In this document: positions 1 to 64,000 of the stretch, one piece after another | How the letters are laid out: every line of letters begins with the position of its first letter | Numbering within the stretch: the first letter of the stretch is position 1 | Sequence record: MN850622.1 | Reading direction: 5' to 3' (one strand) | DNA from: Escherichia phage mobillu | DNA: 64,000 bases | Notes under the pieces: model-generated | What the model was told of the DNA's origin: nothing | Databases searched by the model: none | Seen by the model: the letters and a program-made list of their open reading frames with translations, nothing else | Translations under genes and position numbers: made by a program

Positions 1-374
1 CCACAATTACTACCCATACCACCTGAAACACCAGCCATTCCTAAAAGGAAATCAGTGAACCATGGATAAGTTGCATTACCATCCATTGAAGTAATAGAGC
101 CAACATTTGTTCTTATAATTCTTGTTACGGCAAATACGTTAGAACCACGCATATCAAATACGCCGTGACGGTATTTTTCTTCGTCATCAACAAAAAATAC
201 ATGGAAACCTTTATTCAACCCGTCAAAATGGTATTCGCCATAAAGTTCTAACGCTCGTGAAATACAATCATAAATTTGGTCTGTAGTTAATTCAACATTT
301 ACAATAGGAGCGCCTAAACGACGTAATATTACGTCCTTTAATTCTTTAGGGTTTTGTGCATTATAACCTGACAT
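1..374 (-). CDS. 13: neck protein gp13, N-terminal part; gene runs off the window start
   Basis: Minus-strand ATG at 374; translation [52 protein letters not shown]... matches recalled T4 gp13; no stop before edge; position downstream of wac as in T4. Confidence 0.85.
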
Positions 375-381
375 ATAAATC

Positions 382-404
382 CTTTAGGGCCCGAAGGCCC
401 TTTT
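382..404. other. GC-rich hairpin GGGCC-CGAA-GGCCC plus TTTT in wac-13 intergenic region
   Basis: Perfect inverted repeat with CGAA loop; T-run follows on plus strand, A-run precedes on minus strand, so orientation and function ambiguous. Confidence 0.4.
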
Positions 405-406
405 CA

Positions 407-1855
407 TTAAGCTGTAGGAAGTTCAACCCATGCACCATCTTTGCGAACATAGAATTTACCGTCTGAAGGAGCATCTTCAATATATCCAGCGTCCTTAAGA
501 GTTTGGATTTCAGCTTCTGCAGCGGCCAAATCAGTTTCAAGAGTAGCAATTCTAGAAGTTAAACCATTAATTGTCATATCATGACTTTTAACTGTAGGCA
601 ATATACCGCGTTCTTCAACAGTCGAACCATTTGGGTTGGTGCCATTTATAAGAGTATTTAATGTGTGTACAGAACCCTTAATTCCTGTGCTATTAGTCCC
701 AACATCAGTTTGAATGTTCTGAATGTCATTACTCATCCCACTGATAGTTCCTTCAAGCTCTCGAGTACGATAAAGCAAAGAGCCGTCTGGTTCCGGTTTC
801 CCACCTGAAGCGTCAACACCAACTACGTTATTTAACCATGACACATTAAAACGCAGTCCTGACGAAGAATCAGAGCCGACAACAGTGTTCAATGCTCCGA
901 TAGCATCAGTATTGAGTTTAATACGTCCTTGGATTGTAGTAGGCAAATCATCGGCGCCAATGGCAGTTTCTACTGTAGTCAAACGAGGTTTAATACCACC
1001 TGATTGATTGAGCTCAAGATTAATGTCGTTTATTGCTGAACTATTTGCATTAGTGGTAGTAATAATAGAAGTCGTATTAGGATACCCAATAGACTGTTTA
1101 ATGCCATCCAAGTCAGCATTTTGACGCGACAAAGTTAAATCAATACTGGAAAGACGACTAAACACCGGAGTAGTGAAAGAAGTACGAGGCCCCATTTCTT
1201 CGCGCAAGTGTTCGACTTCAATAGTTAAAGAGCCAACGTCAGAATCAGCAAATTTAGTTTCTAAATCAGTTAATCGAACACCGTGGTCAACAATTACGGA
1301 GCTATTAGTCATAATACGGCGTTTCATACCAGTGCTATCATTTCCTGGAGTAGGAACCCCATTAATATCTTGACCAGTATATTGTCCTAATTCATTTTTA
1401 ATCCAAAGCAGGTCGTTACGAACAGTTCTATAAACTGAATCTGTTTCCTGATTATAAACACCAATATCATCAGTATTCGCATCAATATGTTCATTCAAAT
1501 CGTTCAATTCACTAGCATGGGTTTGAACTGTGACTTTAATGACATCAATATCTTGGGTGTTCTGGCCTATCTGTGCAAGAGCATCAACATCCCCAGAAAC
1601 ATCTAAAATACCTTGAATAACTTTGATATCTTCATTGGCTGTATTCAAAGAAGATGCTATAGTTTTAATATTAACATCTAACGCTTCTACGTTACGTTGA
1701 ACTTCAACAATAGGACGGTTCATTACACCTTCAGAACCGTATTTTGTGTCAGCACCTGTTATTTCTTCATCGTTTTTAATCCATTCAATACGACTCTGAC
1801 CCGCGTCTGGCGGGCCGTCAACATATGGTAAATCTACCAGAGTTATATCAGCCAT
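407..1855 (-). CDS. wac: fibritin (whisker antigen control) with C-terminal foldon
   Basis: 482 aa; N-term [28 protein letters not shown] and C-term GYIEDAPSDGKFYVRKDGAWVELPTA match recalled T4 fibritin/foldon. Confidence 0.95.
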   Translation of the reverse strand: MADITLVDLPYVDGPPDAGQSRIEWIKNDEEITGADTKYGSEGVMNRPIVEVQRNVEALDVNIKTIASSLNTANEDIKVIQGILDVSGDVDALAQIGQNTQDIDVIKVTVQTHASELNDLNEHIDANTDDIGVYNQETDSVYRTVRNDLLWIKNELGQYTGQDINGVPTPGNDSTGMKRRIMTNSSVIVDHGVRLTDLETKFADSDVGSLTIEVEHLREEMGPRTSFTTPVFSRLSSIDLTLSRQNADLDGIKQSIGYPNTTSIITTTNANSSAINDINLELNQSGGIKPRLTTVETAIGADDLPTTIQGRIKLNTDAIGALNTVVGSDSSSGLRFNVSWLNNVVGVDASGGKPEPDGSLLYRTRELEGTISGMSNDIQNIQTDVGTNSTGIKGSVHTLNTLINGTNPNGSTVEERGILPTVKSHDMTINGLTSRIATLETDLAAAEAEIQTLKDAGYIEDAPSDGKFYVRKDGAWVELPTA

Positions 1856-3438
1856 TATTTTACCTTAATGATATAGTTTAAAGAAATATTCCATGGGCGA
1901 GTTTCATTTCCAATTAATTCTGGACGATTCATGGTATATTTAGAGTTACGCTGAGACGCTGGATCAATTTCATATCCTTCGTTAGTAAAATATGAACGGT
2001 TATCCCAGTCAAGTCCTTTACGAGTACCAACAAAGTTTGAACGACGAGTATTACCAAATGCACCGGAATCGTCATGTTCACCAAAACCGCCAGCATGCTT
2101 ATGATATGACATCTGTTGTTTTTGCACTTCACCAACATATCCACCGGTACAACCTACCGCCAGACGAGGTTTACCGAATTGGTCATTACCATTAACATTA
2201 GGGTTAGTTAAATGGTTACCACGACCCGAGCCGCGAACAAATAAACCGCGCATATCAGGCAAGCCTGGGTTAGAAGAACTACCACCATATCGTGTCCCAA
2301 TTCTAGAAGCATATACCGGACATTCTGAAGCAGAAACGGTCCCACCGTGACAGAAGCGCCAGTCAGAACTCGGTAAACTATCTGCAGCCCACATTGTAAT
2401 AGCGCCAACTGGAAGAATTCGGTCTAATTCATTTTGAGTCACAATACGATTGCCTTGAATATAACCACCGGTCATATTGACATTACCCGTTATATTAGCT
2501 CCACCAGAACCAACCGTCAACGTATTATTAATGCGAAGCGTGCCATTAATAGTTTGTCCACCTCGTTGGTGGATAACATCAGCATTCCAAGCAAGGGCAG
2601 AAGAACCATCACCACCTGATTGGCTACCAGCTTGTGTAGTTAAACGAACAACTCCACGTAAAGAAGTTGTAGCCCCTCGCCCGTTTAATGTTGCGCCGGT
2701 CACTACAACTGAAGAGTTGTTACTATTTACTTCAGTCTGTGTCCCTAGTTTAACGACACCTTTATTAGTTTCTGATGCTACTGAATTCATAAAGGTATAA
2801 GGTGAAATTGCATAGCCTTCACGCAGGGTGCCTTGTTGTGCTTGAGCAACTGTAGCCAAACGAACAACACCGGTAATAGATTCGGTGGCGTCACCATTAT
2901 TTGGAGCAATTTGTGAAATAAGTTTAATTGCTAATTGTTGTGTTTTTAACGGGGTCATTGCCGTTGTATCGTCAGAACCAGCTAATGCCGCAGCAGAAGT
3001 TGAAATTTTAATTACACCATTTGTTGCTTCTGTTGATACTTTTGTCTGGAATACATTGTCTATTTTTTGATTCAATTTAAGCGGAGTAATTGATGCATCG
3101 TCAATAGTTCCTGTTACTGCTTCATCTTCAGTAGCATAACGAGTTAAGCCATATTGAGTTTCGGTTGCATTAGGATATTGTAGACGAGCATTCAGTGTTG
3201 CCGGAGTAACAGCTTTACTATTATCTAATCCATCAATAACTTCTTGTGGAGTAGCTATTTGAATAATTCCTGGTGTAGTAGTTGTTGCTTCCGGTACACC
3301 ATTAACACCTGAAGGAGAAATAGCAGCTAATGCGGCTTGGACATTAGTGACTGTATCTGGAAAATTCGACCCCGTAGGGTCGAATTCAACGTAAATGGAT
3401 TCGTTTGAAACGTGTTGGTATGTATTGTTATTACTCAT
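1855..3438 (-). CDS. 12: short tail fibre protein gp12
   Basis: 527 aa, near-identical over long stretches to recalled T4 gp12 (e.g. [28 protein letters not shown]...[11 protein letters not shown]). Confidence 0.95.
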
Positions 3439-4094
3439 GAGGCTCTCACAAAGTGGTAGAAAACGGTAGGAGTATCATGGTTATCAAGAGTAACCGTTTG
3501 GGCACCCAATAAATTCCATGTTCCGTATCCGGATTTTGCTTCAGACAAAATTTCTTGCGAAATTGTTACACCAAACGAAGCATATGTTGGCAACACATGA
3601 CGTTGGTTATCTAAATATGTCACCTGAAGTTTATTACCTTCAGACGGATGGTCTTTATAAGAAGAAATAGCAATTTGATTAGCAATGGCTTCTTGTAAAG
3701 CTATACGAACTTGTGCCGTTAATTCGTTATCAGTCATACCGATTGTTGCTTTAACAGCAAGTCCAAATACGTTAATAACGACCGGCGTTCCATGGGCCAA
3801 AGTATCGTCGAGAACATCACCAGAAAAAGTCCAATAATCAACTTGTGCTGTACCTTCAGGCGATACGCCTGAAGTGTTTGTGACAACAGTACCAATATCA
3901 GCTCGTGCCATATTATGGACATCATTTATTGCAGATTCTACGTTAGCATCATAAAAACCGCGAGCTAACTGAGAAATAGTCACGGAACCTACAGCTTGGT
4001 TGTTTAAAACATCAATTTGAGCTGGATTTTTTCTGTAATTCAAAAAATCAGCATGACGGGAAATAACTCCCGCCTTTGTATTAAGTACAGTCAT
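3435..4094 (-). CDS. 11: baseplate wedge protein gp11
   Basis: Track ORF 3435..4112 begins at a non-ATG codon; internal ATG gives [13 protein letters not shown]..., 219 aa, matching T4 gp11; start overlaps gene 10 stop. Confidence 0.9.
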
Positions 4095-5899
4095 TATGCA
4101 ATCCTTACCCAACGGTATACAGTTATAGATGGCTGAATATTAGTTATAGAACGCGCTGGAACATGAGATCCATTAGTCTTTGCATGGTCTTCACGATATT
4201 TAGTGTAAATAGGACCTTCTTCATCCGGGTCATATTGGCAACCGCCTATAATTACTGTACCATTATCATCAGAAATAAGAACCTTTTCATCGGTTTGTGT
4301 AGCTGGTAAATCAGCATTTTCTAATGTGATGGTTGTTACACCAACGGTACCACCTGCGGTATGAGTAGGGTTACCATTGACGTCAAGGTCATTATTATTT
4401 AATGCAAAATTAGGATCCGACGCGTCGTCATTCCAACCTGCTAATACTTTGCCTTGTCCCCAAATTTTCCACGAACCAAAACCTAAATAAGTGGCCGGAT
4501 TATTAGGGTTAACCGCATTTTCGTAAATAGTCCCGACAGGATAAATTGTATCAAATATTGCTGAGATAGTCGAGAATTCACGTTCATACTTAGGAACAGG
4601 TTCTACATTAGGCCATCCAATTTTATCGAAATCGGTTAATGCAACGTCACCAGTAATTTCAATGTTAGACCCTTGAGAAACATATTTCTCATCAGCGACA
4701 TCAAGGATTTCTTCCATTTCAAGAAGAGTTCCTAAATCGTTATTAAACCATGTGATGGTAATAATGTCTTGGTCTTCAAATTGGCGGTCAAACAGAATTG
4801 CGCTAGGGATATTATCAGTATATTCAATCGCATAATCTGTATACGATTGAGTCCATGTCCCACCGAGATTAGCGCATGACTCTTCAGAATCAGCATCCAC
4901 ACCTTCACAGCGGAAAATAGGAGTTCCAACAGTACCAGCTAATTCTTGGAGAATACCATTGAAGCGAACTTCTAATGAATTCGGGTTAGGTGGTTCTGTA
5001 GGATTAATACCAAATGCTGTAAATGGAATAGACCTGAATGTACTCAAATCAGTGACGTAAATACTTCCATCAATAGACTTTTTAGCAGTTAATTTACTAT
5101 CTAAAATGCGAACTTGGCGACGAGTATATGAACTACGCCACTGAGAAACACCATCTAGGAATGTCTCAATTTGTACAGTGTCCCCAACATTACATGGTTG
5201 GCGTAATCTAATATTAAATCCATCAAGTGCAACCAGTTCACCAGGATTAGCGCCTGGAGAACCAAAATCGCTATTATCACTGAATACATCACCATAATAC
5301 AATTCGTTGCCACGATGTTTTACGCGAATATTGTTAACGTTATAAGAGGTACCGTTAAAAACATCCATGAAATCGGTCTGACCTTGGGTTTCAACCAGAT
5401 ATTCTCTACGAGCAACATTACTAATGTCAGAGCTAACTATTTTATCAATTTGTTTGTTCTTGATGTATTCCCAACGACCAGGAGCACAATAAACTAATTC
5501 TAAATCAGAGAACTGAACGTTAATTTCTACCGGAGATGAAGAACCTTTAATCGTGTCCCCGTTTGCCGGAATTAAAGTAACAGGGTTAATGTTCCAAGTT
5601 GCAAATACGTCACGAGCACGAATAACTTTATTATAGTCTGCAATTGTACCTTTAGGAAGATTTACCGAAACTCGCCCAGAAGTAGTATTAATTGCATAAG
5701 ATTTACCCCAAGCGGCCTTAAGATTAAGACCATCAGCCGCATCATAAGTCTTCCATGCGCCAGCGGCATAAGGAACTTCACCATCACCTAATTCATAATA
5801 GATTTCGTCAAAGTTCTCATTTATTTTTTCACCACCTCGACGAAGGTAATCGCCTTGTCCGTCATCAACGACGTTACCAATTTTAATATTTTGTTTCAT
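4094..5899 (-). CDS. 10: baseplate wedge protein gp10
   Basis: 601 aa; [23 protein letters not shown]... matches recalled T4 gp10; synteny. Confidence 0.95.
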
Positions 5900-6771
5900 T
5901 ATTGAGCGACCCCAATTTTCTGAGTTGAGATAATTTTAACTGCTGAACGTAATCCAATAATATCGGATGTAATCGTCATAGTAGCAAAGTTGTTAATAAT
6001 ACTAAAGCTAATATTAGCAATCTCGTCGGTTTCATCTACATTACCAACTCGCATTACTGCAAATTCGGTAGAAAGAACTTCTGAGTTAATTGTATCTATT
6101 AGAATATTTATTTCGCATGTTTTTATTTTTCTACCGTCGGCGGATTGACATGTAACAAGCAATTTAGCCATATTATAATCTGTGCGATAAAACAGAGGAA
6201 TAGAAACTGTGTTTCCTGTAAGACTCCAAGTCCCATCGACAGGAGATTCTTTCTGCCCAAACATGCTATCAGTAGAATAATTCCATACTGAAGTTGGCCC
6301 ATTAAGTTCAATACAACGAAGAACAACATGGGTATAAGGGGTGGAAATAACAAGATTATTAAGAACACCTTTAATTGAACCATCAGTTACTTGGATACTT
6401 AAAGGATTGTTAACAGAAATAGACCCATTAGAGTTTATGAATTCTACAGAGTCACCTAATTCAGGGCGGTCAATAATAACAATCACACCGCCATCAGAAG
6501 CATCAATATCATGCATAGTGCCTGGTTTAATAGGAGTTTGATAATCGATCGCCTTTCCTTTTTGATAATAACCTGTGGCATGAATAGTTTGACCTGTAGG
6601 TCCGGTTCCATCTGCTACGGCCATTTTACGTTGATCGCCAAATGCATTGTAAATAGCGTTGATATCGTCATTTATTTTATTACCACCGTCGAATAAGATA
6701 TCACCTGTTGAGGCATTACCAATTTCGCCGGTATCGATTAATTGTTTAGGAGTTTGCTTAAAAAATGCCAT
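5899..6771 (-). CDS. 9: baseplate wedge / long-tail-fibre socket protein gp9
   Basis: 290 aa ORF between genes 8 and 10; size and position as T4 gp9. Confidence 0.88.
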   Translation of the reverse strand: MAFFKQTPKQLIDTGEIGNASTGDILFDGGNKINDDINAIYNAFGDQRKMAVADGTGPTGQTIHATGYYQKGKAIDYQTPIKPGTMHDIDASDGGVIVIIDRPELGDSVEFINSNGSISVNNPLSIQVTDGSIKGVLNNLVISTPYTHVVLRCIELNGPTSVWNYSTDSMFGQKESPVDGTWSLTGNTVSIPLFYRTDYNMAKLLVTCQSADGRKIKTCEINILIDTINSEVLSTEFAVMRVGNVDETDEIANISFSIINNFATMTITSDIIGLRSAVKIISTQKIGVAQ

Positions 6772-6803
6772 AATTCTGCCTTTTGTTGTCCGATATTATA
6801 TTC

Positions 6804-6811
6804 TATTTATA
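6804..6811 (-). promoter_or_regulatory. T4 late promoter box TATAAATA upstream of gene 9
   Basis: Plus-strand TATTTATA is TATAAATA on the minus strand, about 30 nt upstream of the gene 9 ATG. Confidence 0.6.
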
Positions 6812-6813
6812 GA

Positions 6814-6840
6814 TACAAAAATGGGAGCCCGAAGGCTCCC
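6814..6840 (-). terminator. intrinsic terminator after gene 8
   Basis: Hairpin GGGAGCC-(CGAA loop)-GGCTCCC followed by T-run on minus strand. Confidence 0.6.
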
Positions 6841-6843
6841 TAA

Positions 6844-7848
6844 TTAAAACATAAACAAAATGTTAATTTCTTCTGTTTGGTCCATTGCCATAATAACAGG
6901 TGGTCGGTTTTCCATATAAATCATTTCACCAGAATGACGTTGCAGGTCTCTAGGGTCGTAATAATCCTTTTCTGCTTTAACATTAGGGTCATTTGGATTT
7001 TTCTTAGCTTCTAATGGGTTTGCGATAATTGATATCTGTCTAAAACCCTTGTTACCAGGCAAAGCTGCCTCAGGGAAATAAACAGAATCAAAATATGCTT
7101 TAAACCGCATCGTATTAGCTTTAACACGGTAAATCAAACCGTAGTCATCTTGTTGCCAAGTTAAGTTATTTTCATATCCCCAACGGGTGGGGTCTTCTTT
7201 AATTTCTTCCGGCCATGGAACTACAAGATATTCGTTAGTGCAACGGTTAATTGACACATCGGCAGGAATCTCATAAAGATATTCCCAAATATATCCATCA
7301 CCGGTTTCGATAACCCCATTAGCATCGCCTCTGCCTTCAGGAGGAGACATAGAACGAACAGACGGAGTCCATTTACCACCTAATTTAAGACATTCATCTT
7401 TATTATCTAAAGATTCTATTGAACAGAGCCCTACGTCAGGGACATCTAAACAACGGTAAATTAACCAACCGGCCCCAACTTCTGTCGCGTTGTACGGAGC
7501 AGTATTACATGCGACTATATCGTTAATTCTAAACGTGTAAGGGTCCGGATATCGCACATCTCCCCAATCACGTCTAGGAATAACAGAATCTAACATTGAA
7601 GGTAAAACTTTAACGGTACCCATCATATGGGTCCACATATCAGTAACACCAAGAACAGAATCTGTAGGATAAGGTGGGGCGAAGCCCACCTCATTTTCAT
7701 TTGACGCCCAAGGCTCTGAACGTCCAAACGTAATATAAATGGAGTTCTTATCATCTCCATCCCCAACTGAATTATAAAAATTCAGCATTTTCTCTGTTCT
7801 AAATTTTGATGTAACTATTGCACGATAGATAACACTTGAATCATTCAT
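6844..7848 (-). CDS. 8: baseplate wedge protein gp8
   Basis: 334 aa; MNDSSVIYRAIVTSKFRTEKMLNFYNS... matches recalled T4 gp8. Confidence 0.95.
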   Translation of the reverse strand: MNDSSVIYRAIVTSKFRTEKMLNFYNSVGDGDDKNSIYITFGRSEPWASNENEVGFAPPYPTDSVLGVTDMWTHMMGTVKVLPSMLDSVIPRRDWGDVRYPDPYTFRINDIVACNTAPYNATEVGAGWLIYRCLDVPDVGLCSIESLDNKDECLKLGGKWTPSVRSMSPPEGRGDANGVIETGDGYIWEYLYEIPADVSINRCTNEYLVVPWPEEIKEDPTRWGYENNLTWQQDDYGLIYRVKANTMRFKAYFDSVYFPEAALPGNKGFRQISIIANPLEAKKNPNDPNVKAEKDYYDPRDLQRHSGEMIYMENRPPVIMAMDQTEEINILFMF

Positions 7849-10800
7849 CTAATTTAACCTGTGGTGGATTCACGGGGTCTCTTGGATTTCCTACATTATC
7901 GATTAACCGTTGTTCAACCAAATCTCTAAATCTAGAGAATGTTGTTCCGGACGCATCAAATAATGGGCTCATCAGTTTACGTCGTTCCGATGGAAGTTGA
8001 CCTTGAAATATGGAGTTATTGTTTTCAGCGTTATAATCTTCAGGCAATGGATAATCTTGACCAGCCATAGGGCCTATTTCATATATCGCTTTACCTGTAA
8101 TAGGGTCAAACTCAACATTTCCTTGTGGGTCTAATTTAGCCACTCGGTCTGCATATTTAGTCGGTAATCCAGAATCCCACTTATAGTTTTTGTATTTATT
8201 AATAATGGTTTCAACATGTTTAAGTGTTAATCCGGTGTTAATAAACATTGTGAGAAGGGTAATTGCGATAAATCCAAATCCAACCGGATGAACAAAACGT
8301 AATACGTCTGATTTCCAACGAGATGATGGAAGTTTAGATTTAATCTTCATTACGTAGTATGCTCTACCACGATTTATGTAATCGATGTTGTTCTGAGAAA
8401 GCTCTTTACCTTTAATACCACGAACAATTTCACCTTCAAAACCAGGGAGTCTTTCAGCTTTAACTTCCTGTCCTTGGATTAAACGTCCTAAGAGGTTGTG
8501 AATTGTTACAGTCCATTGTAATTTACCTTTAGAGTAACTTCTCTCGATATACGTCACATTACAACGTCCTGTCGCGGTGTATATGGTTTGTCCGACCAAA
8601 TCTTCTGTCAACGAATCAGATTCAATGATGATATCATATTCGGTCCCGGAACTAGATTCAATTTCAATTTCAACATCTTCGTTATAAAGCACTTTAAACA
8701 AGAATTTATATGACGCTTCGGTTCCTTTAGTTGAATAGAAGTCATAACTTCTTGATTCAAAGAAACGAGACACTAAATCGCGTTTTTCGGCGTTTAAGTA
8801 AATGTTTCGTTTATAAATCTCGGACCATAAATATTCCCACGCATGTTCTTCTCGCGGATATTGATTTTTAATAAGATTTAAAAGGTTGTTATAATGGGTC
8901 CCATAACCGTCAGAAAGATACTGAATATAAGCCTCGCAGAATGCTTCGAAGTTTGTATTATCTAAAAGATAAGACTCCGGCATCATTGTAGTGAGCAATG
9001 GTCGTAAATCTGGGTCTGCAATACCGTTCTCTTCTACAGGAGTCCATGTGGTATCTTTTTCTTGGTTTTGTAACGATGCTGTTAAGAATATATTAGTAGG
9101 CTTCCAAATTATAGAAACATTATCTCTAACACGATAACTAAAATCATAATAAGAAATAATCTCACCCGATGCTTTATAGAAAATCATGCCGGATGCATAT
9201 TTTTTAAATCCGGTGAAATCTACGTTAGGCATCACTATTGTACAGTCACCGTCCTTCCAATATTCATGAACTTCACGGTCTGAAGAACTAAGTGGATGAT
9301 TCTCAATAACCTTAGTGTAAAGTAAATCAGAATAAATTACAACGGCCTTGTCCGAGTTATTAATCCAACAACGAGTACCAGACTTTCTAGAATAACTAAA
9401 GAATGGCTCAGCATAGTATTCCATTGGTTGTGGAGTGAACGATTCCCATTGAGAGTCTTCAGTTGAAATAAATGACATCATATGATAATGTTTATCAGCC
9501 AACCATTCGCGAGGATACTCATATTTAACAGCACCGATTAAACCGTACTTGACTTGTGTTTTTGGGTCATCAACAATATCCGATTCTAGAAATTTAAAAT
9601 TACTAGATGAAATAGATAACTCAACACCATCAGTAGACATACTGGTGTACCCAGGTTCAATACGACGGCGTTCTTCTTCAGTATTACCAAACACACGTTT
9701 AAATGTGCCAGCATCATGGTCTAGAACGTAAACGCCCTTATCAGCAGAATCAACAATAGGAGTGGTCCTCGGGTCGTCATTAAGATTAACAACTTCGCCG
9801 ATAATCAGTGCAAATATTTTACCGCCAACAGAATCCATTTTATAGCAAACTGCCTTAGGGTTACCTGTGATGTTAAATGTTTCTTGTTCAAACAAACGTT
9901 CGGAATATGTCGGAGATAACGGGTCTGAATCAATAGGGGCATTACTAGTTTTAATAAAACGAACTTTATCTCGAGCAGCAACGTATACATAATCGTCGTT
10001 GCAAACGATAGCTTCTGCAATACGTGATACGTTAGCAGGTAATGATGCGTAGTTACCAAATATTTCTACATCAAATCCTAAATTTAACTGGTCACCAATT
10101 TTAGCAAATGTTATATCTTGAGAACTAAATCTCACATCATCAGCAGACCAACGAACGTCAGTTGATTTACGGCCGTAAAATAATTTATCATACCCAAGAA
10201 CATACGTGGTATAACCTGTCTGGTAATACACTGTTCTTGATACAGGGTACCCTACACGGTCATTAAACAATTTAACCGATTTCCAGGTTTGTCCCTTATC
10301 ATTAGAGACTTTAACCACAGGCTGATATCGTTCAAACAAATAAAGAATTCCTTCGGATTCCATCAAATAAACACGGTTTATATCATGACATACCTGTTGA
10401 ATCGAACCTTGAATTTCATGATACTCATTTTCGCCAATAATGAAATTTTTAATAGATGAAATATCCGCATAAGCAGGGCTAAATTGGAACGATTCATTCA
10501 TTAGAGCTGCCATTATAGTGTCGTTATTAAAATCGACATAAGACATGTTGTTATTTGTAAATTTTTCTCTAATAAAAGTGTTAGCCAATTGCATTTCAAT
10601 CATATGTTGAAATGTATACGCGTTAGTCTGAAATGATTCAAATATTTCGGTATATACCCAATCAGATCTCTCGAAGCCTTCGGCGGCAGTTGATACACGA
10701 ATAATATAAGAAGTTAATGGGTCTAAGCTACTTTCGAACCAGTTGCTATTAGGAGTATATCCTAAATTTATCCATCTGTAGCTGGCAGGTGGAATTATTT

Positions 10801-10939
10801 CCCCGTCTGCCGTTTTAGTCTCAGCGATTTCTACGAAATAGTAGAAATTAGCACCAACGTCATCCCAGCGTATTTGAACTTGGTTAGCGGACAACTTGGA
10901 TATTCTGAGACTTGTGACTGCTGGCGCTTTTACTGTCAT
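7841..10939 (-). CDS. 7: baseplate wedge initiator gp7
   Basis: 1032 aa, same length as T4 gp7; position between 6 and 8. Confidence 0.93.
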   Translation of the reverse strand: MTVKAPAVTSLRISKLSANQVQIRWDDVGANFYYFVEIAETKTADGEIIPPASYRWINLGYTPNSNWFESSLDPLTSYIIRVSTAAEGFERSDWVYTEIFESFQTNAYTFQHMIEMQLANTFIREKFTNNNMSYVDFNNDTIMAALMNESFQFSPAYADISSIKNFIIGENEYHEIQGSIQQVCHDINRVYLMESEGILYLFERYQPVVKVSNDKGQTWKSVKLFNDRVGYPVSRTVYYQTGYTTYVLGYDKLFYGRKSTDVRWSADDVRFSSQDITFAKIGDQLNLGFDVEIFGNYASLPANVSRIAEAIVCNDDYVYVAARDKVRFIKTSNAPIDSDPLSPTYSERLFEQETFNITGNPKAVCYKMDSVGGKIFALIIGEVVNLNDDPRTTPIVDSADKGVYVLDHDAGTFKRVFGNTEEERRRIEPGYTSMSTDGVELSISSSNFKFLESDIVDDPKTQVKYGLIGAVKYEYPREWLADKHYHMMSFISTEDSQWESFTPQPMEYYAEPFFSYSRKSGTRCWINNSDKAVVIYSDLLYTKVIENHPLSSSDREVHEYWKDGDCTIVMPNVDFTGFKKYASGMIFYKASGEIISYYDFSYRVRDNVSIIWKPTNIFLTASLQNQEKDTTWTPVEENGIADPDLRPLLTTMMPESYLLDNTNFEAFCEAYIQYLSDGYGTHYNNLLNLIKNQYPREEHAWEYLWSEIYKRNIYLNAEKRDLVSRFFESRSYDFYSTKGTEASYKFLFKVLYNEDVEIEIESSSGTEYDIIIESDSLTEDLVGQTIYTATGRCNVTYIERSYSKGKLQWTVTIHNLLGRLIQGQEVKAERLPGFEGEIVRGIKGKELSQNNIDYINRGRAYYVMKIKSKLPSSRWKSDVLRFVHPVGFGFIAITLLTMFINTGLTLKHVETIINKYKNYKWDSGLPTKYADRVAKLDPQGNVEFDPITGKAIYEIGPMAGQDYPLPEDYNAENNNSIFQGQLPSERRKLMSPLFDASGTTFSRFRDLVEQRLIDNVGNPRDPVNPPQVKLDE

Positions 10940-12909
10940 TGTGAAATAGGCTCCAAATCTATAGTTAAGTACTGAGGACGTAAGTCATTTTCGAATACGA
11001 TTAAAGAACCATCCTTTGTAAAAATAATATCATCTGCAGGGTCGGAATAAAGTTCAATTGTTTGAACTTCAAAACGGTCTGAAGTGAGGTCAATTTTAGC
11101 AATGTTCCAATAAATCGAATCGGCAGGATAATTCACTTCACCAATTGAATAGTATTTGTTTCGTCCGTCAGTAACAGTAAGTTTATTAAAATCATTACCT
11201 GTATAAGGTTGTATATTTTCGTTTTCAACAACATCACCATCTGCAAATGGACCAATAATAACTTGACCTATGCCACGGTCATTACGGTCAGAAGATACTA
11301 TGCGAACACCGTATTTAATAGTTTCGTTTGCATTTTCTGGATTAGGTCTGTGCGAATCAAACGAGAATATATTAGATTCCATCGATCTATCTTTAATCTG
11401 ATTATTGTATTTAATACCGGCCTCAGGCGTTTTATAGAAGTTTTGTACTTCTCGAACCATTTGAATGGTAGCTGAAGAACCAATAATAGAAATATCTGCA
11501 TCATCGACATAAGTTAGCATTTTAGATTTTGCAAACGATGAGTTAAAAATTTCTACATCTTCAATATAATAACGGTCTATTTTATTAATAATCTGCCCTT
11601 CAAGATATTGTTCTGATTCTTGGAGTTTATTCAACGCGTATGTAACTTTGATATTCATTTTGATAAACAAATAATCAGGCGAAATAACAACAGGTGTAAT
11701 AGTCCCTAAGTTATAATCATTCAAATAGTTTTTGATATCATCACGTTGAACAGAAGTCAAATACAATCCAGATTTAGGCTTAGCAGCAATATATGCGTAC
11801 CCTGGTTTAGATGAATCTGTGAATGTTTGAACCGCTTGAATAATAGAACCAAACCGCTCAGAGACGAATGTGTCATAGTCGGAAGCGGTTACACAACGTT
11901 GTTGAGTTTCGCGTTTAATTGTGCCTAATTCTCGAATACGTTCAATATCTTCAGGGTCGCCACCACCGTCAGCCCCGACAAAGTCTGGGTTATTGCTAGG
12001 GTTCTCGTTAATATCGATTACCGTGATATTAGCTAATGTATCAGCATAAGAAAATCCTACAGCACCGTTAGCATCTGCACCATTAGTAGAAATATACTCA
12101 ATTACGATTTTAGAACCCTGAACAGGTTTAAGGCCACCAATATAGTTAGATGTTAACGCACCTTCTGACGTGTTAATAGAGATTTCGCCTTCACCAAAAT
12201 AAAATTCGGTGTTCCCGTCAACTGTTTCACGCATATAATAGATTGTTGACGTAGAACCAGCGTGAACCATCGACTTACGAGTCCAGTTAATCCATTCTGC
12301 TCCGTCAACATACAACTTAACCAAATTACGGTCAATATTCTTATCACGAATAATGATAGGTTTTAATTTGTCAAATGTTAATTCAGTGCGAACAATACGT
12401 CCTTGAGCTAATCGAAGACGTGGAAAATATTGATTATTTTTGTCTTTAACTACAATGACATCTTCAGTAGAAACAAAGTTATACGGGTTAACAGAAGTAT
12501 CTTTAGCGTATGCTAAGAAACGAGTGCCACGTGGAATGGTGATATAGTTTCTATTTAATGCATCCGTACATGTGAGCATAATTTCTGTTTGTGCTGCTGA
12601 TTTAGATGAAGGCAGATATCCGTTATCTTGAGCCGCTTGTACAACAGAACTACGCAAGTTTGCAGTACGCATAAAACTTTCATACACTGCACTATTACTG
12701 AACTGTTGGATGTAAAGAGTGTTATATGCTAAAAGGTCGCACAATACGTTTAAGCGTGAACCTTCAAAATCATAATCAAGAAATTCATTCTGTCCATTAA
12801 GCCATTCGATAATGTTCTGTTTGATTTCGGCAAATGTGCCCCCGATAAAAATCTCGGGAATAGCATTCGCTGTTCGGGTTAATTGATAATTTACAGGAGT
12901 GTTTGCCAT
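10936..12909 (-). CDS. 6: baseplate wedge protein gp6
   Basis: Track ORF extends to 12966; internal ATG gives MANTPVNYQLTRTANAIPEIFIGG... matching T4 gp6 N-terminus. Confidence 0.9.
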   Translation of the reverse strand: MANTPVNYQLTRTANAIPEIFIGGTFAEIKQNIIEWLNGQNEFLDYDFEGSRLNVLCDLLAYNTLYIQQFSNSAVYESFMRTANLRSSVVQAAQDNGYLPSSKSAAQTEIMLTCTDALNRNYITIPRGTRFLAYAKDTSVNPYNFVSTEDVIVVKDKNNQYFPRLRLAQGRIVRTELTFDKLKPIIIRDKNIDRNLVKLYVDGAEWINWTRKSMVHAGSTSTIYYMRETVDGNTEFYFGEGEISINTSEGALTSNYIGGLKPVQGSKIVIEYISTNGADANGAVGFSYADTLANITVIDINENPSNNPDFVGADGGGDPEDIERIRELGTIKRETQQRCVTASDYDTFVSERFGSIIQAVQTFTDSSKPGYAYIAAKPKSGLYLTSVQRDDIKNYLNDYNLGTITPVVISPDYLFIKMNIKVTYALNKLQESEQYLEGQIINKIDRYYIEDVEIFNSSFAKSKMLTYVDDADISIIGSSATIQMVREVQNFYKTPEAGIKYNNQIKDRSMESNIFSFDSHRPNPENANETIKYGVRIVSSDRNDRGIGQVIIGPFADGDVVENENIQPYTGNDFNKLTVTDGRNKYYSIGEVNYPADSIYWNIAKIDLTSDRFEVQTIELYSDPADDIIFTKDGSLIVFENDLRPQYLTIDLEPISQ

Positions 12910-12917
12910 TTTAATTC

Positions 12918-13211
12918 CTATTTTATAAAGACTTTTGACGAGGCCTGAGAAACAGTATCCCCGCATGAAATTGGGTCAGCCATTTGAACGGCCTTTTTAC
13001 CGGTGACGTATACTTTAGATGTACGAGGTTCAGTAACACCTCCATGAGTCTCGTATGGTTTTTTAATTTCTGTATGAGGTGTTATTTGGTCTCCTGCTAC
13101 AAGAACAGGAATACCGCCGGTGAACACTTTAGATTGGGAAGCATTTATTACAGTAGGAGGCCATGCTTCATGACCTGTTGTAACGCACTTGTCGTAACTT
13201 AAGCCAGACAT
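12918..13211 (-). CDS. 5.4: PAAR-repeat spike-tip protein gp5.4
   Basis: Internal ATG gives 97 aa [30 protein letters not shown]..., near-identical to recalled T4 gp5.4. Confidence 0.88.
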
Positions 13212-13213
13212 TT

Positions 13214-13729
13214 TCATGGCCTCACATAAACATAGTTTCGTAATTGATGAGCCCATTTGCTCCAATTTCCTACTATAGTTTTTGTATAAACCTTAGTAAG
13301 AGTTTTTTGTATTGGAGCCGGTGGAGGTTCTGTACCAGAGTCACTTCTAGAACCGCCTGATGAACTTTCTTCTTGGTAGTTATAAATCATTTCAACCGTA
13401 TAACTAAACACTTTACGAAGATTCTGAGGAGCTCTCCACAAATATAACTGTGTGGACTCATCTTTTGGTAAATCATCCCATGAAGATGCGGTTTCAAAAT
13501 CATCATTTAATCGGTATTTCAATGCATCCGAAGAAAAGCTAAACACACTTTCATATGTTCCATATAAACGATTACCATCTACCGTAATGCCTTGTGTCGG
13601 TTCATAATCTGTTATATTTATTGACACTAAAGTTTCGGTTGTTTCTAACTGTGGAGTAAAAAGGACGTCAATAGACGCCCCTTCCATGTCTTCTCCTAAG
13701 TCGGTATTTAAAGGAAGTATTTGTGCCAT
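13214..13729 (-). CDS. 5.1: conserved hypothetical protein gp5.1
   Basis: 171 aa ORF between 5 and 5.4 as in T4. Confidence 0.7.
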
Positions 13730-13732
13730 ATA

Positions 13733-15466
13733 TTACCCAATATCAATACGAGATCCGTCAACAGTGTATTGTCCTGAAGCTACTGAGCTCATTGTAGACA
13801 TTGTTTCTGCCCAATCCCCGGCAACAGTCATATCAACATTACCATTAACAGTCCATTTAACGTTTCCGTTGACGGTGTAATCATGATTCCCTTCGACCTG
13901 AGTTTTAGCATCACCTTTAACAAGAATATCTGCATTTCCGTCAACAACTATTTTGATATTACCCTTAACGTAAAGAGTTCCATCGCCTTCAACAGTTTTA
14001 GTTTGGTTACCACGAATAAAGATTGTGTCATTGCCGTCTATTTGATGGAGGCGGTCTGCCATGTTATAATATATTTCATTAGCACCAACGTTAACAAGCT
14101 TATCGCCAGAAATCAAGAAGTTCCCATCGCCATTAGTGATGTCAAAAAGGTCTTCTACAGTTTTACGAGTACGACGCCCAGACGGAGAAACTTCCTCATA
14201 TGACCCTGTTGGATGAACTAAGCGATAACGTTCATTACCTGGAGTATCGTCAAATTCTTGGATATGACCACTTTCTGTTTCCATAGCATGAACATATGGG
14301 TACTCACCACGATAACTTGATTCCGGTTCTTTAAAAAGGATGCGTGAATCTAATGGGACAGGAGGACCAGCCGGGTCTTCTGAATCGGTATTTCTAGTAA
14401 CTAAATCAGCACCAACTCCTGGTGAAGGCGGTGTTTTAACAGGAACACCGTATGATTCCATGTTACCGGTTAAAATAATTGTTGTTACACGTGAAGCGCG
14501 TCCTTTAGTCTGTTGGAACCATAATGAATCGCGTCCAGATTTGTATGCAGTTTTCCAATCACCTTCGGCCATTGCTTTAAGCATAGTATTGAATTTTGCT
14601 ACACCACCAACGCCCATTTGGAAGCACATGTTTTCTAATGCCATTTGGCGAGATCTGTTCATTTTAGCATAAACAGGACCTACTTTAGAATTAGAACGAA
14701 TGTCTTTCTGCATCTTAGCAAGGTCTTTCTCAAATAATGCTGTTGCTTCTTCTAATGTAATAGTTCCCGGATTTCCTGTTACTTCACGCCCTACTTGATC
14801 AGATAGCAATTTATTAATTCGAGACATATCTCGGGTCTTTTCCATTACGATAAGGTGTCCAATACCTACGGTAGGATATCCGAGATGGTCCCAATACACT
14901 TTATCACGAAGACCTTCGTCACGACGTAACATTTCTGTTATTGTAAAATTAGGGTCGTCATCTTCTGGAATATTTGCTAAATCTGTATCATCTGGGTTTA
15001 TACCATAATCCAAGTTGTTATCTTGAATTACGTTAGAGTTTGAATAATAACCAGCTTCACCACCTTGGTTTAATACGTTCGTATCATTACCTAAACGTCG
15101 CGGATACTGGCCTGTCGGGTCTGAAAAACCTTCAAGTCTATTAGGCTTTTCACGTACTATTCCGCCGTATGTACCAAGTACAATCCCGTTTGTTTTCCAT
15201 TTGTCTAAGAAATGACCATATACTCGAGTTCCTTCAACAGGACCTGTAACAGAACCACCAATACCTGACATTGATGCAGACGTAATAGGTTGAATAACAG
15301 TCATCCATGGAAGTTTTTCTGTAGGAATACCCTGCACATCGCCTTGTACTCTCTGTGCGGGATGAAGCCCAACTACTCGAACTCGAACTCGCCCTTGTTT
15401 TAATGGGTCCATTCTGTCCTCGACAACACCCACGAACCAATTAAGGCTACTGCTAATCATTTCCAT
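13733..15466 (-). CDS. 5: baseplate hub / cell-puncturing device with lysozyme domain gp5
   Basis: 577 aa; MEMISSSLNWFVGVVEDRMDPLKQGRVRVRVVGLHP...; lysozyme-like segment and C-terminal VxGxxxx beta-helix repeats. Confidence 0.95.
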   Translation of the reverse strand: MEMISSSLNWFVGVVEDRMDPLKQGRVRVRVVGLHPAQRVQGDVQGIPTEKLPWMTVIQPITSASMSGIGGSVTGPVEGTRVYGHFLDKWKTNGIVLGTYGGIVREKPNRLEGFSDPTGQYPRRLGNDTNVLNQGGEAGYYSNSNVIQDNNLDYGINPDDTDLANIPEDDDPNFTITEMLRRDEGLRDKVYWDHLGYPTVGIGHLIVMEKTRDMSRINKLLSDQVGREVTGNPGTITLEEATALFEKDLAKMQKDIRSNSKVGPVYAKMNRSRQMALENMCFQMGVGGVAKFNTMLKAMAEGDWKTAYKSGRDSLWFQQTKGRASRVTTIILTGNMESYGVPVKTPPSPGVGADLVTRNTDSEDPAGPPVPLDSRILFKEPESSYRGEYPYVHAMETESGHIQEFDDTPGNERYRLVHPTGSYEEVSPSGRRTRKTVEDLFDITNGDGNFLISGDKLVNVGANEIYYNMADRLHQIDGNDTIFIRGNQTKTVEGDGTLYVKGNIKIVVDGNADILVKGDAKTQVEGNHDYTVNGNVKWTVNGNVDMTVAGDWAETMSTMSSVASGQYTVDGSRIDIG

Positions 15467-16041
15467 TATGCAATCTCCATCTCACGAATCAAATCTGTGA
15501 TAAACGAGTTTATATCTTCTTTTGCAACAATTTTTATTTTACGAAGCTTTTCATTATCTAATACTGCCGCTTCATAAGTATCTACTGCAGCTAAAGGTCC
15601 TTTATATTGCGGATACTTACGAGCTTCATCACCTTTATCGTACCACACTAAAGGCTCATCAGGATATGAAACCAAATTGTAAAATTTCTCACGGTTCTCG
15701 TTAATATGATAAAGAATTTGGTCGCCGCCTGCATTAGCATATTTCTGAATAGAAGCTTGATACGCTGCTTCCTGAGATGTAATCCAACCATAATACGGGT
15801 CGTAGTTATCGTTGCACATCAAAAGAACCCAGTATAATTGCGGGTTGCCATAAATGATATTCGCTAGTTCTTCAGGACGCGGAGAGCCTTTAATATAATA
15901 AGAACGTAATCTATAATTGGCAGCAACACGCTTAAAGTACTCTTTATAGTTACGAAATATGTCTGTCATAGGAATAGTAGGTGCATTCTTATCAACTGTT
16001 TTAGCACTATATCCTATTGGGTCGAAGAATGTAAATAACAA
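15466..16041 (-). CDS. 53: baseplate wedge protein gp53
   Basis: 191 aa; MLFTFFDPIGYSAKTVDKNAPTIPMTDIFRNYKEYF... matches recalled T4 gp53. Confidence 0.9.
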   Translation of the reverse strand: MLFTFFDPIGYSAKTVDKNAPTIPMTDIFRNYKEYFKRVAANYRLRSYYIKGSPRPEELANIIYGNPQLYWVLLMCNDNYDPYYGWITSQEAAYQASIQKYANAGGDQILYHINENREKFYNLVSYPDEPLVWYDKGDEARKYPQYKGPLAAVDTYEAAVLDNEKLRKIKIVAKEDINSFITDLIREMEIA

Positions 16042-16068
16042 GATAGTCTCCTTCCAATATGAAATTGG

Positions 16069-16076
16069 TATAAATA
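16069..16076 (+). promoter_or_regulatory. late promoter TATAAATA for gene 4
   Basis: Exact TATAAATA about 27 nt upstream of the gene 4 ATG in the divergent 53/4 intergenic region. Confidence 0.65.
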
Positions 16077-16083
16077 ATAATAC

Positions 16084-16091
16084 TATTTATA
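16084..16091 (-). promoter_or_regulatory. late promoter TATAAATA for gene 53 (divergent)
   Basis: Plus-strand TATTTATA is TATAAATA on minus strand, upstream of gene 53 start at 16041. Confidence 0.6.
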
Positions 16092-16102
16092 AGGAGGACA
16101 AC

Positions 16103-16552
16103 ATGGCCTACTCTGGTAAATGGGTCCCAAAAAATTTAAAAAAATACCGTGGAGACCATACCAAAATAACGTATCGTTCAAACTGGGAAAAATTCTTTTT
16201 CGAATGGTTGGATAAAAATCCAGAAATTATTGCATGGGGTAGTGAAACAGCAGTAATTCCATATTTTTGTAATGCTGAAGGTAAGAAACGTCGATACTAT
16301 ATGGACATATGGATGAAAGATGCATCAGGTCAAGAGTTCTTTGTAGAAATAAAACCAAAGAAAGAAACTCAACCACCTATTAAGCCTGCAAATCTTACTA
16401 CCGCAGCAAAGAAACGTTATATGAATGAAATATATACATGGTCTGTGAACTGCGACAAATGGAAAGCTGCCTCAGCTGTTGCTGAAAAGAGAAATATAAA
16501 ATTTCGAGTTCTAACCGAAGATGGTCTTAGAAAACTCGGATACAAGGGGTAA
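16103..16552 (+). CDS. 4: head completion protein gp4
   Basis: ATG with AAGGAGG SD; [48 protein letters not shown]... near-identical to recalled T4 gp4; the track N-terminal extension is antisense to gene 53. Confidence 0.92.
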
Positions 16553-16554
16553 TT

Positions 16555-17376
16555 ATGAGCATATTCCAAATTATATCTGAAGGCGTACAAGCCCCTAAGA
16601 TTGCTCAGTCTATGAATGAAAGAAAATGGATTGAGATAGGATTAGAATACAAGAAAGCTAAAGAGAAAGGAATCACTGCAAAAGCATTTGCAGAATCAAA
16701 AGGAATAAAATACTCGTCGTTTACATCTGCAATGTCTAGATATGCATCATCTATTAAGACTGCACAGAAAATTGAAACGCTTGAATCTAAACCTAAAAAT
16801 AAACTCAATAAGCAAGAACGTCAACTTCTGATGATAAACTCGTTTCGCAGTTCAATACGAGAAAAGATTAGAAATGAAGGCGCAGCAGTAAACAACAAAT
16901 CATCTAAGTGGTTTGCTGAAACAATTAAGAAAAGTGTAAAAGGTCATAAAGTAGTCAAGCCTACGCCAGGCAAAATTTATACTTACGTGTATGATGCTAA
17001 ACATAAAGATACTCTGCCATACTGGGACAGATATCCTTTGATTATTTATTTAGGATTAGGTAAACATAATTTGATGTATGGGTTAAACTTGCACTATATC
17101 CCACCTAAAGCACGACAACAGTTTCTTGAAGAATTGCTGAAGCAATATGCTAGCACAACTACTATTACTAATAACACAAAGTTGAAGATAGACTGGAGCA
17201 AGGTGAAAGGATTTCAAGGTGCTGACAAAATGATTAAAGCATACCTGCCAGGCCACATTAGAGGAACAATAACAGAAATAGCTCCTAAAGACTGGGCTAA
17301 CATAATCATGTTACCTACTCAGCAGTTTATGTCAAAAGGAAAACGTTTCTCTGCGAATACTGTTTGGAAATCTTAA
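16555..17376 (+). CDS. 2: DNA end protector protein gp2
   Basis: 273 aa basic protein at the T4 gene 2 position (T4 gp2 about 274 aa). Confidence 0.8.
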
Positions 17377-17478
17377 TTCTATTCTCTTCCGTTCTTCTGA
17401 TATTCTGTTGAACCGGATTAATGGAAGAGACCTAAAACCATTATACTGCATTTTTATTAAAGCGTTTTTGAGGTGCTT

Positions 17479-18063
17479 ATGACTCGTCCAGCGAGACAGA
17501 TTTTTAACCAAACAAATATAACAAACTTTGTTGTGGATATCCCGGATAGTACACGAACTTCAGGTTTTGTGCTTAATGCTCAAACGGCTCCATTACCTGG
17601 TGTGAGAATTCCTGTTGTTGAAACTGTGACGGGCACAATGGGGTTAGGACGTGCAATGCGCGCAGGCACTACATTTGAATATGACCCTTTTATTGTACGC
17701 TTTATAGTTGATGAAGACATGACGTCCTGGATGAACATGTATAAATGGATGCTCAGCACTAATAACTATATAACCGGTCATAATACAGCCCACTCCGATG
17801 GTCCTGAGTTTGTTACTTTGCACATTTTAAACAACAATAAGACTGAAGTAGTTTTGACGGCGAATTTCTATAAACCATGGATTTCTGATTTGAGTGAAAT
17901 TGAATTTAGTTACACTGAAGACTCTGACCCTGCCGTTACATGCGTAGCAACTATTCACTATGCGTATATGACGATAGAAAAGGATGGTGAAGTCATTGTA
18001 TCTCAACAACCACGTCAAGCAGTCGAATCTAAATCCATTTCTAGACACCCTTCCTTGCGTTAA
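17479..18063 (+). CDS. 3: tail completion / sheath stabiliser gp3
   Basis: ATG after GAGGTG SD (track used upstream GTG); position between 2 and 1. Confidence 0.8.
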   Translation: MTRPARQIFNQTNITNFVVDIPDSTRTSGFVLNAQTAPLPGVRIPVVETVTGTMGLGRAMRAGTTFEYDPFIVRFIVDEDMTSWMNMYKWMLSTNNYITGHNTAHSDGPEFVTLHILNNNKTEVVLTANFYKPWISDLSEIEFSYTEDSDPAVTCVATIHYAYMTIEKDGEVIVSQQPRQAVESKSISRHPSLR

Positions 18064-18116
18064 TCGCTTCTAGCTCCGTATGTTATAATCACTCATAAAT
18101 TATATGAGGAAAACCT

Positions 18117-18851
18117 ATGGAGCTAATCTTTTTAAGTGGCATCAAACGTAGTGGCAAAGATACTACTGCTGATTACATCAATTCAAACTTTAAATCTGTA
18201 AAATATCAATTAGCATATCCAATTAAAGACGCATTGGCAATCGCATGGGGTCGTAAACATGCTGAAAACCCTGATGTATTCACCGAGTTGAAATACGAAT
18301 ACTTTGAAGGCATTGGATACGACCGTGAAACACCATTAAATCTCAATAAGTTGGATGTTATTGAATTATTGGAAGAAGCGCTAATTTATTTGCAAAGTCA
18401 TTATTTACCGATTAATAATGTTAAAGTATTATCATCGTTAGAAGGTGGATATTCGTATCTAGATATTAAACCATATGAAGCCCTGCGTGAAGCTATAAAT
18501 AATATCAACGACACATGGTCAGTCCGCCGTCTTATGCAAGCCCTCGGTACGGATGTTGTCGTTAATTTATTTGACCGTATGTATTGGGTTAAACTTTTTG
18601 CATTAAACTATATGGATTATATTGGAAGTGATTTCGATTACTATGTTGTAACCGATACACGCCAAGTCCATGAAATGGAAACCGCTAGAGCGATGGGTGC
18701 TACAGTTATTCATGTGGTTCGCTCTGGTACGGAATCCACCGATAAACATATTACAGAAGCTGGGTTGCCTATTGAAGAAGGCGATTTAGTTATTACAAAC
18801 GACGGCTCTTTAGAAGAGCTTTATTCTAAAATTGAAACAATCTTAAGGTAA
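18117..18851 (+). CDS. 1: deoxynucleoside monophosphate kinase gp1
   Basis: 244 aa; MELIFLSGIKRSGKDTTADYI (P-loop) ...WSVRRLMQALGTD...RAMGATVIHVVR... matches recalled T4 gp1. Confidence 0.92.
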   Translation: MELIFLSGIKRSGKDTTADYINSNFKSVKYQLAYPIKDALAIAWGRKHAENPDVFTELKYEYFEGIGYDRETPLNLNKLDVIELLEEALIYLQSHYLPINNVKVLSSLEGGYSYLDIKPYEALREAINNINDTWSVRRLMQALGTDVVVNLFDRMYWVKLFALNYMDYIGSDFDYYVVTDTRQVHEMETARAMGATVIHVVRSGTESTDKHITEAGLPIEEGDLVITNDGSLEELYSKIETILR

Positions 18852-18855
18852 TAAA

Positions 18856-19541
<686 letters not shown>

Positions 19542-19555
19542 TTTTCACAAAACAG

Positions 19556-19595
19556 TTTACATAAGGATGATGGTGTGTTACTATCATCCTATCAA
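19556..19595 (+). promoter_or_regulatory. T4-type early promoter in stem-loop (PeSL-like) upstream of ipI
   Basis: GTTTACA -35 box, about 17-bp spacer, -10 TACTAT inside inverted repeat AGGATGAT/ATCATCCT. Confidence 0.6.
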
Positions 19596-19618
19596 ATAAA
19601 TAACCTCAAGGAAATAAA

Positions 19619-19906
19619 ATGAAAACCTATAAAGAATTTATATCACCTTTTGCTAACGTTTCTACTCTGACCGAAGCAACCCTTACTTCCGAAGTTATTA
19701 AAGCAAATAAAGGACGTGAGGGTAAACCAATGATTAGCCTGGTTGACGGCGAAGAAGTAAAAGGTACTGTTTACTTAGGGGATGGATGGTCTGCTAAGAA
19801 AGACGGCGCTACTATTGTTATCTCTCCGGCAGAAGAGACTGCATTGTTTAAAGCTAAGCATATTTCTGTAGCTCAGCTTAAAATTATTGCAAAAACTCTT
19901 CTGTAA
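19619..19906 (+). CDS. ipI: internal protein I (capsid-targeted, injected; anti-GmrSD in T4)
   Basis: 95 aa; N-terminal capsid targeting sequence MKTYKEFISPFANVSTLTE then ATLTSEVIKANKGREGKPMISLVDGEE... matching recalled T4 IPI; 19-aa propeptide ending LTE. Confidence 0.88.
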   Translation: MKTYKEFISPFANVSTLTEATLTSEVIKANKGREGKPMISLVDGEEVKGTVYLGDGWSAKKDGATIVISPAEETALFKAKHISVAQLKIIAKTLL

Positions 19907-19909
19907 GTA

Positions 19910-19948
19910 GTTTACATCTTGATAGGACTATGTTATAGTAGTCCTATC
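19910..19948 (+). promoter_or_regulatory. PeSL-like early promoter
   Basis: GTTTACA, 17-bp spacer, TATAGT inside perfect 10-bp inverted repeat GATAGGACTA/TAGTCCTATC. Confidence 0.65.
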
Positions 19949-19976
19949 AAAACAAATGAGTAAATGGAGAAATAAA

Positions 19977-20162
19977 ATGAAACGCGCTGAACTGATTCGT
20001 AATGTTGCTGTAGTAATTGCTTCAATGGCTTTTAGTTTTTCGATGTTTGTAGGATTCATTTGCGGACTACTGACAACAACTGAAAATTCTATCTCATTGG
20101 TAGTAGCATTTCTAATCGGTTTAATCGCTATCGTTATGGATAAAATTGCAAAAGGTGAGTAA
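19977..20162 (+). CDS. small hydrophobic (membrane) protein
   Basis: ATG preceded by GGAG SD; hydrophobic core; the upstream in-frame ATG at 19956 lacks an SD. Confidence 0.5.
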   Translation: MKRAELIRNVAVVIASMAFSFSMFVGFICGLLTTTENSISLVVAFLIGLIAIVMDKIAKGE

Positions 20163-20163
20163 A

Positions 20164-20526
20164 ATGAAATATCACGTATATGCGGATTTTGAAGCAAATC
20201 CTTCTAAAGACCCTGATTGTCGTTTGATACGCAAACCATTTGATTCAGCAGCTCAAGCATGGACTTGGATTAAATCTAAATCGCCTGGTTATATGTTCTT
20301 TGAAGTAGTCGATGACAATGGTACACTGCATCCAGAACCTACAGAAACTATTAATTTCCTTATGTTTGCTGGTTACGACTGTTATCCTCTTGGCGGTATT
20401 GACGACCTTGTTGCTACAGGAAAAACTGTTGAGGCTCTTCGCGAAATTTATAAAAACGCAGAAGAAAATTTTGACTGGTATCATATTGTTGATGCTCATA
20501 CCTTTGAAATGGTGGAACATTCATGA
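20164..20526 (+). CDS. hypothetical protein
   Basis: ORF with AGGTGAG SD before the internal ATG; tightly packed with neighbours. Confidence 0.55.
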   Translation: MKYHVYADFEANPSKDPDCRLIRKPFDSAAQAWTWIKSKSPGYMFFEVVDDNGTLHPEPTETINFLMFAGYDCYPLGGIDDLVATGKTVEALREIYKNAEENFDWYHIVDAHTFEMVEHS

Positions 20527-20813
20527 TTCTTTATGCTAAAGTATCGTCCATTGAGAATGGATACGAAAGCGATCAACGTGCAGCTAAAGCACTAGTCGAT
20601 GACTACGGTATTCTGACTAACTTTGAGGTTGAAAAGGTTTATATCGACCGTTCATCTTCGCAAGTTAAATTACTCTGTGAAGACGGTAAATTTAACACAG
20701 TTAACTTTGATTTCTTTATTGAAACAGAAAAAGGCCCTCTTGAATATGATATTTTCAAGAATCCTTTGAAATTACGTTGCATTGAATATAATTACATTAA
20801 TATGGTACGGTGA
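20523..20813 (+). CDS. hypothetical protein
   Basis: ORF with ATGA start/stop overlap. Confidence 0.55.
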   Translation: MILYAKVSSIENGYESDQRAAKALVDDYGILTNFEVEKVYIDRSSSQVKLLCEDGKFNTVNFDFFIETEKGPLEYDIFKNPLKLRCIEYNYINMVR

Positions 20814-20817
20814 GTAA

Positions 20818-21333
20818 ATGAATATTTGTTTAGGCAGTACAATTCCTAAGGGTTACGTAATTGATGTCACTACTTGGGAAAATGACGGCGACAACTATAA
20901 AACTAAAACGTTGTTTGGTGTAGAAGAGCATGAGCTCCAACAGTTTAAATATCTCTTGAAGAAATTTAAGAGCCGTCATTCTAGCACCAAAGCCGAACGT
21001 TATTGCGGTAATACACCATTCAGTGATTGCTCGCTTTTAATCTATGAATACCTGGTTGAAGGACTGTTCTCAGACCAACTCCATCCGGAATTTATTAAAA
21101 AGGTCTTTGGTGTCGAAGTAGACCTTGGTGATAAATCTGAAGAAGACGAAGCCCGTGTATTCGACCTGTTCTTTGTGAAAGGCGATGAGATATCTCAAGG
21201 ACTTATTGATATTCTTGGCTATGCTTCTGAATATTATGATTACGATTTCTTGCGTGTAGTTGAACGTGTCGAATTTGCTTATATTGAAAAAGAAATTGTT
21301 TTGCCAACCGTTAAAATGGTTGATTTGCTTTAA
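20818..21333 (+). CDS. hypothetical protein
   Basis: 171 aa ORF, acidic, phage-typical codon usage. Confidence 0.6.
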   Translation: MNICLGSTIPKGYVIDVTTWENDGDNYKTKTLFGVEEHELQQFKYLLKKFKSRHSSTKAERYCGNTPFSDCSLLIYEYLVEGLFSDQLHPEFIKKVFGVEVDLGDKSEEDEARVFDLFFVKGDEISQGLIDILGYASEYYDYDFLRVVERVEFAYIEKEIVLPTVKMVDLL

Positions 21334-21412
21334 GAATTATGTGTTATTATTAATTCATACCCTCTATTACCAAAGGTGCTCTAAAGTGCCTTTCATAATA
21401 GAAAGTTATTAA

Positions 21413-21487
21413 GGCCCTGTAGCTCAATGGGAGAGCTGTCAGCTCATAACTGATAGGTAGCTGGATCGAAACCAGCCAGGGCCACCA
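21413..21487 (+). tRNA. tRNA with CAU anticodon (Met or lysidine-type Ile; T4 synteny suggests Ile)
   Basis: Cloverleaf by hand: acceptor GGCCCTG/CAGGGCC, D arm GCTC-AATGGGA-GAGC, anticodon arm GTCAG-CTCATAA-CTGAT, T arm GCTGG-ATCGAAA-CCAGC, encoded CCA. Confidence 0.75.
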
Positions 21488-21490
21488 ATC

Positions 21491-21567
<77 letters not shown>

Positions 21568-21585
21568 ACTTCAAGTGAGGAAAAT

Positions 21586-21930
21586 ATGAAAGGCAATATT
21601 TATCTGGTAGTTCATGACTTAACGTTTTATTTTAACGAACGTGAAACAGTTATTTCCGATAGGTTAATTAATTCATTATATCAACATGCTGATTATGTTT
21701 ATTTTCAAAATGAATTCGGACATTGGAAGTTTCTTAAAAACCGTTCAGGGTTAACTAGTTTTGAATACTTTGACCGTAAAGACCTTTTAAACGAAATTCC
21801 ATTACAACATCGGTTCCAGAAACGCGAATCACTATACTATTGTCGTCATATACCAAATGCTGAATGTGTTAATGAAGCGATTAATCTATGGCGTCGGCGT
21901 CGAGAGCAAATTGATGATATGCCAAAATAA
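21586..21930 (+). CDS. hypothetical protein between tRNAs and stable-RNA candidate
   Basis: ATG MKGNIYLVVHDL... with GAGG SD; the track's upstream extension overlaps tRNA-Arg. Confidence 0.55.
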   Translation: MKGNIYLVVHDLTFYFNERETVISDRLINSLYQHADYVYFQNEFGHWKFLKNRSGLTSFEYFDRKDLLNEIPLQHRFQKRESLYYCRHIPNAECVNEAINLWRRRREQIDDMPK

Positions 21931-22039
21931 GAAGCCGGGTCGCTACCGGCAAGTCGTCGGACTGATGTTCCCTGAGTAAGGACTGGTCTTAATAAATCTT
22001 TACGATTTGTTAATATCCCCTTACATCACAGCAGAAACG

Positions 22040-22190
22040 GCGCACCGAATTATCGATTCGAGGAAATATCTTTGCCGTAAGCCGAGTAGCGTTTTTGACG
22101 GAACGTTCGGATATGGTCGAGATATGGCCTTTTAAAAATATTGAGTAGCGTCAACTGCTTAATAACCGGGTTCGAATCCCGGCGTTTCGT
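22040..22190 (+). ncRNA. candidate small stable RNA with tRNA-like 3' domain (possible counterpart of T4 species 1/2 RNAs)
   Basis: GC-rich non-coding stretch; canonical T arm CCGGG-TTCGAAT-CCCGG (22165-22181) followed by acceptor-like CGTTTCG able to pair with CGGAACG at 22098; a full cloverleaf could not be folded by hand. Confidence 0.35.
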
Positions 22191-22242
22191 ACAAACACTC
22201 GCCTTAGCAGGTGGAACCCCGACAAGGTTGCCGCAAGGCTTA

Positions 22243-22269
22243 GCCCCTTCCGAAAGGTCGGGGCTTTTT
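22243..22269 (+). terminator. intrinsic terminator
   Basis: AGCCCC-TTCCGAAAGG-TCGGGGCT hairpin followed by TTTTT. Confidence 0.7.
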
Positions 22270-22276
22270 GGCATAA

Positions 22277-22285
22277 TAATAAATA
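22277..22285 (+). promoter_or_regulatory. late-promoter-like box TAATAAATA
   Basis: One mismatch to TATAAATA; same 9-mer recurs before e and gene 49; followed by palindrome AAGTTAATTAACTT. Confidence 0.4.
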
Positions 22286-22314
22286 GATAAGTTAATTAAC
22301 TTAGGAAAAGCAAC

Positions 22315-22779
22315 ATGAAATCATACGCTGAATTTTTGACTGAACAATCTAGTTCAGATGTAAAAGCCGCTGCGATTGCAGCAATTCAAGCAGGTAAATA
22401 TTCTTACAAAGACGCCTCTGATGAAGAACGTTTCCGTTTTATTAGAGATTTTAAAGCCGAAGGTTTTACTAATGCTAATACTGTTAGCCGAGTTTTTAAA
22501 AGCCTAGCTGCATCAGGTGAATTGTTCCAGAAAGCTACAGGTAAAGCACCTGCGCCAAAAACAGACCCTAAAGCAGCTCAAGAAAAAAATATCGCCAAAG
22601 GAATTATTTCTAAGTATGAAGCAATTCTTAAAGAGCTTTTAGTAATCAAAACAGAAGGCCAGAAACTGGCACGAGCACATAGCTTCAAAGATAATCCTCA
22701 CGCTCATAGCCTTGAGTATGTTGAAGATATCCAAAAACTTATTAAAGACCGTATCTGGTCTGCTAAACAAATTAAATAA
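22315..22779 (+). CDS. internal-protein-like, capsid-targeting sequence at N-terminus
   Basis: 154 aa; N-terminus MKSYAEFLTE matches the IP capsid targeting sequence consensus (MKTYQEFI.E) with LTE cleavage motif. Confidence 0.65.
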   Translation: MKSYAEFLTEQSSSDVKAAAIAAIQAGKYSYKDASDEERFRFIRDFKAEGFTNANTVSRVFKSLAASGELFQKATGKAPAPKTDPKAAQEKNIAKGIISKYEAILKELLVIKTEGQKLARAHSFKDNPHAHSLEYVEDIQKLIKDRIWSAKQIK

Positions 22780-22785
22780 TAGAAT

Positions 22786-22812
22786 GCCCCTTCCTTATGG
22801 TTGGGGCCTTTT
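22786..22812 (+). terminator. intrinsic terminator
   Basis: GCCCC-TTCCTTATGGTT-GGGGC hairpin then CTTTTGG. Confidence 0.6.
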
Positions 22813-22845
22813 GGTATCTAGGGCATAAAAATATTTCATAAAGAT

Positions 22846-22892
22846 GTTTACTTCTTCTAAGGACATGATACTATAGACTTATCAACCATAGA
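22846..22892 (+). promoter_or_regulatory. PeSL-like early promoter
   Basis: GTTTAC, -10 TACTAT, partial inverted repeat reaching the SD. Confidence 0.55.
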
Positions 22893-22902
22893 GGAAAATG
22901 TT

Positions 22903-23406
22903 ATGAGTCTTTACACTGAACTGAATAAAAAATCTGAAGAATCTGCTGAAACTATTTTTAAAAACGTGCAAAAGCGTATTTTGGAAAAGATGTACGATGC
23001 AGCATCTAAAGGTGAAAAATCTTGCCGGTTTCCGATGAGGTGTTCTTCTGATTTATGCGCAAATACTATTGAATGGCTGGAAAGTGAAGGTCTTACGGTA
23101 GAGAAAAACCCGGCGACTTCTATTGACGGCGAATCATATATTAGTATTTCTTGGGATAAATCAAGGGTAGAAGAGAAAGATGGTGATTGGGTTGTAGATG
23201 TTAAAACTTCTGATGGTGGACGTTCTGTTGAAGTTTCGGCTGTAGTTAAAGGTACCCACGAACAAAGGACTTGGGGTTGGGGTGGTGAAGAAAAAGAAAT
23301 TGTTCTTAGTGTGATTGCCAGGTCAACTAGTAATAAAATTGCACAAAGCATCATTGACGCTGCAATTGCTGAAGCAGAAAAAATTTGCAAAATTAAAAAT
23401 AAATGA
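22903..23406 (+). CDS. hypothetical protein
   Basis: 167 aa charged protein after GAGGAAAA SD; fully antisense ORF 22911..23420 judged artefactual. Confidence 0.6.
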   Translation: MSLYTELNKKSEESAETIFKNVQKRILEKMYDAASKGEKSCRFPMRCSSDLCANTIEWLESEGLTVEKNPATSIDGESYISISWDKSRVEEKDGDWVVDVKTSDGGRSVEVSAVVKGTHEQRTWGWGGEEKEIVLSVIARSTSNKIAQSIIDAAIAEAEKICKIKNK

Positions 23407-23455
23407 TGTACAAACGCCAAGGATGGTGGTACTATAGACTTATCAACTACAGAGG
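23406..23455 (+). promoter_or_regulatory. PeSL-like early promoter
   Basis: TGTACA -35 variant, 17-bp spacer, TACTAT; downstream arm contains GAGGAG SD. Confidence 0.55.
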
Positions 23456-23464
23456 AGTAACAAA

Positions 23465-23629
23465 ATGACTACTTTAATTATTTGGTTCGATGAAAATGAA
23501 GAAACATACTGTGTGAATATTGATGAAAGTCCAATGCCTGAATTTGAATCCTCGGATAAAAACTCTGTTGTATCTTGGGCTGAAGGTTATAAAGCAGCTA
23601 AAGGTGACGTTGAAATAATTTACATCTAA
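23465..23629 (+). CDS. small hypothetical protein (54 aa)
   Basis: ATG 8 nt after GAGGAG; below the 60-aa track cutoff. Confidence 0.4.
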   Translation: MTTLIIWFDENEETYCVNIDESPMPEFESSDKNSVVSWAEGYKAAKGDVEIIYI

Positions 23630-23660
23630 GTAAGTTTATGTTATAGTAGTCCTATCAAAT
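23617..23660 (+). promoter_or_regulatory. PeSL-like early promoter
   Basis: TTTACA, 17-bp spacer, TATAGT, right arm TAGTCCTATC. Confidence 0.55.
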
Positions 23661-23675
23661 CAAGAGGAAAACAAA

Positions 23676-23903
23676 ATGGCTAAAGTTAGTATTGATGTCG
23701 TTGATTATGAATACACAGAAGAAGTTATTCGCAACCGCCACCCTGAAGTTCGTATCGATTCAGTCCAAGATTCCAAGTTCTGGACAACTGAGCTTAATCT
23801 GAGTGGTCCTTATGAAGCTGTTAAGAAGTTCATGGTTGAAGAATACTGCGAAGGCATGCACCCCGAAGACGCCAAGTTTTATGTCAATTTGATTAAAAAA
23901 TAA
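23676..23903 (+). CDS. hypothetical protein
   Basis: 75 aa ORF after AGAGGAAAA SD. Confidence 0.55.
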   Translation: MAKVSIDVVDYEYTEEVIRNRHPEVRIDSVQDSKFWTTELNLSGPYEAVKKFMVEEYCEGMHPEDAKFYVNLIKK

Positions 23904-23945
23904 TTTACAAACTCTTGAGAGCAGAGTATAATGCTCTCGTTGGAT
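23903..23945 (+). promoter_or_regulatory. PeSL-like early promoter (near-identical copy at 53513)
   Basis: TTTACA, 17 bp, TATAAT flanked by inverted repeat GAGAGC/GCTCTC. Confidence 0.6.
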
Positions 23946-23973
23946 AATAAACCACCAATTGAAAGGTAATAAT

Positions 23974-24567
23974 ATGAACACACTGAAGAAACTTGTTGAA
24001 TTCATCCGCACTAAACTGGGTACTGCTATGGCTAAAAATCTGACTGTCGAAGAACAGTATAACGCAGCTGCAGATAAGTTGATTACCCAAATCAAAGAAC
24101 TAAAAACGGCTTCTGTTAAATCTATTAATGAAGAAAAACGTATTCGCGAACTTGTTAATGAAAAGAACAAGCAAGCCGCTTCTAAGGAACGTGAAATTCG
24201 TAAGCTCCTGGCTGAAGGACAAGATGTTACCATGCATGCTAAGCTTGGTCTTCTGTATCGTCGAACTGCCGAACAACTTAATACAAAAGCTGACGGGTAT
24301 GCCGCTATGCGAATTGAAATTGCTCGTAAGGTGGTTGAACTTGATGATGCTCGTCAGAATCTGGCAATCAAACTCGAATACATTCGTGAAACTCGAGCAG
24401 CCAATGCCCTTGGTATCTCTACGGCTGATGATGTAATTGAAATCGCTGCACTGACTAAGGTTGATATCGAAGACACTCTGACTCGTGTTGAAACGTTCAA
24501 TGGCACTCCAGCCGGCGTCGAAACCACTTCTGCTGATGTACAAGAATATATTAACTCTTTGAAATAA
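23974..24567 (+). CDS. coiled-coil protein, possibly PspA/IM30-like
   Basis: Internal [19 protein letters not shown]... with AAAGGTAA SD; long heptad-like helical sequence; family call is weak. Confidence 0.55.
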
Positions 24568-24575
24568 AATAATAC

Positions 24576-24597
24576 GGAGGACTCCGGTCCTCCTTTT
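24576..24597 (+). terminator. intrinsic terminator
   Basis: GGAGGACT-CC-GGTCCTCC hairpin then TTTT. Confidence 0.7.
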
Positions 24598-24616
24598 GGA
24601 TAATAAAGGAGTTAAC

Positions 24617-25219
24617 ATGCGAAACCAAAATAATGATATTGACTCAATGTTCGAAGAGTTCCGAGATAAGGTAAATCCACCTACGTCTTTAGTTGATTCA
24701 TTACGATATGTTGCAACCGGACGTAAATGGTACTGGTCGTCTTCTTATGAGACCACCGAGAAAACGGCTAGCCATAGCAGAAAATCTTTATTAGCCCCAG
24801 GTATTATGATTCATGATATCGGAGCTATTGCTAAACTAGTTGCAGACCATGATATTAGATTCACTGATTTCGTTGCTCCTACGTGGTCTGTTTGTTGTTT
24901 AAACACTGAATGGGAATATATCAGCGAACGCTCTGAAGATTATTATGGCTTTAGAGATAAGCTTCTGAGGTCTAATATGTTTTATATCGATACAGAAGTT
25001 CTAGTCGATAATAAAAAATATTACTTTACGTTAATCATCGATTCTGAAACTATGTATGAAGGCAAGCCTTTGCTTAAAAGAGTTGATGCTTTAAGTGCTA
25101 TTGATGCGCTTTATGAAACTATGGTTGTTAGTCCTAATTTCACTAACAATTTAATCCTTGAGCAATTTATTATGGAATGTAGAGAATATGTCAAAGCCAA
25201 CCCTATACATGCCAAGTAA
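24617..25219 (+). CDS. hypothetical protein
   Basis: ATG MRNQNNDIDSMFEEF... after AAGGAG SD. Confidence 0.6.
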   Translation: MRNQNNDIDSMFEEFRDKVNPPTSLVDSLRYVATGRKWYWSSSYETTEKTASHSRKSLLAPGIMIHDIGAIAKLVADHDIRFTDFVAPTWSVCCLNTEWEYISERSEDYYGFRDKLLRSNMFYIDTEVLVDNKKYYFTLIIDSETMYEGKPLLKRVDALSAIDALYETMVVSPNFTNNLILEQFIMECREYVKANPIHAK

Positions 25220-25583
25220 GCCCTGGGCGTATGAATACAAGCGTAAATTAATCCCAAATGAAGTACTATTTGGCCCTATTTTAGCTTTAGCATTTTTAAT
25301 CTTTATGATTATAGGAGCTGTTTTAGATTCTAGTGAAGTTATATCGTCTGATGCAGCATTTTCATTAATGTTCGTCGCACCACTTATTGTACCGTTTTTA
25401 TTAATGCCTATTAATTGGGTAGGATATTGGCACCAAGGCCGTCATCACAGAGCCCGATTAAGAGAATGGAAAGTTCAGTGCGCAAAAGCCCAAGCTCAGT
25501 ATGATGAAGCTGTTAAAAAGTATGAATATGAAGAAGCTATGGAATTCGTTAAGGAAATAAGATGCAAAAGCCTCAACTCTTAA
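25188..25583 (+). CDS. small membrane protein, C-terminal ...EFVKEIR family
   Basis: Hydrophobic segments; start uncertain (overlaps upstream gene). Confidence 0.45.
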   Translation: MSKPTLYMPSKPWAYEYKRKLIPNEVLFGPILALAFLIFMIIGAVLDSSEVISSDAAFSLMFVAPLIVPFLLMPINWVGYWHQGRHHRARLREWKVQCAKAQAQYDEAVKKYEYEEAMEFVKEIRCKSLNS

Positions 25584-25921
25584 CCGTATGGCCTTCTCTT
25601 GGTGAGAACATTCTAATTTTTATTATGAGTATTGGCATGGGATTTGCCTTTGGATTAGTTGGATTTCTTATTGACGGCGTTGTGTTAGGATTTATAGGGA
25701 ACACTGGTGGATTCACAGACCAATGGCAGGACTTACGGTATACCCAAGCCTTTGCATCCATCGCATCATTTTGTACTGTAGTCTATTTTTACTACGATTT
25801 TATAAACCATAACAAGAAAAATAAAAAGATTTACGCTTCTCAAATGATTAGTTATAATGAACTTCTAGCTAAACGTGAAAATGAAACAATCGAAAACTTT
25901 ATTAAGGAATGTAGAAAATGA
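25562..25921 (+). CDS. small membrane protein, C-terminal ENFIKECR family
   Basis: ATG after AGGAAATAAG; two predicted TM stretches; conserved C-terminus shared with 28339 and 29540 ORFs. Confidence 0.55.
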   Translation: MQKPQLLTVWPSLGENILIFIMSIGMGFAFGLVGFLIDGVVLGFIGNTGGFTDQWQDLRYTQAFASIASFCTVVYFYYDFINHNKKNKKIYASQMISYNELLAKRENETIENFIKECRK

Positions 25922-26223
25922 GTAAGATTATTGAAATTAAAGTACCAGAGTTTAATGATGCCAAATCCGCTTCAGATGCAATTTATAAACTTCTGAATCA
26001 AGCTGAACGTATCGAAGAAGAAGCAACAAAGATCGCAGACCAATATGCCGTATCATTTTCTGTAGGTGATTATGGTAGCGGTCGTACTTATTATCCTAAG
26101 GGTGAAATCGTATCCCAGTGGATGAAAGATGAAATTGAAAATAATGGTGGCGATGTTAAGCGTGAAGGTAATGGTTACGTTATTACTGAAGGTGCTTGGG
26201 TTTCGTCTTCTGCGTTGTGCTAA
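25918..26223 (+). CDS. small protein, tandem paralogue 1 (C-terminal GWVSSS..C)
   Basis: 101 aa; C-terminus EGAWVSSSALC; ATGA overlap with upstream gene. Confidence 0.6.
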   Translation: MSKIIEIKVPEFNDAKSASDAIYKLLNQAERIEEEATKIADQYAVSFSVGDYGSGRTYYPKGEIVSQWMKDEIENNGGDVKREGNGYVITEGAWVSSSALC

Positions 26224-26232
26224 GGAATCGTT

Positions 26233-26505
26233 ATGTCTAAAGAACAAACCGAACTGGCTGAAGCTGTAGCAAAAATCTATGCAGCTATTGAGGCTGCCAA
26301 AGAAATTGCTGATAAACAAAACACAACATTCAACTTGTACCCAGCTTATGGTATGGGTGGAACCTATCATTCACCCGGACATCTTAAAGCCGATCTTGAA
26401 CGTTGTACAAAAAACGGCTATGCTGAATGGGCTGACGTTTACCAATACGACTACAACCTGAGCCTCGAAACCGGTGGTTGGGTCGCATCTTCTCACACTT
26501 GCTAA
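26233..26505 (+). CDS. small protein, tandem paralogue 2
   Basis: 90 aa; C-terminus GGWVASSHTC; junction TGCTAAGGAA shared with paralogue 1. Confidence 0.6.
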   Translation: MSKEQTELAEAVAKIYAAIEAAKEIADKQNTTFNLYPAYGMGGTYHSPGHLKADLERCTKNGYAEWADVYQYDYNLSLETGGWVASSHTC

Positions 26506-26514
26506 GGAAACAAT

Positions 26515-26712
26515 ATGTCTCGTGAATTAGATTGTGCTGTACGTACGGCAGTAGCTGCTCTGGAAAACCTGTTCCAAATTGCAACAGAAGAACGCGAAGA
26601 AGTTACATTATGGATTGAAGATAACGCAGGTCTGAATCTCCAGGACGCGATCTCATTATCCCACAATAGTATCACTGTTCAAGGCTGGGTATCATCTAGT
26701 TATTCTTGCTAA
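26515..26712 (+). CDS. small protein, tandem paralogue 3
   Basis: 65 aa; C-terminus QGWVSSSYSC. Confidence 0.55.
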   Translation: MSRELDCAVRTAVAALENLFQIATEEREEVTLWIEDNAGLNLQDAISLSHNSITVQGWVSSSYSC

Positions 26713-26715
26713 AAC

Positions 26716-26756
26716 AGTTTACAACAAGATAGGGCTATGTTATAGTAGTCCTATCA
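26716..26756 (+). promoter_or_regulatory. PeSL-like early promoter
   Basis: GTTTACA, TATAGT, inverted repeat GATAGGGCTA/TAGTCCTATC. Confidence 0.6.
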
Positions 26757-26774
26757 AAACAAATGGAGTCCACA

Positions 26775-27014
26775 ATGATTTATTACGAAAGTATCGGAAC
26801 CAAAGTGGTTGGTAAAACCATTACTCGTGAAAAGTTTGCAAAGATATTCGATATGCGTTATAAAAAATCTGAACACAAAGGCATCCGATTCGAAGATGCG
26901 CACTGTACAATTTGCCCTTATAATGAAGACATAAACGGTACAATCGTTCCATTGGTAGAGGCTTCACATGATGACCTCTGGGATGAATATAATATCGCAT
27001 GTCGTGAAATTTAA
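26775..27014 (+). CDS. hypothetical protein (Cys/His-containing)
   Basis: ATG MIYYESIG... 7 nt after GGAG. Confidence 0.5.
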   Translation: MIYYESIGTKVVGKTITREKFAKIFDMRYKKSEHKGIRFEDAHCTICPYNEDINGTIVPLVEASHDDLWDEYNIACREI

Positions 27015-27042
27015 GTTAATGAATTAATCCGAGGAAAATATT

Positions 27043-27999
27043 ATGTTGTTAGTTATTGGTTCTCGTGCACTTCACTATCACGGTCTTATTGATTCTAGCG
27101 CTATTAAAAATAGTGATTGGGACTTTATTGCGGACCAAGGTTCTTGGAATGCATTCAAAAATCAAATGATGGGTGTATATGTTCACCAAGATAACCCTGA
27201 TGTCCAAGTTTTCAAATGCTTCCATAATGGACGCGAAACTCATTTTGAAGCATACATCGTTCCGGCTATCACTAACGTTCGCGAACTAGTCGGTGAACTC
27301 ACTCCTGAAGATTTCACGTCTTCTTATGACCTTTTAAAATACGCCAAGAAAAATTTGGCTAAAGACCGTTTGAACGGGTTTTACTGGGCAACTCCTGAGA
27401 TATGTCTTGCAATTAAGATGTCTCATCGTTTCAAGAAAAATAATCCATTCTTTTTAAAGACTATGAACCATATTCAGTATCTTCGTGGTAAAGGTGTTAC
27501 ACTGAACGATGAACTTACTGAAATTATGCTGAAACGCCAGAAAGAAACCTTGAATTATGCTCACCCAGTTCTTGACACTTCTAAAAGTGCGTTCTTTAAA
27601 GATGACATCTATACGTATGACCATGATACTATCCATGAAGCCATTGCACTAACTGACCAGCCTGCTTATAAGTTTTATATGAAAGAAGGCTCAGAAGTTA
27701 TGACATCACGCGAGAAGTTCGAATCATTACCAGAAATGGTTAAATTAGCCGGTGTATATGAAGAAGCTTGTGTATTAGCTCTTGAACGTTCACAGATTCC
27801 TAACGACTTTAAAATCCATCCACGTGATAGTTTTATGATGGCCCTTGAAAAGGTCTGTACATCAATCACATCAGGATGGTTCCGTGAGTTCGCTTGGGAA
27901 AATTATAGCAAAGTAGTAAGTATGTACCAAAGCTTAGGACACGACGATTACGTCAAGCGTTTCAAACAAAACTTTCATATGGTAAAACCTTTCAAATAA
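27043..27999 (+). CDS. hypothetical protein with nucleotidyltransferase-like N-terminal motif
   Basis: 318 aa; N-terminus VIGSRALHYHGLIDSSAIKNSDWDF resembles the G-S...D-x-D Pol-beta NTase signature (spacing longer than typical). Confidence 0.6.
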   Translation: MLLVIGSRALHYHGLIDSSAIKNSDWDFIADQGSWNAFKNQMMGVYVHQDNPDVQVFKCFHNGRETHFEAYIVPAITNVRELVGELTPEDFTSSYDLLKYAKKNLAKDRLNGFYWATPEICLAIKMSHRFKKNNPFFLKTMNHIQYLRGKGVTLNDELTEIMLKRQKETLNYAHPVLDTSKSAFFKDDIYTYDHDTIHEAIALTDQPAYKFYMKEGSEVMTSREKFESLPEMVKLAGVYEEACVLALERSQIPNDFKIHPRDSFMMALEKVCTSITSGWFREFAWENYSKVVSMYQSLGHDDYVKRFKQNFHMVKPFK

Positions 28000-28011
28000 T
28001 TTCACAAAACA

Positions 28012-28050
28012 GTTTACAAGGTCTGTAGTTGTTGATACTATAGACCTATC
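28012..28050 (+). promoter_or_regulatory. PeSL-like early promoter
   Basis: GTTTACA, 17 bp, TACTAT, inverted repeat around -10. Confidence 0.6.
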
Positions 28051-28079
28051 AAAACAAATGAGTGAATGGAGATATAAAA

Positions 28080-28280
28080 ATGACTACTTTGAATAAACGT
28101 TTCGGTAAAGCTAAACCTGGTTGTGCAGCAGAACGTCGTTATGTTTTCGCTCAGTTAGAAGATGTAGAGTATCAGATTAATCAAGTTCACATTACTGGTA
28201 TCGAGCCTATGTGTGGCCTTGAAGCTCTTCGTGAAGTTCGTGATGGGTATCGTCGTGACATCGAAGAAATGTCAAAATAA
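28080..28280 (+). CDS. hypothetical protein
   Basis: ATG MTTLNKRFGKAKPG... after TGGAGA SD. Confidence 0.5.
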   Translation: MTTLNKRFGKAKPGCAAERRYVFAQLEDVEYQINQVHITGIEPMCGLEALREVRDGYRRDIEEMSK

Positions 28281-28320
28281 GTGTACAAACTGATAGGACT
28301 ATGTTATAGTAGTCCTATTA
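28281..28320 (+). promoter_or_regulatory. PeSL-like early promoter
   Basis: TGTACA, TATAGT, inverted repeat GATAGGACTA/TAGTCCTAT. Confidence 0.6.
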
Positions 28321-28338
28321 AAACATGAGGAGAATATT

Positions 28339-28644
28339 ATGAAATTAGGCGAAACCAACCGAATTGGTCTTTTAACAATATTTGTATCACTTTTTTACGC
28401 AGCTCTTTCTGTTGCAGTATTACAAAAGGCTTACAGTATGGATGGTGTTCCTGGTTTTGTATTCTTATCGCCGTTTTTGCTATTCGTTGGAGCATTGTTA
28501 TTATATGCCACGACTAGTTTCGACCATAACGTCTGGGTCAATTATAAATGTAAATTGTCTGAAGAAGAACACGCAGAAGCTCGTAAAAAAGCTATTGAAT
28601 CTACCAATCTAGAAAATTTCATTAAAGAATGTCGAGGAAAATAA
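28339..28644 (+). CDS. small membrane protein, C-terminal ENFIKECR family
   Basis: 101 aa, two hydrophobic helices, C-terminus NLENFIKECRGK. Confidence 0.6.
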   Translation: MKLGETNRIGLLTIFVSLFYAALSVAVLQKAYSMDGVPGFVFLSPFLLFVGALLLYATTSFDHNVWVNYKCKLSEEEHAEARKKAIESTNLENFIKECRGK

Positions 28645-28645
28645 T

Positions 28646-29332
28646 ATGAATAGTTCTAAAGTGTTTAATAGTCAAGCTCGTGCAGTTGGTAGTTTTGCAC
28701 ATAACGTACAAAATGACCGAATCAAAAATGAACCAATGTTCTTTAATTGTGATTTGGGTTTTGCTTGGGATAATGGTGGCTCAATCACTCGTAGCTTTAT
28801 TGCCAATCTCCCAATTGATTGGACTAATCAACATGTTGTATTTGATTCTCGGGTTCATATGCTGATGCCTGGGTGGTATCCTGCTATCCCTGGATACCAC
28901 CATGACGATGTTCCTCGCCCTGATATTCCAGTTGGTCAACACTTTATTACTGCAGGACAACCTGACTATGACAACCCTCGTTACCATTCTGAACATATTC
29001 TTGGTCTTGTTAACGCTGACGTGTGTCCTACTCATTTTGCAACAGGAACTGCAGAGTTCAGTCAGATTCCTGATGGCGAACTTATCTATCGCCAGTGGCA
29101 CAAAGAAGTCCTCGAAAAAATTGAAAAAGGTGAACTAGAGAAATGGGAAGCTCCAGACCGTACTCTTCTTCAGTTTGATTGGCAAACATGGCACACTGGT
29201 TCTCGTGCAATTAGTAATGGATGGCGTTGGTTCGGACGTGTATCTCGTAATACAGACCGAGTTAAAAAGATTACCAATGAAATTCGTGTCAACGCTCAAG
29301 TTTATCTGGAATTCCCTATGGAAGGCTGGTAA
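28646..29332 (+). CDS. hypothetical protein; candidate 2OG-Fe(II) oxygenase fold
   Basis: 228 aa; GYHHDDVP (HxD-like) and WHTGSRAISNGWRWFGRVS (His then R-x-S about 12-15 residues later); motif-level only. Confidence 0.6.
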   Translation: MNSSKVFNSQARAVGSFAHNVQNDRIKNEPMFFNCDLGFAWDNGGSITRSFIANLPIDWTNQHVVFDSRVHMLMPGWYPAIPGYHHDDVPRPDIPVGQHFITAGQPDYDNPRYHSEHILGLVNADVCPTHFATGTAEFSQIPDGELIYRQWHKEVLEKIEKGELEKWEAPDRTLLQFDWQTWHTGSRAISNGWRWFGRVSRNTDRVKKITNEIRVNAQVYLEFPMEGW

Positions 29333-29613
29333 TGATTAACAAAACATATTGGTCTAATATAGACGACGGCAATAAAGGTATTTCATACTATTCAATAGAT
29401 TGGACAGGATGTCCATCCTACTTAGTTAAACGTATTTGCCAAGAATTTAAAATCGACCAGCCAGCAGGTATTATCGTGAACAGATACATTAACGGTTATC
29501 AACCTATCGATGAAGTAATACGAACAACTCAAGCTGATCTTGAAAAGTTTTTCAATAAGTGCCAATGGATCGCAGGATGGATTATATTTGTACCATCGGT
29601 ATGGTTTTTTTAG
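29332..29613 (+). CDS. hypothetical protein with hydrophobic C-terminus
   Basis: 93 aa; ends at a T7 homopolymer overlapping the next reading frame. Confidence 0.55.
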   Translation: MINKTYWSNIDDGNKGISYYSIDWTGCPSYLVKRICQEFKIDQPAGIIVNRYINGYQPIDEVIRTTQADLEKFFNKCQWIAGWIIFVPSVWFF

Positions 29614-29824
29614 TACTAAGGTGAGTTCTTTCGGTTTTGTTGATATTATTGCTATCTTATTAGCATCTACTATCGTAAGTATTATTGGTGGCATCATTGG
29701 CGGCGGCACTGTCGCTATCATTATTAATCTTATTAAAAGTAGTTTACAAGAACATAAAGACAAGATAAAAGCCAAGAATAATGAAGTTGAACGTTTTATT
29801 ACCGAATGCAGGAATTTGAGATGA
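29540..29824 (+). CDS. ENFIKECR-family C-terminal module; start undefined (possible frameshift fusion with 29332 ORF)
   Basis: Frame has TM segment and C-terminus NNEVERFITECRNLR but no ATG near the previous gene's stop; GTG at 29621 possible. Confidence 0.4.
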   Translation: MKSFSISANGSQDGLYLYHRYGFFSTKVSSFGFVDIIAILLASTIVSIIGGIIGGGTVAIIINLIKSSLQEHKDKIKAKNNEVERFITECRNLR

Positions 29825-30057
29825 GTATAGCAATTTACATTAAATCAGAATCATGTGATAGTTATCTGTACACATACGATAAAGATGTGTCAGAAGAAAA
29901 AATCAAAGACGACCTTAATATGGACCTTGATATGTTCTGTCCTATTGCAGATTACAAACTTGCGGTCTCTAATAGTGAAAGTCCATCTAAAGAAACGCGC
30001 ATTGAAGAATTTATGTCCGAATTAATGGCCAAATCATGGGACCGAGTTGATGAGTAA
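29821..30057 (+). CDS. hypothetical acidic protein
   Basis: ATG MSIAIYIKSES... with ATGA overlap. Confidence 0.5.
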   Translation: MSIAIYIKSESCDSYLYTYDKDVSEEKIKDDLNMDLDMFCPIADYKLAVSNSESPSKETRIEEFMSELMAKSWDRVDE

Positions 30058-30505
30058 GAAAAATAAAGTGAAAGAACTATCAGCCGGTATTATTTTCCTT
30101 ACCGAAGATAAAGAATTATTCATGGGGCGTGTAACTGGTTCTCGTCCTAAAGGTGCATTAACTCATCGGTGGGATATTCCTAAAGGACGTGTCGAACCTG
30201 GCGAATCTCCTATTGAAGCCGCTATTCGTGAATGCGAAGAAGAAACTGGGTTTACACAATATGACCCTGCCTTCCTGAAAGACCTAGGTGAACATCATTA
30301 CTCAGACAATAAGAATATTCATCTGTTCCTATATACCATCCCTGTAGAGCACGAGCAATTCAGAAACAGTGTTTGTAATTCATATCATACATTCCCAGAC
30401 GGACGACAGATTCCTGAATTTGATGCATTCGCTTTAATTAAACCTTCTCAATGGGAATATGTAATGGGCAAATCATTATATAAGGTGCTCACTACACTCC
30501 TATAA
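30047..30505 (+). CDS. nudE: Nudix hydrolase
   Basis: 152 aa; Nudix box GRVEPGESPIEAAIRECEEETGF; position next to e as in T4. Confidence 0.9.
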   Translation: MMSKKNKVKELSAGIIFLTEDKELFMGRVTGSRPKGALTHRWDIPKGRVEPGESPIEAAIRECEEETGFTQYDPAFLKDLGEHHYSDNKNIHLFLYTIPVEHEQFRNSVCNSYHTFPDGRQIPEFDAFALIKPSQWEYVMGKSLYKVLTTLL

Positions 30506-30506
30506 G

Positions 30507-30537
30507 TAATAAATACCTCCTATAAACGTGGGAGGTA
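30507..30537 (+). promoter_or_regulatory. late-promoter-like TAATAAATA plus SD-sequestering hairpin upstream of e
   Basis: TACCTCC-(TATAAACGTG loop)-GGAGGTA stem-loop encloses the GGAGG SD of the lysozyme gene, as in the known T4 e regulation. Confidence 0.65.
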
Positions 30538-30539
30538 TT

Positions 30540-31028
30540 ATGAATATATTTGAAATGCTTCGTAATGACGAAGGTCTTAGACTGACTTTATACAAAGACA
30601 CTGAAGGCTTTTGGACGATTGGCATAGGCCATTTAGTAACAAAGAACCCGTCTTTAGCCGTAGCTAAAGCTGAACTTGACAGAATGATCGGTCGTAAATG
30701 CAACGGTACAATTACCCTTGATGAGGCTGAAAAGCTATTTAATGAAGACGTTGATAAAGCCGTCCGCGGAATCTTGGGTAATGCTAAACTTAAACCGGTA
30801 TATGATTCTTTAGATGCAGTTCGTCGGTGTGCATTGGTCAATATGGTCTTCCAAATGGGTGTAGCAGGCGTCGCTGGTTTTACTAATTCTCTTCGTATGC
30901 TTCAACAGAAACGTTGGGATGAAGCGGCAGTAAATCTAGCCCAATCTAAATGGTATCGTCAGACACCTAATCGCGCGAAACGCGTAATCTCAACATTTAA
31001 AACAGGAACTTGGAAAGCGTATATATGA
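30540..31028 (+). CDS. e: endolysin (T4 lysozyme)
   Basis: [39 protein letters not shown]... near-identical to recalled T4 lysozyme. Confidence 0.96.
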
Positions 31029-31306
31029 AAACATATAGTGAATTTTTATCAGAATCTATTCTTAACGAAGCTACTGACACATTTGCAACTAAGCTAGGTG
31101 CAGCTTTGGTTGAAGCCGAAAGTCTATTAGCACGTATTTCTGAACTTGCTAGTAAGATAGATACTCGCAAATTTGAACGTACCAGCGATATCGCTAAGCT
31201 TGAAGCCTTGTTACGTATGTGCGATAAACCGGAAGAAATCGCTAAGAACGGCTCGCTAATGAAACAACGTCTTGAAAAATATATTTCAGGCGCTTCAGAA
31301 AAATAG
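31025..31306 (+). CDS. internal-protein-like, capsid-targeting sequence at N-terminus
   Basis: 93 aa; N-terminus [10 protein letters not shown]; ATGA overlap with e stop. Confidence 0.65.
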
Positions 31307-31307
31307 T

Positions 31308-31362
31308 GTTTACTTCCTCCAAGGACTTTGATACTATACATTCATCAACTACTTGGAGGAAA
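31308..31362 (+). promoter_or_regulatory. PeSL-like early promoter upstream of denV
   Basis: GTTTAC, TACTAT, long inverted repeat ACTTCCTCCAAGG/CCTTGGAGGAA whose right arm is the SD. Confidence 0.65.
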
Positions 31363-31364
31363 TT

Positions 31365-31778
31365 ATGACCCGTATCAATTTAACACTTGTTTCTGAACTG
31401 GCCGTCCAACATCTTATGGCTGAGTATCGTGAATTACCACGCGTATTTGGTGCAGTCCGTAAACATGTTCAAAATGGTAAACGTGTAAAGGATTTTAAAA
31501 TCTCTCCAACATTTATCTTAGGCACAGGTCACGTAACATTCTTTTACGACAAACTCGAATTTTTACGTTTACGTCAAATCGAGCTAATCACTGAATGCTT
31601 GAAACGTGGTTTCAAAATCAAGGACACGACTGTCCAGGATATTTCCGACATCCCTGCCGAATTTCGTAATAATTATGTCCCGTCCGAAGCGTCCATTGCG
31701 ATAAGTCAAGCACGCTTAGATGAAAAAATTGCTCAACGGCCGTCTTGGTACAAATATTATGGCAAATCAATTTACTAA
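31365..31778 (+). CDS. denV: endonuclease V (pyrimidine-dimer DNA glycosylase)
   Basis: [35 protein letters not shown]... near-identical to recalled T4 DenV. Confidence 0.96.
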
Positions 31779-31793
31779 CTAATGGACATAAAA

Positions 31794-32054
31794 ATGAAAA
31801 CGTATCAAGAATTTATCACAGAAGCAGTCGTTAAAGGCCCTAAATTTAAAGTTAAAGCATTCGCAGGTGATGCTGAAGACTTTGGCTCATTAAAACGTAA
31901 TGGATATTCTTTCTTAGGTGGTGACGGTAAAGAAATCAATACCTATGCAAAGCGCCGCGAAATCGCATACATCGTAGCGGGACCTAAAGTGGATGCTGAT
32001 GATATTGAATACGATTTTGATAACTTTGGAATTGTTTCTGGTGGTAAAGCTTAA
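31794..32054 (+). CDS. internal-protein-like, capsid-targeting sequence at N-terminus
   Basis: 86 aa; N-terminus MKTYQEFITEA (IP consensus). Confidence 0.65.
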   Translation: MKTYQEFITEAVVKGPKFKVKAFAGDAEDFGSLKRNGYSFLGGDGKEINTYAKRREIAYIVAGPKVDADDIEYDFDNFGIVSGGKA

Positions 32055-32164
32055 ATAATTCCTGTCTAATAAAGGGGAACGCAACCTCTCCTCATGAACG
32101 TCGAGTCCTCTGAGTGATGTACCTTTTCCAACCTGTAATAAGGTCGAGCGCAATGCGGTAATGG

Positions 32165-32194
32165 GTTTACATAGCGAGTCGAAGGACCTAACAT
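32165..32194 (+). promoter_or_regulatory. early-promoter-like GTTTACA / TAACAT
   Basis: GTTTACA with 17-bp spacer to TAACAT, about 35 nt upstream of next ATG. Confidence 0.4.
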
Positions 32195-32230
32195 GTGCCA
32201 CGGAATGGCCCAAACCTTAAGAGAAATAAT

Positions 32231-32770
32231 ATGAGAACATTTTTAACTGGACCTTATCTATCCCTGATGAATGCTTTTACACACCATTCTGATGCTAGAG
32301 TAGAAGAAATTTGTAAGAACGGTTATGTCCCACCGTTTGAAGACGTACTCAAGCAGTACTGTACACTTCGTTTAGACGGTGGCCGACAATCAGGTAAATC
32401 AATTGCTGTGACTAACTTTGCTGCTAATTGGCTGTATGATGGTGGAACGGTTATTGTTCTTTCTAATACTTCAGCTTATGCTAAAATTTCTGCTGGCAAC
32501 ATTGAAAAAGAATTTTCTCGTTATTCTAGCGACGATATTCGATTCCGTTTATTTACTGATTCTGTTCGTAGTTTTATTGGCAATGAAGGTTCTAAATTCC
32601 GTGGATTAACGCTTTCTCGTATTCTGTATATAATTGACGAGCCTATTAAAGCTCCTGATATGGATAAGATTTACAATGTACATATTAAAACAGTCCAACA
32701 CTGTTGCAAAAACAAATATTGCAACGGCGGTATTGCTCGTCCTCAATTTTTTGTGATTGGAATGCAATGA
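32231..32770 (+). CDS. P-loop NTPase-like protein
   Basis: Walker A-like GGRQSGKS and Walker B-like LYIIDE. Confidence 0.6.
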   Translation: MRTFLTGPYLSLMNAFTHHSDARVEEICKNGYVPPFEDVLKQYCTLRLDGGRQSGKSIAVTNFAANWLYDGGTVIVLSNTSAYAKISAGNIEKEFSRYSSDDIRFRLFTDSVRSFIGNEGSKFRGLTLSRILYIIDEPIKAPDMDKIYNVHIKTVQHCCKNKYCNGGIARPQFFVIGMQ

Positions 32771-33075
32771 TGACCACTATTGAAGTTTTTGAATATTGTT
32801 ATAATAGCCCGGTATGCAATAAAAGGGCTCTTGTAGAAAATTATGAGATTTACCATTTTAAACCTAAACGATATCGTTTGACTAAAGGTCCGTTCGCAGG
32901 TCAGCAGGTTCTTTGTACTGCTCCTAATGCACGGTTGATGACTAGTATTCCACATTTCAAAATGGAATTTATTGATGGGCCATTTAAGGGATTAATCACT
33001 CAAAGTTTAATGGCGTTTAATTCCAACCCATTTTTGATTAAAGAAAAAACTTGGATAAATTTATTTTCTAATTGA
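32767..33075 (+). CDS. hypothetical protein
   Basis: 102 aa, ATG overlapping previous stop. Confidence 0.55.
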   Translation: MMTTIEVFEYCYNSPVCNKRALVENYEIYHFKPKRYRLTKGPFAGQQVLCTAPNARLMTSIPHFKMEFIDGPFKGLITQSLMAFNSNPFLIKEKTWINLFSN

Positions 33076-33081
33076 GGTTAT

Positions 33082-33444
33082 ATGAAAGCATATCAAATTC
33101 TTGAAGGCACACACAAAGGCACTATTTATTTTGAAGACGGTACTCAAGCCCGGATTATTGTCTCTAAGACTTTTAAAGAAGACGCTATTGTAGACCCAGA
33201 AATTTTCTACGGTTTGAATGCCCGTGAAATTGAAATTGAACATCAACCTAAAGTTAAAATTGAAGGTGGTCAACATCTGAACGTTAACGTTCTGCGTCGT
33301 GAAACTCTGGAAGATGCAGTTAAGCATCCGGAAAAATATCCGCAGCTGACCATCCGTGTATCCGGTTATGCAGTTCGCTTTAACTCTCTGACTCTGGAAC
33401 AGCAGCGTGACGTTATCGCTCGCACCTTTACTGAGAGTCTATAA
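33082..33444 (+). CDS. autonomous glycyl-radical cofactor (GrcA/YfiD-like; T4 Y06I-type)
   Basis: C-terminal [60 protein letters not shown] contains the RVSGYA glycyl-radical motif; host-like codon usage in this tract. Confidence 0.85.
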
Positions 33445-33668
33445 TGGCTAAATTGATTATAGAAGGGTCTGAAGATGTTTTAAAATGTTTTGCCGCCTGG
33501 TTTAGTTGCTCAGGCGAGCAATCATTCATTGAATCATTTAGAATGGGTGATATTACTGGAAACTATCCGACAACTGATATCACTGTACGTGGATATGGTA
33601 TTAATGAGCCTATCCAATTGGTCGAATATGACCTTGCCGCCGATGAGGAAATTCCTTATGTCGATTGA
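33444..33668 (+). CDS. hypothetical protein
   Basis: 74 aa ORF, ATGA coupling. Confidence 0.5.
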   Translation: MAKLIIEGSEDVLKCFAAWFSCSGEQSFIESFRMGDITGNYPTTDITVRGYGINEPIQLVEYDLAADEEIPYVD

Positions 33669-33924
33669 AGATATTAAAGGCTACAAGCCACATACCGACG
33701 ATAAAATTGGTAAAGTGAACGCTATTAAAGATGCAGAAGTCCGTCTTGGATTGTTGTTTGATGCTCTGATTGAAGAAGCATATATCTTGAAAGAAAATGA
33801 AACAGAGCAACAAACCAAAGAAGATATGGATGCAGTACAGGCTCTTAAGTATGCTAAGCAACATCTAAAAGAAGCCAGCATGTGGGCCTGTCGTGCAGTA
33901 TTTCGACCTGAGGAAAAATACTAA
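33658..33924 (+). CDS. hypothetical helical protein
   Basis: [15 protein letters not shown]...; the long track ORF from 33490 is an out-of-context extension. Confidence 0.5.
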
Positions 33925-34223
33925 TGGCTCAAATCCTATCAGGCTTTGGAACTCATTATGAAGCGTCTAGACGCATAACTGAAAGCAATCCTTTTGGCCT
34001 TGTTCCGAAGCACAAGAAAATTCAAAGCCTTGATGACTTTGAGAACCGCCTATGGGCCCTCTTTAATGAGTACAAGGCATATCTGAAAGAAGACGCTGAC
34101 GATTGTCTTGAAGAAGATGAGATTGCGTATTACGAACAACGCCTTGAACAGCTAAAGAACTTCCATCAGGTTCGTGACGAAGTATCTAAAGCAGTTAAAA
34201 AGTTAATTCCTTTCAAAGAGTAG
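33924..34223 (+). CDS. hypothetical helical protein
   Basis: 99 aa, immediately upstream of regB. Confidence 0.55.
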
Positions 34224-34273
34224 TTTACTTCTCCTCTAGTTGTGTTACTATAGACTTGTCAACTAGAGGAGAA
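34223..34273 (+). promoter_or_regulatory. PeSL-like early promoter upstream of regB
   Basis: GTTTAC, TACTAT, 14-bp inverted repeat TTCTCCTCTAGTTG/CAACTAGAGGAGAA with SD in right arm. Confidence 0.65.
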
Positions 34274-34279
34274 ATCAAA

Positions 34280-34738
34280 ATGACTATCAATTCGGAAGTT
34301 TTTATCCGCCGTAATAAACTCCGTCGAATCTTTGAAACGGAGTTCCGCAAAATAAATGCCGGTATAAAAGATGCTGCAAAGTCTCTTGGACTACCAGGCT
34401 TTCATATCAAGTATTCTCAACATCTCTTAGATCGTGCCATCCAGAGAGAAATAGATGAGAATTACGTTTTTGAATTATTTCATAAAGTAAAAAATCACGT
34501 TAAAGAAGTTGCAGAATTTTTATCAATGCCGGCACGTCCGGATGTTGATGAAGATTTTGTCGAAGGTGTCGAATATCGCCCAGGCCGTTTAGAAATAACT
34601 GACGGAAATCTTTGGTTAGGACTTACAGTTTGTCGCGAAAATCCGGCATTCAAAATGAAGACTCTTCAATGCAGAATGGCTATTATTAACAGTAAACGAC
34701 TACCAGGAAAAGCTTCTAAAGCAGTGATTAAAATCTAG
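34280..34738 (+). CDS. regB: RegB site-specific endoribonuclease
   Basis: MTINSEVFIRRNKLRRIFETEFRKIN...LQCRMAIINSKRLPGKASKAVIK matches recalled T4 RegB. Confidence 0.92.
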   Translation: MTINSEVFIRRNKLRRIFETEFRKINAGIKDAAKSLGLPGFHIKYSQHLLDRAIQREIDENYVFELFHKVKNHVKEVAEFLSMPARPDVDEDFVEGVEYRPGRLEITDGNLWLGLTVCRENPAFKMKTLQCRMAIINSKRLPGKASKAVIKI

Positions 34739-34746
34739 AGGTAAAC

Positions 34747-35289
34747 ATGAGAAAAGCACTACTCGCTGGTCTATTTGCTCTTTCATTATCAGCACATAGC
34801 TCCGAGCATACTTTTAGTAATGTCCAACTCGATAACTTGAATTATGCTTATCAGTTTGGGGAACAGTTTTCTAAGGACGGAAAATTTAAAACGCATGAAA
34901 ATATGCATAAGAAAGGGCTTGGATACATAATGGCCGCAATACTATGGCAGGAATCATCCGCCGGTATTAATTTTAAAGATAAGAAAGGTCACCATGCGTA
35001 TGGAATGTTCCAAAATTATCTACCAACAATGAGGGCAAGAATTAACCAGCTTGGTTATAATATGACTGATGCCCAAATTAAGAAAATGCTATCTAAGCGG
35101 TCTAATTCAGCCAGATGGGCTTATATCGAATTTTCTTATTGGTTAAATATACATAACGGGGATATAAGAAAAGCTATATCCTCATATAATGCGGGATGGA
35201 AGACAAGTGCTGGAAGTAAATATGCTTCTGAAGTCCTAGAAAAGGCTAATTACCTTAAATCAAATAAACTACTGGAAATAAAAGAATGA
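34747..35289 (+). CDS. secreted lytic-transglycosylase-like (SLT-type) protein
   Basis: N-terminal signal peptide MRKALLAGLFALSLSAHS; ILWQESSAG resembles the SLT catalytic E-S motif. Confidence 0.6.
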   Translation: MRKALLAGLFALSLSAHSSEHTFSNVQLDNLNYAYQFGEQFSKDGKFKTHENMHKKGLGYIMAAILWQESSAGINFKDKKGHHAYGMFQNYLPTMRARINQLGYNMTDAQIKKMLSKRSNSARWAYIEFSYWLNIHNGDIRKAISSYNAGWKTSAGSKYASEVLEKANYLKSNKLLEIKE

Positions 35290-35633
35290 CCAAAATGTTG
35301 GCTTTAATAGTTAGCTTGGTTTCATTTAACGCTCTTGCTAATACTACATATACTGATGTAACGGAGTATACAAACAGAACGGCGTCTGATTATTGTGGTA
35401 AAAGTCAAGAGTGTAAAGTAGATTTTTCACAAAAATTGTTATACGCGTATAAAGACGGAGAAAAAGATGGGGCGTCTAGTAGGTTCAAGGCGTCTACCTT
35501 AATTAAAAGATACTATAAAAAATGGCAAATATTAGAATGCTCGGTGGCGGAACCTAAAGATAAGGCAGCATGCAATTCTATGGTGGACCGTCTAGTTGAC
35601 TCTTATAATAGAGGACTTGCAGCAAGTGATTAA
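35286..35633 (+). CDS. small secreted protein
   Basis: Signal peptide MTKMLALIVSLVSFNALA; four Cys. Confidence 0.6.
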   Translation: MTKMLALIVSLVSFNALANTTYTDVTEYTNRTASDYCGKSQECKVDFSQKLLYAYKDGEKDGASSRFKASTLIKRYYKKWQILECSVAEPKDKAACNSMVDRLVDSYNRGLAASD

Positions 35634-36093
35634 AAACTATATCAAGGGCGATATTGTCGCCCTGTTTTCTAAAGGTAATAATATTGCTCATGGGTGTAAT
35701 TGTTTTCATACAATGGGCGCCGGTGTAGCAGGACAATTAGCAAAGGCTTATCCAAAAATTCTTGAAGCAGATAAACTTCAAACCGAATTCGGAGACAAGT
35801 CTAAACTCGGGACTTATTCGGTTTATGAAAAATATTTTAAGACCCATAAAGCTTATTGCTTTAATCTTTATACACAGTTTGAGCCGGGACCTAATTTTGA
35901 GTACTCTGCTTTAATGAATTGTATAATAGAATTAAATGAATTCGGAAAGAATAAGATAACAAAGCCTGTAATTTATATGCCAAGAATTGGTGCAGGTATT
36001 GGTGGTGGAAACTGGGATGTCATCGAAGAGATTTTAGATACGTATTCTACTAAACTAGAAATTGTGATTGTTGATTGGGAACCGTTATTATGA
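35626..36093 (+). CDS. macro-domain-like protein (candidate ADP-ribose binding/processing)
   Basis: GTG start 10 nt after GAGGA SD; GDIV...HGCNCFHTMGAGVAGQLAKA and PRIGAGIGGG resemble macro-domain glycine-rich loops; no ATG in the N-terminal region. Confidence 0.5.
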   Translation: MIKNYIKGDIVALFSKGNNIAHGCNCFHTMGAGVAGQLAKAYPKILEADKLQTEFGDKSKLGTYSVYEKYFKTHKAYCFNLYTQFEPGPNFEYSALMNCIIELNEFGKNKITKPVIYMPRIGAGIGGGNWDVIEEILDTYSTKLEIVIVDWEPLL

Positions 36094-36302
36094 ATATACA
36101 TTATCCACATCCATATGACCCAAAGAATAAGGCAGTAATTATTCGTCAATGGGAACGCATTTGTCGTACCAAATGTCCAATTAATAGTCCACATGATGTA
36201 GATAAAGACTACATCGGAACATTCGTTGAATATACCTTTATTGATAAGAAAGGCCGTAAACAACATGTAGAAGAATATTGCTTAAAGGTGACATGGCTAT
36301 GA
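36090..36302 (+). CDS. hypothetical protein
   Basis: 70 aa ORF, ATGA coupling. Confidence 0.5.
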   Translation: MNIHYPHPYDPKNKAVIIRQWERICRTKCPINSPHDVDKDYIGTFVEYTFIDKKGRKQHVEEYCLKVTWL

Positions 36303-36505
36303 GTCAAACAAAAATTCTTACAGGTGCTAAATGCGAAAAATGCGAATGGCCTGTAGTTTTTGCTTTATGCAATGACGAAATGGCTTGTGATTTTGATTAT
36401 TGGTGTTACTGTTCGAACAAAGGTTGTAGCAATCATAAAGGTGAAGGGTTTTACTCAGGATTTTACCCTTACCCAGATTTCGTTAAAGAAGGTGAACCTA
36501 AATGA
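36299..36505 (+). CDS. Cys-rich small protein (zinc-ribbon-like)
   Basis: CEKCEW...CNDEMACDFDYWCYCSNKGC. Confidence 0.5.
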   Translation: MSQTKILTGAKCEKCEWPVVFALCNDEMACDFDYWCYCSNKGCSNHKGEGFYSGFYPYPDFVKEGEPK

Positions 36506-36684
36506 AATTGACTAAAGAAGAGAAAACTAAACTGTTTGAACTTATCCATGACCTATTGGATGAGCAAGCAGCCACCAATGCGTATGATGAATATGCTCCT
36601 TTGACGGACGAAGAATATCAAGCATTGTTGGAATCATTTGACAGGAAAGAACAAGAACTCATTGACTACGTGAATTCACTATAA
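36502..36684 (+). CDS. hypothetical acidic protein
   Basis: 60 aa ORF coupled to neighbours. Confidence 0.5.
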   Translation: MKLTKEEKTKLFELIHDLLDEQAATNAYDEYAPLTDEEYQALLESFDRKEQELIDYVNSL

Positions 36685-36693
36685 GGGACTCTT

Positions 36694-37275
36694 ATGGCTA
36701 GTTTAATTTTTACCTATGCCGCTATGAACGCTGGTAAGTCTGCTTCATTACTTACTGCCGCACATAACTATAAAGAACGCGGCATGGGTGTATTAGTTCT
36801 TAAACCGGCTATTGATACTCGCGATTCAAAAGGTGAAATAGTCTCTCGTATTGGTATTCGTCAGGACGCCAATATAATTACAAAAGACATGGATATCTTT
36901 GAATTCTATAAATGGGCTGCAGCACAAAAGGATATTCACTGCGTATTTGTTGACGAAGCTCAGTTCTTAACTACTGAAAAGGTGTATCAACTTAGTCGTA
37001 TTGTTGACGTATACAATGTGCCGGTAATGGCATATGGACTACGAACAGATTTTAAAGGTAATCTATTTGAAGGTTCTCAAGCATTAATGGCTATTGCCGA
37101 TAAGCTTGTTGAACTTAAAGGTGTCTGTCATTGTGGTAAAAAGGCCACAATGGTAGCTAGAGTCACGGAAGACGGACTTCCAATTACAGATGGCAGTCAA
37201 ATTGAAATTGGTGATACCGATAGATATGTGTCATTATGCCGGAAGCATTGGAACGATTTGACAGGGTTGTTATAA
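36694..37275 (+). CDS. tk: thymidine kinase
   Basis: 193 aa; P-loop AAMNAGKS, FVDEAQF, C-terminal CHCGKKATMVARV...SLCRKHW zinc motif. Confidence 0.95.
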   Translation: MASLIFTYAAMNAGKSASLLTAAHNYKERGMGVLVLKPAIDTRDSKGEIVSRIGIRQDANIITKDMDIFEFYKWAAAQKDIHCVFVDEAQFLTTEKVYQLSRIVDVYNVPVMAYGLRTDFKGNLFEGSQALMAIADKLVELKGVCHCGKKATMVARVTEDGLPITDGSQIEIGDTDRYVSLCRKHWNDLTGLL

Positions 37276-37278
37276 ATA
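37271..37278 (+). promoter_or_regulatory. late promoter TATAAATA
   Basis: Exact TATAAATA about 25 nt upstream of ATG 37303, just inside the tk 3' end. Confidence 0.5.
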
Positions 37279-37302
37279 CTAATATCTAACCAAGAGGTAT
37301 AT

Positions 37303-37515
37303 ATGCAGCAATTAAACGAAAGACAACTTCGTAATCTTACTGTAACCCAATTGGATGAAATCCGAAGAGAATTAGGACATTCTATTTCTCATTTAAACGA
37401 GGATATCCGTCAAACTGGTTCTAAAGCTGATTATACACGCAAGCGCAAGCTGGAAAAATACCTCGCAGATGTTAAGGCCGTCCAAAGGCGAAAAATAAAT
37501 ACTGGCCAAAATTAA
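37303..37515 (+). CDS. hypothetical protein
   Basis: 70 aa after GAGG SD. Confidence 0.55.
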
Positions 37516-37527
37516 CAGGAGGCCTAT

Positions 37528-37830
37528 ATGGCCTTAAGAGCGATAGCTGTCATAGCGATGCTGGGGTTTTTTGCAGCAACAACTCCTATCGTTGGTACTG
37601 CAAATATCGACCCATATTTTGATAACTTTATGGAATCAGGGATTAAAAACGTATATACTTTGTTTGAAATTCAAAATGTCGAGAATTCTGAAAAATTCTA
37701 TAAGTATATGGCAAAGCATTACAAAAATAGCCCCTGTGATGATGCATTTGAATGTCATGAACAAGGCATAAAAACTGCCAGACAATTTGCCGAGTTCATG
37801 AAAATAAAATTAGAGCCTACATCTATCTAA
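37528..37830 (+). CDS. rI: lysis inhibition regulator RI
   Basis: MALRAIAVIAMLGFFAATTPIVGTANIDPYFDNFMESGIKNVYTLFEIQ... matches recalled T4 RI (N-terminal signal anchor). Confidence 0.85.
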   Translation: MALRAIAVIAMLGFFAATTPIVGTANIDPYFDNFMESGIKNVYTLFEIQNVENSEKFYKYMAKHYKNSPCDDAFECHEQGIKTARQFAEFMKIKLEPTSI

Positions 37831-37836
37831 TTTACT

Positions 37837-37864
37837 AGCCCCTTCCGAAAGGTTGGGGCTTTTT
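37837..37864 (+). terminator. intrinsic terminator (near-identical to 22243 copy)
   Basis: AGCCCC-TTCCGAAAGG-TTGGGGCT then TTTT. Confidence 0.7.
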
Positions 37865-37875
37865 GGCATCTATCA

Positions 37876-37928
37876 GTTTACTTCTCCTCAGGTTGTGTTA
37901 TAGTAAACCTTACTTACTAGAGGAGAAC
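37876..37928 (+). promoter_or_regulatory. PeSL-like early promoter
   Basis: GTTTAC, TATAGT, inverted repeat TTCTCCTC.../...GAGGAGAA. Confidence 0.6.
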
Positions 37929-37931
37929 GTT

Positions 37932-38111
37932 ATGTCACGTAAAGAAAAAATTTCTAAGTTAATGTTTTTGATTGAAGAGTACGCTAATGCGGTATCTGAT
38001 TGGGAAAATGCTCATGGTTGCGAAGATGGAGACATCGACATTAACAGAGCTATGAAAAAGATGGCTGACGCCCACACCGAATTGCAAATGTATGTTAACG
38101 AGATTATGTGA
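37932..38111 (+). CDS. hypothetical protein
   Basis: ATG MSRKEKISKLMFL... after GAGGAGAA. Confidence 0.5.
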   Translation: MSRKEKISKLMFLIEEYANAVSDWENAHGCEDGDIDINRAMKKMADAHTELQMYVNEIM

Positions 38112-38118
38112 GGATATT

Positions 38119-38325
38119 ATGCTTTACGATTATACTGGAAAATCTGAAGACGGTGTACTTGAGCTTTTACCTGAAAGCGCTGAAGATGATGATATGGTGG
38201 TGATGTTTTGTAAAAATGGACCTGGGGATAAGGGATGGATTTATCTTCGTCAAGAAAATGACTTAATTGTTTTGGACCCTAAACAAGTTGAAGAACTTTA
38301 TCAACATTTAAAACACAATCGGTAG
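38119..38325 (+). CDS. hypothetical acidic protein
   Basis: ATG MLYDYTGKSEDG... after GTGAGGA. Confidence 0.5.
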   Translation: MLYDYTGKSEDGVLELLPESAEDDDMVVMFCKNGPGDKGWIYLRQENDLIVLDPKQVEELYQHLKHNR

Positions 38326-38363
38326 TTTACATCTTGGTAGGACTATGTTATAGTAGTCCTATC
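38325..38363 (+). promoter_or_regulatory. PeSL-like early promoter
   Basis: GTTTACA, TATAGT, inverted repeat GGTAGGACTA/TAGTCCTATC. Confidence 0.6.
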
Positions 38364-38382
38364 AAAACAAACGGAGAACAAA

Positions 38383-38493
38383 ATGAAACTTTTGCTTATC
38401 GCTTATGTTGTAGTACAATACAATTATCCGATGTTTACTTATAACATGGTAAACGGCATAGTGAATCTTATTGAAACGAGTATGGTAAAATGA
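38383..38493 (+). CDS. very small hydrophobic peptide (36 aa)
   Basis: ATG after ACGGAGAA; MKLLLIAYVVVQYNYPMFTY...; below track cutoff. Confidence 0.3.
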   Translation: MKLLLIAYVVVQYNYPMFTYNMVNGIVNLIETSMVK

Positions 38494-38669
38494 CCCGTGA
38501 ACAAGCTAATAAATTGATGGACCTTATCCGTGACTTACGTGAAGCCGATTCAGATTTGAATGATGTAGCTTATCATGCGGTAAATGATAACGAAGACTTT
38601 TATGAAAATCAGGTTGATGCTTGTCTGAATGATTTGGTGAATTTTGTTGAAACTTTAATTGGTGAATAA
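38490..38669 (+). CDS. small acidic protein (59 aa)
   Basis: ATGA overlap; MTREQANKLMDLIRDLREADSDLNDVAYH... Confidence 0.45.
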   Translation: MTREQANKLMDLIRDLREADSDLNDVAYHAVNDNEDFYENQVDACLNDLVNFVETLIGE

Positions 38670-38670
38670 T

Positions 38671-39201
38671 ATGAAAACTGTAATTGAAACAACCGAGTTG
38701 TTTGGCGATTTATGTATCGAAAAACGTGGTTATGCTTACGTTCTGACACAAGAAGATGATGCTGTTACTATTCTTCCTATGGAACTGGACAAGATTTTGA
38801 AACTCAATCCGCCCGGCCATGCATCTGTAATTAACATTGATGAAGACCTTCAAGTTCGTTTTTATCACGGTCTTTATAGTGGGGTTAATATCGAAACAGA
38901 AGATGAATGCCTTTCTATCAATAATTGGAAAACATTCGTCACTAAGGTGAAAGAATTCATAGAATCTGAAACTGCCAAAAAGGCCAAACTTCAATGGGCT
39001 AAATGCCGTAATGCTTTTATTACAAATCAGGACCACCCTGACTATACAACAGTCCTAGGCGTTAATCCTTCTTATGAAGACGGTGATGTCGTAGTTATTC
39101 GCCAAATTGATGACCTTCGTCAGCATATCATTACATTAGACAAAGATGAAGCAGTTGCTCTTAAAGCTTATCTCGATTCTATTATCCCAACTTTGAAATA
39201 A
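38671..39201 (+). CDS. hypothetical protein
   Basis: 176 aa from ATG MKTVIETTELFGDL... Confidence 0.6.
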   Translation: MKTVIETTELFGDLCIEKRGYAYVLTQEDDAVTILPMELDKILKLNPPGHASVINIDEDLQVRFYHGLYSGVNIETEDECLSINNWKTFVTKVKEFIESETAKKAKLQWAKCRNAFITNQDHPDYTTVLGVNPSYEDGDVVVIRQIDDLRQHIITLDKDEAVALKAYLDSIIPTLK

Positions 39202-39210
39202 GGAATTATT

Positions 39211-39684
39211 ATGATTATCAATGAAAACTCTTGGCACTTTAAAATTTATGCCGCGTTCAATAGTACATGGAATCGCCCGAAAACGTTGTGTGCTTATTTT
39301 TGGAAAACGTTAATCCCGGTATTGGCTGTTTCAATTATTGGATTTGCGATTTTAGCAGCAGTCACAATTATTGGCCAGGAAATTTTAACTAAATTCTTTG
39401 TTTTTAGCAGTCTATGGACATTAGTTCCGGCCTCAATTGGCGTAGGCATTTTAATGGTAGCAGTCATGGCTTTTATTGCTACCGGGTTGGTAATTGGTCC
39501 GTCTTGGTTGTTAGACAAATATAACGACAGAAAATATTATAAAGAAATTGAGTTCATTGCACAAAACCAAGAACGAATTAAAAATGGACTTGAACCTATT
39601 GAACGTAAGAAATCATTAATAGGTGAATACCTTAAAGCTCGTAAAGAAAAAGTCTGTCCTACTCTTGAATATAAGGCTAAATGA
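39211..39684 (+). CDS. membrane protein (3-4 predicted TM helices)
   Basis: 157 aa with long hydrophobic stretches; stop overlaps next ATG. Confidence 0.6.
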   Translation: MIINENSWHFKIYAAFNSTWNRPKTLCAYFWKTLIPVLAVSIIGFAILAAVTIIGQEILTKFFVFSSLWTLVPASIGVGILMVAVMAFIATGLVIGPSWLLDKYNDRKYYKEIEFIAQNQERIKNGLEPIERKKSLIGEYLKARKEKVCPTLEYKAK

Positions 39685-40670
39685 TGAAAACGATTGTTAA
39701 GGCTTACTTTGGTAGCCACCTTTATGGAACGTCTACTCCTGAATCTGACGTCGATTTTAAAGAAATTTATGTCCCTCATGCTCGTGATATCTTGACCGGT
39801 AACGTTAAAGAACACATGAGCAAGAACACGAATAACACATCTTCTAAGAACACAAAAGACGACGTGGACCATGAGTTGTATAGTCTCAAATATTTCTTTA
39901 AACTAGCTGCGGATGGTGAAACCGTCGCATTAGATATGCTTCACACTCCACAAAGTCTAGTAGTTAAATCTGATTTGCCTGATGTATGGAAGTATATTCA
40001 AGATAACAGGTCTCGTTTCTATACCACTAACATGAAATCTTATTTAGGGTATGTCCGTAAGCAAGCTTCTAAATACGGTGTCAAGGGTTCTCGACTGGCT
40101 GTTCTTCGTCAAGCCCTTAAACGTTCTAATGAATGGGGACAATACTTTGATAATGGTGCAGTAATTCGTTTATCACATATGAAGAATGTTCTGCCTGTAG
40201 GTGAATTTGCTTCATGGGTTGAAACCGAAAACGAGAAAACAGGTAAGCAAACATTCTATAATCTGTTAGACCGTAAATTCCAAGACACATTAACCAATAA
40301 AGAGTTCAATGCCATCCTGGTTAAACTGGAAGAGAACTATGGTGAACGTGCTCGTAAGGCAGAAGCCAACGAAGGTATTGACTGGAAAGCATTGAGTCAT
40401 GCATGTCGTGGTGGACTTCAACTATTGGAAATTTACAAAACCGGCGACCTGGTTTACCCACTTCAGGATGCTCCATTTATTCTCGATGTTAAGCTTGGTA
40501 AACATACGTTTAAAACTGTACAAGAATTCCTAGAAGATATCGTTGACCAAGTTGAACATGCGTCAGAACAAGCCGCTAAGAACGGTATGCAACAAAAAGT
40601 AGATATGAGTTTCTGGGATGATTTCCTTGAGCAAGTCTATCTCGAAAATCATAATTCTTACTATAAATAA
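39681..40670 (+). CDS. Pol-beta superfamily nucleotidyltransferase
   Basis: 329 aa; N-terminal FGSHLYGTSTPESDVDF fits G-S-x(9-13)-D-x-D NTase signature; later acidic residue (ALDML). Confidence 0.7.
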   Translation: MMKTIVKAYFGSHLYGTSTPESDVDFKEIYVPHARDILTGNVKEHMSKNTNNTSSKNTKDDVDHELYSLKYFFKLAADGETVALDMLHTPQSLVVKSDLPDVWKYIQDNRSRFYTTNMKSYLGYVRKQASKYGVKGSRLAVLRQALKRSNEWGQYFDNGAVIRLSHMKNVLPVGEFASWVETENEKTGKQTFYNLLDRKFQDTLTNKEFNAILVKLEENYGERARKAEANEGIDWKALSHACRGGLQLLEIYKTGDLVYPLQDAPFILDVKLGKHTFKTVQEFLEDIVDQVEHASEQAAKNGMQQKVDMSFWDDFLEQVYLENHNSYYK

Positions 40671-40701
40671 ATAGATAAATAACCATTAACTTGAGGTAAA
40701 T

Positions 40702-40968
40702 ATGAAAAAATTAGTAATTGGTTTATTCGCTGTAATGATGGCATTCTCTGTTGGTGCTACCACGGGCGCAGGAGCTGATGGTAACCAGTCTTCTGGGCCT
40801 TCTAACGGTTCGGTAAATGCATCACATTCTCAGGGTATTGAGAATATCAAATCAAGCTATATTAATAGCACGGCCGGACAAGCAACTGAAGCATGGTCAA
40901 AGGGTCGAGTAGTTACTCGCTCTGTATTCTGTGATATGCCTAATTATGTTGCTAAGTGTGATAAGTAA
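40702..40968 (+). CDS. small secreted protein
   Basis: Signal peptide MKKLVIGLFAVMMAFSVGA; Gly/Ser-rich mature part. Confidence 0.6.
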   Translation: MKKLVIGLFAVMMAFSVGATTGAGADGNQSSGPSNGSVNASHSQGIENIKSSYINSTAGQATEAWSKGRVVTRSVFCDMPNYVAKCDK

Positions 40969-40972
40969 ATGT

Positions 40973-40993
40973 GGGGACCTTCGGGTCCCTTTA
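40973..40993 (+). terminator. intrinsic terminator
   Basis: GGGACC-TTCG-GGTCCC then TTTA. Confidence 0.65.
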
Positions 40994-41019
40994 GGGGGTT
41001 AAAATATTTTTAAAAAGTA

Positions 41020-41058
41020 GTGTACATGCTTTTAGGATATGATACTATAGACCTATCG
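41020..41058 (+). promoter_or_regulatory. PeSL-like early promoter
   Basis: TGTACA, TACTAT, inverted repeat around -10; leader nearly identical to the 19948 and 28050 leaders. Confidence 0.6.
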
Positions 41059-41086
41059 AAACGAAATGAGTAAATTGGAGAATAAA

Positions 41087-42067
41087 ATGTTCAACGTTCA
41101 AATCAAAAAAGGTATCTATCGTAATAACGAAATCTCTGGTTCTTATGTTGCCACAAAGACCTGGTTCCCGGCAAAGCTTAATCCTGAATGTTCCCACTTA
41201 GGTGATGGTAAAATTTTCGTTATGATTGATGGATCTGAACGTGGAGTATGGGTCTTCAAATCAGACATCGTAATGGAAGGAGTTGAGACGTCACCAGTTG
41301 CAGTTGTTGAAAGCACTGAAGATATGAAAACTCGTATCAACAAACGCTTTAAAGTAATGAACATGATGACGAATGGCATTATCGATGGCAAAATTCGTTC
41401 ACTCATTATTTCAGGTGCAGCTGGTATTGGTAAGACGTATTCTCTGGATAAAGCACTTAATAATGCTAATGATAATGGTTTCATCAAATACAAAAGCATT
41501 AATGGTAAAATCTCTGGTATTGACCTTTACGAACAACTTTGGCTCAACCGTGATGCAGACAGCGTTCTCTTAATCGATGACGTTGACGTATTCTCAGATA
41601 TGGACATCCTGAACCTTCTTAAAGCAGCATTAGATACCGGAGATAAACGCAAAGTTTGTTGGAGCACTGCGTCATCTTATCTCGAGGATAAGGGTATTGA
41701 TAAAGAATTTGAGTTTGAAGGTACTATCGTTTTCATTACAAACGTTGATATCGATAAAGAGTTAGAACGGGGTTCGAAACTTGCTCCACACCTTCAAGCT
41801 TTAGTATCTCGTTCAGTGTATCTCGACCTTGGAGTACACTCTAATGAAGAGATTATGGTTCGAGTTGAAGATGTAATATTATCTACTGACATGATGCAGA
41901 AACGTGGTCTGACGGATGCAGAAACGTATAAAGCATTGTCCTGGATGAAGGCTAACGTATCTCGTCTTCGCAATGTATCATTACGTACGGCTCTTTATGT
42001 AGCAGATTTTATTTCAACTGATAAAGATGGTTGGGAAGAAATCTCGGAAGTTACTTTACTGAAATAA
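41087..42067 (+). CDS. AAA+/P-loop ATPase
   Basis: Walker A GAAGIGKTY and Walker B VLLIDDVD; about 100-aa N-terminal domain. Confidence 0.7.
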   Translation: MFNVQIKKGIYRNNEISGSYVATKTWFPAKLNPECSHLGDGKIFVMIDGSERGVWVFKSDIVMEGVETSPVAVVESTEDMKTRINKRFKVMNMMTNGIIDGKIRSLIISGAAGIGKTYSLDKALNNANDNGFIKYKSINGKISGIDLYEQLWLNRDADSVLLIDDVDVFSDMDILNLLKAALDTGDKRKVCWSTASSYLEDKGIDKEFEFEGTIVFITNVDIDKELERGSKLAPHLQALVSRSVYLDLGVHSNEEIMVRVEDVILSTDMMQKRGLTDAETYKALSWMKANVSRLRNVSLRTALYVADFISTDKDGWEEISEVTLLK

Positions 42068-42205
42068 GCTTATAGGAAGTTCTGAGGTAACAAAAGCCAT
42101 AAAGATGAATAATCATATGGCTTACCTCAAAGAAGGACACCAGGAACCTACTGAGGGCATAGAAATATTTAAAAATAATGATGTACAAATCAAAGAGGAT
42201 ATGTT

Positions 42206-42493
42206 ATGGATTTTATGCAAAAAATTAAAGCCGCAGTCGAACTCTATGCTCATCGTATGGTTAGTTCTACAATGCAATATAGCGAGGAGGTTCGCCAGGA
42301 CTCTTCCTTGAAAGGAAAAACTAAAGCCTTAATTACCTTAGATCGTTTGCAAAAGAATGCCATAGAGATGCTCCAGTACGACAAGGGTGTATATAAGAAA
42401 GAACAGGAAGAGAAACTTAAATCTGAAAAATTAAAGAAAATCCCGAAGTCGGTTTGGTTCAGTGGAAAAAATACCGAAAAAAGTTTCTTTTAG
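42206..42493 (+). CDS. hypothetical protein
   Basis: 95 aa after AGAGGA SD. Confidence 0.5.
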   Translation: MDFMQKIKAAVELYAHRMVSSTMQYSEEVRQDSSLKGKTKALITLDRLQKNAIEMLQYDKGVYKKEQEEKLKSEKLKKIPKSVWFSGKNTEKSFF

Positions 42494-42495
42494 TT

Positions 42496-42540
42496 GTTTA
42501 CAAGGTCTATGGTTATGTTATTATAGACCTATCAACTACT
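42496..42540 (+). promoter_or_regulatory. PeSL-like early promoter
   Basis: GTTTACA, 17 bp, TATTAT, inverted repeat GGTCTAT/ATAGACC. Confidence 0.55.
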
Positions 42541-42551
42541 GGAGGTAAAAC

Positions 42552-43079
42552 ATGAACGCTAAAGATATTTTCAACCTGGTGAATTATAACGACGGTAAAT
42601 TTAAATCTGAAGCACAAAGCAAGTTCTTTAATGACGTTGCTTATGGTAACGAGATTACCGTGGACGGAGGTCAGATTTTCAAATCTCGCTGGAATTGGAT
42701 TGTTATCATCGATTCAGTTGGAATTGTGGAAGTCTACAAAAACACTAACAAAAAACGTACATTATTCTGGTCTCGTGAAACTAACGAGCAGTACAAAAAG
42801 GATAAAGCATCTCGTTTATCCAAAGTAACCCAGGAAGATATCGAGTTTATCAAGAAAGATATCGAGATGTACGAAAATTTAATTGCTGAAGACCAGGCAG
42901 TACTCGATAAGTTTGATGAAATTAAAGCTTCTCGTGAAATCCCTGACTTCATGAAAGAAACAGTAAACGAACGATACGCTCTCACTTCAGAACGTATTGC
43001 AAACTATACAAAACAGAAAGCAGAACGTATTAGTACTCTTCGGAAATTTGAAGAACGTTTAAAGACGGTTCACGCATAA
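42552..43079 (+). CDS. hypothetical protein with C-terminal coiled coil
   Basis: 175 aa after GGAGG SD. Confidence 0.6.
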   Translation: MNAKDIFNLVNYNDGKFKSEAQSKFFNDVAYGNEITVDGGQIFKSRWNWIVIIDSVGIVEVYKNTNKKRTLFWSRETNEQYKKDKASRLSKVTQEDIEFIKKDIEMYENLIAEDQAVLDKFDEIKASREIPDFMKETVNERYALTSERIANYTKQKAERISTLRKFEERLKTVHA

Positions 43080-43080
43080 A

Positions 43081-43106
43081 CGCTTTACCCAAGGACGGGT
43101 TATAAT
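43081..43106 (+). promoter_or_regulatory. middle-promoter-like (MotA-box-like CGCTTTA + TATAAT)
   Basis: GCTTTA core 13 bp upstream of TATAAT; same CATAAACGCTTTA context as 59205. Confidence 0.45.
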
Positions 43107-43141
43107 GGTTTTGAGTTCCAATTCAATCTGAGGAAATAGTT

Positions 43142-44137
43142 ATGAGCATTACATCTGATGCGGTAAAACATGAAATTAACGGTTTATGTGCTTCACAGAT
43201 TAAAGTGTGGTTTAAAGACCATAACGATCGCAGAGCACTTAATTATGAACAAATTGCTATCCAAGTTCATCAATTACTGGTTAGTAAATTTGATTTTCAT
43301 ATGCCGTCTGAAATCTATACTAATCTGCCGCGAGCACTTATTAAAGCGTGTAAAGGTTATGGAAAATCAATGGCTGATGGAATCTTCAGCGCGCTGAATA
43401 AACTTAACGTTCTGTCGATGATTAACTCTAACAACATCCTGCGTAATCTAGGACGTACTGATTTGTTCGGCCGTGAACAGTGTAAAATGCCTTTGAAATG
43501 GATTGTTGCTCATCTTAACGAGAACCAAACACGTTTTATGGCCGTAACAGCACGCTTACAAATGGGCCTAGATCGTCAGATGAACTTTAAAACTCATCCA
43601 CGTTATTCAGGTTCAACTGACTTTTATAAATGTGAGCTTCAAAAGGTCGGTGGCAAAACCGTCTTAGTAGTTCGTGTAACGTTTGAAGGACGACGTCAAG
43701 GATATTTTGACATAATCGGCTCTGGACTTAAACATTGTGGATTTATCGACGAAGTTGATATCAAGCGAGACGGCGTTGGATACCGTATTGGGTATGTTTG
43801 TACTCTTAAAGAAGAGATTTCAGGACCAGCTCCAGGACTAAAAGACGTTAGATATAAAGACGAGCTCGTTGAAGAAATAAAAGAAGTTGAATATGATATC
43901 AACCAAGAAGATGCTCTTAAAGACCTTATTGATGAACTGAACCAAGACGTTATTCCGGTTCAGAAATTTGAATCAAAACATGCTGAGCAAATCAAATACT
44001 TTGAAGCTTTGATTAACGAACTTAATGTAACTATTCAACAGACTGACGATGAAATCTCACGATTAGCAGGCTTAAACGGTAAAAATAAAACAGAACGAGC
44101 TAATCTTATTCAAGTAGTAAAACTTCTTAAGGAATGA
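43142..44137 (+). CDS. hypothetical protein (about 330 aa, C-terminal coiled coil)
   Basis: ATG after GAGG; first of three tandem, similarly sized genes. Confidence 0.65.
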   Translation: MSITSDAVKHEINGLCASQIKVWFKDHNDRRALNYEQIAIQVHQLLVSKFDFHMPSEIYTNLPRALIKACKGYGKSMADGIFSALNKLNVLSMINSNNILRNLGRTDLFGREQCKMPLKWIVAHLNENQTRFMAVTARLQMGLDRQMNFKTHPRYSGSTDFYKCELQKVGGKTVLVVRVTFEGRRQGYFDIIGSGLKHCGFIDEVDIKRDGVGYRIGYVCTLKEEISGPAPGLKDVRYKDELVEEIKEVEYDINQEDALKDLIDELNQDVIPVQKFESKHAEQIKYFEALINELNVTIQQTDDEISRLAGLNGKNKTERANLIQVVKLLKE

Positions 44138-44166
44138 TGTACAACCAAGGATGGTTGGAGTATAAT
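44137..44166 (+). promoter_or_regulatory. early promoter (repeat copy A)
   Basis: TGTACAACCAAGGATGGTTGGAGTATAAT; palindrome CCAAGGATGGTTGG in spacer. Confidence 0.55.
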
Positions 44167-44192
44167 AAATTTTTCAACATGAGGAATATAAA

Positions 44193-45152
44193 ATGGCTTT
44201 TATTACACGTAGAGAACTTATCAAAGAATTTACCTCGAACGCATATACTCCAGGACCTAATCCTATCCGTATGCCTGTAAAGACTCCTGAAGAGATTGAG
44301 GAAATCTGTTCATATTATGGGATTACTTCTCGTAAGTTTACTCAATTTGAATGCGTTACTAACACACCCGTTAAAGAGTTCATTAAAAATGGCGAGTTCA
44401 GCCGTTTATTGGCCAAACAGAAACTTCGTAATTTTTGTATTGGCGGTGAAGGACAATATTTCGCTAAGCAGTTCCGGAATAACCTTAACAATCTGATGGC
44501 CATTGCTTCTCGTATTCGTCCTCAAGCAATTAACATGAAACATTTGAAATATACTTACGATAAGTTGGAAATCATGGTTATCAGTGAGAACGAGTTCACT
44601 CTCACGTATAAACCTAAGAATGATAACGTTGCTCGTGTATTCCACCAAGCGTTGGAAGTGTTAGGTGATAATATTCACCAGATTAAAGCAATTTATTCTC
44701 GTGAGCTTAATATTATCAACCCTATCAAGAATAAGGGCCATATCGCTATCCAGGCTCGTGTATCTATTGGTAAAAAGGTTCCTGCGCCATGGTGGCACAA
44801 AGACTCCGAATATTATCAAAATCTTAAAAAGGAAAATGCATTGTTTGAAGCATCGCTTACTGGGACCCCAATTGAACAGGCCGAAGTCCTAAGTGCTTAT
44901 TCTACTTCGGGTAAATCAATGTTTAAAGGTTTGCCAAATGTGTGCAAACTGTCTGCAGTAAAACTAAATGTTTCTAATGACCTTCTTCCGGTCGAAGATT
45001 ACCATTACAATCAAATCAAGGCCACTATGGACCAACTGTCTGTTGAACTTGACAAAGCACAAGCTAAGCTTCGTGATGCTCAAAGTGTTGTAACGAATCT
45101 CCAGTTGCAGTATTCTAAACTTTTTAACGCAATGAATGCGTTAAAATCATAA
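44193..45152 (+). CDS. hypothetical protein (319 aa, C-terminal coiled coil)
   Basis: ATG after GAGGAA. Confidence 0.65.
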   Translation: MAFITRRELIKEFTSNAYTPGPNPIRMPVKTPEEIEEICSYYGITSRKFTQFECVTNTPVKEFIKNGEFSRLLAKQKLRNFCIGGEGQYFAKQFRNNLNNLMAIASRIRPQAINMKHLKYTYDKLEIMVISENEFTLTYKPKNDNVARVFHQALEVLGDNIHQIKAIYSRELNIINPIKNKGHIAIQARVSIGKKVPAPWWHKDSEYYQNLKKENALFEASLTGTPIEQAEVLSAYSTSGKSMFKGLPNVCKLSAVKLNVSNDLLPVEDYHYNQIKATMDQLSVELDKAQAKLRDAQSVVTNLQLQYSKLFNAMNALKS

Positions 45153-45156
45153 ATCA

Positions 45157-45186
45157 GTTTACAACCAAGGATGGTTGGAGTATAAT
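45157..45186 (+). promoter_or_regulatory. early promoter (repeat copy B)
   Basis: GTTTACAACCAAGGATGGTTGGAGTATAAT, near-identical to 44137 copy. Confidence 0.6.
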
Positions 45187-45214
45187 GAATTTATCTTAAC
45201 GAGAGGAAAATATT

Positions 45215-46165
45215 ATGACACGTTCACATTACATTGAATACTTTGCAGGTCTTATCGCTAACGTTCATGCCCAACGTGCTTCTGGTGTACTAGGATTTGA
45301 TGTTCCACACCGAGATGTAGTAAGTGGTATTCTTCGAGATTTTGGTACATACGTAGGCCAAGAAAATCATATCTGTAAAGATACTCAAAATGCATATTCT
45401 CATTCATTAGGGACACTGCTTCAATGGTTCAAACGTTCTCGTTTATTATCTTCTACTGTAGCTCGCGATAACATTAAAAACTTTATGAAGCCGAGCTTTA
45501 TTAAATCTGTGACATCTAAAACCGATTTGGTTGAATTCACTATTGTTAATGATGTTAAAAAGACTCATTTGGCTGATTGGTTAACTACCATTCCTGAAAC
45601 TAAATTTGCCGATAAATTTGCTTGTGAATTCAATAACCAAGTGAATATGCTTTTTAAACATTCTCGTAAATTATTCACAGGCGGCGATTCTCGTACAAAT
45701 ACAGTTCATGCTAAAGATTGGGTTACTGCAGTGTTCAAACCAACCGGTAATGGTACCGCATCATTATCAATTGATATTCAGGTTCCTTATTATCACTCAC
45801 GTAATCTCGGCACCATGAAAGCTGAAGAAATTAAGAAGCACAATAAAACCATTCGTTCGCTGTCTTATAAACTTCGCATGATGTTAAGAATCATGGACGT
45901 GGTAGAAATGTATGATGAAACCGAAGATAATGGTTCAATGTTATACAGTTCTCGCATTCAAATTAAGTTGAAGAACCCTAACGAGTATAAGCCTAAGCCT
46001 ATTAAAGAGCCTAAAGCAGAAAAAGTTGATAACTTAAGAGAAGAACGCGAATATCTCAAATCTCGTCTGAAAGAAGTCGAAGCCCAGATTGCAGAACAAA
46101 CTAAATCGTTAAAAGCTCTGAATGCGAAAGCGGATGGTTTACGAAATGCCATTGAGGTGTTATAA
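45215..46165 (+). CDS. hypothetical protein (316 aa, C-terminal coiled coil)
   Basis: ATG after AGAGGAAAA. Confidence 0.65.
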   Translation: MTRSHYIEYFAGLIANVHAQRASGVLGFDVPHRDVVSGILRDFGTYVGQENHICKDTQNAYSHSLGTLLQWFKRSRLLSSTVARDNIKNFMKPSFIKSVTSKTDLVEFTIVNDVKKTHLADWLTTIPETKFADKFACEFNNQVNMLFKHSRKLFTGGDSRTNTVHAKDWVTAVFKPTGNGTASLSIDIQVPYYHSRNLGTMKAEEIKKHNKTIRSLSYKLRMMLRIMDVVEMYDETEDNGSMLYSSRIQIKLKNPNEYKPKPIKEPKAEKVDNLREEREYLKSRLKEVEAQIAEQTKSLKALNAKADGLRNAIEVL

Positions 46166-46470
46166 TGAAACTACGTCTTTTAGAGGATATTGATATGAGC
46201 ACTAATCATGGCTTGGTTAAGTTTATTGACGATAGTTCAAAGATTGAATTTGTTCAGCGAGATAAAATCCACGGTGAAGAAGAGTTTGTTCCTCCGGCAT
46301 GGAACGAAATAATGAAAATGGTTGAACGACGTGAAAATGCTGCCAAATCGGCAGCAAAACATCCATGCCCGGAATGTGGAACTATCCAAGTCCAACTGGT
46401 TAACTGGACAACTGATAACTTGAAATTGAAATGCCGTAAATGCTTCCACAAATTTGAGAGAACATTATAA
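46165..46470 (+). CDS. zinc-ribbon protein
   Basis: CPECG...CRKC pairs; ATGA coupling. Confidence 0.6.
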   Translation: MKLRLLEDIDMSTNHGLVKFIDDSSKIEFVQRDKIHGEEEFVPPAWNEIMKMVERRENAAKSAAKHPCPECGTIQVQLVNWTTDNLKLKCRKCFHKFERTL

Positions 46471-46883
46471 TGAGATATAGCCTTCATTGTTTTATCGCAG
46501 CTTTAGTTTTTGCCATCATTCCATTCATTTGGAACAGCCAGAATACTTACATGGAAACTAAAGTAATTCCTGTGGAGGTAGTGGAATTAATCTCAGGTCA
46601 ATCTACAGGAAAATATTCTAAATTAGAATTTATTGCCGTCTATAAAGATGAGCAAGGACGAGTTTTTGACAGGCGTGTATCGCCATCGTTTTATACGCTT
46701 CTGAATAAAGGTGATACGATAGCTATAGAAATTCGTGAGATGGATATCAAACAAACTACTAAAGATAACTTGATTTGGTTCTTTGGTATGGTGTTGTTGG
46801 TTTCTATCTGTATCACAGGTTTTATTACATGTATTGTATTTGGCGTTGCATATTTAATCGATGAAAGGAAAAATAATGTTTAA
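46470..46883 (+). CDS. membrane protein
   Basis: N- and C-terminal hydrophobic helices. Confidence 0.6.
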   Translation: MRYSLHCFIAALVFAIIPFIWNSQNTYMETKVIPVEVVELISGQSTGKYSKLEFIAVYKDEQGRVFDRRVSPSFYTLLNKGDTIAIEIREMDIKQTTKDNLIWFFGMVLLVSICITGFITCIVFGVAYLIDERKNNV

Positions 46884-47139
46884 AGTGTACGGGTATGACT
46901 CTACTATTCATAAATGCATTTATTGTGATAATGCGAAACGATTGCTGACTGTTAAGAAACAGCCATTCGAATTCATTAATGTTATGCCAGAAAAAGGTGT
47001 TTTTGATGATGAGAAAATTGCTGAGCTTCTGGTTAAGCTTGGACGTGAATCACAAGTCGGATTGACTATGCCTCAAGTGTTTGCTCCTGACGGAAGTCAC
47101 ATTGGTGGATTTGATCAACTGCGAGAATATTTTAAATGA
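46876..47139 (+). CDS. nrdC: glutaredoxin/thioredoxin NrdC
   Basis: MFKVYGYDSTIHKCIYCDNAKRLL...GGFDQLREYFK matches recalled T4 NrdC (87 aa). Confidence 0.92.
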   Translation: MFKVYGYDSTIHKCIYCDNAKRLLTVKKQPFEFINVMPEKGVFDDEKIAELLVKLGRESQVGLTMPQVFAPDGSHIGGFDQLREYFK

Positions 47140-47351
47140 TGCTTGAAGGAACTGATTATATCCATGACTACCGTGGAAACGCGGTATATGTAGGTGATGA
47201 AGTTGCAGTTTACTATGGGTATGGAACTTTGATGACAGCCAAGGTTATTCAAATTAAAAATAATCGTGCTAAACTCGAAGTTTATTATTCTAATGGCGAA
47301 AAGTCTATTTCTAAATGGAAATACGGCGATTGCATGGTCAAACTGGGGTAA
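47136..47351 (+). CDS. hypothetical protein
   Basis: 71 aa coupled ORF. Confidence 0.55.
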   Translation: MMLEGTDYIHDYRGNAVYVGDEVAVYYGYGTLMTAKVIQIKNNRAKLEVYYSNGEKSISKWKYGDCMVKLG

Positions 47352-47353
47352 AT

Positions 47354-47524
47354 ATGATTTACGATATTAGTGCAGCAAGAGCTCCATCAATGGTTACTAT
47401 TCCTGTTGAAGAATTAGATCGTCTTCAGAAAATTGAAGAGCTTCTTTGGGAAATTGAATCAGCTTTGCCGTCCGGACTAGAATCCTGGATTGATTATGAA
47501 GAGCTCAATAAACTCCGGGGTTAA
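47354..47524 (+). CDS. small hypothetical protein
   Basis: ATG MIYDISAARAPS... Confidence 0.45.
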   Translation: MIYDISAARAPSMVTIPVEELDRLQKIEELLWEIESALPSGLESWIDYEELNKLRG

Positions 47525-47652
47525 ACCATGGTATTCGGCTCGATGGGAAACTGTCGAGCCAGACGTCGAAACAGTTTACAACGACGAAGAAACGTGTTAT
47601 GATGAACCTACAGTAAACGATATGATTGATTTGGAAATGGGAAGAGATTATT

Positions 47653-47823
47653 ATGCAAGTTAAATTGTTATACCGTTTATTAAAAAGTGGCGAACACGAT
47701 TGGTATGTGTTGATTAAAACTGAACCAAATTTTTTCTCCGGACGACCATTTACGGTTCGACCAACTAAACGTCAGCTTCGCAAAGCGAAACGCACGCATC
47801 GCAACTTTTATAGAGGATATTGA
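47653..47823 (+). CDS. small basic protein
   Basis: ATG MQVKLLYRLLKSGEHDWYV... Confidence 0.45.
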   Translation: MQVKLLYRLLKSGEHDWYVLIKTEPNFFSGRPFTVRPTKRQLRKAKRTHRNFYRGY

Positions 47824-47824
47824 T

Positions 47825-48250
47825 ATGAATATTTCTGACACACGTGGTAAGTGGTTCAAGATTGTTAAAGATGACGAAGAACTCCAAGATAAGTTTCCTG
47901 AATTAAAGAAAGATACAATCATCAAGGTAATTGGTACTACGACCGAAGATGGTTATGGCGACCATGGCATTATTGAAGTGATGTTGAACACTGGTGAGAA
48001 ACTTTGCATCTATGACCGTGATACTTCTCTTTGGTGCTTCTGGGAATCACATTCAATAGATGAACTCGAAGAAATTGATTCGGCTGATATTGCGGATGTG
48101 CTAGGTAGTAAACTTGGTGAATTCGAAGGTGAACGAATTTCTTATGCATTAGCTAAATTAGCCGGACAAGAAAATAACGACGGCTATGAAGGTAACCTGA
48201 TGCAAGCAGCCGCAGAATACATTGAATATTTAGAAAGACGTTTAAGTTAA
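47825..48250 (+). CDS. hypothetical acidic protein
   Basis: 141 aa ORF upstream of gene 49. Confidence 0.6.
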   Translation: MNISDTRGKWFKIVKDDEELQDKFPELKKDTIIKVIGTTTEDGYGDHGIIEVMLNTGEKLCIYDRDTSLWCFWESHSIDELEEIDSADIADVLGSKLGEFEGERISYALAKLAGQENNDGYEGNLMQAAAEYIEYLERRLS

Positions 48251-48280
48251 TAAATACCCTTATCTATTTAAGGTAAGGGT
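48248..48280 (+). promoter_or_regulatory. TAATAAATA box plus SD-sequestering hairpin upstream of gene 49
   Basis: ACCCTTA-(11-nt loop)-TAAGGGT stem encloses the AAGGG SD 8 nt before the gene 49 ATG; same arrangement as described for T4 gene 49. Confidence 0.6.
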
Positions 48281-48285
48281 TTATC

Positions 48286-48759
48286 ATGTTATTATCAGGC
48301 GCAAAATATAAAGAAGAAAAACAAAAATTTTATGATGCACAGAATGGTAAGTGTCCTATTTGCCACCGTGAATTAGACCCTGATGTTCAAGGTAACCATC
48401 TTGACCACGACCACGAATTAAACGGGCCAAAAGCCGGTAGAGTTCGTGGATTACTCTGTAATCTGTGCAACGCAGCAGAAGGCCAAATGAAGCATAAGTT
48501 CAATCGTTCCGGTCTTAAAGGACGTGATGTTGACTACCTCGAATGGCTTGAAGCTCTTCTTGCTTATTTGAAACAAGATTATTCTGATAATAATATCCAT
48601 CCTAATTTTGTTCCAGACAAAACTAAAGAGTTCTCAAGACTAGGTAAAGAGGAAATGATGGCTGAGATGCTTCAAAGAGGATTTGAATATAATGAATCTG
48701 ACACCAAAACACAGTTAATAGCTTCATTTAAGAAGCAGCTTAGAAAGAGTTTAAAATGA
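48286..48759 (+). CDS. 49: recombination endonuclease VII (Holliday junction resolvase)
   Basis: 157 aa; MLLSGAKYKEEKQKFYDAQNGKCPICHREL...HLDHDHELNGPKAGRVRGLLCNLCNAAEG near-identical to recalled T4 EndoVII. Confidence 0.96.
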   Translation: MLLSGAKYKEEKQKFYDAQNGKCPICHRELDPDVQGNHLDHDHELNGPKAGRVRGLLCNLCNAAEGQMKHKFNRSGLKGRDVDYLEWLEALLAYLKQDYSDNNIHPNFVPDKTKEFSRLGKEEMMAEMLQRGFEYNESDTKTQLIASFKKQLRKSLK

Positions 48760-50573
48760 CAATTGAAAAAGAAATTGAAGGATTGATTCATAAAACTAAT
48801 AAAGACCTTTTAAACGAGAATGCTAATAAAGATTCTCGTGTTTTTCCAACTCAACGGGACCTTATGGCCGGTATTGTGTCTAAACACATTGCCAAAAATA
48901 TGGTCCCGTCTTTTATTATGAAAGCGCATGAAAGCGGAATTATTCATTTCCACGATATTGATTATTCCCCTGCTCTTCCATTTACTAATTGCTGTTTAGT
49001 AGATTTAAAAGGAATGCTTGAAAACGGATTTAAGCTAGGTAATGCACAGATTGAAACTCCTAAATCAATTGGCGTTGCTACTGCAATTATGGCACAAATT
49101 ACTGCACAAGTTGCTTCCCATCAATACGGCGGAACGACTTTTGCTAATGTAGATAAAGTACTTTCTTCTTATGTTAAACGCACCTATGCAAAACATATTG
49201 AGGATGCAGAAAAATGGCAAATCGCTGATGCGTTGAATTATGCTCAATCTAAAACAGAAAAAGACGTATACGATGCATTCCAAGCTTATGAATATGAAGT
49301 AAATACTCTCTTTAGTTCAAACGGACAAACTCCTTTTGTAACAATTACATTTGGTACGGGAACTGACTGGACTGAACGAATGATTCAGAAAGCAATTCTG
49401 AAAAATCGTATTAAAGGTCTTGGTCGTGATGGAATAACTCCTATTTTCCCTAAGCTTGTTATGTTCGTTGAAGAAGGCGTTAATCTTTATAAAGACGATC
49501 CGAACTATGATATTAAGCAGCTTGCTCTAGAGTGTGCAAGCAAAAGAATGTATCCTGACATTATTTCGGTTAAGAATAATAAAGCTATTACCGGTTCTTC
49601 AGTTCCTGTTTCTCCAATGGGTTGCCGTAGTTTCTTGAGCGTATGGAAAGATTCAACCGGTAATGAAATTCTTGATGGTCGCAATAATCTTGGTGTTGTA
49701 ACATTGAATCTTCCTCGTATCGCGTTAGATTCTTATATTGGAACACAGTTCAATGAACAGAAATTTGTTGAGCTATTTAATGAACGAATGGATCTGTGTT
49801 TTGAAGCCTTGATGTGTAGAATTAGTTCCTTAAAAGGAGTTAAAGCAACTGTTGCTCCTATTCTTTACCAAGAAGGTGCATTAGGGGTTCGTCTTAAACC
49901 TGATGACGATATAATTGAGTTATTTAAAAACGGTAGAAGTTCAGTGTCTTTGGGATACATTGGTATTCACGAATTGAATATTCTTGTCGGTCGTGATATT
50001 GGGCAAGAAATTTTAACTAAAATGAATGCTCATCTTAAACAGTGGACTGAAAGAACCGGATTTGCTTTTAGTTTATATTCGACTCCTGCTGAAAACCTTT
50101 GTTATCGCTTCTGTAAACTTGATACAGAAAAATATGGAAGTGTAAAGGATGTCACTGATAAAGGCTGGTACACTAATAGTTTCCATGTTTCAGTAGAAGA
50201 AAATATTACTCCGTTTGAAAAGATTTCTCGTGAAGCGCCATATCATTTCATTGCGACAGGTGGTCACATTTCTTATGTTGAACTTCCTGATATGAAAAAT
50301 AACTTAAAGGGTCTTGAGGCCGTGTGGGATTATGCTGCACAACATTTAGATTATTTTGGTGTTAATATGCCAGTGGATAAATGTTTTACATGCGGAAGTA
50401 CTCATGAAATGACTCCCACTGAAAACGGATTTGTTTGTTCAGTTTGTGGAGAAAGTGATCCTAAAAAGATGAACACCATAAGAAGAACATGCGGTTATTT
50501 GGGAAATCCGAACGAACGAGGATTTAATCTCGGTAAAAATAAAGAAATCATGCATAGGGTTAAACACCAATGA
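48756..50573 (+). CDS. nrdD: anaerobic ribonucleoside-triphosphate reductase, intronless
   Basis: 605 aa continuous ORF; C-terminal Cys cluster CFTCGSTHE...CSVCGE and glycyl-radical region. Confidence 0.95.
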   Translation: MTIEKEIEGLIHKTNKDLLNENANKDSRVFPTQRDLMAGIVSKHIAKNMVPSFIMKAHESGIIHFHDIDYSPALPFTNCCLVDLKGMLENGFKLGNAQIETPKSIGVATAIMAQITAQVASHQYGGTTFANVDKVLSSYVKRTYAKHIEDAEKWQIADALNYAQSKTEKDVYDAFQAYEYEVNTLFSSNGQTPFVTITFGTGTDWTERMIQKAILKNRIKGLGRDGITPIFPKLVMFVEEGVNLYKDDPNYDIKQLALECASKRMYPDIISVKNNKAITGSSVPVSPMGCRSFLSVWKDSTGNEILDGRNNLGVVTLNLPRIALDSYIGTQFNEQKFVELFNERMDLCFEALMCRISSLKGVKATVAPILYQEGALGVRLKPDDDIIELFKNGRSSVSLGYIGIHELNILVGRDIGQEILTKMNAHLKQWTERTGFAFSLYSTPAENLCYRFCKLDTEKYGSVKDVTDKGWYTNSFHVSVEENITPFEKISREAPYHFIATGGHISYVELPDMKNNLKGLEAVWDYAAQHLDYFGVNMPVDKCFTCGSTHEMTPTENGFVCSVCGESDPKKMNTIRRTCGYLGNPNERGFNLGKNKEIMHRVKHQ

Positions 50574-51040
50574 ATTATGATAGATTTTATCCTTGCGATT
50601 TTGTGAATGGCCCTGGTTGCAGGGTCGTTCTTTTCGTTACAGGTTGTTTGCATAAATGTGAAGGGTGTTATAATAAATCAACATGGAATGCTAGAAATGG
50701 TATTCCATTCACTGGTGAAACACTAGAACAATTAATTGAATGTTTGAATAATGATTATATAGAAGGATTGACTATAACCGGAGGAGACCCTCTCTATCCT
50801 GACAACCGAGATGTTATTCATTGCATTGCTCAAACAGTAAAAAATCTTTATCCCAATAAAAGCATTTGGTTGTGGACAGGATATAAGTTTGAAGATATTA
50901 AACAGCTAGAAATGCTTAAATATGTTGATGTTATTATTGATGGGAAGTATGAGAAAAATCTTCCGACCAAAAAACTGTGGCGAGGATCAGATAATCAGCG
51001 ACTTTGGTCAAATACCGATGGGGTGTGGAAACATGATTAA
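50570..51040 (+). CDS. nrdG: anaerobic RNR activating protein (radical SAM)
   Basis: CxxxCxxC radical-SAM cluster motif GCLHKCEGCYN; coupled to nrdD. Confidence 0.9.
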   Translation: MNYDRFYPCDFVNGPGCRVVLFVTGCLHKCEGCYNKSTWNARNGIPFTGETLEQLIECLNNDYIEGLTITGGDPLYPDNRDVIHCIAQTVKNLYPNKSIWLWTGYKFEDIKQLEMLKYVDVIIDGKYEKNLPTKKLWRGSDNQRLWSNTDGVWKHD

Positions 51041-51150
51041 ATTGAATTACATTATGGATACTATAAATGATATGATTTTTCGTTTTGGTCCAGAATTTTA
51101 TTCGCAATATAGTTTAATGATTATCAATGCTTAGTTAATTAAGGGTAAAT

Positions 51151-51366
51151 ATGTACAAATTTCGTAAAGGTTTAGCTGATTTTCTTACAACTGTAACGTT
51201 CTTTTTGTTTATGGCAGTTGGAGCTATTTTTCTTATTCCTTTTACTGGTGTATTTTTCGTGATTAGTTTAATTTCTCCAGAAAAGGGTTTATCCTCCAGC
51301 GAATTCAATGAACGTTTGGACAAAATTACTAATAAACTGAATTCTGTTCTTGATAAAAAGGCTTAA
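51151..51366 (+). CDS. small membrane protein
   Basis: 71 aa, hydrophobic core. Confidence 0.5.
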   Translation: MYKFRKGLADFLTTVTFFLFMAVGAIFLIPFTGVFFVISLISPEKGLSSSEFNERLDKITNKLNSVLDKKA

Positions 51367-51368
51367 TT

Positions 51369-51686
51369 ATGATTAGTTTTGAGCGGTATGTAGTAGAGAG
51401 TTGGAATGGTTTTGATATGTTCGGTAATGACTATTATTTCTATGAATGTAGTCTGAACCCAAGCTTCTGGGCTGGACGTGAACAAGACCTCGAAGAAATC
51501 AACGCTCGTGCCGATTTGTTAGGTGAACTGCCTACGGTTTATTTTACCTTTGATGAATCCGGCTTCGTTATCCAGGTTTATTTTCCTGAAGAAAACTCTG
51601 GTGAGGATTCTGTTAATCCTCCTTATTGGGCTTACCAAGGAATTATTTCTCGTGGAACAAAACTCGAACTTAAAGAACAAGATTGA
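51369..51686 (+). CDS. hypothetical protein
   Basis: 105 aa ORF; its stop overlaps the start region of the glutaredoxin-like frame. Confidence 0.55.
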   Translation: MISFERYVVESWNGFDMFGNDYYFYECSLNPSFWAGREQDLEEINARADLLGELPTVYFTFDESGFVIQVYFPEENSGEDSVNPPYWAYQGIISRGTKLELKEQD

Positions 51687-51975
51687 AATTTATGGCATCC
51701 CTGAAGAAGTTGGACGTTGTCCAGGATGTTATACTGTTACAAAACTTTTAAAGGAGCTCAATGCTCCTTATACATTTTATAAAGTCCTCACTAATAATGG
51801 TAAGATTGAATATGACCGTCCTTTAATCGTATCTCTTGCTAAACGTGCAGGATTCACTTCACTTAATATTCGTTATCCTGTCATATTTTTAAATGATAAG
51901 AAACAAAAGAATATTGCAGAGTTTAAAAAGTCCTTGATTTCATTAGGATATGACTCTGATATCATAGAAGATTGA
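51682..51975 (+). CDS. glutaredoxin-like protein (NrdH-type), start codon uncertain
   Basis: IEIYGIPEEVGRCPGCY has a CxxC redox motif; no in-frame ATG near the N-terminus (ATT/TTG candidates only). Confidence 0.5.
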   Translation: MEIYGIPEEVGRCPGCYTVTKLLKELNAPYTFYKVLTNNGKIEYDRPLIVSLAKRAGFTSLNIRYPVIFLNDKKQKNIAEFKKSLISLGYDSDIIED

Positions 51976-52084
51976 CCAGGTGCCGCCTGGTCTTCTTTAT
52001 CTCATTTCTAATATAATCCATTGGAATCTTCACTTCACTATCTCCTTGTGCCCCTCTCAAATCAAAAAATATTTTCATAAAACA

Positions 52085-52135
52085 GTTTACATCCTCAATA
52101 AATGTGTTAAGATTAAACCATCTACTATAGAGGAA
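52085..52135 (+). promoter_or_regulatory. early promoter (PeSL-like, weaker stem)
   Basis: GTTTACA, about 16-17 bp, TAAGAT; downstream GAGGAAAA SD. Confidence 0.45.
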
Positions 52136-52141
52136 AATAAA

Positions 52142-52324
52142 ATGACAATTGAAGATAAAGAAATTAAGGTTGACCAGTACTATTCTGTCAATGGTAATGC
52201 AGTACAGATAACCAGAGTTTCAAGCCTGGATGTTTGGTACCGTTCAATCAAATATCCAGAAATTGGCGAAATGCTTTGTGACCGTGGTATCTTCTGTTCA
52301 ATTGCGAAGGAAATTAAGCTATGA
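52142..52324 (+). CDS. hypothetical protein
   Basis: ATG MTIEDKEIKVDQYY... after AGAGGAAAA. Confidence 0.5.
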   Translation: MTIEDKEIKVDQYYSVNGNAVQITRVSSLDVWYRSIKYPEIGEMLCDRGIFCSIAKEIKL

Positions 52325-52569
52325 TTAGTTTAGATTCAAAGAAAGTTGTTCTAACCCTTAAAGTTAATGACGAGCGACCGGTATTCGTTACCATTTCCGA
52401 TTTGCATGTTGAAATTGCTAATGGCGTCCGTACTTATCAAACGTCTAAAACACATTGGGACTATATCCCGATGTTGACGCTTACTCAGCGTTTAGAATCA
52501 ATCGGTCTTAAAGACCTTTCAGTAAGTGAAGTGAATTTTATCAAACGCATTGTATCAATCAACCTCTGA
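52321..52569 (+). CDS. hypothetical protein
   Basis: 82 aa, ATGA coupling. Confidence 0.55.
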   Translation: MISLDSKKVVLTLKVNDERPVFVTISDLHVEIANGVRTYQTSKTHWDYIPMLTLTQRLESIGLKDLSVSEVNFIKRIVSINL

Positions 52570-52576
52570 GGTACTT

Positions 52577-52870
52577 ATGGGTAAAACGTATCGTCGTAAA
52601 GATTTGAAAGTTCGTGATTATGACTATTTTGGTAAACGTAAAGCTCCTGACGGTGTTAGCCACAAAGACATGGTTGAAAACATTTTCCGCTCAGATAAAT
52701 GGAAACGTATGAAAGGCGTTGATTCCGAAGTCAAGAATGAAATGAATCGACAACTCCGCAAAGAAGTTCGTAAGTTGAAAAAAGATGTTTACAGTAAAGA
52801 AGATTATGATTATAATACTTCTCATACTGAAGCCAAACGTAAAGCTAACGAATGTTATCGTTACAGTTGA
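52577..52870 (+). CDS. hypothetical basic protein
   Basis: ATG MGKTYRRKDLKV... after GAGG. Confidence 0.55.
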   Translation: MGKTYRRKDLKVRDYDYFGKRKAPDGVSHKDMVENIFRSDKWKRMKGVDSEVKNEMNRQLRKEVRKLKKDVYSKEDYDYNTSHTEAKRKANECYRYS

Positions 52871-52877
52871 GGAAATT

Positions 52878-53012
52878 ATGAATATCAAACGAATGCTTTT
52901 TAAGCAGGGATTATATACTTTAAATGTTAATCCAAAGGGTGATACAACTAAATGGTCCGTAAATGACTGGATTAAGTTCATCGATGAAAATGGGGCCTGG
53001 AACACAAAATGA
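52878..53012 (+). CDS. small hypothetical protein (44 aa)
   Basis: ATG after GAGGAAA. Confidence 0.4.
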   Translation: MNIKRMLFKQGLYTLNVNPKGDTTKWSVNDWIKFIDENGAWNTK

Positions 53013-53209
53013 ATCCTGAATCTATGTTATCGCAAAAGCTTCGTGAAGAACGTGCCGAATTCTTTGCCAATATGAAACTCAACGGCGTTGAGGATGAAGA
53101 CTTCTTACGCTGGTTCTGGATTTACAAATACAAAGAATGCCAGCACGCTGTACTACTGACTTGTGCAGTTATGTACGAAGGCTGGAAAGGCGCTAAAAAG
53201 TTCGGTTAA
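53009..53209 (+). CDS. hypothetical protein
   Basis: 66 aa, ATGA coupling. Confidence 0.5.
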   Translation: MNPESMLSQKLREERAEFFANMKLNGVEDEDFLRWFWIYKYKECQHAVLLTCAVMYEGWKGAKKFG

Positions 53210-53211
53210 TA

Positions 53212-53250
53212 ATGTACAACGATAGGAAGACATGTTATTATCTTCCTATC
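53212..53250 (+). promoter_or_regulatory. PeSL-like early promoter
   Basis: TGTACA, 17 bp, TATTAT inside perfect inverted repeat GATAGGAAGA/TCTTCCTATC. Confidence 0.6.
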
Positions 53251-53272
53251 GTCTTAAAATGAGGAAAATATC

Positions 53273-53512
53273 ATGGCCCAAGAATTAGATTTTATCAAAT
53301 TCAAAAAACACCTCGACGTTAAAATTGGGGATTCAATTGTTAGGATTGAGTATGACATTTTAACAGATGCTATTACTATTAGTTGTGATGGAAATAGTTT
53401 CAGCTTCGATACAACCGAAAACAAATACCCAATCTATAAAGGCATCTTTGATATGGGTGTTGATATTACTCCACGTGATACAAATTACTTACTTTTCATG
53501 CTTAAAAAATAG
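53273..53512 (+). CDS. hypothetical protein
   Basis: 79 aa after TGAGGAAAA. Confidence 0.55.
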   Translation: MAQELDFIKFKKHLDVKIGDSIVRIEYDILTDAITISCDGNSFSFDTTENKYPIYKGIFDMGVDITPRDTNYLLFMLKK

Positions 53513-53550
53513 TATACAAACTCTTGAGAGATGAGTATAATTCTCTCGTT
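53513..53550 (+). promoter_or_regulatory. PeSL-like early promoter (near-identical copy of 23903)
   Basis: TATACAAACTCTTGAGAGATGAGTATAATTCTCTCGTTGGATAATAAA. Confidence 0.6.
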
Positions 53551-53578
53551 GGATAATAAAATAACCGAGGAAAATAAT

Positions 53579-53911
53579 ATGTCTACTAAAATCAAAAACG
53601 TAGTTAATTCTTTCGCTTTCGATAAAGTTGTTGCTCTTCTGGAATCTGGCAATATTGTTACTCCTCAAGTTCTTGACGCATGGGAATTCCGTCTTTATGA
53701 AATCATGCAAAAACACAACCAGAAAATTGGACGTAATTCTATTCGTGAAATTCTAGTGCAATATATTCTTTCTGAATTTGACGTTGCTGCGTTTGGTGTT
53801 GAATCTAAAGCTTATCAGAAACATGAAATCTCTGAAAAGACTATCCGTCGTATGAAAAATCAACGTAAGAAAAAATTCGTTGACCTGAAAATTGTTAAGG
53901 CGGCAAAATGA
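53579..53911 (+). CDS. hypothetical protein
   Basis: ATG MSTKIKNVVNSFAF... after CCGAGGAAAA. Confidence 0.55.
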   Translation: MSTKIKNVVNSFAFDKVVALLESGNIVTPQVLDAWEFRLYEIMQKHNQKIGRNSIREILVQYILSEFDVAAFGVESKAYQKHEISEKTIRRMKNQRKKKFVDLKIVKAAK

Positions 53912-54135
53912 GTGTATTAACAGAAACTTTGATTAATGACCTGCGTCTAGCTGGTTACGAAGTTGGTACAAATAGCCTAGGTCTTCCTCAGATTGAAGGT
54001 CCTGGATTTATTCTAGAATACGAATTCAAACAATGGTGGTTATATGCTACGGTTGACGATGCGTTGAATATTGATTTCGTTGACCAATTTGATTCGCTGG
54101 ATGCTGCTCTTGAAGCAGCAAAGGAACTAGAATGA
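53908..54135 (+). CDS. hypothetical acidic protein
   Basis: 75 aa, ATGA coupling. Confidence 0.5.
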   Translation: MSVLTETLINDLRLAGYEVGTNSLGLPQIEGPGFILEYEFKQWWLYATVDDALNIDFVDQFDSLDAALEAAKELE

Positions 54136-54401
54136 AATTAACTCGAATCAGTATAACTGAAGAAAAGCTGGGCGAATTTTATGTTGACGAATACATGAAA
54201 GTCACGTATTTTCCATTCGTTAAAGGTGTTGGTTTTTGGGAAACTCATGTATCTCAATTAAACGAAGGCGACTATAACGAAACACATGAGAACTTTTTAG
54301 ATTTTCTTTATAATGCCGGTCTTACTGAGCTTTATATCGATATCCATGAGTTCAAACGTTTAATGGAAAAAGTGTTTCAGGCTTATTGTTTGCTCCGATA
54401 G
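54132..54401 (+). CDS. hypothetical protein
   Basis: 89 aa, ATGA coupling. Confidence 0.55.
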   Translation: MKLTRISITEEKLGEFYVDEYMKVTYFPFVKGVGFWETHVSQLNEGDYNETHENFLDFLYNAGLTELYIDIHEFKRLMEKVFQAYCLLR

Positions 54402-54408
54402 TATCTCG

Positions 54409-54444
54409 TGCTTTAAGATAGGTCTCTAAATATTATGATATAAT
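54409..54444 (+). promoter_or_regulatory. promoter region upstream of gene 55 (MotA-box TGCTTTA, inverted repeat, TATAAT)
   Basis: Exact TGCTTTA; inverted repeat ATAGGTCTCT/ATAGACCTAT; TATAAT at about 54439. Confidence 0.5.
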
Positions 54445-54473
54445 AGACCTATGAATTGAGCCAAGAGGTACTT

Positions 54474-55031
54474 ATGACTGAACAAAAACCTAAAAATAAC
54501 TATGTGAATAATAAAGAGCTTCTCGCCGCTATAATCGAGTGGAAAAAGGAGCTCTTAAATAATAAAGACCCAAACAAAATTATTCGTCAGAATGATACCA
54601 TCGGTTTAGCAATTATGCTTATCGCCGAAGGCCTGTCCAAACGTTTCAACTTTTCAGGATATACCCAGTCTTGGAAGCAGGAGATGATTGCAGATGGGAT
54701 TGAAGCCTCTATTAAGGGACTTCATAATTTCGACGAAACTAAGTACAATAACCCACATGCATACATAACTCGAGCTTGTTTTAATGCTTTTGTCCAACGT
54801 ATCAAAAAAGAACGTAAGGAAGTTGCAAAGAAATATAGTTACTTCGTTCATAATGTCTACGACAGTCATGACGATGATATGGTAGCGTTGGTAGATGAAA
54901 CGTTTATTCAAGACATCTACGATAAAATGACGCATTATGAAGAATCCGCTTATAAAGCTCCTGGGGCTGAAAAGAAGGAAGTTGTTAGCGATTCGCCTAG
55001 TTTGGATTTTTTATATGAGGATGACAATTGA
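54474..55031 (+). CDS. 55: late-transcription sigma factor gp55
   Basis: [28 protein letters not shown]... after AGAGG; near-identical to recalled T4 gp55 (185 aa). Confidence 0.93.
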
Positions 55032-55230
55032 CATCTCTAACTACTTAGAAGAACCTTTTGACGAAGCAATCCCTTATTTGGTAAAACTGTTGGGTCGAGA
55101 ATTTAAAATTAATTTTGACATCGACCCTTTGAACCCACATGACGTGTCATTTTCGATAAATGGGACCCCAGTTGAATATGAGTTCTGTATTGAAGAGGAT
55201 GGGCGTTTTTATTTTAATTTAATGAGATAA
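55021..55230 (+). CDS. hypothetical protein
   Basis: [16 protein letters not shown]... overlapping gene 55 stop. Confidence 0.5.
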
Positions 55231-55231
55231 T

Positions 55232-55555
55232 ATGACTACCGAGATTATTGAAAATAAAGAAGCAGAAGATGCAGTAGCTAAAATGCTACAAGAAATCCAA
55301 AAGAAAAATGAAGCTGAAGCACGTAAAAAATCTGAAAAGATTCTTAAAAAGAATCGTTTTGAACTAAACCGTCTTTATGCTCATGCTCAAGAAGCAGCAA
55401 TTCAAAACAACTTCGAAGCTTATGAATATGCTATTAAGAAATCTCGGGATATTCTACGACAACCATATAATGACAAGTTAATTAAAATCCAGTGGATTAC
55501 TACTCGTCAGGCTATTGAGGACATCATTAATGGCGCTAGTTCAAACAAAGTTTAA
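55232..55555 (+). CDS. hypothetical coiled-coil protein
   Basis: 107 aa Lys/Glu-rich. Confidence 0.55.
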   Translation: MTTEIIENKEAEDAVAKMLQEIQKKNEAEARKKSEKILKKNRFELNRLYAHAQEAAIQNNFEAYEYAIKKSRDILRQPYNDKLIKIQWITTRQAIEDIINGASSNKV

Positions 55556-55736
55556 ACGTCTGAAGCTGAACGCAGGGTTCACCATTAAATTGGGTGGTCC
55601 TCTTTGTGTTAAAATTTCCGAAAAGGAATATCACGACGGTTCTATTACAGAAATTTGTCCGCCTATTGTAAAGGCAGACCCAAAACAACTCGTGTGGGTT
55701 GATTCATTCCAAGTTAAGAAATGGTGGAAACGATGA
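55530..55736 (+). CDS. hypothetical protein (start uncertain)
   Basis: Frame overlapping 55232 ORF end. Confidence 0.4.
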   Translation: MALVQTKFKRLKLNAGFTIKLGGPLCVKISEKEYHDGSITEICPPIVKADPKQLVWVDSFQVKKWWKR

Positions 55737-55775
55737 GAGAAATCGATTTAGGCATTTTCTGAGAGGTGCTTATGC

Positions 55776-55949
55776 ATGACGAACATCCCGACTTCTGAAA
55801 ATTTTGATAAAATCCGTAAAGGCAAAGCAGAAAGAATGAGACGTTTTAAAGAGTCTTATGATAAAGCTAAAGCCGAAGGAACTATTACGTACAAGCCCAT
55901 TCGATTTAAAAGTTCAAATGAGCCTCTGTACGGTGTACTATGTGGATAG
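55776..55949 (+). CDS. small hypothetical protein (57 aa)
   Basis: ATG after GAGAGGTG; followed directly by a terminator. Confidence 0.4.
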   Translation: MTNIPTSENFDKIRKGKAERMRRFKESYDKAKAEGTITYKPIRFKSSNEPLYGVLCG

Positions 55950-55972
55950 GAACTCTTCGGAGTTCCTTTTTT
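55949..55972 (+). terminator. intrinsic terminator
   Basis: GGAACTC-TTCG-GAGTTCC then TTTTTT. Confidence 0.75.
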
Positions 55973-55976
55973 GCTT

Positions 55977-56000
55977 TATAAACGGATGATAGAATGAATT
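55977..56000 (+). promoter_or_regulatory. middle promoter (MotA box TGCTTTA + TAGAAT) for gene 47
   Basis: Exact MotA-box consensus core, 11-bp gap, -10-like TAGAAT, 19 nt before gene 47 ATG. Confidence 0.55.
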
Positions 56001-56018
56001 AACTAATGAGGAAATAAT

Positions 56019-57038
56019 ATGAAAATTTTGCACTTAGGCGACTTCCATATCGGAGTCAAACAAGACGACCCATGGGTTCAAGATATTCAACGTGATGGTA
56101 TTCAACAAGCAATTGAATACTCTAAGAAACACGGGATTAAAACTTGGATTCAGTACGGTGATTGGTTTGACGTCCGTAAAGCAATAACACATCGTACAAT
56201 GGAATTCAATCGTGAAATCGTTGATATGATTTCTAAAGCAGGCATTCACGTTCATGTCACGATAGGAAACCATGACATGGCGTTTAAGAATACAATAACA
56301 CCTAACACTGTTTCTGAATTGTTAACTCAATTTGAAAACTTTACTATTTACGAACATCCAACTACTGTAGATTTTGACGGATGTCTGATTGATATCGTTC
56401 CATGGATGTGTGAAGAAAATACAGGTGAAATCTTAGAGCACATCAAGACTTCTTCCGCCGCGTATTGTGTTGGGCACTGGGAATTAAATGGCTTTTATTT
56501 CTATAAAGGAATGAAGTCTCATGGGCTTGAACCTGATTTCTTAAAGACCTATAAACAAGTCTGGTCTGGCCACTTCCACACAATCTCTGAAGCTGCTAAC
56601 GTCAAATATATTGGGACACCATGGACCCTTACTGCAGGCGATGAGAACGACCCGCGCGGATTCTGGGTATTTGACACTGATGTTGAACGTATGGAATTTA
56701 TTCCTAATGAAACAACATGGCATCGACGAATCACTTATCCGTTTAAAGGCAAAATTAATTATTCTGATTATACTAATCTAGCCGTACGTGTTATAGTATC
56801 AGAAATTGATTCAGAGTTGACTAAGTTTGAATCTGAACTTGAAAAAGTAGTTCACTCTCTTCGTATGGTTTCTAAAGTTGATAACAGTGTTGAATCTGAT
56901 GACGACCAGGAAATCGAGATTAAATCACTTCAAGATATCATTAAAGAATATATTGACGCGATTCCAGATATCTCAGACGAAGACAGAGAAGCGCTGGTCA
57001 AATATTCCAACGAACTTTATATTGAGGCAACACAATGA
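56019..57038 (+). CDS. 47: recombination nuclease subunit gp47 (Mre11-like)
   Basis: 339 aa; phosphoesterase motifs LHLGDFHIG, GNHD; matches recalled T4 gp47. Confidence 0.95.
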   Translation: MKILHLGDFHIGVKQDDPWVQDIQRDGIQQAIEYSKKHGIKTWIQYGDWFDVRKAITHRTMEFNREIVDMISKAGIHVHVTIGNHDMAFKNTITPNTVSELLTQFENFTIYEHPTTVDFDGCLIDIVPWMCEENTGEILEHIKTSSAAYCVGHWELNGFYFYKGMKSHGLEPDFLKTYKQVWSGHFHTISEAANVKYIGTPWTLTAGDENDPRGFWVFDTDVERMEFIPNETTWHRRITYPFKGKINYSDYTNLAVRVIVSEIDSELTKFESELEKVVHSLRMVSKVDNSVESDDDQEIEIKSLQDIIKEYIDAIPDISDEDREALVKYSNELYIEATQ

Positions 57039-57292
57039 CTTTAGATGAATTTAACAATGCTGGTCTCAGGCTTGAAGTTGAAATGGACGTTAAAGACGAT
57101 GATGGATTCGAGGACACTATCAAGTATTGGATTGAGCCATTACGCGTTGAAGGCAATGAAGTTAAAGCAGTTCATGTCTGCACCGACTGGGCTATTGAAT
57201 TTAGCTTTAATATAATGGACAACGATACTCCCGGCTCTATTCTTAAAATGGCTGAAGCGTGTATTGAGGATGCGTATAATGACGAAGACTGA
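57035..57292 (+). CDS. hypothetical protein (46.x position)
   Basis: 85 aa acidic, ATGA coupling to gene 47. Confidence 0.55.
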   Translation: MTLDEFNNAGLRLEVEMDVKDDDGFEDTIKYWIEPLRVEGNEVKAVHVCTDWAIEFSFNIMDNDTPGSILKMAEACIEDAYNDED

Positions 57293-57518
57293 TTATGAAA
57301 TCCATCGTCATGAATTTAGTATTGGTGACGGTTATATTGGTATCGTTGAATGGACTGAGAATTACGAGGAATCAACTCCTCGTTTCTTTGGAACAATGTA
57401 TGTTACCTGTGAGTACGCACCAGGTGTTGTTATGTATGCAGAACTAGATGAATATTTTGCTGATAGAGATGGCATGTTAAAATATGTAGAGGACTTCATT
57501 CGAAGAGAATACATATGA
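57270..57518 (+). CDS. hypothetical protein (46.x position)
   Basis: ORF overlapping the previous gene's end; first ATG in frame. Confidence 0.5.
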   Translation: MRIMTKTDYEIHRHEFSIGDGYIGIVEWTENYEESTPRFFGTMYVTCEYAPGVVMYAELDEYFADRDGMLKYVEDFIRREYI

Positions 57519-59203
57519 AATCATTTAAATTAAATCGTGTTCGTTATCAAAACATCATGTCTGTAGGTGGGAATCCTATTGATATCCAATTAGATAAAGT
57601 CCAAAAGACCTTAATCACCGGTAAAAATGGCGGTGGTAAATCTACGATGTTAGAAGCCATTACTTTCGGACTTTTCGGTAAACCATTTCGTGATGTTAAG
57701 AAAGGACAAATCATTAATAGCACGAACAAGAAAGAGCTCTTAGTTGAGCTTTGGATGGAATTCGATGATAAAAAATACTTCATTAAACGTGGCCAAAAGC
57801 CCAATATTTTCGAAATCTCCGTTGACGGTGTTCGTCTCGATGAATCTGCCAGCAGTCGTGACTTCCAAGAAGAATTTGAACGTAGCATCGGAATGTCATA
57901 CGCGTCTTTTAAACAGATCGTTGTGCTTGGGACGGCAGGGTATACCCCTTTCATGGCTCTTAGCACCCCTGCTCGTAGAAAACTTGTCGAAGACCTTTTA
58001 GAAGTCGGCACACTCGCTGAAATGGATAAAATCAATAAGTCTCAAGTTCGAGAACTTAATTCCCAGGGACAAGTTCTCGATGCCAAGAAAGATGGTATTA
58101 TCCAACAAATTAAGATTTATAACGAGAATATCGAACGTCAAAAGAAATTATCTGGTGATAATGTAGCGCGTCTACAGAATATGTATGACGACCTAGCCAA
58201 AGAAGCTCGTTCATTAAAAGCAGAAATCGAAGAAGCTAATGAGCGACTACTTAATATCGTTCTTGATGAAGACCCTACTGAGGCATTCAACAAGATAGGA
58301 CAAGAAGCATTCTTGATTAAATCTAAAATCGACTCATATAACAAAGTTATTAAGATGTATCATGATGGCGGTACATGTCCTACTTGTGCATCACAGTTGC
58401 ACCAGGGTGATCCTATTGTCTCTAAGATTACCGATAAGCTTCATGAATGTAATCACTCATTCGAGCAACTTACATGTCACAGAGATAATCTGAGTGTCCT
58501 AGTGGACGAATATAGAGCTAATGTTAAGACTAAACAGGACCTTGCATCTGATATTCGTACCAAGAAACAAGCAATGATTGCCACTATTGATAAAGCTAAG
58601 AAAGTTAAAGCTGCAATAGAGCAAGCCTCAGCAGAATTTATCGACCATGCCGATGAGATAGCTTTGCTTCAAAAAGAACTTGATAAAATCATTAAAACAA
58701 AATCAGATATCGTTCTTGAAAAATACCATCGTGGTATTATCACAGATATGTTAAAAGATTCTGGTATTAAAGGTGCTATCATTAAAAAATATGTGCCTCT
58801 GTTCAACAAGCAGATTAACCATTATCTTAAAATCATGGAAGCTGATTACGTGTTTTCTATTGACGAAGAATTCAATGAATCTATAAAATCACGTGGTCGT
58901 GAAGATTTTAGTTATGCTTCATTTAGTCAAGGTGAAAAGGCACGTATCGATATCGCATTGTTGTTTACATGGCGAGATATTGCTGAAAAGGTCTCTGGTG
59001 TTAAAATCAACACTCTGATTCTTGATGAGGTTTTTGATGGTGCTGTTGATTCTGAGGCTGTTAAGGCTATAGATACCATTCTTGGAAGTTTACAAAATAC
59101 TAATGTGTTCATTATCTCTCATCGAGACCATGACCCTCAACGTTATGGACAACATCTTCAAATGAGCAAAGTTGGACGATTTACGGTAATGACTGTTTCA
59201 TAA
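57515..59203 (+). CDS. 46: recombination nuclease subunit gp46 (Rad50/SbcC-like ATPase)
   Basis: 562 aa; Walker A GKNGGGKST, long coiled coil, C-terminal LILDEVFDGAVD. Confidence 0.95.
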   Translation: MKSFKLNRVRYQNIMSVGGNPIDIQLDKVQKTLITGKNGGGKSTMLEAITFGLFGKPFRDVKKGQIINSTNKKELLVELWMEFDDKKYFIKRGQKPNIFEISVDGVRLDESASSRDFQEEFERSIGMSYASFKQIVVLGTAGYTPFMALSTPARRKLVEDLLEVGTLAEMDKINKSQVRELNSQGQVLDAKKDGIIQQIKIYNENIERQKKLSGDNVARLQNMYDDLAKEARSLKAEIEEANERLLNIVLDEDPTEAFNKIGQEAFLIKSKIDSYNKVIKMYHDGGTCPTCASQLHQGDPIVSKITDKLHECNHSFEQLTCHRDNLSVLVDEYRANVKTKQDLASDIRTKKQAMIATIDKAKKVKAAIEQASAEFIDHADEIALLQKELDKIIKTKSDIVLEKYHRGIITDMLKDSGIKGAIIKKYVPLFNKQINHYLKIMEADYVFSIDEEFNESIKSRGREDFSYASFSQGEKARIDIALLFTWRDIAEKVSGVKINTLILDEVFDGAVDSEAVKAIDTILGSLQNTNVFIISHRDHDPQRYGQHLQMSKVGRFTVMTVS

Positions 59204-59204
59204 A

Positions 59205-59229
59205 CGCTTTAACACGATGTGGTTATAAT
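59205..59229 (+). promoter_or_regulatory. middle-promoter-like (CGCTTTA + TATAAT)
   Basis: GCTTTA core 12 bp upstream of TATAAT; inverted repeat GATGTGGT/ACCACATC around -10. Confidence 0.45.
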
Positions 59230-59257
59230 GACCACATCAAATTAAATGGAGAACAAC

Positions 59258-59446
59258 ATGGAGTATTCAACTGGCCAACATCTTCTCGTTGTCCCTGAAA
59301 TTAAAAAATATGTTTTGACCAATACGTTTTCAGGTGAAGAACATATTGTTACTGAACAAATGCTCAAATCTGCTTTTAAAGATGAGTATAATAAAATAAT
59401 GTCTAATCGCAATTCCGCATGGACAGTTACCGACTTCTACGAATAA
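59258..59446 (+). CDS. hypothetical protein (45.2 position)
   Basis: ATG MEYSTGQHLLVVPE... 8 nt after GGAG. Confidence 0.55.
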   Translation: MEYSTGQHLLVVPEIKKYVLTNTFSGEEHIVTEQMLKSAFKDEYNKIMSNRNSAWTVTDFYE

Positions 59447-59458
59447 GAGAGAAATAAT

Positions 59459-59875
59459 ATGTTTACTACTGCTAAAGGTTTTACCGCTGCTGATCTGAAA
59501 GTTACTTCTATCCGTACTGACGCTAACCCGCATAACCATAATCGTGTTCGTAAAGCATGGGTCCTGCATTGTGATGACGCAAGTGCTAAAAAACTCCAAT
59601 CTTTGCCACAAGAAACTCGTTTTATGATTTATGGTTTTATTGATAACGATGTATCTGATATGTGGATTCATCTGATGCGTAAGCACTATAAAGATTCTAT
59701 CGAAGCAGGTGCTAAAATCGTTCTTGATAAAGACGGTTCTGAACGCCTTGAAGATTTTTACTGTGTTGATGCCGACGAACAACTAATTGCAGCTGGCGAA
59801 ATTGTTGCTTCTAAAATTCCAGAATATATTGAATCACTGCCTGAAGCTATTAAAAAGCAGATGGTTGCTGCATAA
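59459..59875 (+). CDS. rpbA: RNA polymerase-binding protein RpbA
   Basis: 138 aa at the T4 rpbA position between 46 and 45. Confidence 0.8.
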   Translation: MFTTAKGFTAADLKVTSIRTDANPHNHNRVRKAWVLHCDDASAKKLQSLPQETRFMIYGFIDNDVSDMWIHLMRKHYKDSIEAGAKIVLDKDGSERLEDFYCVDADEQLIAAGEIVASKIPEYIESLPEAIKKQMVAA

Positions 59876-59917
59876 TAAATTTGTTATAAACTTTGAATTG
59901 TCTTGAAAGGAAATAAA

Positions 59918-60604
59918 ATGAAACTGTCTAAAGATACTATCGCTATTCTGAAAAACTTTGCCTCTATTAACTCTGGCATTCTGCTGAGTCAAGGTAAATT
60001 TATTATGACTCGTGCAGTTAATGGCACCACTTATGCGGAAGCAAATATCTCTGATGAAATTGATTTTGACGTAGCACTTTATGATTTGAATAGCTTCTTA
60101 AGCATTTTGAGTCTAGTGTCTGATGATGCCGAAATTTCAATGCATACTGATGGCAATATTAAAATTGCAGATACACGTTCCACAGTTTATTGGCCTGCTG
60201 CCGACAAGAGCACCATTGTTTTTCCTAATAAGCCAATTCAATTCCCAGTGGCTTCTGTGATTACTGAAATTAAAGCTGAAGACCTTCAACAATTGCTTCG
60301 AGTTTCACGTGGTCTTCAGATTGATACAATTGCTATTACAAATAAAGACGGTAAAATTGTTATCAATGGCTATAATAAAGTTGAAGATTCAGGACTAACT
60401 CGTCCTAAGTATTCTTTGACTCTTACTGATTATGACGGTTCTAATAACTTTAACTTCGTAATCAATATGGCTAATATGAAAATCCAGCCAGGTAACTATA
60501 AAGTAATGTTGTGGGGAGCTGGTGATAAAGTTGCAGCCAAGTTTGAAAGCTCTCAAGTAAGTTATGTTATTGCGATGGAAGCCGATTCTACCCACGACTT
60601 CTAA
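59918..60604 (+). CDS. 45: sliding clamp gp45
   Basis: ATG MKLSKDTIAILKNFASINSGILLSQGKFIM... 228 aa, near-identical to recalled T4 gp45. Confidence 0.96.
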   Translation: MKLSKDTIAILKNFASINSGILLSQGKFIMTRAVNGTTYAEANISDEIDFDVALYDLNSFLSILSLVSDDAEISMHTDGNIKIADTRSTVYWPAADKSTIVFPNKPIQFPVASVITEIKAEDLQQLLRVSRGLQIDTIAITNKDGKIVINGYNKVEDSGLTRPKYSLTLTDYDGSNNFNFVINMANMKIQPGNYKVMLWGAGDKVAAKFESSQVSYVIAMEADSTHDF

Positions 60605-60610
60605 GTCAAA

Positions 60611-60634
60611 GCTTTACGTTTATTGTGATACGAT
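60611..60634 (+). promoter_or_regulatory. middle-promoter-like (GCTTTA + TACGAT) upstream of gene 44
   Basis: AAAGCTTTAC then 11 bp then TACGAT; followed by hairpin GGAGGA-GAAA-TCCTCC (60638-60653). Confidence 0.45.
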
Positions 60635-60679
60635 TATGGAGGAGAAATCCTCCAGTTTAATGATAATGAGGAAAATTAC

Positions 60680-61642
60680 ATGATTACTATCAATTCCAAA
60701 GAACACATTCTAGAACAGAAATATCGTCCTTCTTCCATTGACGAATGTATTCTGCCTGCGTATGACCATGAAACATTCAAGTCTTTAGTATCTAAAGGAA
60801 AACTTCCTCATATTATTTTACACTCTCCATCTCCTGGTACCGGTAAAACAACCGTAGCAAAAGCATTATGTAATGATATCAATGCCGAAATGATGTTCGT
60901 CAACGGTTCTGATTGTAAGATTGATTTTGTGCGTGGTCCATTAACTGCATTCGCTCGTTCAGTCTCAATGGAAGGCAAGCCTAAAGTTATTGTTATTGAT
61001 GAATTTGACCGTAGTGGCCTCGCTGAATCACAACGTCACCTTCGTACATTCATGGAAGAATTCTCTAGTAACTGTTCTATTATTATTACTGCCAACAACA
61101 TCGATGGAATTATCGAACCGTTACGTAGTCGTTGTCGAGTTATCGAATTCGGACGTCCAACCGAAGAAGATAAAATCTCAATGATGAAGAAAATGATTCA
61201 TCGCATGGTTGAAATCTGTAAGAACGAAAATATCGAAATCGCTGATATGAAAGTTGTTGCAGCTCTGGTTAAAAAGAACTTCCCGGACTTTCGACGTACA
61301 ATTGGTCAATTAGACCAGTACTCATCTAAAGGTGTTCTTGATGCAGGTATTTTGTCGATTGTAACCAATGATCGTGGCACGGTAGATGATGTCATAGAAG
61401 CAATGAAAAATAAAGATATCAAACAGCTTCGTGCGTTAGCTCCAAAATATGCCGCTGATTATTCATGGTTCATCGATAAATTAGTTTCTGAGTGTTATGA
61501 CAAAGTTGCACCAGGTAAAAGTATTATTTCGCTTTATGAAATTGCAGGCGAAAATAATAAGTTTCATGGATTAGCAAGTAATATTGAATTACATGTTATG
61601 TATATGCTTCTTCAACTGACCTGCGAACTGACTTGGAAATAA
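60680..61642 (+). CDS. 44: clamp loader large subunit gp44
   Basis: 320 aa; Walker [11 protein letters not shown], Walker B VIVIDEFD; matches recalled T4 gp44. Confidence 0.95.
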
Positions 61643-61643
61643 T

Positions 61644-62207
61644 ATGAACTTATTTGATGATGCCGTCCAACTTAACGAGCACCAAATTGCATGGAAGTCT
61701 AACGACGCTGATGCGATTCAAAAATGTGCTGACATGTTTAAAGAAAAACCTGAGAATGAATTCTTTAAAATCATTAATGCTATTAATGAAAAGAAATCTA
61801 TGTCAATTGCTCAGGTCGACTACTCAAAATTTATGGTTGAGAACTCATTATCCCAGTTCCCAGAATGTATGCCAGCTGTTTACATGATGAACTTAGTCGG
61901 TTCTGAATTAAGTGATGAAGCGCACTTCAACTATATGATGGCAGCAATTCCGCGTGGTCGTCGATTCTCTAAATGGGCTAAACTAGTCGAAGACACTTCA
62001 GAGTTACTAGTTATCAAACTGTTGATGAAACGTTACACAATCAACATGAATGATGCTACCGAGTATAAGCGGCTCCTTGAAAAAAATAACAAGTTGCCAA
62101 TAGTCCTTAAAGAACTGAAGGCCATGGTCACTGATGAGTTTCTCAAAGAAGTTACAAAAAATGTGAAAGAACAAAAACAATTTAAAAAATTAGCATTGGA
62201 ATGGTAA
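61644..62207 (+). CDS. 62: clamp loader small subunit gp62
   Basis: 187 aa; ...[34 protein letters not shown]... matches recalled T4 gp62. Confidence 0.92.
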
Positions 62208-62209
62208 AA

Positions 62210-62578
62210 ATGATTGAAATTAAATTGAAGAACCCTGAAGATTTTCTGAAAGTCAAAGAGACTTTGACCCGTATGGGCATCGCTAATAACAAGGATAAAG
62301 TTCTTTATCAGTCCTGTCATATCCTCCAAAAGCAAGGTAAATACTACATCGTCCACTTTAAAGAAATGTTGCGTATGGATGGACGTCAGGTTGATATTGA
62401 TGGTGAAGACTATCAGCGACGTGATTCGATTGCTCAGTTGCTTGAAGACTGGGGATTGATTGTTATTGAAGACTCTGCTCGTGAAGATCTGTTTGGCCTT
62501 ACTAATAACTTCCGTGTTATCTCTTTTAAACAGAAAGATGACTGGACTTTGAAAGCAAAATATACAATTGGTAATTAA
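62210..62578 (+). CDS. regA: translational repressor RegA
   Basis: ATG MIEIKLKNPEDFLKVKETLTRMGIANNKDKVLYQSCHIL... 122 aa, matches recalled T4 RegA. Confidence 0.92.
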   Translation: MIEIKLKNPEDFLKVKETLTRMGIANNKDKVLYQSCHILQKQGKYYIVHFKEMLRMDGRQVDIDGEDYQRRDSIAQLLEDWGLIVIEDSAREDLFGLTNNFRVISFKQKDDWTLKAKYTIGN

Positions 62579-62582
62579 AGCA

Positions 62583-62602
62583 ATGGGACTTCGGTCCCAT
62601 TT
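62583..62602 (+). terminator. hairpin after regA (terminator-like, weak T-run)
   Basis: ATGGGAC-TTCG-GTCCCAT followed by TT. Confidence 0.4.
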
Positions 62603-62631
62603 GGAGTATAATAAGTTCATCAACAAACAAA

Positions 62632-62647
62632 AGACAATAACTCGTCT
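62632..62647 (+). promoter_or_regulatory. gene 43 autogenous translational operator hairpin
   Basis: AGAC-(AATAACTC)-GTCT: the 8-nt loop AAUAACUC is the wild-type gp43 operator loop known from T4; lies just 5' of the AAGGA SD of gene 43. Confidence 0.7.
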
Positions 62648-62659
62648 AAAGGAAATTAA

Positions 62660-64000
62660 ATGAAAGAATTTTACTTAACGGTTGAACAGATTGGTGATTC
62701 AATTTTTGAACGTTACATCGATTCTAATGGCCGTGAACGTACTCGCGAAGTAGAATATAAACCATCACTGTTTGCTCATTGTCCAGAAAGTCAGGCTACG
62801 AAATATTTCGATATCTACGGTAAGCCGTGTACTCGTAAATTGTTCGCTAATATGCGTGATGCCTCCCAATGGATTAAACGCATGGAAGATATCGGACTTG
62901 AAGCACTTGGCATGGACGATTTCAAATTGGCGTATTTGTCTGACACTTATAACTATGAAATCAAATACGACCATACAAAAATTCGTGTGGCTAACTTCGA
63001 CATCGAAGTAACATCTCCGGACGGGTTCCCTGAGCCGTCACAAGCAAAACATCCGATTGATGCTATCACCCATTATGACTCAATTGACGACAGGTTCTAC
63101 GTATTTGATCTATTGAATTCTCCATATGGTAATGTGGAAGAATGGTCTATCGAAATTGCGGCTAAGCTTCAAGAACAAGGCGGTGATGAAGTTCCATCCG
63201 AAATTATCGATAAAATCATTTATATGCCGTTTGATAATGAAAAAGAATTATTGATGGAATATCTCAACTTCTGGCAACAGAAAACTCCTGTCATTTTGAC
63301 TGGATGGAACGTTGAGTCATTTGATATTCCATATGTGTATAACCGAATCAAGAATATTTTTGGCGAATCTACTGCGAAACGTTTATCGCCACATCGTAAA
63401 ACTCGTGTTAAAGTTATCGAAAACATGTATGGTTCTCGTGAAATCATTACATTGTTCGGTATCTCTGTTCTTGATTACATTGACCTTTACAAAAAATTCT
63501 CTTTTACCAATCAACCGTCGTATTCTCTGGATTACATTTCAGAATTTGAATTGAACGTTGGTAAACTGAAATATGACGGCCCTATTTCTAAGCTTCGTGA
63601 AAGCAATCACCAACGATATATTTCTTATAACATTATCGACGTGTATCGTGTATTGCAAATTGATTCTAAGCGTCAGTTCATCAACTTGAGCTTGGACATG
63701 GGTTATTATGCTAAAATTCAGATTCAATCTGTGTTTAGCCCAATTAAAACATGGGATGCTATTATTTTTAATAGCCTTAAAGAGCAGAACAAGGTGATTC
63801 CACAAGGTCGTTCTCACCCGGTTCAACCTTATCCTGGCGCTTTTGTTAAGGAACCTATTCCAAATCGATACAAATATGTAATGAGTTTCGACCTTACATC
63901 TCTGTATCCAAGTATTATTCGCCAAGTGAATATTAGCCCTGAAACAATAGCAGGAACGTTTAAAGTAGCTCCACTGCATGATTATATTAACGCAATCGCT
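62660..64000 (+). CDS. 43: DNA polymerase gp43, N-terminal part (3'-5' exonuclease domain onward); runs off window end
   Basis: MKEFYLTVEQIGDSIFERYIDSNGRERTREVEYKPSLFAHC...; exo motif FDIEV; ...SFDLTSLYPSIIRQVNISPET; near-identical to recalled T4 gp43; no stop before edge. Confidence 0.96.
   Translation, partial: MKEFYLTVEQIGDSIFERYIDSNGRERTREVEYKPSLFAHCPESQATKYFDIYGKPCTRKLFANMRDASQWIKRMEDIGLEALGMDDFKLAYLSDTYNYEIKYDHTKIRVANFDIEVTSPDGFPEPSQAKHPIDAITHYDSIDDRFYVFDLLNSPYGNVEEWSIEIAAKLQEQGGDEVPSEIIDKIIYMPFDNEKELLMEYLNFWQQKTPVILTGWNVESFDIPYVYNRIKNIFGESTAKRLSPHRKTRVKVIENMYGSREIITLFGISVLDYIDLYKKFSFTNQPSYSLDYISEFELNVGKLKYDGPISKLRESNHQRYISYNIIDVYRVLQIDSKRQFINLSLDMGYYAKIQIQSVFSPIKTWDAIIFNSLKEQNKVIPQGRSHPVQPYPGAFVKEPIPNRYKYVMSFDLTSLYPSIIRQVNISPETIAGTFKVAPLHDYINAIA

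Follow-up and report, generated by a model that had tools for sequence, protein, structure and literature searches.

Putative early promoters with stem-loops as single-gene cassettes in the RB69-like Escherichia phage mobillu

The combination of an early promoter with a stem-loop is no novelty among T4-type phages. In the variety found in PST and T4, the promoter-early stem-loop (PeSL) consists of the promoter TTTACW-N17-TAYWAT, a stem of the form AGNA-loop-TCNT and, 3' of it, a Shine-Dalgarno sequence (SD) with the start codon (Arbiol et al. 2010, PMC2839356; Comeau et al. 2014, PMC4122927). The original stems, those of RB49/phi1, were proposed to be terminators. Conserved linkers with a promoter had been described in the internal-protein (IP) loci of T-even phages (Repoila et al. 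1994, via PMC2839356 and PMC4122927). The early promoters have been catalogued for T4, with a 'UP/-35/TGn/-10' class (Hinton 2010, PMC2988021), and for RB69, with 58 sites in the supplement of Nolan et al. 2006 and 57 in its text (PMC1524935). Both catalogues describe the promoter only, and in Nolan et al. the words 'stem-loop', 'hairpin' and 'inverted repeat' are absent. In T4 genes e, soc, 49 and I-TevI, finally, the SD is sequestered by an RNA helix in long transcripts (PMC3014915). As RB69 promoters were predicted in 2006 and PeSLs reported in 2010 and again in 2014, the finding presented here is already known; it is correct but ordinary.

The window, i.e., the whole stretch of 64,000 nucleotides analysed here (MN850622.1), belongs to a T4-type phage, an RB69-like Mosigvirus. 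Between 19.5 and 53.6 kb it contains 20 intergenic copies, all on the plus strand, of a cassette of the form (G)T[T/G]TAC[A/T]-N16/17-(TGn)TAnnnT-leader-SD-ATG. Named by the position of their -35 boxes, they are 19556, 19911, 22847, 23407, 23619, 23904, 26718, 28013, 28282, 31309, 34224, 37877, 38326, 41021, 42497, 44138, 45158, 52086, 53213 and 53513, and they are located in the hyperplastic early region, genes 57B to 55. The simple pattern T[TG]TAC[AT]-N16-18-TANNNT, scanned on both strands with 200 dinucleotide shuffles as control, matches 26 times on the plus strand (6.7±2.5 in shuffles, maximum 14), 24 of these matches falling within 19.5-54 kb, and 5 times on the minus strand (8.7±2.7, maximum 16); it misses 53513, the -35 box of which reads TATACA. 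A position-weight scan yielded 21-22 plus-strand sites, and none on the minus strand, whether of the window or of the 21 related loci scanned. The excess is large and strand-specific. TGn is present in 16 of the 20 cassettes and G at -36 in 15. One more probable early promoter (47560..47610, plus strand; -35 at 47575, -10 TATGAT at 47598; RB69 Pe:48639) lies in coding sequence, has no cassette-type leader and is conserved in T4. The 20 intergenic copies bear out the original prediction of at least 20 recurrent promoter cassettes. Twenty out of 21 sites map onto the early promoters that Nolan et al. predicted independently for RB69, at a constant offset of +15.

That the cassettes are early promoters and PeSLs is very likely, the promoter activity being deduced from sequence and from the T4 literature. 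For the reading as a whole, sigma-70 early promoters acting as self-contained expression cassettes of the PeSL kind, we estimate a probability of about 0.8. The cassettes fit the T4 class of Hinton, with which they share the GTTTAC-type -35 box, T instead of G at -33, the TGn extended -10, TAnnnT and A-rich DNA upstream. With the published PeSLs they have in common the promoter consensus, the stem type of the PST/T4 variety and the composite order of upstream stop codon in A/T-rich DNA, early promoter, stem-loop at the promoter boxes, SD and start; both are concentrated in hyperplastic regions before small accessory genes, at the edges of indels or replacements between close relatives. This agreement, together with the position in the hyperplastic early region, supports the PeSL identity proposed beforehand. 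There are differences, too. RB69-like Mosigvirus is not among the pairs compared in PMC2839356 and PMC4122927, the stems here lack the T-run of intrinsic terminators, which makes the terminator function that belongs to the PeSL concept hypothetical in these copies, and the PST stems are placed 'just upstream of the promoter' in the 2014 legend, whereas here the 5' arm resides in the spacer. The IP-locus linkers, as far as the two later papers relate them, are comparable to 19556 and 19911, which flank an internal-protein gene replaced in relatives, with the left edge after the common N-terminal MKTYxEFI codons; the cassette type here, however, spans about 34 kb and extends beyond the IP loci.

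A clear inverted repeat is seen in 15 of the 20 cassettes. Ten bracket the -10 box (class A) and five pair the post-35 spacer with the SD (class B), which are the two arrangements that had been claimed. The arms were placed correctly within 1 nt: 19921-19930 with 19939-19948 (19938 in the original prediction), 53221-53230 with 53241-53250, and those of denV and regB given below. RNA folding from the -35 box through the ATG, scored as z against shuffles, gave z<-2 in 12 of 19 cassettes, with a mean of -2.9. Across all loci, 57% of 157 distinct cassettes have z<-2, and folding is better for the sense than for the antisense strand.

Class A starts with cassette 19556 (19541..19621), before the internal-protein gene at the ipI position, with -35 TTTACA, -10 TACTAT at 19579, stem 19564-19574/19580-19590, ATG at 19619 and z -3.9 (RB69 Pe:76812). 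Cassette 19911 (19896..19979; -10 TATAGT at 19934; RB69 Pe:76459) precedes a tRNA.4 homologue and has the stem TTGATAGGACTA (19919-19930) / TAGTCCTATCAA (19939-19950), z -6.5. Before e.6, cassette 23904 (23889..23976; -10 TATAAT at 23927; ATG 23974) pairs GAGAGCA (23917-23923) with TGCTCTC (23932-23938), z -2.9. Cassette 26718 (26703..26777; -10 at 26741; ATG 26775) pairs GATAGGGCTA (26728-26737) with TAGTCCTATC (26746-26755), including one G.U pair, z -4.4. In cassette 38326 (38311..38385; -10 at 38349; ATG 38383) the arms are TTGGTAGGACTA (38334-38345) and again TAGTCCTATCAA (38354-38365), z -5.4, and the SD, GGAGAACAAAA, matches the published consensus of RegB sites. Cassette 42497 (42482..42554; -10 TATTAT at 42519; ATG 42552), before nrdC.8, has the stem 42503-42513/42520-42530, z -2.5. 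The other stems of this class belong to two units of cassette, gene and cassette, both on the plus strand. In the mobile module 27990..28344, a 66-aa gene (28080-28280) stands between cassette 28013 (stem 28019-28029/28037-28047) and cassette 28282 (stem 28291-28301/28310-28320; ATG of the next gene 28339). In the second unit, 53198..53581, to which a z of -4.8 is assigned, gene 53273-53512 stands between cassette 53213, with ACGATAGGAAGA (53219-53230) / TCTTCCTATCGT (53241-53252), and cassette 53513, with GAGAGA (53526-53531) / TCTCTC (53542-53547) and ATG 53579.

Class B comprises cassette 22847 (22832..22905; -35 TTTACT, -10 at 22869, ATG 22903; stem 22852-22862/22886-22896 over the SD, z -3.2), the denV cassette 31309 (31294..31367; -35 TTTACT, -10 at 31332, ATG 31365; TTCCTCCAAG at 31314-31323 with CTTGGAGGAA at 31352-31361, z -5.1), the regB cassette 34224 (34209..34282; -35 TTTACT, -10 at 34246, ATG 34280; 14 bp, 34229-34242/34260-34273, z -4.8), cassette 37877 (37862..37934; -35 TTTACT, -10 at 37899, ATG 37932; stem 37882-37893/37916-37927, z -1.7) and cassette 52086 (52071..52144; -10 TAAGAT at 52108, ATG 52142; TCCTCAATA at 52092-52100 with TATAGAGGA at 52126-52134, z -1.5), the last before a 55.6 homologue.

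Five cassettes are devoid of a convincing helix. Only a spacer hairpin of 5-6 bp is found in 23407 (23392..23467; -35 TGTACA, -10 at 23430, ATG 23465; CGCCAaggaTGGTG, z -0.7), 44138 (44123..44195; -35 TGTACA, -10 TATAAT at 44161, ATG 44193; CAACCAaggaTGGTTG, with CCACAaggaTGTGG as T4 counterpart) and 45158 (45143..45217; -10 TATAAT at 45181, ATG 45215), the spacers of the last two being identical. No internal repeat was found within cassettes 23619 and 41021. The former (23604..23678; -10 TATAGT at 23642, ATG 23676; z 0.1), before a frd.3 homologue, retains the 3' arm AGTCCTATC with a degenerate 5' arm. The latter (40984..41089; -35 TGTACA, -10 at 41043, ATG 41087; z 0.4) precedes nrdC.10, and its SD, GGAGAATAAAA, matches the RegB consensus.

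The leaders downstream of 19911, 28013 and 41021 were said to be near-identical and to contain an in-frame upstream ATG. The similarity holds for all three; the upstream ATG is in frame in two only (19956 to the start at 19977, and 41066 to 41087) and out of frame in the third (28058 to 28080). This upstream ATG lacks an SD, and the orthologous leaders do not conserve it.

The inverted repeats are selected and not a product of chance. Native arm pairs reach -12.8 kcal/mol versus -8.3±0.76 after swapping arms (p≤5e-5), and 36 non-redundant cassettes -11.7 versus -7.6±0.41 kcal/mol (p≤5e-5), p-values that are optimistic for the pooled sets, since many of the compared cassettes share descent. Among the regB lineages, native arms yield -19.1 and chimeras -10.2 kcal/mol, the native combination ranking 1 of 120. 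In one aligned helix, the cassette set for which was picked by eye, double changes affect 8 of 14 pairs, and 83.8% of the cells are paired versus 75.9±1.2 in shuffles. The arms covary both among paralogues and among orthologous copies from other phages: in T4 and further relatives the orthologous promoters retain a helix, though one built from different sequences, denV of T4 having CTCCTGTAG/CTACAGGAG, and at nrdC.8 the spacer of T4 pairs with the SD instead of forming the class A stem of the window. The conservation of the repeats among relatives, proposed as a check, is thus seen as helices kept by compensatory change. Internal positions deviating from Watson-Crick pairing comprise 20 G.T and 2 A.C (p=1.2e-4); tolerance of G.U but not of A.C implies selection in the sense-strand RNA.

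One might still regard the repeats as functionless, the copies being recent and their palindromy inherited from a founder. The core of the 3' arm, (T)AGTCCTAT, indeed recurs in six cassettes of the window, including 19911, 23619, 26718, 28282 and 38326, and recombination among cassettes would homogenise the copies. There are, however, at least 10 unrelated arm pairs, e.g., AGGATGA/TCATCCT, GAGAGC/GCTCTC, AGGAAGA/TCTTCCT, GGGCCAT/ATGGCCC and TTGACAAGATT/AATCTTGTCAA, both arms are replaced together in orthologous promoters, and the arm-swap tests contradict the idea, which we consider most improbable.

What the helices do is less easily said than that they are selected. The 5' arm always lies inside the promoter spacer, upstream of the expected start of the cassette's own transcript, so that the helix would form only in read-through RNA from an upstream promoter. 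In the five class B cassettes, those of denV and regB among them, such RNA would have its SD hidden by the helix while the own transcript stays open: the predicted unpaired SD drops from about 0.5-0.6 to 0.0 (22847, 0.58 to 0.0; 31309, 0.49 to 0.0; 37877, 0.46 to 0.0; 52086, 0.64 to 0.0; likewise 34224). For a gene behind such a helix, translation would depend almost entirely on transcripts from its own early promoter. In T4 e, soc, 49 and I-TevI, too, the DNA of the 5' arm contains the proximal promoter, the own transcript of which is open; there, however, the inner promoter is late (gp55) and expression is delayed, whereas here it is early, and expression would be confined to the early burst. 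We give this translational filter an even chance. In 13 of the 20 cassettes the distance from the end of the upstream stop codon to the -35 box is 0-5 nt, and a terminating ribosome could for this reason melt the 5' arm, which would cause coupled translation, not silence. The helices would then be gates that tie downstream translation to upstream translation without abolishing it. In line with such coupling, the 5' arms of denV and regB start 8-10 nt past the first base of the stop codon, inside the ribosome footprint, and the spacing upstream of regB recurs in T4 and in further lineages. In three of the five class B cassettes (22847, 37877, 52086), however, the distance to the upstream stop codon is 46-110 nt, and the tight spacing elsewhere may only reflect genome compaction and stop codons in the A/T-rich UP region. 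We judge coupling unlikely.

The translational filter leaves out the ten class A helices, as they do not touch the SD. These may form an intercistronic hairpin across the -10/+1 region, which might attenuate or pause upstream transcription or protect the 3' end of the upstream message. Attenuation by them is less likely than not. A broader version takes the stem-loops as terminators or attenuators of incoming transcription, each gene being transcribed mainly from its own promoter. The helices are intergenic and act in sense RNA, a PeSL stem-loop of RB49/phi1 reduces lacZ expression to an extent similar to that of rrnB T1 (Arbiol et al., PMC2839356), a terminator-like hairpin (40984-41000) precedes the internally helix-free cassette 41021 by 21 nt, and a canonical terminator is found directly upstream of one Tequatrovirus copy. 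On the other hand, a search of 19.5-54.5 kb for stems with a T-run gave 41 terminator-like sites, not one of them at a cassette stem; the cassette stems, having no T-run behind them, are not canonical intrinsic terminators. The -10-bracketing stems are instead followed by A-rich sequence (ATCAAAACAAA), and the stems are AT-rich (-6 to -21 kcal/mol), in contrast to the GGGG/CCCC stems of the published assays. This broader version, too, appears doubtful. The register of the helix relative to the promoter varies, with at least four registers among the -10-bracketing copies by our reading; this fits a rule of 'any hairpin will do' and weakens any single mechanistic model.

The cassettes are edges of gene gain, loss and replacement. 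Compared with four close relatives, 13 of 39 indel edges fall inside cassettes, which make up 5.8% of the region (p=1.6e-7), and two single-gene indels run exactly from -35 box to -35 box. The 66-aa gene (28080-28280) is missing in the four relatives, both deletion edges lying in the two -35 boxes, and gene 53273-53512 is missing in phage mogra, again with both edges within the two -35 boxes. Tequatroviruses carry a counterpart of the module 27990-28344 at a different locus, between nrdC.11 and nrdC.10; the two modules share 91-95% identity, whereas the flanks there reach only about 75% identity with the window. The picture of modular, recombination-prone DNA, with the genes between cassettes differing among close relatives, is thereby substantiated. 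The clustering of breakpoints could also be explained if the repeats acted in DNA, as cruciforms or hairpins attracting nucleases such as endonuclease VII, or as palindromic sites for dimeric proteins; a DNA-binding protein as partner of the stem-loop was a speculation of Arbiol et al. (PMC2839356). Yet a double-stranded cruciform, in which G.T and A.C alike would mismatch on one strand or the other, should not give rise to the observed bias for G.T, the breakpoints of the two exact events are in -35 boxes and not in stems, and a sequence-specific protein site is excluded, because copies with entirely different arms still pair. We deem an action in DNA quite improbable.

In our preferred reading, each cassette would be a sigma-70-dependent early promoter packaged with the start codon of a single accessory gene: on the 5' side a UP region rich in A, which often borders directly on the preceding stop codon, and the (G)TTTACA -35 box, then a 16-17 nt spacer ending in TGn, the TAnnnT -10 and a conserved leader with a GGAG-type SD. 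With some 60-90 bp of common cassette sequence, T4-type recombination would have sufficient homology for the excision, insertion or exchange of single genes, and either type of helix may turn the gene behind it into a context-independent module.

On its + strand the window corresponds to the T4 − strand from genes 57B/ipI to 55, the classical early, hyperplastic region. Many Escherichia and Shigella T4-type phages match the stretch 19556-23556 at 95-98% identity, and over 19.5-44.4 kb Mosigvirus genomes (MM02, JK45, RB69) match best, at 96-98%; the alignment identity to T4 itself is only about 70-80%. The T4 RefSeq record holds no promoter features, and an Rfam search of 19-55 kb returned two tRNAs and nothing else. 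The type of element that concerns us here has a literature of its own. Promoter-early stem-loops (PeSLs), which join an early promoter, a stem-loop and the SD and start codon of one accessory gene, were defined in RB49 and phi1 (PMC2839356) and extended to PST and T4, where the promoter consensus agrees with that of the window and the stem is of the type AGNA...TCNT (PMC4122927). The linkers of the T-even IP locus were noted in the PeSL literature as analogous elements with “weaker, more AT-rich” stems.

The pattern T[TG]TAC[AT]-N16-18-TANNNT occurs 26 times on the + strand, as compared to 6.7 ± 2.5 times in 200 dinucleotide shuffles, and 5 times on the − strand (shuffles, 8.7 ± 2.7); 24 of the 26 matches lie inside 19.5-54 kb. 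A position-weight scan yielded 21-22 sites on the + strand of the window and none on the − strand, be it in the window or in any of 21 related loci. Twenty of the sites lie between genes and have an SD and a start codon at their end, 37-54 nt past the −10 box in every case, which bears out the original prediction of at least 20 copies. These cassettes are named here by the window coordinate of their −35 box. The twenty include 53513, whose −35 box, TATACA, falls outside the simple pattern, while 47575 is an additional conserved site within a coding sequence. Scanning for the generic sigma-70 consensus (TTGACA/TATAAT) gave no enrichment (75 versus 65.9 ± 8.1 and 52 versus 50.8 ± 7.6), so that only the T4-type pattern discriminates.

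The consensus, ttttcaNaaAatagTtTACAt ... aTGtTAtNaT-agaCcTATCaAa, begins with an A-rich upstream region, followed by GTTTACA, TGn and TAnnnT, and continues into a conserved initial transcribed region; G at −36 is seen in 15 and TGn in 16 of the 20 cassettes. The features of T4-type early promoters are thus present (a GTTTAC(A/T) −35 box with T at −33, TGn, TAnnnT, A-rich −40 to −44), and the consensus agrees with the description of T4 early promoters as “UP/-35/TGn/-10” (PMC2988021). Further, 20 of 21 sites coincide, at a constant offset of +15, with early promoters that Nolan et al. 2006 predicted for RB69; the sole site without a counterpart is 28013, and its gene is missing from RB69. Judged by these features, the cassettes are most probably sigma-70-type early promoters with an A/T-rich upstream region. 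At their 3' end they carry the SD and start codon of the downstream gene, as PeSLs do for mostly non-essential genes, and they lie in the hyperplastic 57B-to-55 early region. Three more stretches, 25830-25858, 46138-46166 and 52788-52816, look like promoters (TTTACG or TTTACA, N17, TATAAT) and lack a cassette-type leader or stem. The first falls at an indel edge versus p000v and phiC120; the last, which is kept in T4, lies at the start of an ORF.

The leaders deserve a comment. Those following 19911, 28013 and 41021 are near-identical (ATCAAAACAAATGAGTAAATGGAGAAATAAAATG), as had been claimed. The upstream ATG that they share, supposed to be in frame in all three, is so at 19956/19977 and 41066/41087, but at 28058/28080 it is out of frame. 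Lacking an SD and replaced by ATA or AAC in orthologous leaders, it reads as a piece of shared leader and not as a conserved upstream start. In 11 of the 20 cassettes the SD contains GGAG followed by A-rich sequence. The full consensus of strong RegB/S1 sites, GGAGRAYARAA, has exact matches in the window only at 38373-38383 and 41077-41087, both of them SD regions of cassettes. With two cassettes only, RegB targeting is too weak to be part of the cassette definition. Structure is known to block RegB cleavage at GGAG (PMC3014915).

The original prediction also had the genes between cassettes being exchanged, and comparison of the window with RB69, p000v, phiC120 and mogra shows that they are. 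Edges of indels and replacements between these close relatives cluster at the cassettes. Among events of 100 nt or more, 13 of 39 distinct edges fall in the zone from −20 to +90 of a −35 box, which makes up 5.8% of the region (binomial p = 1.6e-7). Two single-gene indels run exactly from −35 box to −35 box: the gene 28080-28280, present in the window only, has both edges in the −35 boxes of 28013 and 28282, and the gene 53273-53512, missing from mogra, has them in those of 53213 and 53513. Between 19556 and 19911 the internal-protein gene is replaced in relatives, the left edge lying past the shared N-terminal codons. The module 27990-28344, i.e., a 66-aa gene with a cassette on either side, is 91-95% identical to a module of the Tequatroviruses R5505 and slur14 (loci L022 2501-2855 and L023 2501-2832), where it is located elsewhere, between nrdC.11 and nrdC.10. 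Those flanking genes are only about 75% identical to nrdC.11 and nrdC.10 of the window. On one side the homology of the module gives out about 23 nt ahead of its first −35 box; on the other it covers the first 6 nt of the following gene. The module is a clean example of single-gene horizontal transfer. Taken together, these events show cassette-gene-cassette to be what is exchanged, as the PeSL model proposes.

At 32055-32232 there is a GC-rich non-coding stretch of about 180 nt, with the 90-aa gene that follows denV on one side and the vs.8 homologue on the other. In all four close relatives an additional 0.7-1.06 kb of DNA sits precisely at 32055, including ipIII and in some of them ipII genes too. 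From 32128 on, the stretch shows homology to the 5' portion of T4 vs.8 and may hence be a decayed 5' end; it does not score as a structured RNA (z +1.8).

The inverted repeats lie between, overlap or flank the −35 and −10 boxes. A clear helix is seen in 15 of the 20 cassettes, and the predicted arm coordinates proved exact to within one base. In ten cassettes, class A, the helix brackets the −10 box (19556, 19911, 23904, 26718, 28013, 28282, 38326, 42497, 53213 and 53513). In five, class B, bases just past the −35 box pair with the SD (22847, 31309 upstream of denV, 34224 upstream of regB, 37877 and 52086); the 5' arm here extends from about −35 to −21, i.e., over the last base of the −35 box and the spacer. 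Three more have a spacer hairpin of 5-6 bp only (23407, 44138, 45158), and 23619 and 41021 have no internal inverted repeat. Folded from the −35 box to the ATG, 12 of 19 cassettes reach z < −2, with a mean z of −2.9. The architecture evidently reaches well past the T-even and RB69 groups, since a −10 box bracketed by a helix (GATGGGACTAT/ATGGTCCCATC) is also found in an early-type promoter at L017 15975, on IMG/VR contig 638275429, whose regB is only 40% identical.

Some of the minor hairpins have peculiarities of their own. The spacers 44144-44160 and 45164-45180 are the same 17 nt (ACCAAGGATGGTTGGAG) and form a small hairpin with an AGGA loop; this loop sits on different stems in T4 (CCACAaggaTGTGG) and in cassette 23407 (CGCCAaggaTGGTG). 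Near-identical cassettes separate the tandem genes 43142, 44193 and 45215. A tandem duplication of these genes of about 320 aa, together with the one at 41087, was considered and dropped, as they have no detectable mutual similarity. At 40984-41000, 21 nt upstream of cassette 41021, GGTCCCTTTAGGGGGTT, with an A/T-rich tail behind it, forms a terminator-like hairpin; at the same locus of Tequatrovirus R5505, a canonical terminator immediately precedes the cassette.

Four lines of evidence show that the inverted repeats are under selection; as predicted, they are conserved among relatives. At the orthologous T4 promoters the helix is kept with a different sequence, for example TGATGAGGTA/TACCTCATCA at ipI, CTCCTGTAG/CTACAGGAG at denV, CTCTTGACTG/CAGTTAAGAG at regB and TTGACAAGATT/AATCTTGTCAA at mobD.2. 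Upstream of regB, in 16 IMG/VR loci with protein identities of 40-98%, the anti-SD arm is constant and its extension covaries (TAGTTG/CAACTA, TTGACTG/CAGTTAA, TTTATG/CATAAA, TGTAAG/CTTACA). Because MAFFT put the arms of the regB cassettes out of register, we relied on alignment-free arm swaps. Swapping halves between five regB lineages changed the mean from −19.1 kcal/mol (native) to −10.2 kcal/mol (chimeras), the native combination having rank 1 of 120 permutations. The paralogous cassettes of the window gave −12.8 versus −8.3 ± 0.76 kcal/mol, and 36 non-redundant cassettes from all loci −11.7 versus −7.6 ± 0.41 kcal/mol, both with p ≤ 5e-5. When 15 class A cassettes of the same register are aligned without gaps, double changes occur at 8 of 14 pairs, and 83.8% of the cells are paired, as against 75.9 ± 1.2% upon shuffling and at most 58% with the partner slid; these 15 having been picked by eye, the result is supportive and not independent.

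Which molecule folds can be read from the imperfections. Transitions starting from a perfect helix should yield G·T and A·C equally. The internal non-Watson-Crick positions of 63 distinct helices, however, comprise 20 G·T, 2 A·C, 4 A·A and 1 A·G, and the split between G·T and A·C has a binomial p of 1.2e-4. Sense also folds better than antisense in a survey of 157 distinct cassettes from all loci, with mononucleotide shuffles as control. The two findings together imply selection on the sense strand. The selected molecule is most simply sense RNA; sense single-stranded DNA is possible too. In all helices the 5' arm is part of the promoter spacer and so precedes the start expected about 7 nt past the −10 box. 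If this predicted start is right, the folding RNA comes only from an upstream promoter.

The stems of RB49 and phi1 assayed by Arbiol et al. lowered downstream expression (PMC2839356). At the present cassettes the canonical signature of an intrinsic terminator is absent, because no cassette stem has a T-run: among 41 terminator-like sites (stem plus T-run) in 19.5-54.5 kb, none coincides with a cassette stem, and A-rich sequence follows the class A stems. The GC-rich palindromic hairpins 24576-24593 and 51974-51992, terminator-like on both strands and away from any cassette, look most like canonical intrinsic terminators in this region. In all five class B cassettes the SD is predicted to be unpaired with a probability of 0.46-0.64 in the cassette's own transcript, which should lack the 5' arm, and of 0.0 in the read-through RNA from upstream. 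An SD or AUG inside a helix that the own transcript escapes in this way is limited to these 5 of 20; the other 15 do not have this arrangement. The same promoter-in-hairpin architecture is known from T4 e, soc, 49 and I-TevI. There, however, the inner promoter is late (gp55, TATAAATA), whereas that of the cassettes is of the early type; the cassettes may therefore work like this family without belonging to it.

For T-even and RB69-type cassettes we tentatively propose, at a chance of about one in three, that the stem-loop is a “promoter-of-origin filter” rather than a terminator. The 5' arm is encoded in the otherwise unconstrained promoter spacer, and the structure would be present only in RNA begun at an upstream promoter. 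It would hide the ribosome-binding site in 5 of 20 copies and cap the intercistronic junction in 10 of 20. Translation of every accessory gene would in that case depend solely on its own early promoter and end along with it. Translational coupling is a live alternative: in 13 of the 20 cassettes only 0-5 nt separate the end of the upstream stop codon from the −35 box, and a terminating ribosome might open the helix. As to the class A helices, attenuation or pausing and message stabilisation both remain in contention.

The recurrent cassette itself is confirmed, and its interpretation as the PeSL of T4-type phages is supported: promoter, stem, SD plus ATG and indel edges all look as they should in a PeSL. 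In view of the RB69 promoter mapping and the published PeSLs, what has been correctly identified is an established type of element, here in a phage closely related to a well-studied one. Such cassettes explain how dozens of small accessory genes of T4-type phages are expressed in an immediate burst and how these genes are swapped between phages one at a time; both ideas have already been published. New is the quantitative evidence that the stems are under RNA-level, sense-strand selection and have no terminator tails, an incremental point which makes the label “terminator” doubtful for the T-even/RB69 variety. The one testable new angle is the read-through-specific filter. If true, it would give the late-promoter hairpins of e, soc, 49 and I-TevI a general counterpart among early genes and explain why the modules work wherever recombination places them.

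Follow-up and report, generated by a model that had tools for sequence, protein, structure and literature searches.

The window analysed here, a stretch of 64,000 nucleotides from Escherichia phage mobillu (MN850622.1), appears to encode four internal proteins of the T4 type, and the mature parts of three of them (ORF2, ORF3 and ORF4) are most likely narrow-specificity inhibitors of first-response host defences, a reading to which we give a probability of about 0.6. It is established that the injected anti-restriction proteins of T-even phages form a polymorphic set with the capsid targeting sequence (CTS) alone in common (PMC3012670; Silas 2025, PMC12373910), and the set described here is a system of this known kind with one unrecognised member, ORF2. 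In T-even phages no counter-defence acts earlier than the injected internal proteins. For this Mosigvirus the list consists of IPI, a homologue of Ip5, a protein of the ORF125c type and a CTS cassette that is widespread but unannotated, and it provides defined candidates for engineering the host range of therapeutic T4-like phages. The same candidates could be used as bait, as their targets may reveal new defence systems. The advance is incremental, as the principle belongs to textbook knowledge and two of the three “unknowns” were already labelled as internal head proteins.

Capsid targeting sequences in the window

The window represents a Mosigvirus (RB69-like T-even phage), with 95–98% nucleotide identity to Mosigvirus genomes. 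A six-frame scan of the whole window for MK.Y.EF identified exactly four ORFs, all on the plus strand and all located where the preliminary description had placed them (Table 1), and a looser pattern, M[KR].[YFW].[EQD][FYLW], yielded no additional ones. The chance expectation of the motif is 0.01 per window, calculated analytically and with the same value obtained from 200 shuffles. All four ORFs start with MK[ST]YxEF, carry an (L/I)-x-E protease site and match the N-termini of T4 IPI, IPII and IPIII and of Ip5, Ip6 and Ip7; each of them has the aromatic targeting determinants at residues 4 and 7. The processing site, consisting of L/I at position 8 and E at position 10, reads LTE in ORF2, LSE in ORF3 and ITE in ORF4, while ORF1 is an exception, as IPI is in T4, with the site at L17-T18-E19; the cleavage motif had indeed been described as lying within the first 10–19 residues. 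These determinants (aromatics 4/7, L/I 8, E 10) were defined by experiment on T4 IPIII, of which the first ten residues suffice for loading foreign proteins into T4 heads, and genes 21 (prohead protease) and 22 (scaffold) belong to the core genes of T4-related phages (PMC9026906). Judged from synteny with T4, these two genes would be located beyond the 64-kb window.

Among the three ORFs having a threonine at position 3 its codon is not alike, and the longest nucleotide run common to the first 30 nt of the ORFs is 10 nt or less, so that the CTS is conserved at the peptide level and does not reflect a recent DNA duplication. In this window none of the four genes is preceded by the exact late promoter TATAAATA; late boxes with one mismatch are located upstream of ORF1 and ORF2.

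Table 1. Position of the four capsid-targeted ORFs and of associated features in the window.
Feature	Position	Strand	Description
Upstream signals of ipI	19556..19602	+	T4 early-type promoter TTTACA-17-TACTAT (19556-19584); late box AATAAATA, one mismatch (19595-19602); consensus matches only
ipI (ORF1), internal protein I	19619..19906	+	95 aa, N-terminus MKTYKEFISPFANVSTLTE; Pfam PF11634, PHROG 4363; propeptide residues 1-19 (nt 19619-19675) with LTE at its end, mature IPI* residues 20-95
Terminator hairpin, copy 1	22243..22274	+	32 nt, directly after rnaC; direct-repeat family D1; hit in a scan for terminator-like sequences; alignment with T4 and RB68
Late-promoter-like box AATAAATA	22278..22285	+	37 nt ahead of the ORF2 ATG
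ORF2, candidate internal protein	22315..22779	+	154 aa, MKSYAEFLTE; PHROG 2280; CTS residues 1-10 (nt 22315-22344)
Terminator hairpin, copy 2	22786..22817	+	Directly after the ORF2 stop codon; direct-repeat family D1; alignment with T4 and RB68
ORF3, Ip5-family internal protein (= RB69ORF127c)	31025..31306	+	93 aa; PHROG 3499, E=2e-46; CTS residues 1-10
ORF4, RB69ORF125c-type internal protein	31794..32054	+	86 aa, MKTYQEFITE; PHROG 2667, E=9e-22; CTS residues 1-10 (ITE)
Empty canonical ipII/ipIII slot	32057..32191	+	Filler of about 135 nt; close relatives have one or two more ip cassettes at this place

Family assignment of ORF1, ORF3 and ORF4

ORF1 is identified by homology as IPI, in agreement with its initial description. 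It matches the Pfam family IPI_T4 (PF11634) at E=1.4e-50 and 169.6 bits, the curated threshold being 25 bits, and it is 88% identical to T4 IPI; its mature part is identical at 72 of 76 positions to the solved T4 IPI* (PDB 2JUB). The two genes are orthologous, share the locus after 57B and encode a propeptide of 19 residues that ends in (I/L)-T-E; for RB69 IPI a number of substitutions equal to the four in mature ORF1 has been reported. In E. coli CT596 the type IV restriction enzyme GmrSD is inhibited by T4 IPI/IPI*, and RB69 IPI has been reported to prevent GmrSD restriction (PMC6024577). In contrast to T4, where cytosine is glucosylated, the cytosine in the DNA of this phage is arabinosylated.

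The mature domains of the other three ORFs had been regarded as unassignable, which holds for ORF2, publicly named only “hypothetical”, but not for ORF3 and ORF4. ORF3 is assigned to the named Ip5 family on the basis of its PHROG match and of 51% identity over the full length (84 aa; E=1e-26) to Ip5 of RB68, which is itself part of PHROG 3499 and has in common with ORF3 both the CTS and a second (L/I)-x-E site at residues 13–15 (LNE in ORF3). Two further internal (L/I)-x-E motifs of ORF3 could also be cut. A note in the T6 GenBank record equates Ip5 with RB69ORF127c, and the name Ip5 reportedly belongs to the nomenclature of Repoila et al. 1994 for T-even phages (RB68, T6, T2, RB15, RB70). In Tequatrovirus Ip5 replaces ipI at the ipI locus, whereas here ORF3 lies between e and denV, alongside ipI, and shares the sequence ATGA, which contains its start codon, with the end of the late lysozyme gene e, so that start and stop codon overlap.

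ORF4 can be assigned, from its profile match, to the RB69ORF125c type (PHROG 2667, “internal head protein”), which is also named “internal head protein” in RefSeq (Shigella phage JK45). The longest ORF of this fourth gene starts 12 nt upstream, at 31782 (MDIKMKTY...); as homologues and the public annotation begin at MK(T/M)Y, the start given in Table 1 is the likely one, resulting in a mature protein of 76 aa with a pI of 6.5. PHROG 2667 also contains Ip7 (RB15/T2/Shf125875), although the pairwise match between ORF4 and Ip7 of Shf125875 is weak (36% over 53 aa, chiefly in the leader) and ORF4 is not located at the ipI locus but follows the early gene denV, where no convincing late promoter was found. 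Homologues of ORF4 are present in 215 phage records, of which just 3 reach 99% identity or more. Compared with the common allele, ORF4 shows a dS of about 0.7 and a dN/dS of about 0.1, against dS values of 0.01–0.15 for the neighbouring genes, and on these sequence grounds it is classed as a rare, old recombined allele under purifying selection. The structure model of ORF4 was unreliable and provided no functional clue.

Close orthology to T4 IPII or IPIII, the outcome named beforehand as speaking against new mature domains, was not observed for any of the three proteins. BLASTP of ORF2, ORF3 and ORF4 against IPII and IPIII aligns the leader only (first 10–19 residues), hhalign gives a probability of 30%, and IPII (PHROG 7857) and IPIII (PHROG 5341) belong to other PHROGs than the three ORFs. 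In common with IPII and IPIII are the CTS, the small size of the proteins, their dispensability and the cassette-like character of genes in the e-denV-vs.8 region, and, in the case of ORF2, a similarly basic mature protein; the slot that ipII and ipIII occupy in relatives stands empty in this window. IPII inhibits the BrxU-type GmrSD of ECOR21 and IPIII the GmrS1/GmrSD2 system of ECOR17.

The ORF2 cassette after rnaC

ORF2 is the only new part among the four ORFs. After rnaC, a terminator, a late-promoter-like box, the gene and a second terminator follow each other as a self-contained cassette, in which the two hairpin copies are 81% identical. The homologues of ORF2 in RB68 and in Klebsiella phage Nispero have a perfect TATAAATA at the matching place. 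In mature ORF2 (144 aa, 16.0 kDa) a Lys/Pro/Ala-rich linker connects an N-terminal helical domain with a C-terminal helical hairpin; the pI of 9.6 is in line with that of the T4 internal proteins (9.0–9.65), whereas the mature forms of ORF3 and ORF4 are close to neutral (pI 6.3–6.5). The predicted structure matched generic helical hairpins only and gave no functional clue.

Homologues of ORF2 were identified in 511 phage records, and the position after the tRNA/rnaC region is common to three genera. The Tequatrovirus homologue is 76% identical with the CTS kept, and homologues at 32–48% identity, Jiaodavirus included, also retain it (MLKFNEFLAE, MLEYSEFLKE, MKFKEFLAE, MISFNEF...ITE). T2, T4 and T6 are without the cassette, as is RB69, judged from annotation notes. 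ORF2 is well conserved and syntenic and not hypervariable, which is compatible with a housekeeping role equally as with a role in an arms race.

Proposed role and alternative readings

The targeting signal, the family assignments, the layout of the cassette, the conservation and the polymorphism are shown by the sequences; from T4 biology we strongly infer that the proteins are packaged and injected. The CTS would bind the scaffolding core during prohead assembly, and the prohead protease gp21 would cleave after the glutamate of (L/I)-x-E (E10 in ORF2, ORF3 and ORF4, E19 in IPI), leaving mature proteins of 8–16 kDa that would stay with the DNA inside the head, be ejected into the cell alongside it, and would therefore be able to act ahead of any phage gene expression. 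The searchable literature yielded no proteomic study of virions that reports ORF2, ORF3, ORF4 or homologues of these proteins. IPI* would block a GmrSD-type type IV restriction nuclease attacking sugar-modified cytosine DNA, and the most probable targets of ORF2, ORF3 and ORF4 would be other modification-dependent (GmrSD/BrxU-like) nuclease variants that attack Mosigvirus DNA with its arabinosylated cytosine. The argument for this anti-defence role is the analogy with Ip1, Ip2 and Ip3 of T4, each of which inhibits one specific GmrSD variant (PMC12373910); IPIII lacking the CTS is active in the cytoplasm (PMC9391042). The arabinose-modified DNA of Mosigvirus is cleaved by GmrSD/BrxU enzymes, and the GmrSD of UTI89 restricts RB69 despite RB69 IPI (PMC6024577, PMC13390438). 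On the other hand, published tests of ip4-10, including the Ip5 prototype, against a GmrSD panel revealed no reproducible inhibition. The ip slots vary between near-identical genomes, and this polymorphism, together with the old ORF4 allele kept by purifying selection, is suggestive of an arms race.

The charge of ORF2 and its lysine-containing linker, as well as its conservation and synteny, would also suit proteins that are packaged but serve the virion, all three or at least ORF2 acting in DNA charge neutralisation, in condensation or ejection or in head assembly and inhibiting no host defence. Lysines of T4 internal proteins touch DNA phosphates, and IPIII mutants are slower in head assembly (PMC3012670, PMC9026906). 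Nevertheless, we consider a purely virion-related function unlikely, as the ORF2 cassette is dispensable, being absent from T2, T4, T6 and, by the annotation notes, RB69, ORF3 and ORF4 are not basic, and all three T4 internal proteins, formerly held to be structural, proved to be specific restriction inhibitors. It is quite improbable that the proteins are injected effectors with a non-immune action, involved in an early takeover of host transcription, nucleoid or metabolism like T4 Alt. The co-packaged ADP-ribosyltransferase Alt represents a precedent (PMC9026906), and the lack of a GmrSD target for Ip4-10 points in the same direction, but searches of Pfam, NCBIfam and PDB identified no enzymatic or known domain in ORF2, ORF3 or ORF4, their mature size (76–144 aa) suits stoichiometric binders, and presence/absence polymorphism among near-identical phages is typical for host-range genes.

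The position of ORF4 behind an early gene, without a convincing late promoter, and the truncated or frameshifted state of several ORF4 and ORF2 homologues in the databases could indicate that one or more of the proteins, most plausibly ORF2 or ORF4, are never packaged and that their CTS-like N-terminus is a functionless relic of cassette shuffling. This appears very improbable, given that the CTS is kept in the most distant ORF2 homologues as the remaining protein diverges, that its peptide-level conservation is accompanied by synonymous codon differences, that ORF4 is under purifying selection, and that the leader of IPIII is by itself enough for loading into T4 heads.

Within the anti-defence reading, a more specific and rather speculative proposal concerns ORF2. 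PHROG 2280 may represent a third, hitherto unrecognised internal-protein locus of T-even phages, a late cassette between terminators with an injected product that would neutralise a first-response defence beyond the GmrSD variants inhibited by Ip1-3. Its carriers would be about 500 sequenced genomes of Tequatrovirus, Mosigvirus and Jiaodavirus. As ORF2 is conserved across genera with differing DNA sugar modifications, a defence target other than those of Ip1-3 could follow, and its absence from the classical phages T2, T4 and T6 would explain why the locus has gone unstudied.

Leader-bearing genes and their assignment

Many Mosigvirus (RB69-like) genomes match the 14-kb region at 95-98% identity, vB_EcoM_MM02 being the closest, and the region's gene order, 57A-57B-ipI-tRNA-rnaD-rnaC-...-nudE-e-ORF3-denV-ORF4-vs.8, is collinear with the annotated Mosigvirus phages Shf125875 and ChristianSchoenbein and also, in the opposite direction, with T4. 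Just two tRNAs are present at the rnaD/rnaC locus, versus eight in T4.

A six-frame scan of the whole window for the start MK(T/S)Y.EF returned exactly four ORFs, at the positions proposed in the preliminary description, against a chance expectation of about 0.01 per window. The ORF scan covered 19000-33000, and a looser leader pattern applied to the whole window revealed no ORFs beyond these four. Aromatic residues occupy positions 4 and 7 (targeting determinants) in all of them, while ORF2-4 also carry L or I at position 8 and E at position 10 (processing determinants), as defined by mutational work on T4 IPIII (PMC9026906). ORF1 is the exception and, like T4 IPI, has its processing site (L-T-E) at residues 17-19. 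The same leader is found on T4 IPI, IPII and IPIII and on Ip5, Ip6 and Ip7 of T2, T6, RB68 and Shf125875. The four leaders are conserved as peptides but not as DNA: synonymous codons differ and the longest common run is 10 nt, which rules out recent duplication or gene conversion as their origin.

Features of the mobillu window discussed in the text
Feature	Coordinates	Assignment or remark
ORF1	19619-19906	IPI; Pfam IPI_T4 E=1.4e-50; PHROG 4363
tRNA-Met(CAU)	21413-21487	ahead of rnaD/rnaC
tRNA-Arg(UCU)	21491-21567	ahead of rnaD/rnaC
rnaD	21927-22046	homologue of T4 small stable RNA, 87% identical
rnaC	22053-22191	homologue of T4 small stable RNA, 98.6% identical
Terminator hairpin (32 nt), two direct repeats	22243-22274 and 22786-22817	bracketing ORF2
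ORF2	22315-22779	PHROG 2280, "unknown function"
ORF3	31025-31306	Ip5 family; PHROG 3499 E=2e-46
ORF4	31794-32054	RB69ORF125c type; PHROG 2667 E=9e-22
ipII/ipIII slot, empty	32057-32191	filler, about 135 nt, containing an early-type promoter; directly downstream of ORF4

The type of system is textbook, and its known members include IPI, the Ip5 homologue and the ORF125c-type protein. The identification of ORF1 as IPI was borne out by the Pfam and PHROG matches and by 88% identity to T4 IPI; in the alignment, its residues 20-95 span the whole of the solved mature IPI (PDB 2JUB), with four substitutions. The mature domains of ORF2-4 had been described as unassignable, which holds for ORF2 but not for ORF3 and ORF4. 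ORF3 is 51% identical to RB68 Ip5 over its full length, a protein identical to it is labelled "internal head protein" in UniRef and RefSeq, and the T6 GenBank record already carries the note "Ip5, RB69ORF127c". The ORF4 type is called "internal head protein" by RefSeq in some genomes; its PHROG also holds Ip7, and the direct similarity between ORF4 and Ip7 is weak. Searches of Pfam, NCBIfam and PDB sequences with ORF2-4 gave nothing significant.

Comparison of ORF2-4 with T4 IPII and IPIII revealed no homology, as the alignment is confined to the leader. For the ORF2 family against IPII, hhalign reported a probability of 30% over residues 1-41 only, and with the leaders removed just a 9-residue chance match was left (AHSFKDNP/AHSFHDLP).

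The ORF2 cassette next to rnaC

ORF2 is the sole part of the four that was not previously recognised. Homologues are present in 511 phage records; the annotations sampled, and the named members listed for three protein clusters, read "hypothetical" or "uncharacterized" without exception. When 1.84 billion representative proteins were searched with the family profile, only 10 matched: T4-like phage relatives, sequences that are fragmentary or seemingly chimeric, and a repeat protein matched only weakly. The CTS-like N-terminus is kept in full-length homologues at 32-48% identity, as in MLKFNEFLAE, MLEYSEFLKE and MISFNEF...ITE among the profile matches and MKFKEFLAE in gp113 of the Jiaodavirus phage Nispero. 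The mature protein (144 aa, 16 kDa, pI 9.6) lies within the range of T4 internal proteins. In its AlphaFold model (pLDDT 75), an N-terminal helical domain (13-75) is joined through a disordered Lys/Pro/Ala linker to a long helical hairpin (85-151); fold searches with this model were uninformative.

The gene occupies the same locus in three genera (Mosigvirus, Tequatrovirus and Jiaodavirus), immediately downstream of the tRNA/rnaC region, and the rnaC-adjacent cassette probably encodes a further internal protein, placed at a third locus, which would be new. In T4 (L003 10780-10908) the hairpin occurs once and is joined directly to the sequence that follows the second hairpin in RB68 (L004 8791-9500) and in the window; T4 therefore represents the cassette-less allele, its junction lying inside the repeat. 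Gain and loss of the cassette thus seem, from these alignments, to proceed by recombination between the two flanking hairpins, a route that is also new. In T2 and T6 the corresponding gap contains no annotated CDS and is too short to hold one. RB69, too, appears to be without ORF2. Absence from T4, T2 and T6 plausibly explains why ORF2 is missing from the classical literature and why ip genes were described at "two loci".

A perfect T4 late promoter, TATAAATA, lies 44-48 nt upstream of the ATG in the RB68 and Nispero homologues, versus AATAAATA before ORF2 in the window; within the window, no exact late promoter was found upstream of any of the four genes.

Truncated or frameshifted versions of ORF2 (P0007, P0008, P0041, P0056, P0058) and of ORF4 (P0013-P0016, Lutter gp125/126) occur in several phages, which fits both being dispensable genes undergoing loss in some lineages.

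Predicted packaging and function

In T4, the ten N-terminal residues of IPIII suffice for the loading of proteins into the prohead core, gp21 strips the leader, and ejection of the DNA brings the internal proteins along (PMC9026906, PMC3012670). By analogy, mobillu would most likely inject four proteins, and packaging is strongly inferred for each of them (probability roughly 0.75-0.85), in support of the overall interpretation of the preliminary description. In the literature searched, no report of virion proteomics on ORF2-4 or their homologues was found.

An anti-defence role is a weaker proposition, which we consider only slightly favoured. T4 Ip1, Ip2 and Ip3 are inhibitors, each specific for a single, highly diverged GmrSD type IV restriction system (PMC12373910), and IPIII needs no CTS to act in the cytoplasm (PMC9391042). 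Mosigvirus DNA contains arabosylated 5-hydroxycytosine (mono- and di-arabinosylated, to be precise) and is cleaved by GmrSD-family enzymes nonetheless (PMC13390438, PMC13326640, PMC6024577). RB69 IPI, with the same number of substitutions as ORF1, is reported to block restriction by GmrSD enzymes (Thomas et al., PMC6024577). On this model, IPI of mobillu would act against CT596-type GmrSD, and ORF2-4 would be three more narrow-specificity inhibitors of first-response defences. Ip4-10 gave no reproducible inhibition of a panel of GmrSD systems (PMC12373910). For ORF2, a role inside the virion or in association with DNA is also conceivable, since the protein is conserved and not hypervariable; ORF3 and ORF4 are not basic.

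Probable exchange of ORF3 and ORF4, and the ipII/ipIII slot

In Tequatrovirus, Ip5 is found after 57B, in place of ipI, whereas ORF3 follows the lysozyme gene e, whose stop codon overlaps its ATG. ORF3 is nearly invariant across Mosigvirus, and the Tequatrovirus phage Lutter has a version 98.9% identical to it. Between the window (31025-31778) and Lutter (L007 2200-2954), ORF3 and denV are 97-99% identical at the protein level, while adjacent nudE is only 63% and e 87% identical, which suggests that the two genera recently exchanged the Ip5-like/denV block.

The ORF4 allele is rare, with at least 99% identity in only 3 of 215 phage records, most being 80-90% identical. Comparison with the common allele gives a dS of about 0.7 (0.01-0.15 for neighbouring genes) and a dN/dS of about 0.1. 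Judging by these rates, positive selection is rejected and ORF4 is an old allele, acquired by recombination and kept functional under purifying selection, rather than a fast-evolving gene. For ORF4, structure prediction gave no usable model (pLDDT 47). Another in-frame ATG lies 12 nt upstream (31782-31793) and would prepend MDIK to the leader, and start annotation is inconsistent across records: the upstream ATG is used in NicPhage (90 aa), and an internal MYQEF elsewhere for the common allele.

The canonical ipII/ipIII slot is empty in mobillu, which is a new observation; NicPhage shares this layout and is identical to the window throughout the slot. In close relatives it holds IpII (Shf125875), IPIII and IPII (AV115), or a PHROG 3966 CTS protein and IPIII (ChristianSchoenbein). 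The PHROG 3966 member, bas46_0217 (L002 14215-14529), is a further unannotated CTS-bearing protein, a 104-aa "hypothetical protein" of a family of "unknown function" that starts with MKTYKEFIAE. Comparison of the sequences before the IpII, IPIII and PHROG 3966 cassettes (L001 13707, L006 3295, L002 14215) revealed an upstream region of about 70 nt (gtttacgcttaagtattaatatggtataat...aaggaaacaaaa ATGAAAAC) that is nearly identical before different ip cassettes in different phages. A conserved promoter and leader could serve as a recombination anchor for the swapping of ip cassettes.

Follow-up and report, generated by a model that had tools for sequence, protein, structure and literature searches.

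Short docking peptides at the C-terminus of otherwise unrelated proteins are known from the sliding-clamp-binding tails and from the C-terminal tail of SSB. The phage gene cluster analysed here resembles these systems in that 6-10 conserved residues at or near the C-terminus are carried by unrelated protein bodies, an arrangement that would fit recruitment to one partner. However, the sequences are unrelated to the clamp and SSB tails, most of the carriers are membrane proteins, and the tail is predicted to be a helix with a hydrophobic face. Short repeats at gene boundaries have also been described in T4-type phages as PeSL cassettes (Arbiol et al., 2010, PMC2839356; Comeau et al., 2014, PMC4122927). 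Like the junctions formed by the tails, PeSL elements lie in hyperplastic regions, end with a Shine-Dalgarno (SD) sequence and a start codon, and can excise or insert whole genes by recombination. In contrast to the tail, which is coding sequence with neither promoter nor stem-loop, they are intergenic and combine an early promoter with a stem-loop.

The window, that is the whole stretch of DNA analysed, comprises 64,000 nucleotides of Escherichia phage mobillu (MN850622.1). Sequence comparison assigned the region studied to the e.5-e.4-e.3 ... e.2 early accessory-gene cluster of an RB69-like (Mosigvirus) T-even phage. The genes are adjacent, co-oriented and located upstream of the endolysin gene e, and their order matches that of T4, ATK47/APCEc01 and other genera, in which the cluster lies between e.6 and nudE/e on the same strand. 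The e.5 homologue (24617..25219, + strand; 200 aa, soluble; PHROG 2607, E 1.5e-95) is 100% identical to RB69 e.5 and 47% identical to T4 e.5, and the e-cluster proteins as a whole share 35-51% identity with those of T4 (tblastn, BLASTP). Its last 32 nt overlap the start of the e.4 homologue (25188..25583, + strand; 131 aa, two TM helices; PHROG 2604, E 2.7e-64). The e.3 homologue (25562..25921, + strand; PHROG 2330, E 8e-50) encodes a 119-aa hairpin membrane protein and, at its stop, overlaps the next gene, which starts at 25918. Compared with T4, the window contains a 3.4-kb insert between e.3 and e.2 (25918-29331) including a tail-bearing gene without T4 counterpart (28339..28644, + strand; 101 aa, two TM helices; PHROG 9798, E 8.8e-68), which lies directly 3' of a PeSL-like promoter/stem-loop. 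The e.2-type "long" gene, here termed e.2L, occupies 29332..29824 (+ strand; PHROG 2203) and encodes 163 aa in relatives. The T4 families used included UniProt Y06P and Y06O, Pfam Phage_T4_Y06P (PF26876) and Phage_T4_Y06O (PF26873), and PHROGs 2607, 2604, 2330 and 2203. The databases keep e.5, e.4, e.3 and e.2 apart as function-unassigned families, and no earlier record of their common tail was found.

The initial annotation had listed four ORFs (25188..25583, 25562..25921, 28339..28644 and 29540..29824) as a family of small membrane proteins with a conserved C-terminal module. All four were found with the endings that had been quoted, and their tails are real, but the soluble e.5 homologue is a fifth carrier that had been missed, and 29540..29824 is only the C-terminal half of e.2L. 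The tail consensus is h-E-x-F-[IV]-K-E-C-R-K. The e.5 homologue carries EQFIMECR (25160-25183, +) followed by 11 further residues, the protein ending in ...EQFIMECREYVKANPIHAK; e.3 carries ENFIKECRK (25892-25918, +), the 28339 gene ENFIKECRGK (28612-28641, +) and e.2L ERFITECRNLR (motif at 29789-29812, +), whereas e.4 has the variant MEFVKEIRC (25539-25565, +) in which Ile replaces Cys. Scanning all six frames of the 64-kb window for E.F[IVLM].E[CI]R returned exactly four matches (25160, 25892, 28612 and 29789), all on the + strand and all followed by a stop within 1-11 codons. For the pattern F[IV].[ED]C[RK], four occurrences were observed against 0.06 expected, and all of them fell in the last 20 residues, where 0.009 were expected; when the residues of all 285 ORF segments with 60 aa or more were shuffled 2000 times, four was never reached. 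Corresponding tails in T4 are EKFVKECR (e.5), MKFVKESRC (e.4), KEFVIDCRKIK (e.3) and NNFITECRKLK (3' end of e.2). The pattern [FWY][IV]xxC[RK] occurs seven times in all 169 kb of T4, and its C-terminal occurrences are those of e.5, e.3 and the 3' end of e.2 as well as an unrelated site in tk.

The tail was found in at least nine T4-like lineages, on two to six genes of the cluster upstream of nudE: Tequatrovirus, Mosigvirus, Winklervirus, Karamvirus, Marfavirus, Kanagawavirus, Muldoonvirus, Roskildevirus and two IMG/VR lineages, the NudE of which is 74-83% identical to that of the window. In Aeromonas phage 44RR2.8t and an RB43-like Klebsiella phage it was present on the e.5 family alone. The tail motif is thus particular to the e.5-e.2 cluster, exceeds chance and is conserved across many T4-like lineages. 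After removal of the tails, BLASTP grouped orthologues only. Alignments between families by hhalign covered only the last 13-51 columns (probability 40-94%), the longest being that of e.2L with one Karamvirus protein, and disappeared once the tails were removed. As judged from these comparisons, likeness between the gene families does not reach beyond the tail, which occurs on soluble and membrane proteins alike. The 28339 gene was considered as a member of the e.5, e.4, e.3 or e.2 families and rejected, since it has its own PHROG, no counterpart in T4, and a likeness to e.3 and e.2L that is confined to the tail (BLASTP, hhalign); a weaker match of its product to the C-terminal half of PHROG 2203 (E 1.2e-4) spans the TM helices and the tail.

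Kyte-Doolittle windows bore out the earlier statement that each listed ORF has one or two hydrophobic helices: two were seen in the e.4-like and 28339 proteins and one in the fragment 29540, and the e.3-like protein showed one long stretch and a weaker second one. No TM segment was predicted in the e.5 homologue. The small membrane protein family that had been proposed therefore holds for the hairpin set but does not extend to the soluble carriers, namely the e.5 family (180-323 aa) and a Karamvirus protein of 131 aa. The membrane carriers consist of two TM helices and a charged helix of 25-50 aa followed by the tail, with the TM segments 22-47 residues upstream of it; in the e.5 family the tail sits 11-30 residues ahead of the stop. 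An N-in/C-in topology is predicted for the membrane carriers from their K/R-rich N- and C-termini. In the AF2 model of e.2L, a protein whose soluble N-terminal domain is followed by two TM helices and the tail, TM2 and the tail form one helix (residues 102-162; pLDDT 80-92 over 131-163), while the e.5 model (pLDDT 37) is too low in confidence to judge the exposure of the motif helix. On a helical wheel the tail positions -7, -3, 0, +1 and +4 group in an arc of about 100 degrees. The mean hydrophobic moment of the tails was 0.41 versus 0.31 for shuffles, but only one of 39 tails exceeded its own shuffles at 5%. The tails were also compared with C-terminal membrane-targeting helices of the MinD/FtsA type, which are strongly amphipathic, basic and hydrophobic and sit on otherwise soluble proteins; the tails hold conserved acidic residues, and most of the carriers are already anchored in the membrane. 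These predictions point to a helix with one hydrophobic face and modest amphipathicity.

The codons of the tail often serve a second purpose. The best anti-SD pairing fell inside the motif codons at 24 of 35 junctions, where middle or end codons of the tail (AAG GAA, AAA GGA, CGA GGx, AGG AAx) double as the SD of the next gene. That gene usually begins 2-10 nt past the Arg codon (modal distance to the ATG, 2 nt), so that neighbouring genes are translationally coupled. At the end of e.3, AAGGAATGTAGAAAATG (25904..25920, +) encodes K-E-C-R-K and at the same time provides SD, spacer and start codon of the following gene; the junction reads TTTATTAAGGAATGTAGAAAATGA. In the e.4 tail, AAGGAA (K-E) is the SD for e.3, the ATG of which lies inside AGA TGC. 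In the 28339 gene and e.2L the SD is formed by the Arg and following codons (CGAGGA and GCAGGAA, respectively), CGAGGA (R-G) serving the gene that starts at 28646. The earlier claim that the tail codons supply the next SD and start region accordingly stands for many junctions, but the sequence quoted for it, AAGGAATGT, is restricted to the e.3-like tail, and e.4 has AAGGAAATA instead. No promoter-like site in the window coincided with a tail, and the folding of the RNA at all five junctions was not above that of shuffles (z +0.98 to -0.52). Promoter-like sequences similar to the early promoters of T4 are located upstream of the cluster genes.

Two junction copies have been used in recombination. 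The related phages L008 and L009 lack e.4, the gap running exactly from one start codon to the next and lying between two 16-nt repeats (AARGAGGTTCRWAATG), both of which are present in L006 and L007. In this single case, two copies of one junction sequence recombined and removed e.4 precisely, as read from the genome comparison; the deletion is an event of the kind known for PeSL elements. The repeat used is the SD/start block (K-E-V-Q/R-N) downstream of the e.5 F-I-x-E-C-R. The suggestion that the tail marks repeated module insertion is upheld to the extent that the junction repeat has recombined, but three intergenic PeSL-like promoter/stem-loop cassettes (26711-26765, 28006-28060 and 28275-28329) mark insertion better. 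A PeSL cassette combines an intergenic early promoter of sigma-70 type with a stem-loop, followed by an SD and start codon; the tail itself was rejected as such a cassette because it lies inside coding sequence, coincides with no promoter-like site and forms junctions that fold no better than shuffles.

The preferred reading is that the tail may be a cytoplasmic docking helix common to its carriers, on which translational coupling is superimposed, and in it we place about as much trust as doubt. One soluble and four hairpin membrane proteins end in a common, predicted cytoplasmic helix of about 10 residues, h-E-x-F-[IV]-K-E-C-R-(K). It may act as a docking or assembly helix at the inner face of the membrane, by which the changing products of the cluster would attach to a single common partner or to one another. 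By co-location only, the conserved coiled-coil protein e.6 is a candidate partner; at all loci examined, among them those of Aeromonas phage 44RR2.8t and the RB43-like Klebsiella phage, its gene stands ahead of e.5. Searches of Pfam, NCBIfam, PADLOC, PDB and the literature found no partner or phenotype for the tail carriers. The more specific version, in which the tail would be an address tag docking changing hairpin membrane proteins and the soluble e.5 onto one inner-membrane partner, with e.6 as candidate, appears rather unlikely to us. If true, the cluster would encode a modular membrane complex whose subunits could be swapped gene by gene, because each tail also holds the signals for starting the gene after it; in a more radical variant, the tail would be a nascent peptide linking translation of the adjacent gene to membrane insertion.

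Several other explanations have to be weighed against a docking helix. The carriers might be related by common descent only, as tandem hairpin paralogues whose membrane parts diverged past recognition and whose tail was kept for its own folding or stability, as a helix end or membrane-proximal cap, with no shared partner. The common architecture of the membrane carriers, the adjacency and co-orientation of the genes, the weak PHROG 2203 match of the 28339 protein and the 51-column alignment of e.2L with the Karamvirus protein would all agree with such an origin, but the same tail on the unrelated soluble bodies, the loss of all profile similarity without tails, and 6-10 residues outlasting all other divergence suggest a constraint common to all carriers, and common descent alone seems to us possible but somewhat improbable. 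The initial annotation had held that the conservation may reflect a junction cassette as much as protein function. In a purely nucleotide-level form of this idea, the block would be the initiation region of the next gene (U-rich tract, SD, A-rich spacer, ATG) and would offer a stretch of short homology by which cassettes are gained and lost, the amino acids being a by-product. TTT ATT AAG GAA TGT AGA AA ATG looks like a typical initiation region of T4, the junction RNAs lack structure as such regions do, and the frequent placing of the SD in the motif codons, the 2-nt gap and the exact e.4 deletion fit as well. Moreover, the alternation of Lys-Glu and Lys-Gly (AAG GAA versus AAA GGA) preserves AAGGA, so part of the tail "motif" is nucleotide-driven. 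However, the core residues are written with differing nucleotides: Arg by five codons (AGA, CGA, AGG, CGT, CGC), Cys by TGT or TGC, Phe by TTT or TTC, and TGG GTC stands in for TTT ATT in some tails. The identical ENFIKECR of e.3 and the 28339 gene differs in four of eight codons, synonymously, so these two tails have not recently exchanged DNA. F-[IV]-x-x-C-R is also kept where the next start is 22-84 nt off and the real SD lies elsewhere, x-x there being T-E, K-M, D-Q or R-M, and the repeat of the e.4 deletion lies downstream of the e.5 motif. The conservation is thus not mainly at the nucleotide level, and a junction cassette as the whole explanation is unlikely. Judged from its sequence, the tail core (a hydrophobic residue at -3, then Phe, Ile/Val, a Cys or other hydrophobic residue, and Arg/Lys) is maintained as protein, and Phe can give way to Trp or Tyr and Cys to Ile, Val or Met. 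TM prediction, which had been proposed beforehand, gave TM helices, and codon comparison showed a similarity of the tails that exceeds the SD nucleotides.

The conservation at the amino-acid level would also suit a nascent-peptide regulator of the SecM, MifM or VemP type, in which the tail would slow elongation or termination and tie downstream translation to the membrane insertion of the upstream hairpin. As in those systems, a small membrane or secreted protein has a conserved C-terminal peptide immediately before the start of the next gene, here with TM segments 22-47 residues upstream. In contrast to them, no hairpin hides the downstream SD and soluble carriers exist, the e.5 family with its tail ahead of the stop misfitting the layout; to our knowledge, the tail does not resemble any ribosome-arrest motif, and we consider such a regulator highly improbable. 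The initial annotation had also pointed to superinfection-exclusion or lysis-timing factors, and the membrane carriers are indeed small inner-membrane proteins made early from genes immediately upstream of e, two of which were called "putative holin or antiholin" by the annotators of phage Muldoon, from position and TM count only. Nevertheless, searches of Pfam, PHROGs and NCBIfam gave no match to lysis or exclusion families and no similarity to Imm, Sp, RI or holins. In T4, the genes for holin t, rI, rIII, imm and sp lie outside the cluster, only rI being near it (about 8 kb away) and the others far off. Since the genes also follow early-promoter-like sequences, and the common tail would be left unexplained, this role is very unlikely. 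Within genomes, tails of different families had 4.67 of 14 positions in common versus 4.07 between genomes; the T4 e.5, e.4 and e.3 tails are all F-V and both Marfavirus tails read N-W-[IV]-K-G-C-R-K. Such co-variation agrees with a common docking helix but could equally stem from gene conversion.

Finally, ORF 29540..29824 was rejected as a separate gene: it begins with TTG and is the 3' half of the 163-aa e.2-type gene. In the window, e.2L is divided into ORFs 29332..29613 and 29540..29824 by a +1 frameshift at a T7 run (29605..29611, +) that was located by alignment with relatives; four of these (APCEc01, ATK47, L004 and L005) have T6 or T5C at this position, L004 and L005 having T6. The two ORFs match the respective halves of PHROG 2203 (E 1.2e-30 and 3.6e-20), e.2L is one uninterrupted CDS of 492 nt in APCEc01, and P0007 is an intact 163-aa relative. 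These genes are often disrupted in natural isolates, with frameshifts of e.2L in the window, T4 and CM8, deletions of e.3 in L005 and MH992122, and the loss of e.4 in L008/L009, which indicates that any function of these genes is dispensable.

Many Mosigvirus (RB69-like) genomes match the 6.1-kb stretch around the tail genes at 97-99% identity. Comparison with annotated relatives and T4 identified it as the early-gene run e.6, e.5, e.4, e.3, ..., nudE (e.1) and e (lysozyme), encoded entirely on the + strand. The initial annotation had described four ORFs of this region (25188..25583, 25562..25921, 28339..28644 and 29540..29824) as small membrane proteins with a common C-terminal ending, and the ORFs as well as their quoted endings were confirmed in the sequence. 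The first two (+ strand) are homologues of T4 e.4 (PHROG 2604) and e.3 (PHROG 2330), and the third (+ strand) is an extra gene with a family of its own (PHROG 9798). A fifth carrier had been overlooked: the e.5 homologue (24617..25219, + strand, 200 aa; PHROG 2607, E 1.5e-95), which has no hydrophobic segment and carries a match at 25160. A six-frame scan of the window with the strict motif E.F[IVLM].E[CI]R returned this site and three others (25892, 28612 and 29789), each located on the + strand, 1-11 codons ahead of a stop. The e.4 tail is the variant MEFVKEIRC (25539, + strand). With residues shuffled inside each of the 285 ORF segments, F[IV].[ED]C[RK] is expected to match 0.06 times, and 0.009 times within the last 20 residues, versus four observed matches, which excludes a chance origin. 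A looser pattern is also matched by YVSLCR at 37225, but this is the C-terminus of thymidine kinase, both in T4 and in the window, and is unrelated. An ATG-TAG "start-stop" within GAATGTAGA was considered incidental.

The fourth ORF did not hold up as a gene of its own. By PHROG profiles, 29332..29613 and 29540..29824 (both + strand) each correspond to one half of a single PHROG 2203 "membrane protein", and relatives carry a single CDS of 492 nt at this position. In the window, this long e.2-type gene (e.2L, 29332..29824) is split by a T7 run at 29605-29611 (T6 or T5C in four relatives), and the fourth ORF is a frameshift fragment. In T4 (NC_000866; 67,491-67,960), an unannotated frame ending in NNFITECRKLK and overlapping the nudE start was recognized, by alignment with three other Tequatroviruses, as the 3' end of e.2. 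This gene is annotated with 102 aa in the T4 reference versus an intact 162 aa in three other Tequatroviruses. At the protein position equivalent to that of the T7 run, both T4 and phage CM8 are frameshifted in a homopolymer that is A6 in intact relatives, A5 in the T4 reference and A7 in CM8; the T4 reference also carries another indel, which compensates. The e.2 of the T4 reference is a frameshifted version of what is otherwise a longer gene. The homopolymer frameshifts of e.2-type genes in the window, T4 and CM8 could be sequencing errors or a recurrent inactivation at slippery runs.

The segment LEKFFNKCQ of e.2L (29539-29565, residues 70-78 of the e.2-type protein), located just N-terminal of the first TM helix, faintly resembles the tail (BLASTP E 0.74) and was considered incidental. 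It was not seen in T4-type orthologues nor in those of the type found at comparison locus L006, and might be due to chance or be the remnant of a soluble tailed gene fused to a hairpin gene. Directly upstream of the e.2-type gene, 28646..29332 encodes a 228-aa protein (PHROG 1843), whose counterparts in the other genera examined are highly similar and invariably occupy this position. A well conserved 318-aa DUF7277+DUF7275 protein (27043..27999) is also located inside the cluster.

The tail is present in other lineages. In T4, e.5 ends in EKFVKECR..., e.4 in MKFVKESRC... and e.3 in KEFVIDCRKIK. The pattern [FWY][IV]xxC[RK] occurs only seven times in the six frames of all 169 kb of T4, and its C-terminal cases are e.5, e.3, e.2 and the unrelated thymidine kinase site. 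Among e-region sequences fetched from other lineages, two IMG/VR lineages, Winklervirus, Karamvirus, Marfavirus, Kanagawavirus, Muldoonvirus and Roskildevirus have two to six tailed genes each, and in Aeromonas phage 44RR2.8t and an RB43-like Klebsiella phage the tail sits on the e.5-family gene after e.6. In a Slopekvirus and in RB43, both of which lack the cluster at this position, no tail was seen up to 9 kb from nudE. Public genomes with the cluster number roughly 350-1200. The consensus of 39 tails reads h(-3) E(-2) x F(36/39) I/V(35) K(19) E(20)/G(6) C(29) R(34)/K(5) K. Searched against 1.84 billion representative proteins, a profile built on the five tails of the window recovered only five close relatives; profile search cannot follow so short a motif beyond T4-like phages, and non-recovery does not show that it is absent elsewhere.

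Outside the tail, the families do not resemble each other. BLASTP with the tail-less proteins recovered orthologue groups only (e.5, e.4, e.3, e.2L and a "109-aa" family), and the alignments of the 28339..28644 protein with e.3 and with e.2L consisted of the tail only. Profile-profile comparison confined the cross-family similarity to the last 13-51 columns (probability 40-94%), and no cross-family match attained 40% probability once the tails had been removed. Since the similarity is confined to the tail, the tail is carried by at least seven families, two of them soluble. These may be very old paralogues or may have acquired the tail separately. Genes e.2 to e.5 belong to the many conserved yet uncharacterised T-even early genes, and a tail on at least seven otherwise unrelated families, soluble as well as membrane-bound, offers a concrete experimental handle on whether they act together.

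The initial annotation had proposed that the conservation may reflect a shared gene junction, which supplies the Shine-Dalgarno (SD) sequence and start of the next gene, as much as protein function. The codons of the tail argue for conservation at the protein and at the nucleotide level, as two separable layers. On the protein side, arginine is encoded by AGA, CGA, AGG, CGT and CGC, cysteine by TGT and TGC, and phenylalanine by TTT and TTC, and in some tails Trp-Val (TGG GTC) replaces Phe-Ile. The two identical ENFIKECR tails of the window differ in four of eight codons, which rules out a recent gene conversion between them. Moreover, the core is retained in genes whose next start lies 22-84 nt downstream and whose actual SD is located elsewhere; the middle residues in these cases are T-E, K-M, D-Q or R-M. 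On the nucleotide side, the best pairing with the 16S 3' end falls within the motif codons in 24 of 35 junctions (AAG GAA, AAA GGA, CGA GGx or TGC AGG AAx), the next ATG lies, in the modal case, 2 nt after the Arg codon (TGT AGA AA ATG A), and the chemically odd alternation of Glu and Gly preserves the string AAGGA. The middle and end codons of the tail have thus been shaped by the neighbouring gene. An RNA structure at the junctions was rejected, since folding was no stronger than in shuffles, as is expected of open initiation regions. The tail is real and goes beyond a mere SD artefact, being broader and more interesting, and the region is a clean case of one DNA stretch under dual constraint from a protein motif and the ribosome-binding site of a neighbour. 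Dual coding/SD use is already a familiar phenomenon, the genes are known hypothetical genes, and we regard the tail as one more case of phage accessory proteins that share a short motif at the C-terminus.

The junctions also play a part in gene loss. In loci L006 and L007, the e.5/e.4 and e.4/e.3 junctions have a common 16-nt repeat (AAAGAGGTTCAAAATG and AAGGAGGTTCGTAATG). In L008 (4695-4805) and L009, compared with L006 (4530-4990), e.4 is absent precisely from its own ATG to the e.3 ATG, and the resulting junction is an exact recombinant of the two repeats (AARGAGGTTCRWAATG). This supports the junction idea of the initial annotation as a side effect; such junctions let an entire gene drop out precisely between two start codons. 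The other lesions are ordinary, including the homopolymer frameshifts of e.2L (window, T4 and CM8) and microhomology deletions or duplications of e.3 in L005 and MH992122.1. In some Mosigviruses e.3 is a pseudogene that carries a stop in codon 5 as well as an internal deletion (MH992122.1 locus, 2880-3300; L005, about 6000-6140). In MH992122.1, a duplication also left the e.4 tail in a second copy, flanked on either side by a copy of the e.3 tail; it is called as a chimeric ORF of 60 aa (P0008).

Hydropathy and charge distribution predicted two-helix hairpins with K/R-rich N- and C-termini for the membrane carriers, by which the tails of 23-52 residues would be cytoplasmic. In the AF2 prediction of an intact e.2L relative, TM2 and the tail form a single continuous helix (residues 102-162; pLDDT 80-92 in the last 30 residues). 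The e.5 model, calculated from a four-sequence alignment, was too poor for use (pLDDT 37); homologue searches with e.3 and e.5 gave near-identical proteins only and hence no alignment depth. On a helical wheel the conserved positions -7, -3, 0, +1 and +4 share one face, and the mean hydrophobic moment of the tails is 0.41 versus 0.31 in shuffles. A catalytic or metal-binding role of the cysteine is unlikely, since Ile, Val, Met, Ser or Leu replaces it in the e.4 and 109-aa families; it behaves as a residue of the hydrophobic face.

Sequence searches of Pfam, NCBIfam, PADLOC and the PDB yielded no significant lead to the function of the tail genes, and nothing relevant was found in the literature on the gene names or "FIKECR". 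Profile searches did not support the public labels "sulfurtransferase", "phosphoserine phosphatase" and "site-specific RNA endonuclease" of e.4/e.5 homologues, nor "putative holin or antiholin" in the Muldoon record. Tails of different families share 4.67 of 14 identities within a genome versus 4.07 of 14 between genomes, as seen in the F-V of three T4 tails and the N-W-[IV]-K-G-C-R-K of both Marfavirus tails. This slight likeness would be in line with tails co-evolving with a common partner, or with gene conversion. By association only, e.6 is a candidate partner, as it precedes the e.5-family gene in every locus examined, including those of Aeromonas phage 44RR2.8t and the RB43-like phage. 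Its window homologue (23974..24567), a conserved coiled-coil/helical protein of 197 aa, is followed by a strong terminator-like hairpin (24576-24593); its public labels "shock protein A" and "host specificity protein" were unsupported by Pfam, NCBIfam and PDB searches.

The larger modules of the window are bounded by an intergenic promoter/stem-loop element in three copies (26711-26765, 28006-28060 and 28275-28329), one of which directly precedes the gene 28339..28644. The element consists of GTTTACA (-35), a stem-loop (ATAGGACTA...TAGTCCTAT) spanning the TATAGT -10, and then AAAACA, an SD and a start codon, which is the architecture described for the PeSL cassettes of T4-type phages. A second C-terminal motif, W-V-[SA]-S-S-x-x-C followed by a stop, was observed in three tandem small genes (25918..26223, 26233..26505 and 26515..26712), the third of which ends in W-V-S-S-S-Y-S-C. 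The final TGC TAA of the first and the second copy is directly followed by GGAA, and the Cys-stop thereby doubles as the next SD (TAAGGA). Genes with this motif are present in two to five copies in the other lineages examined.
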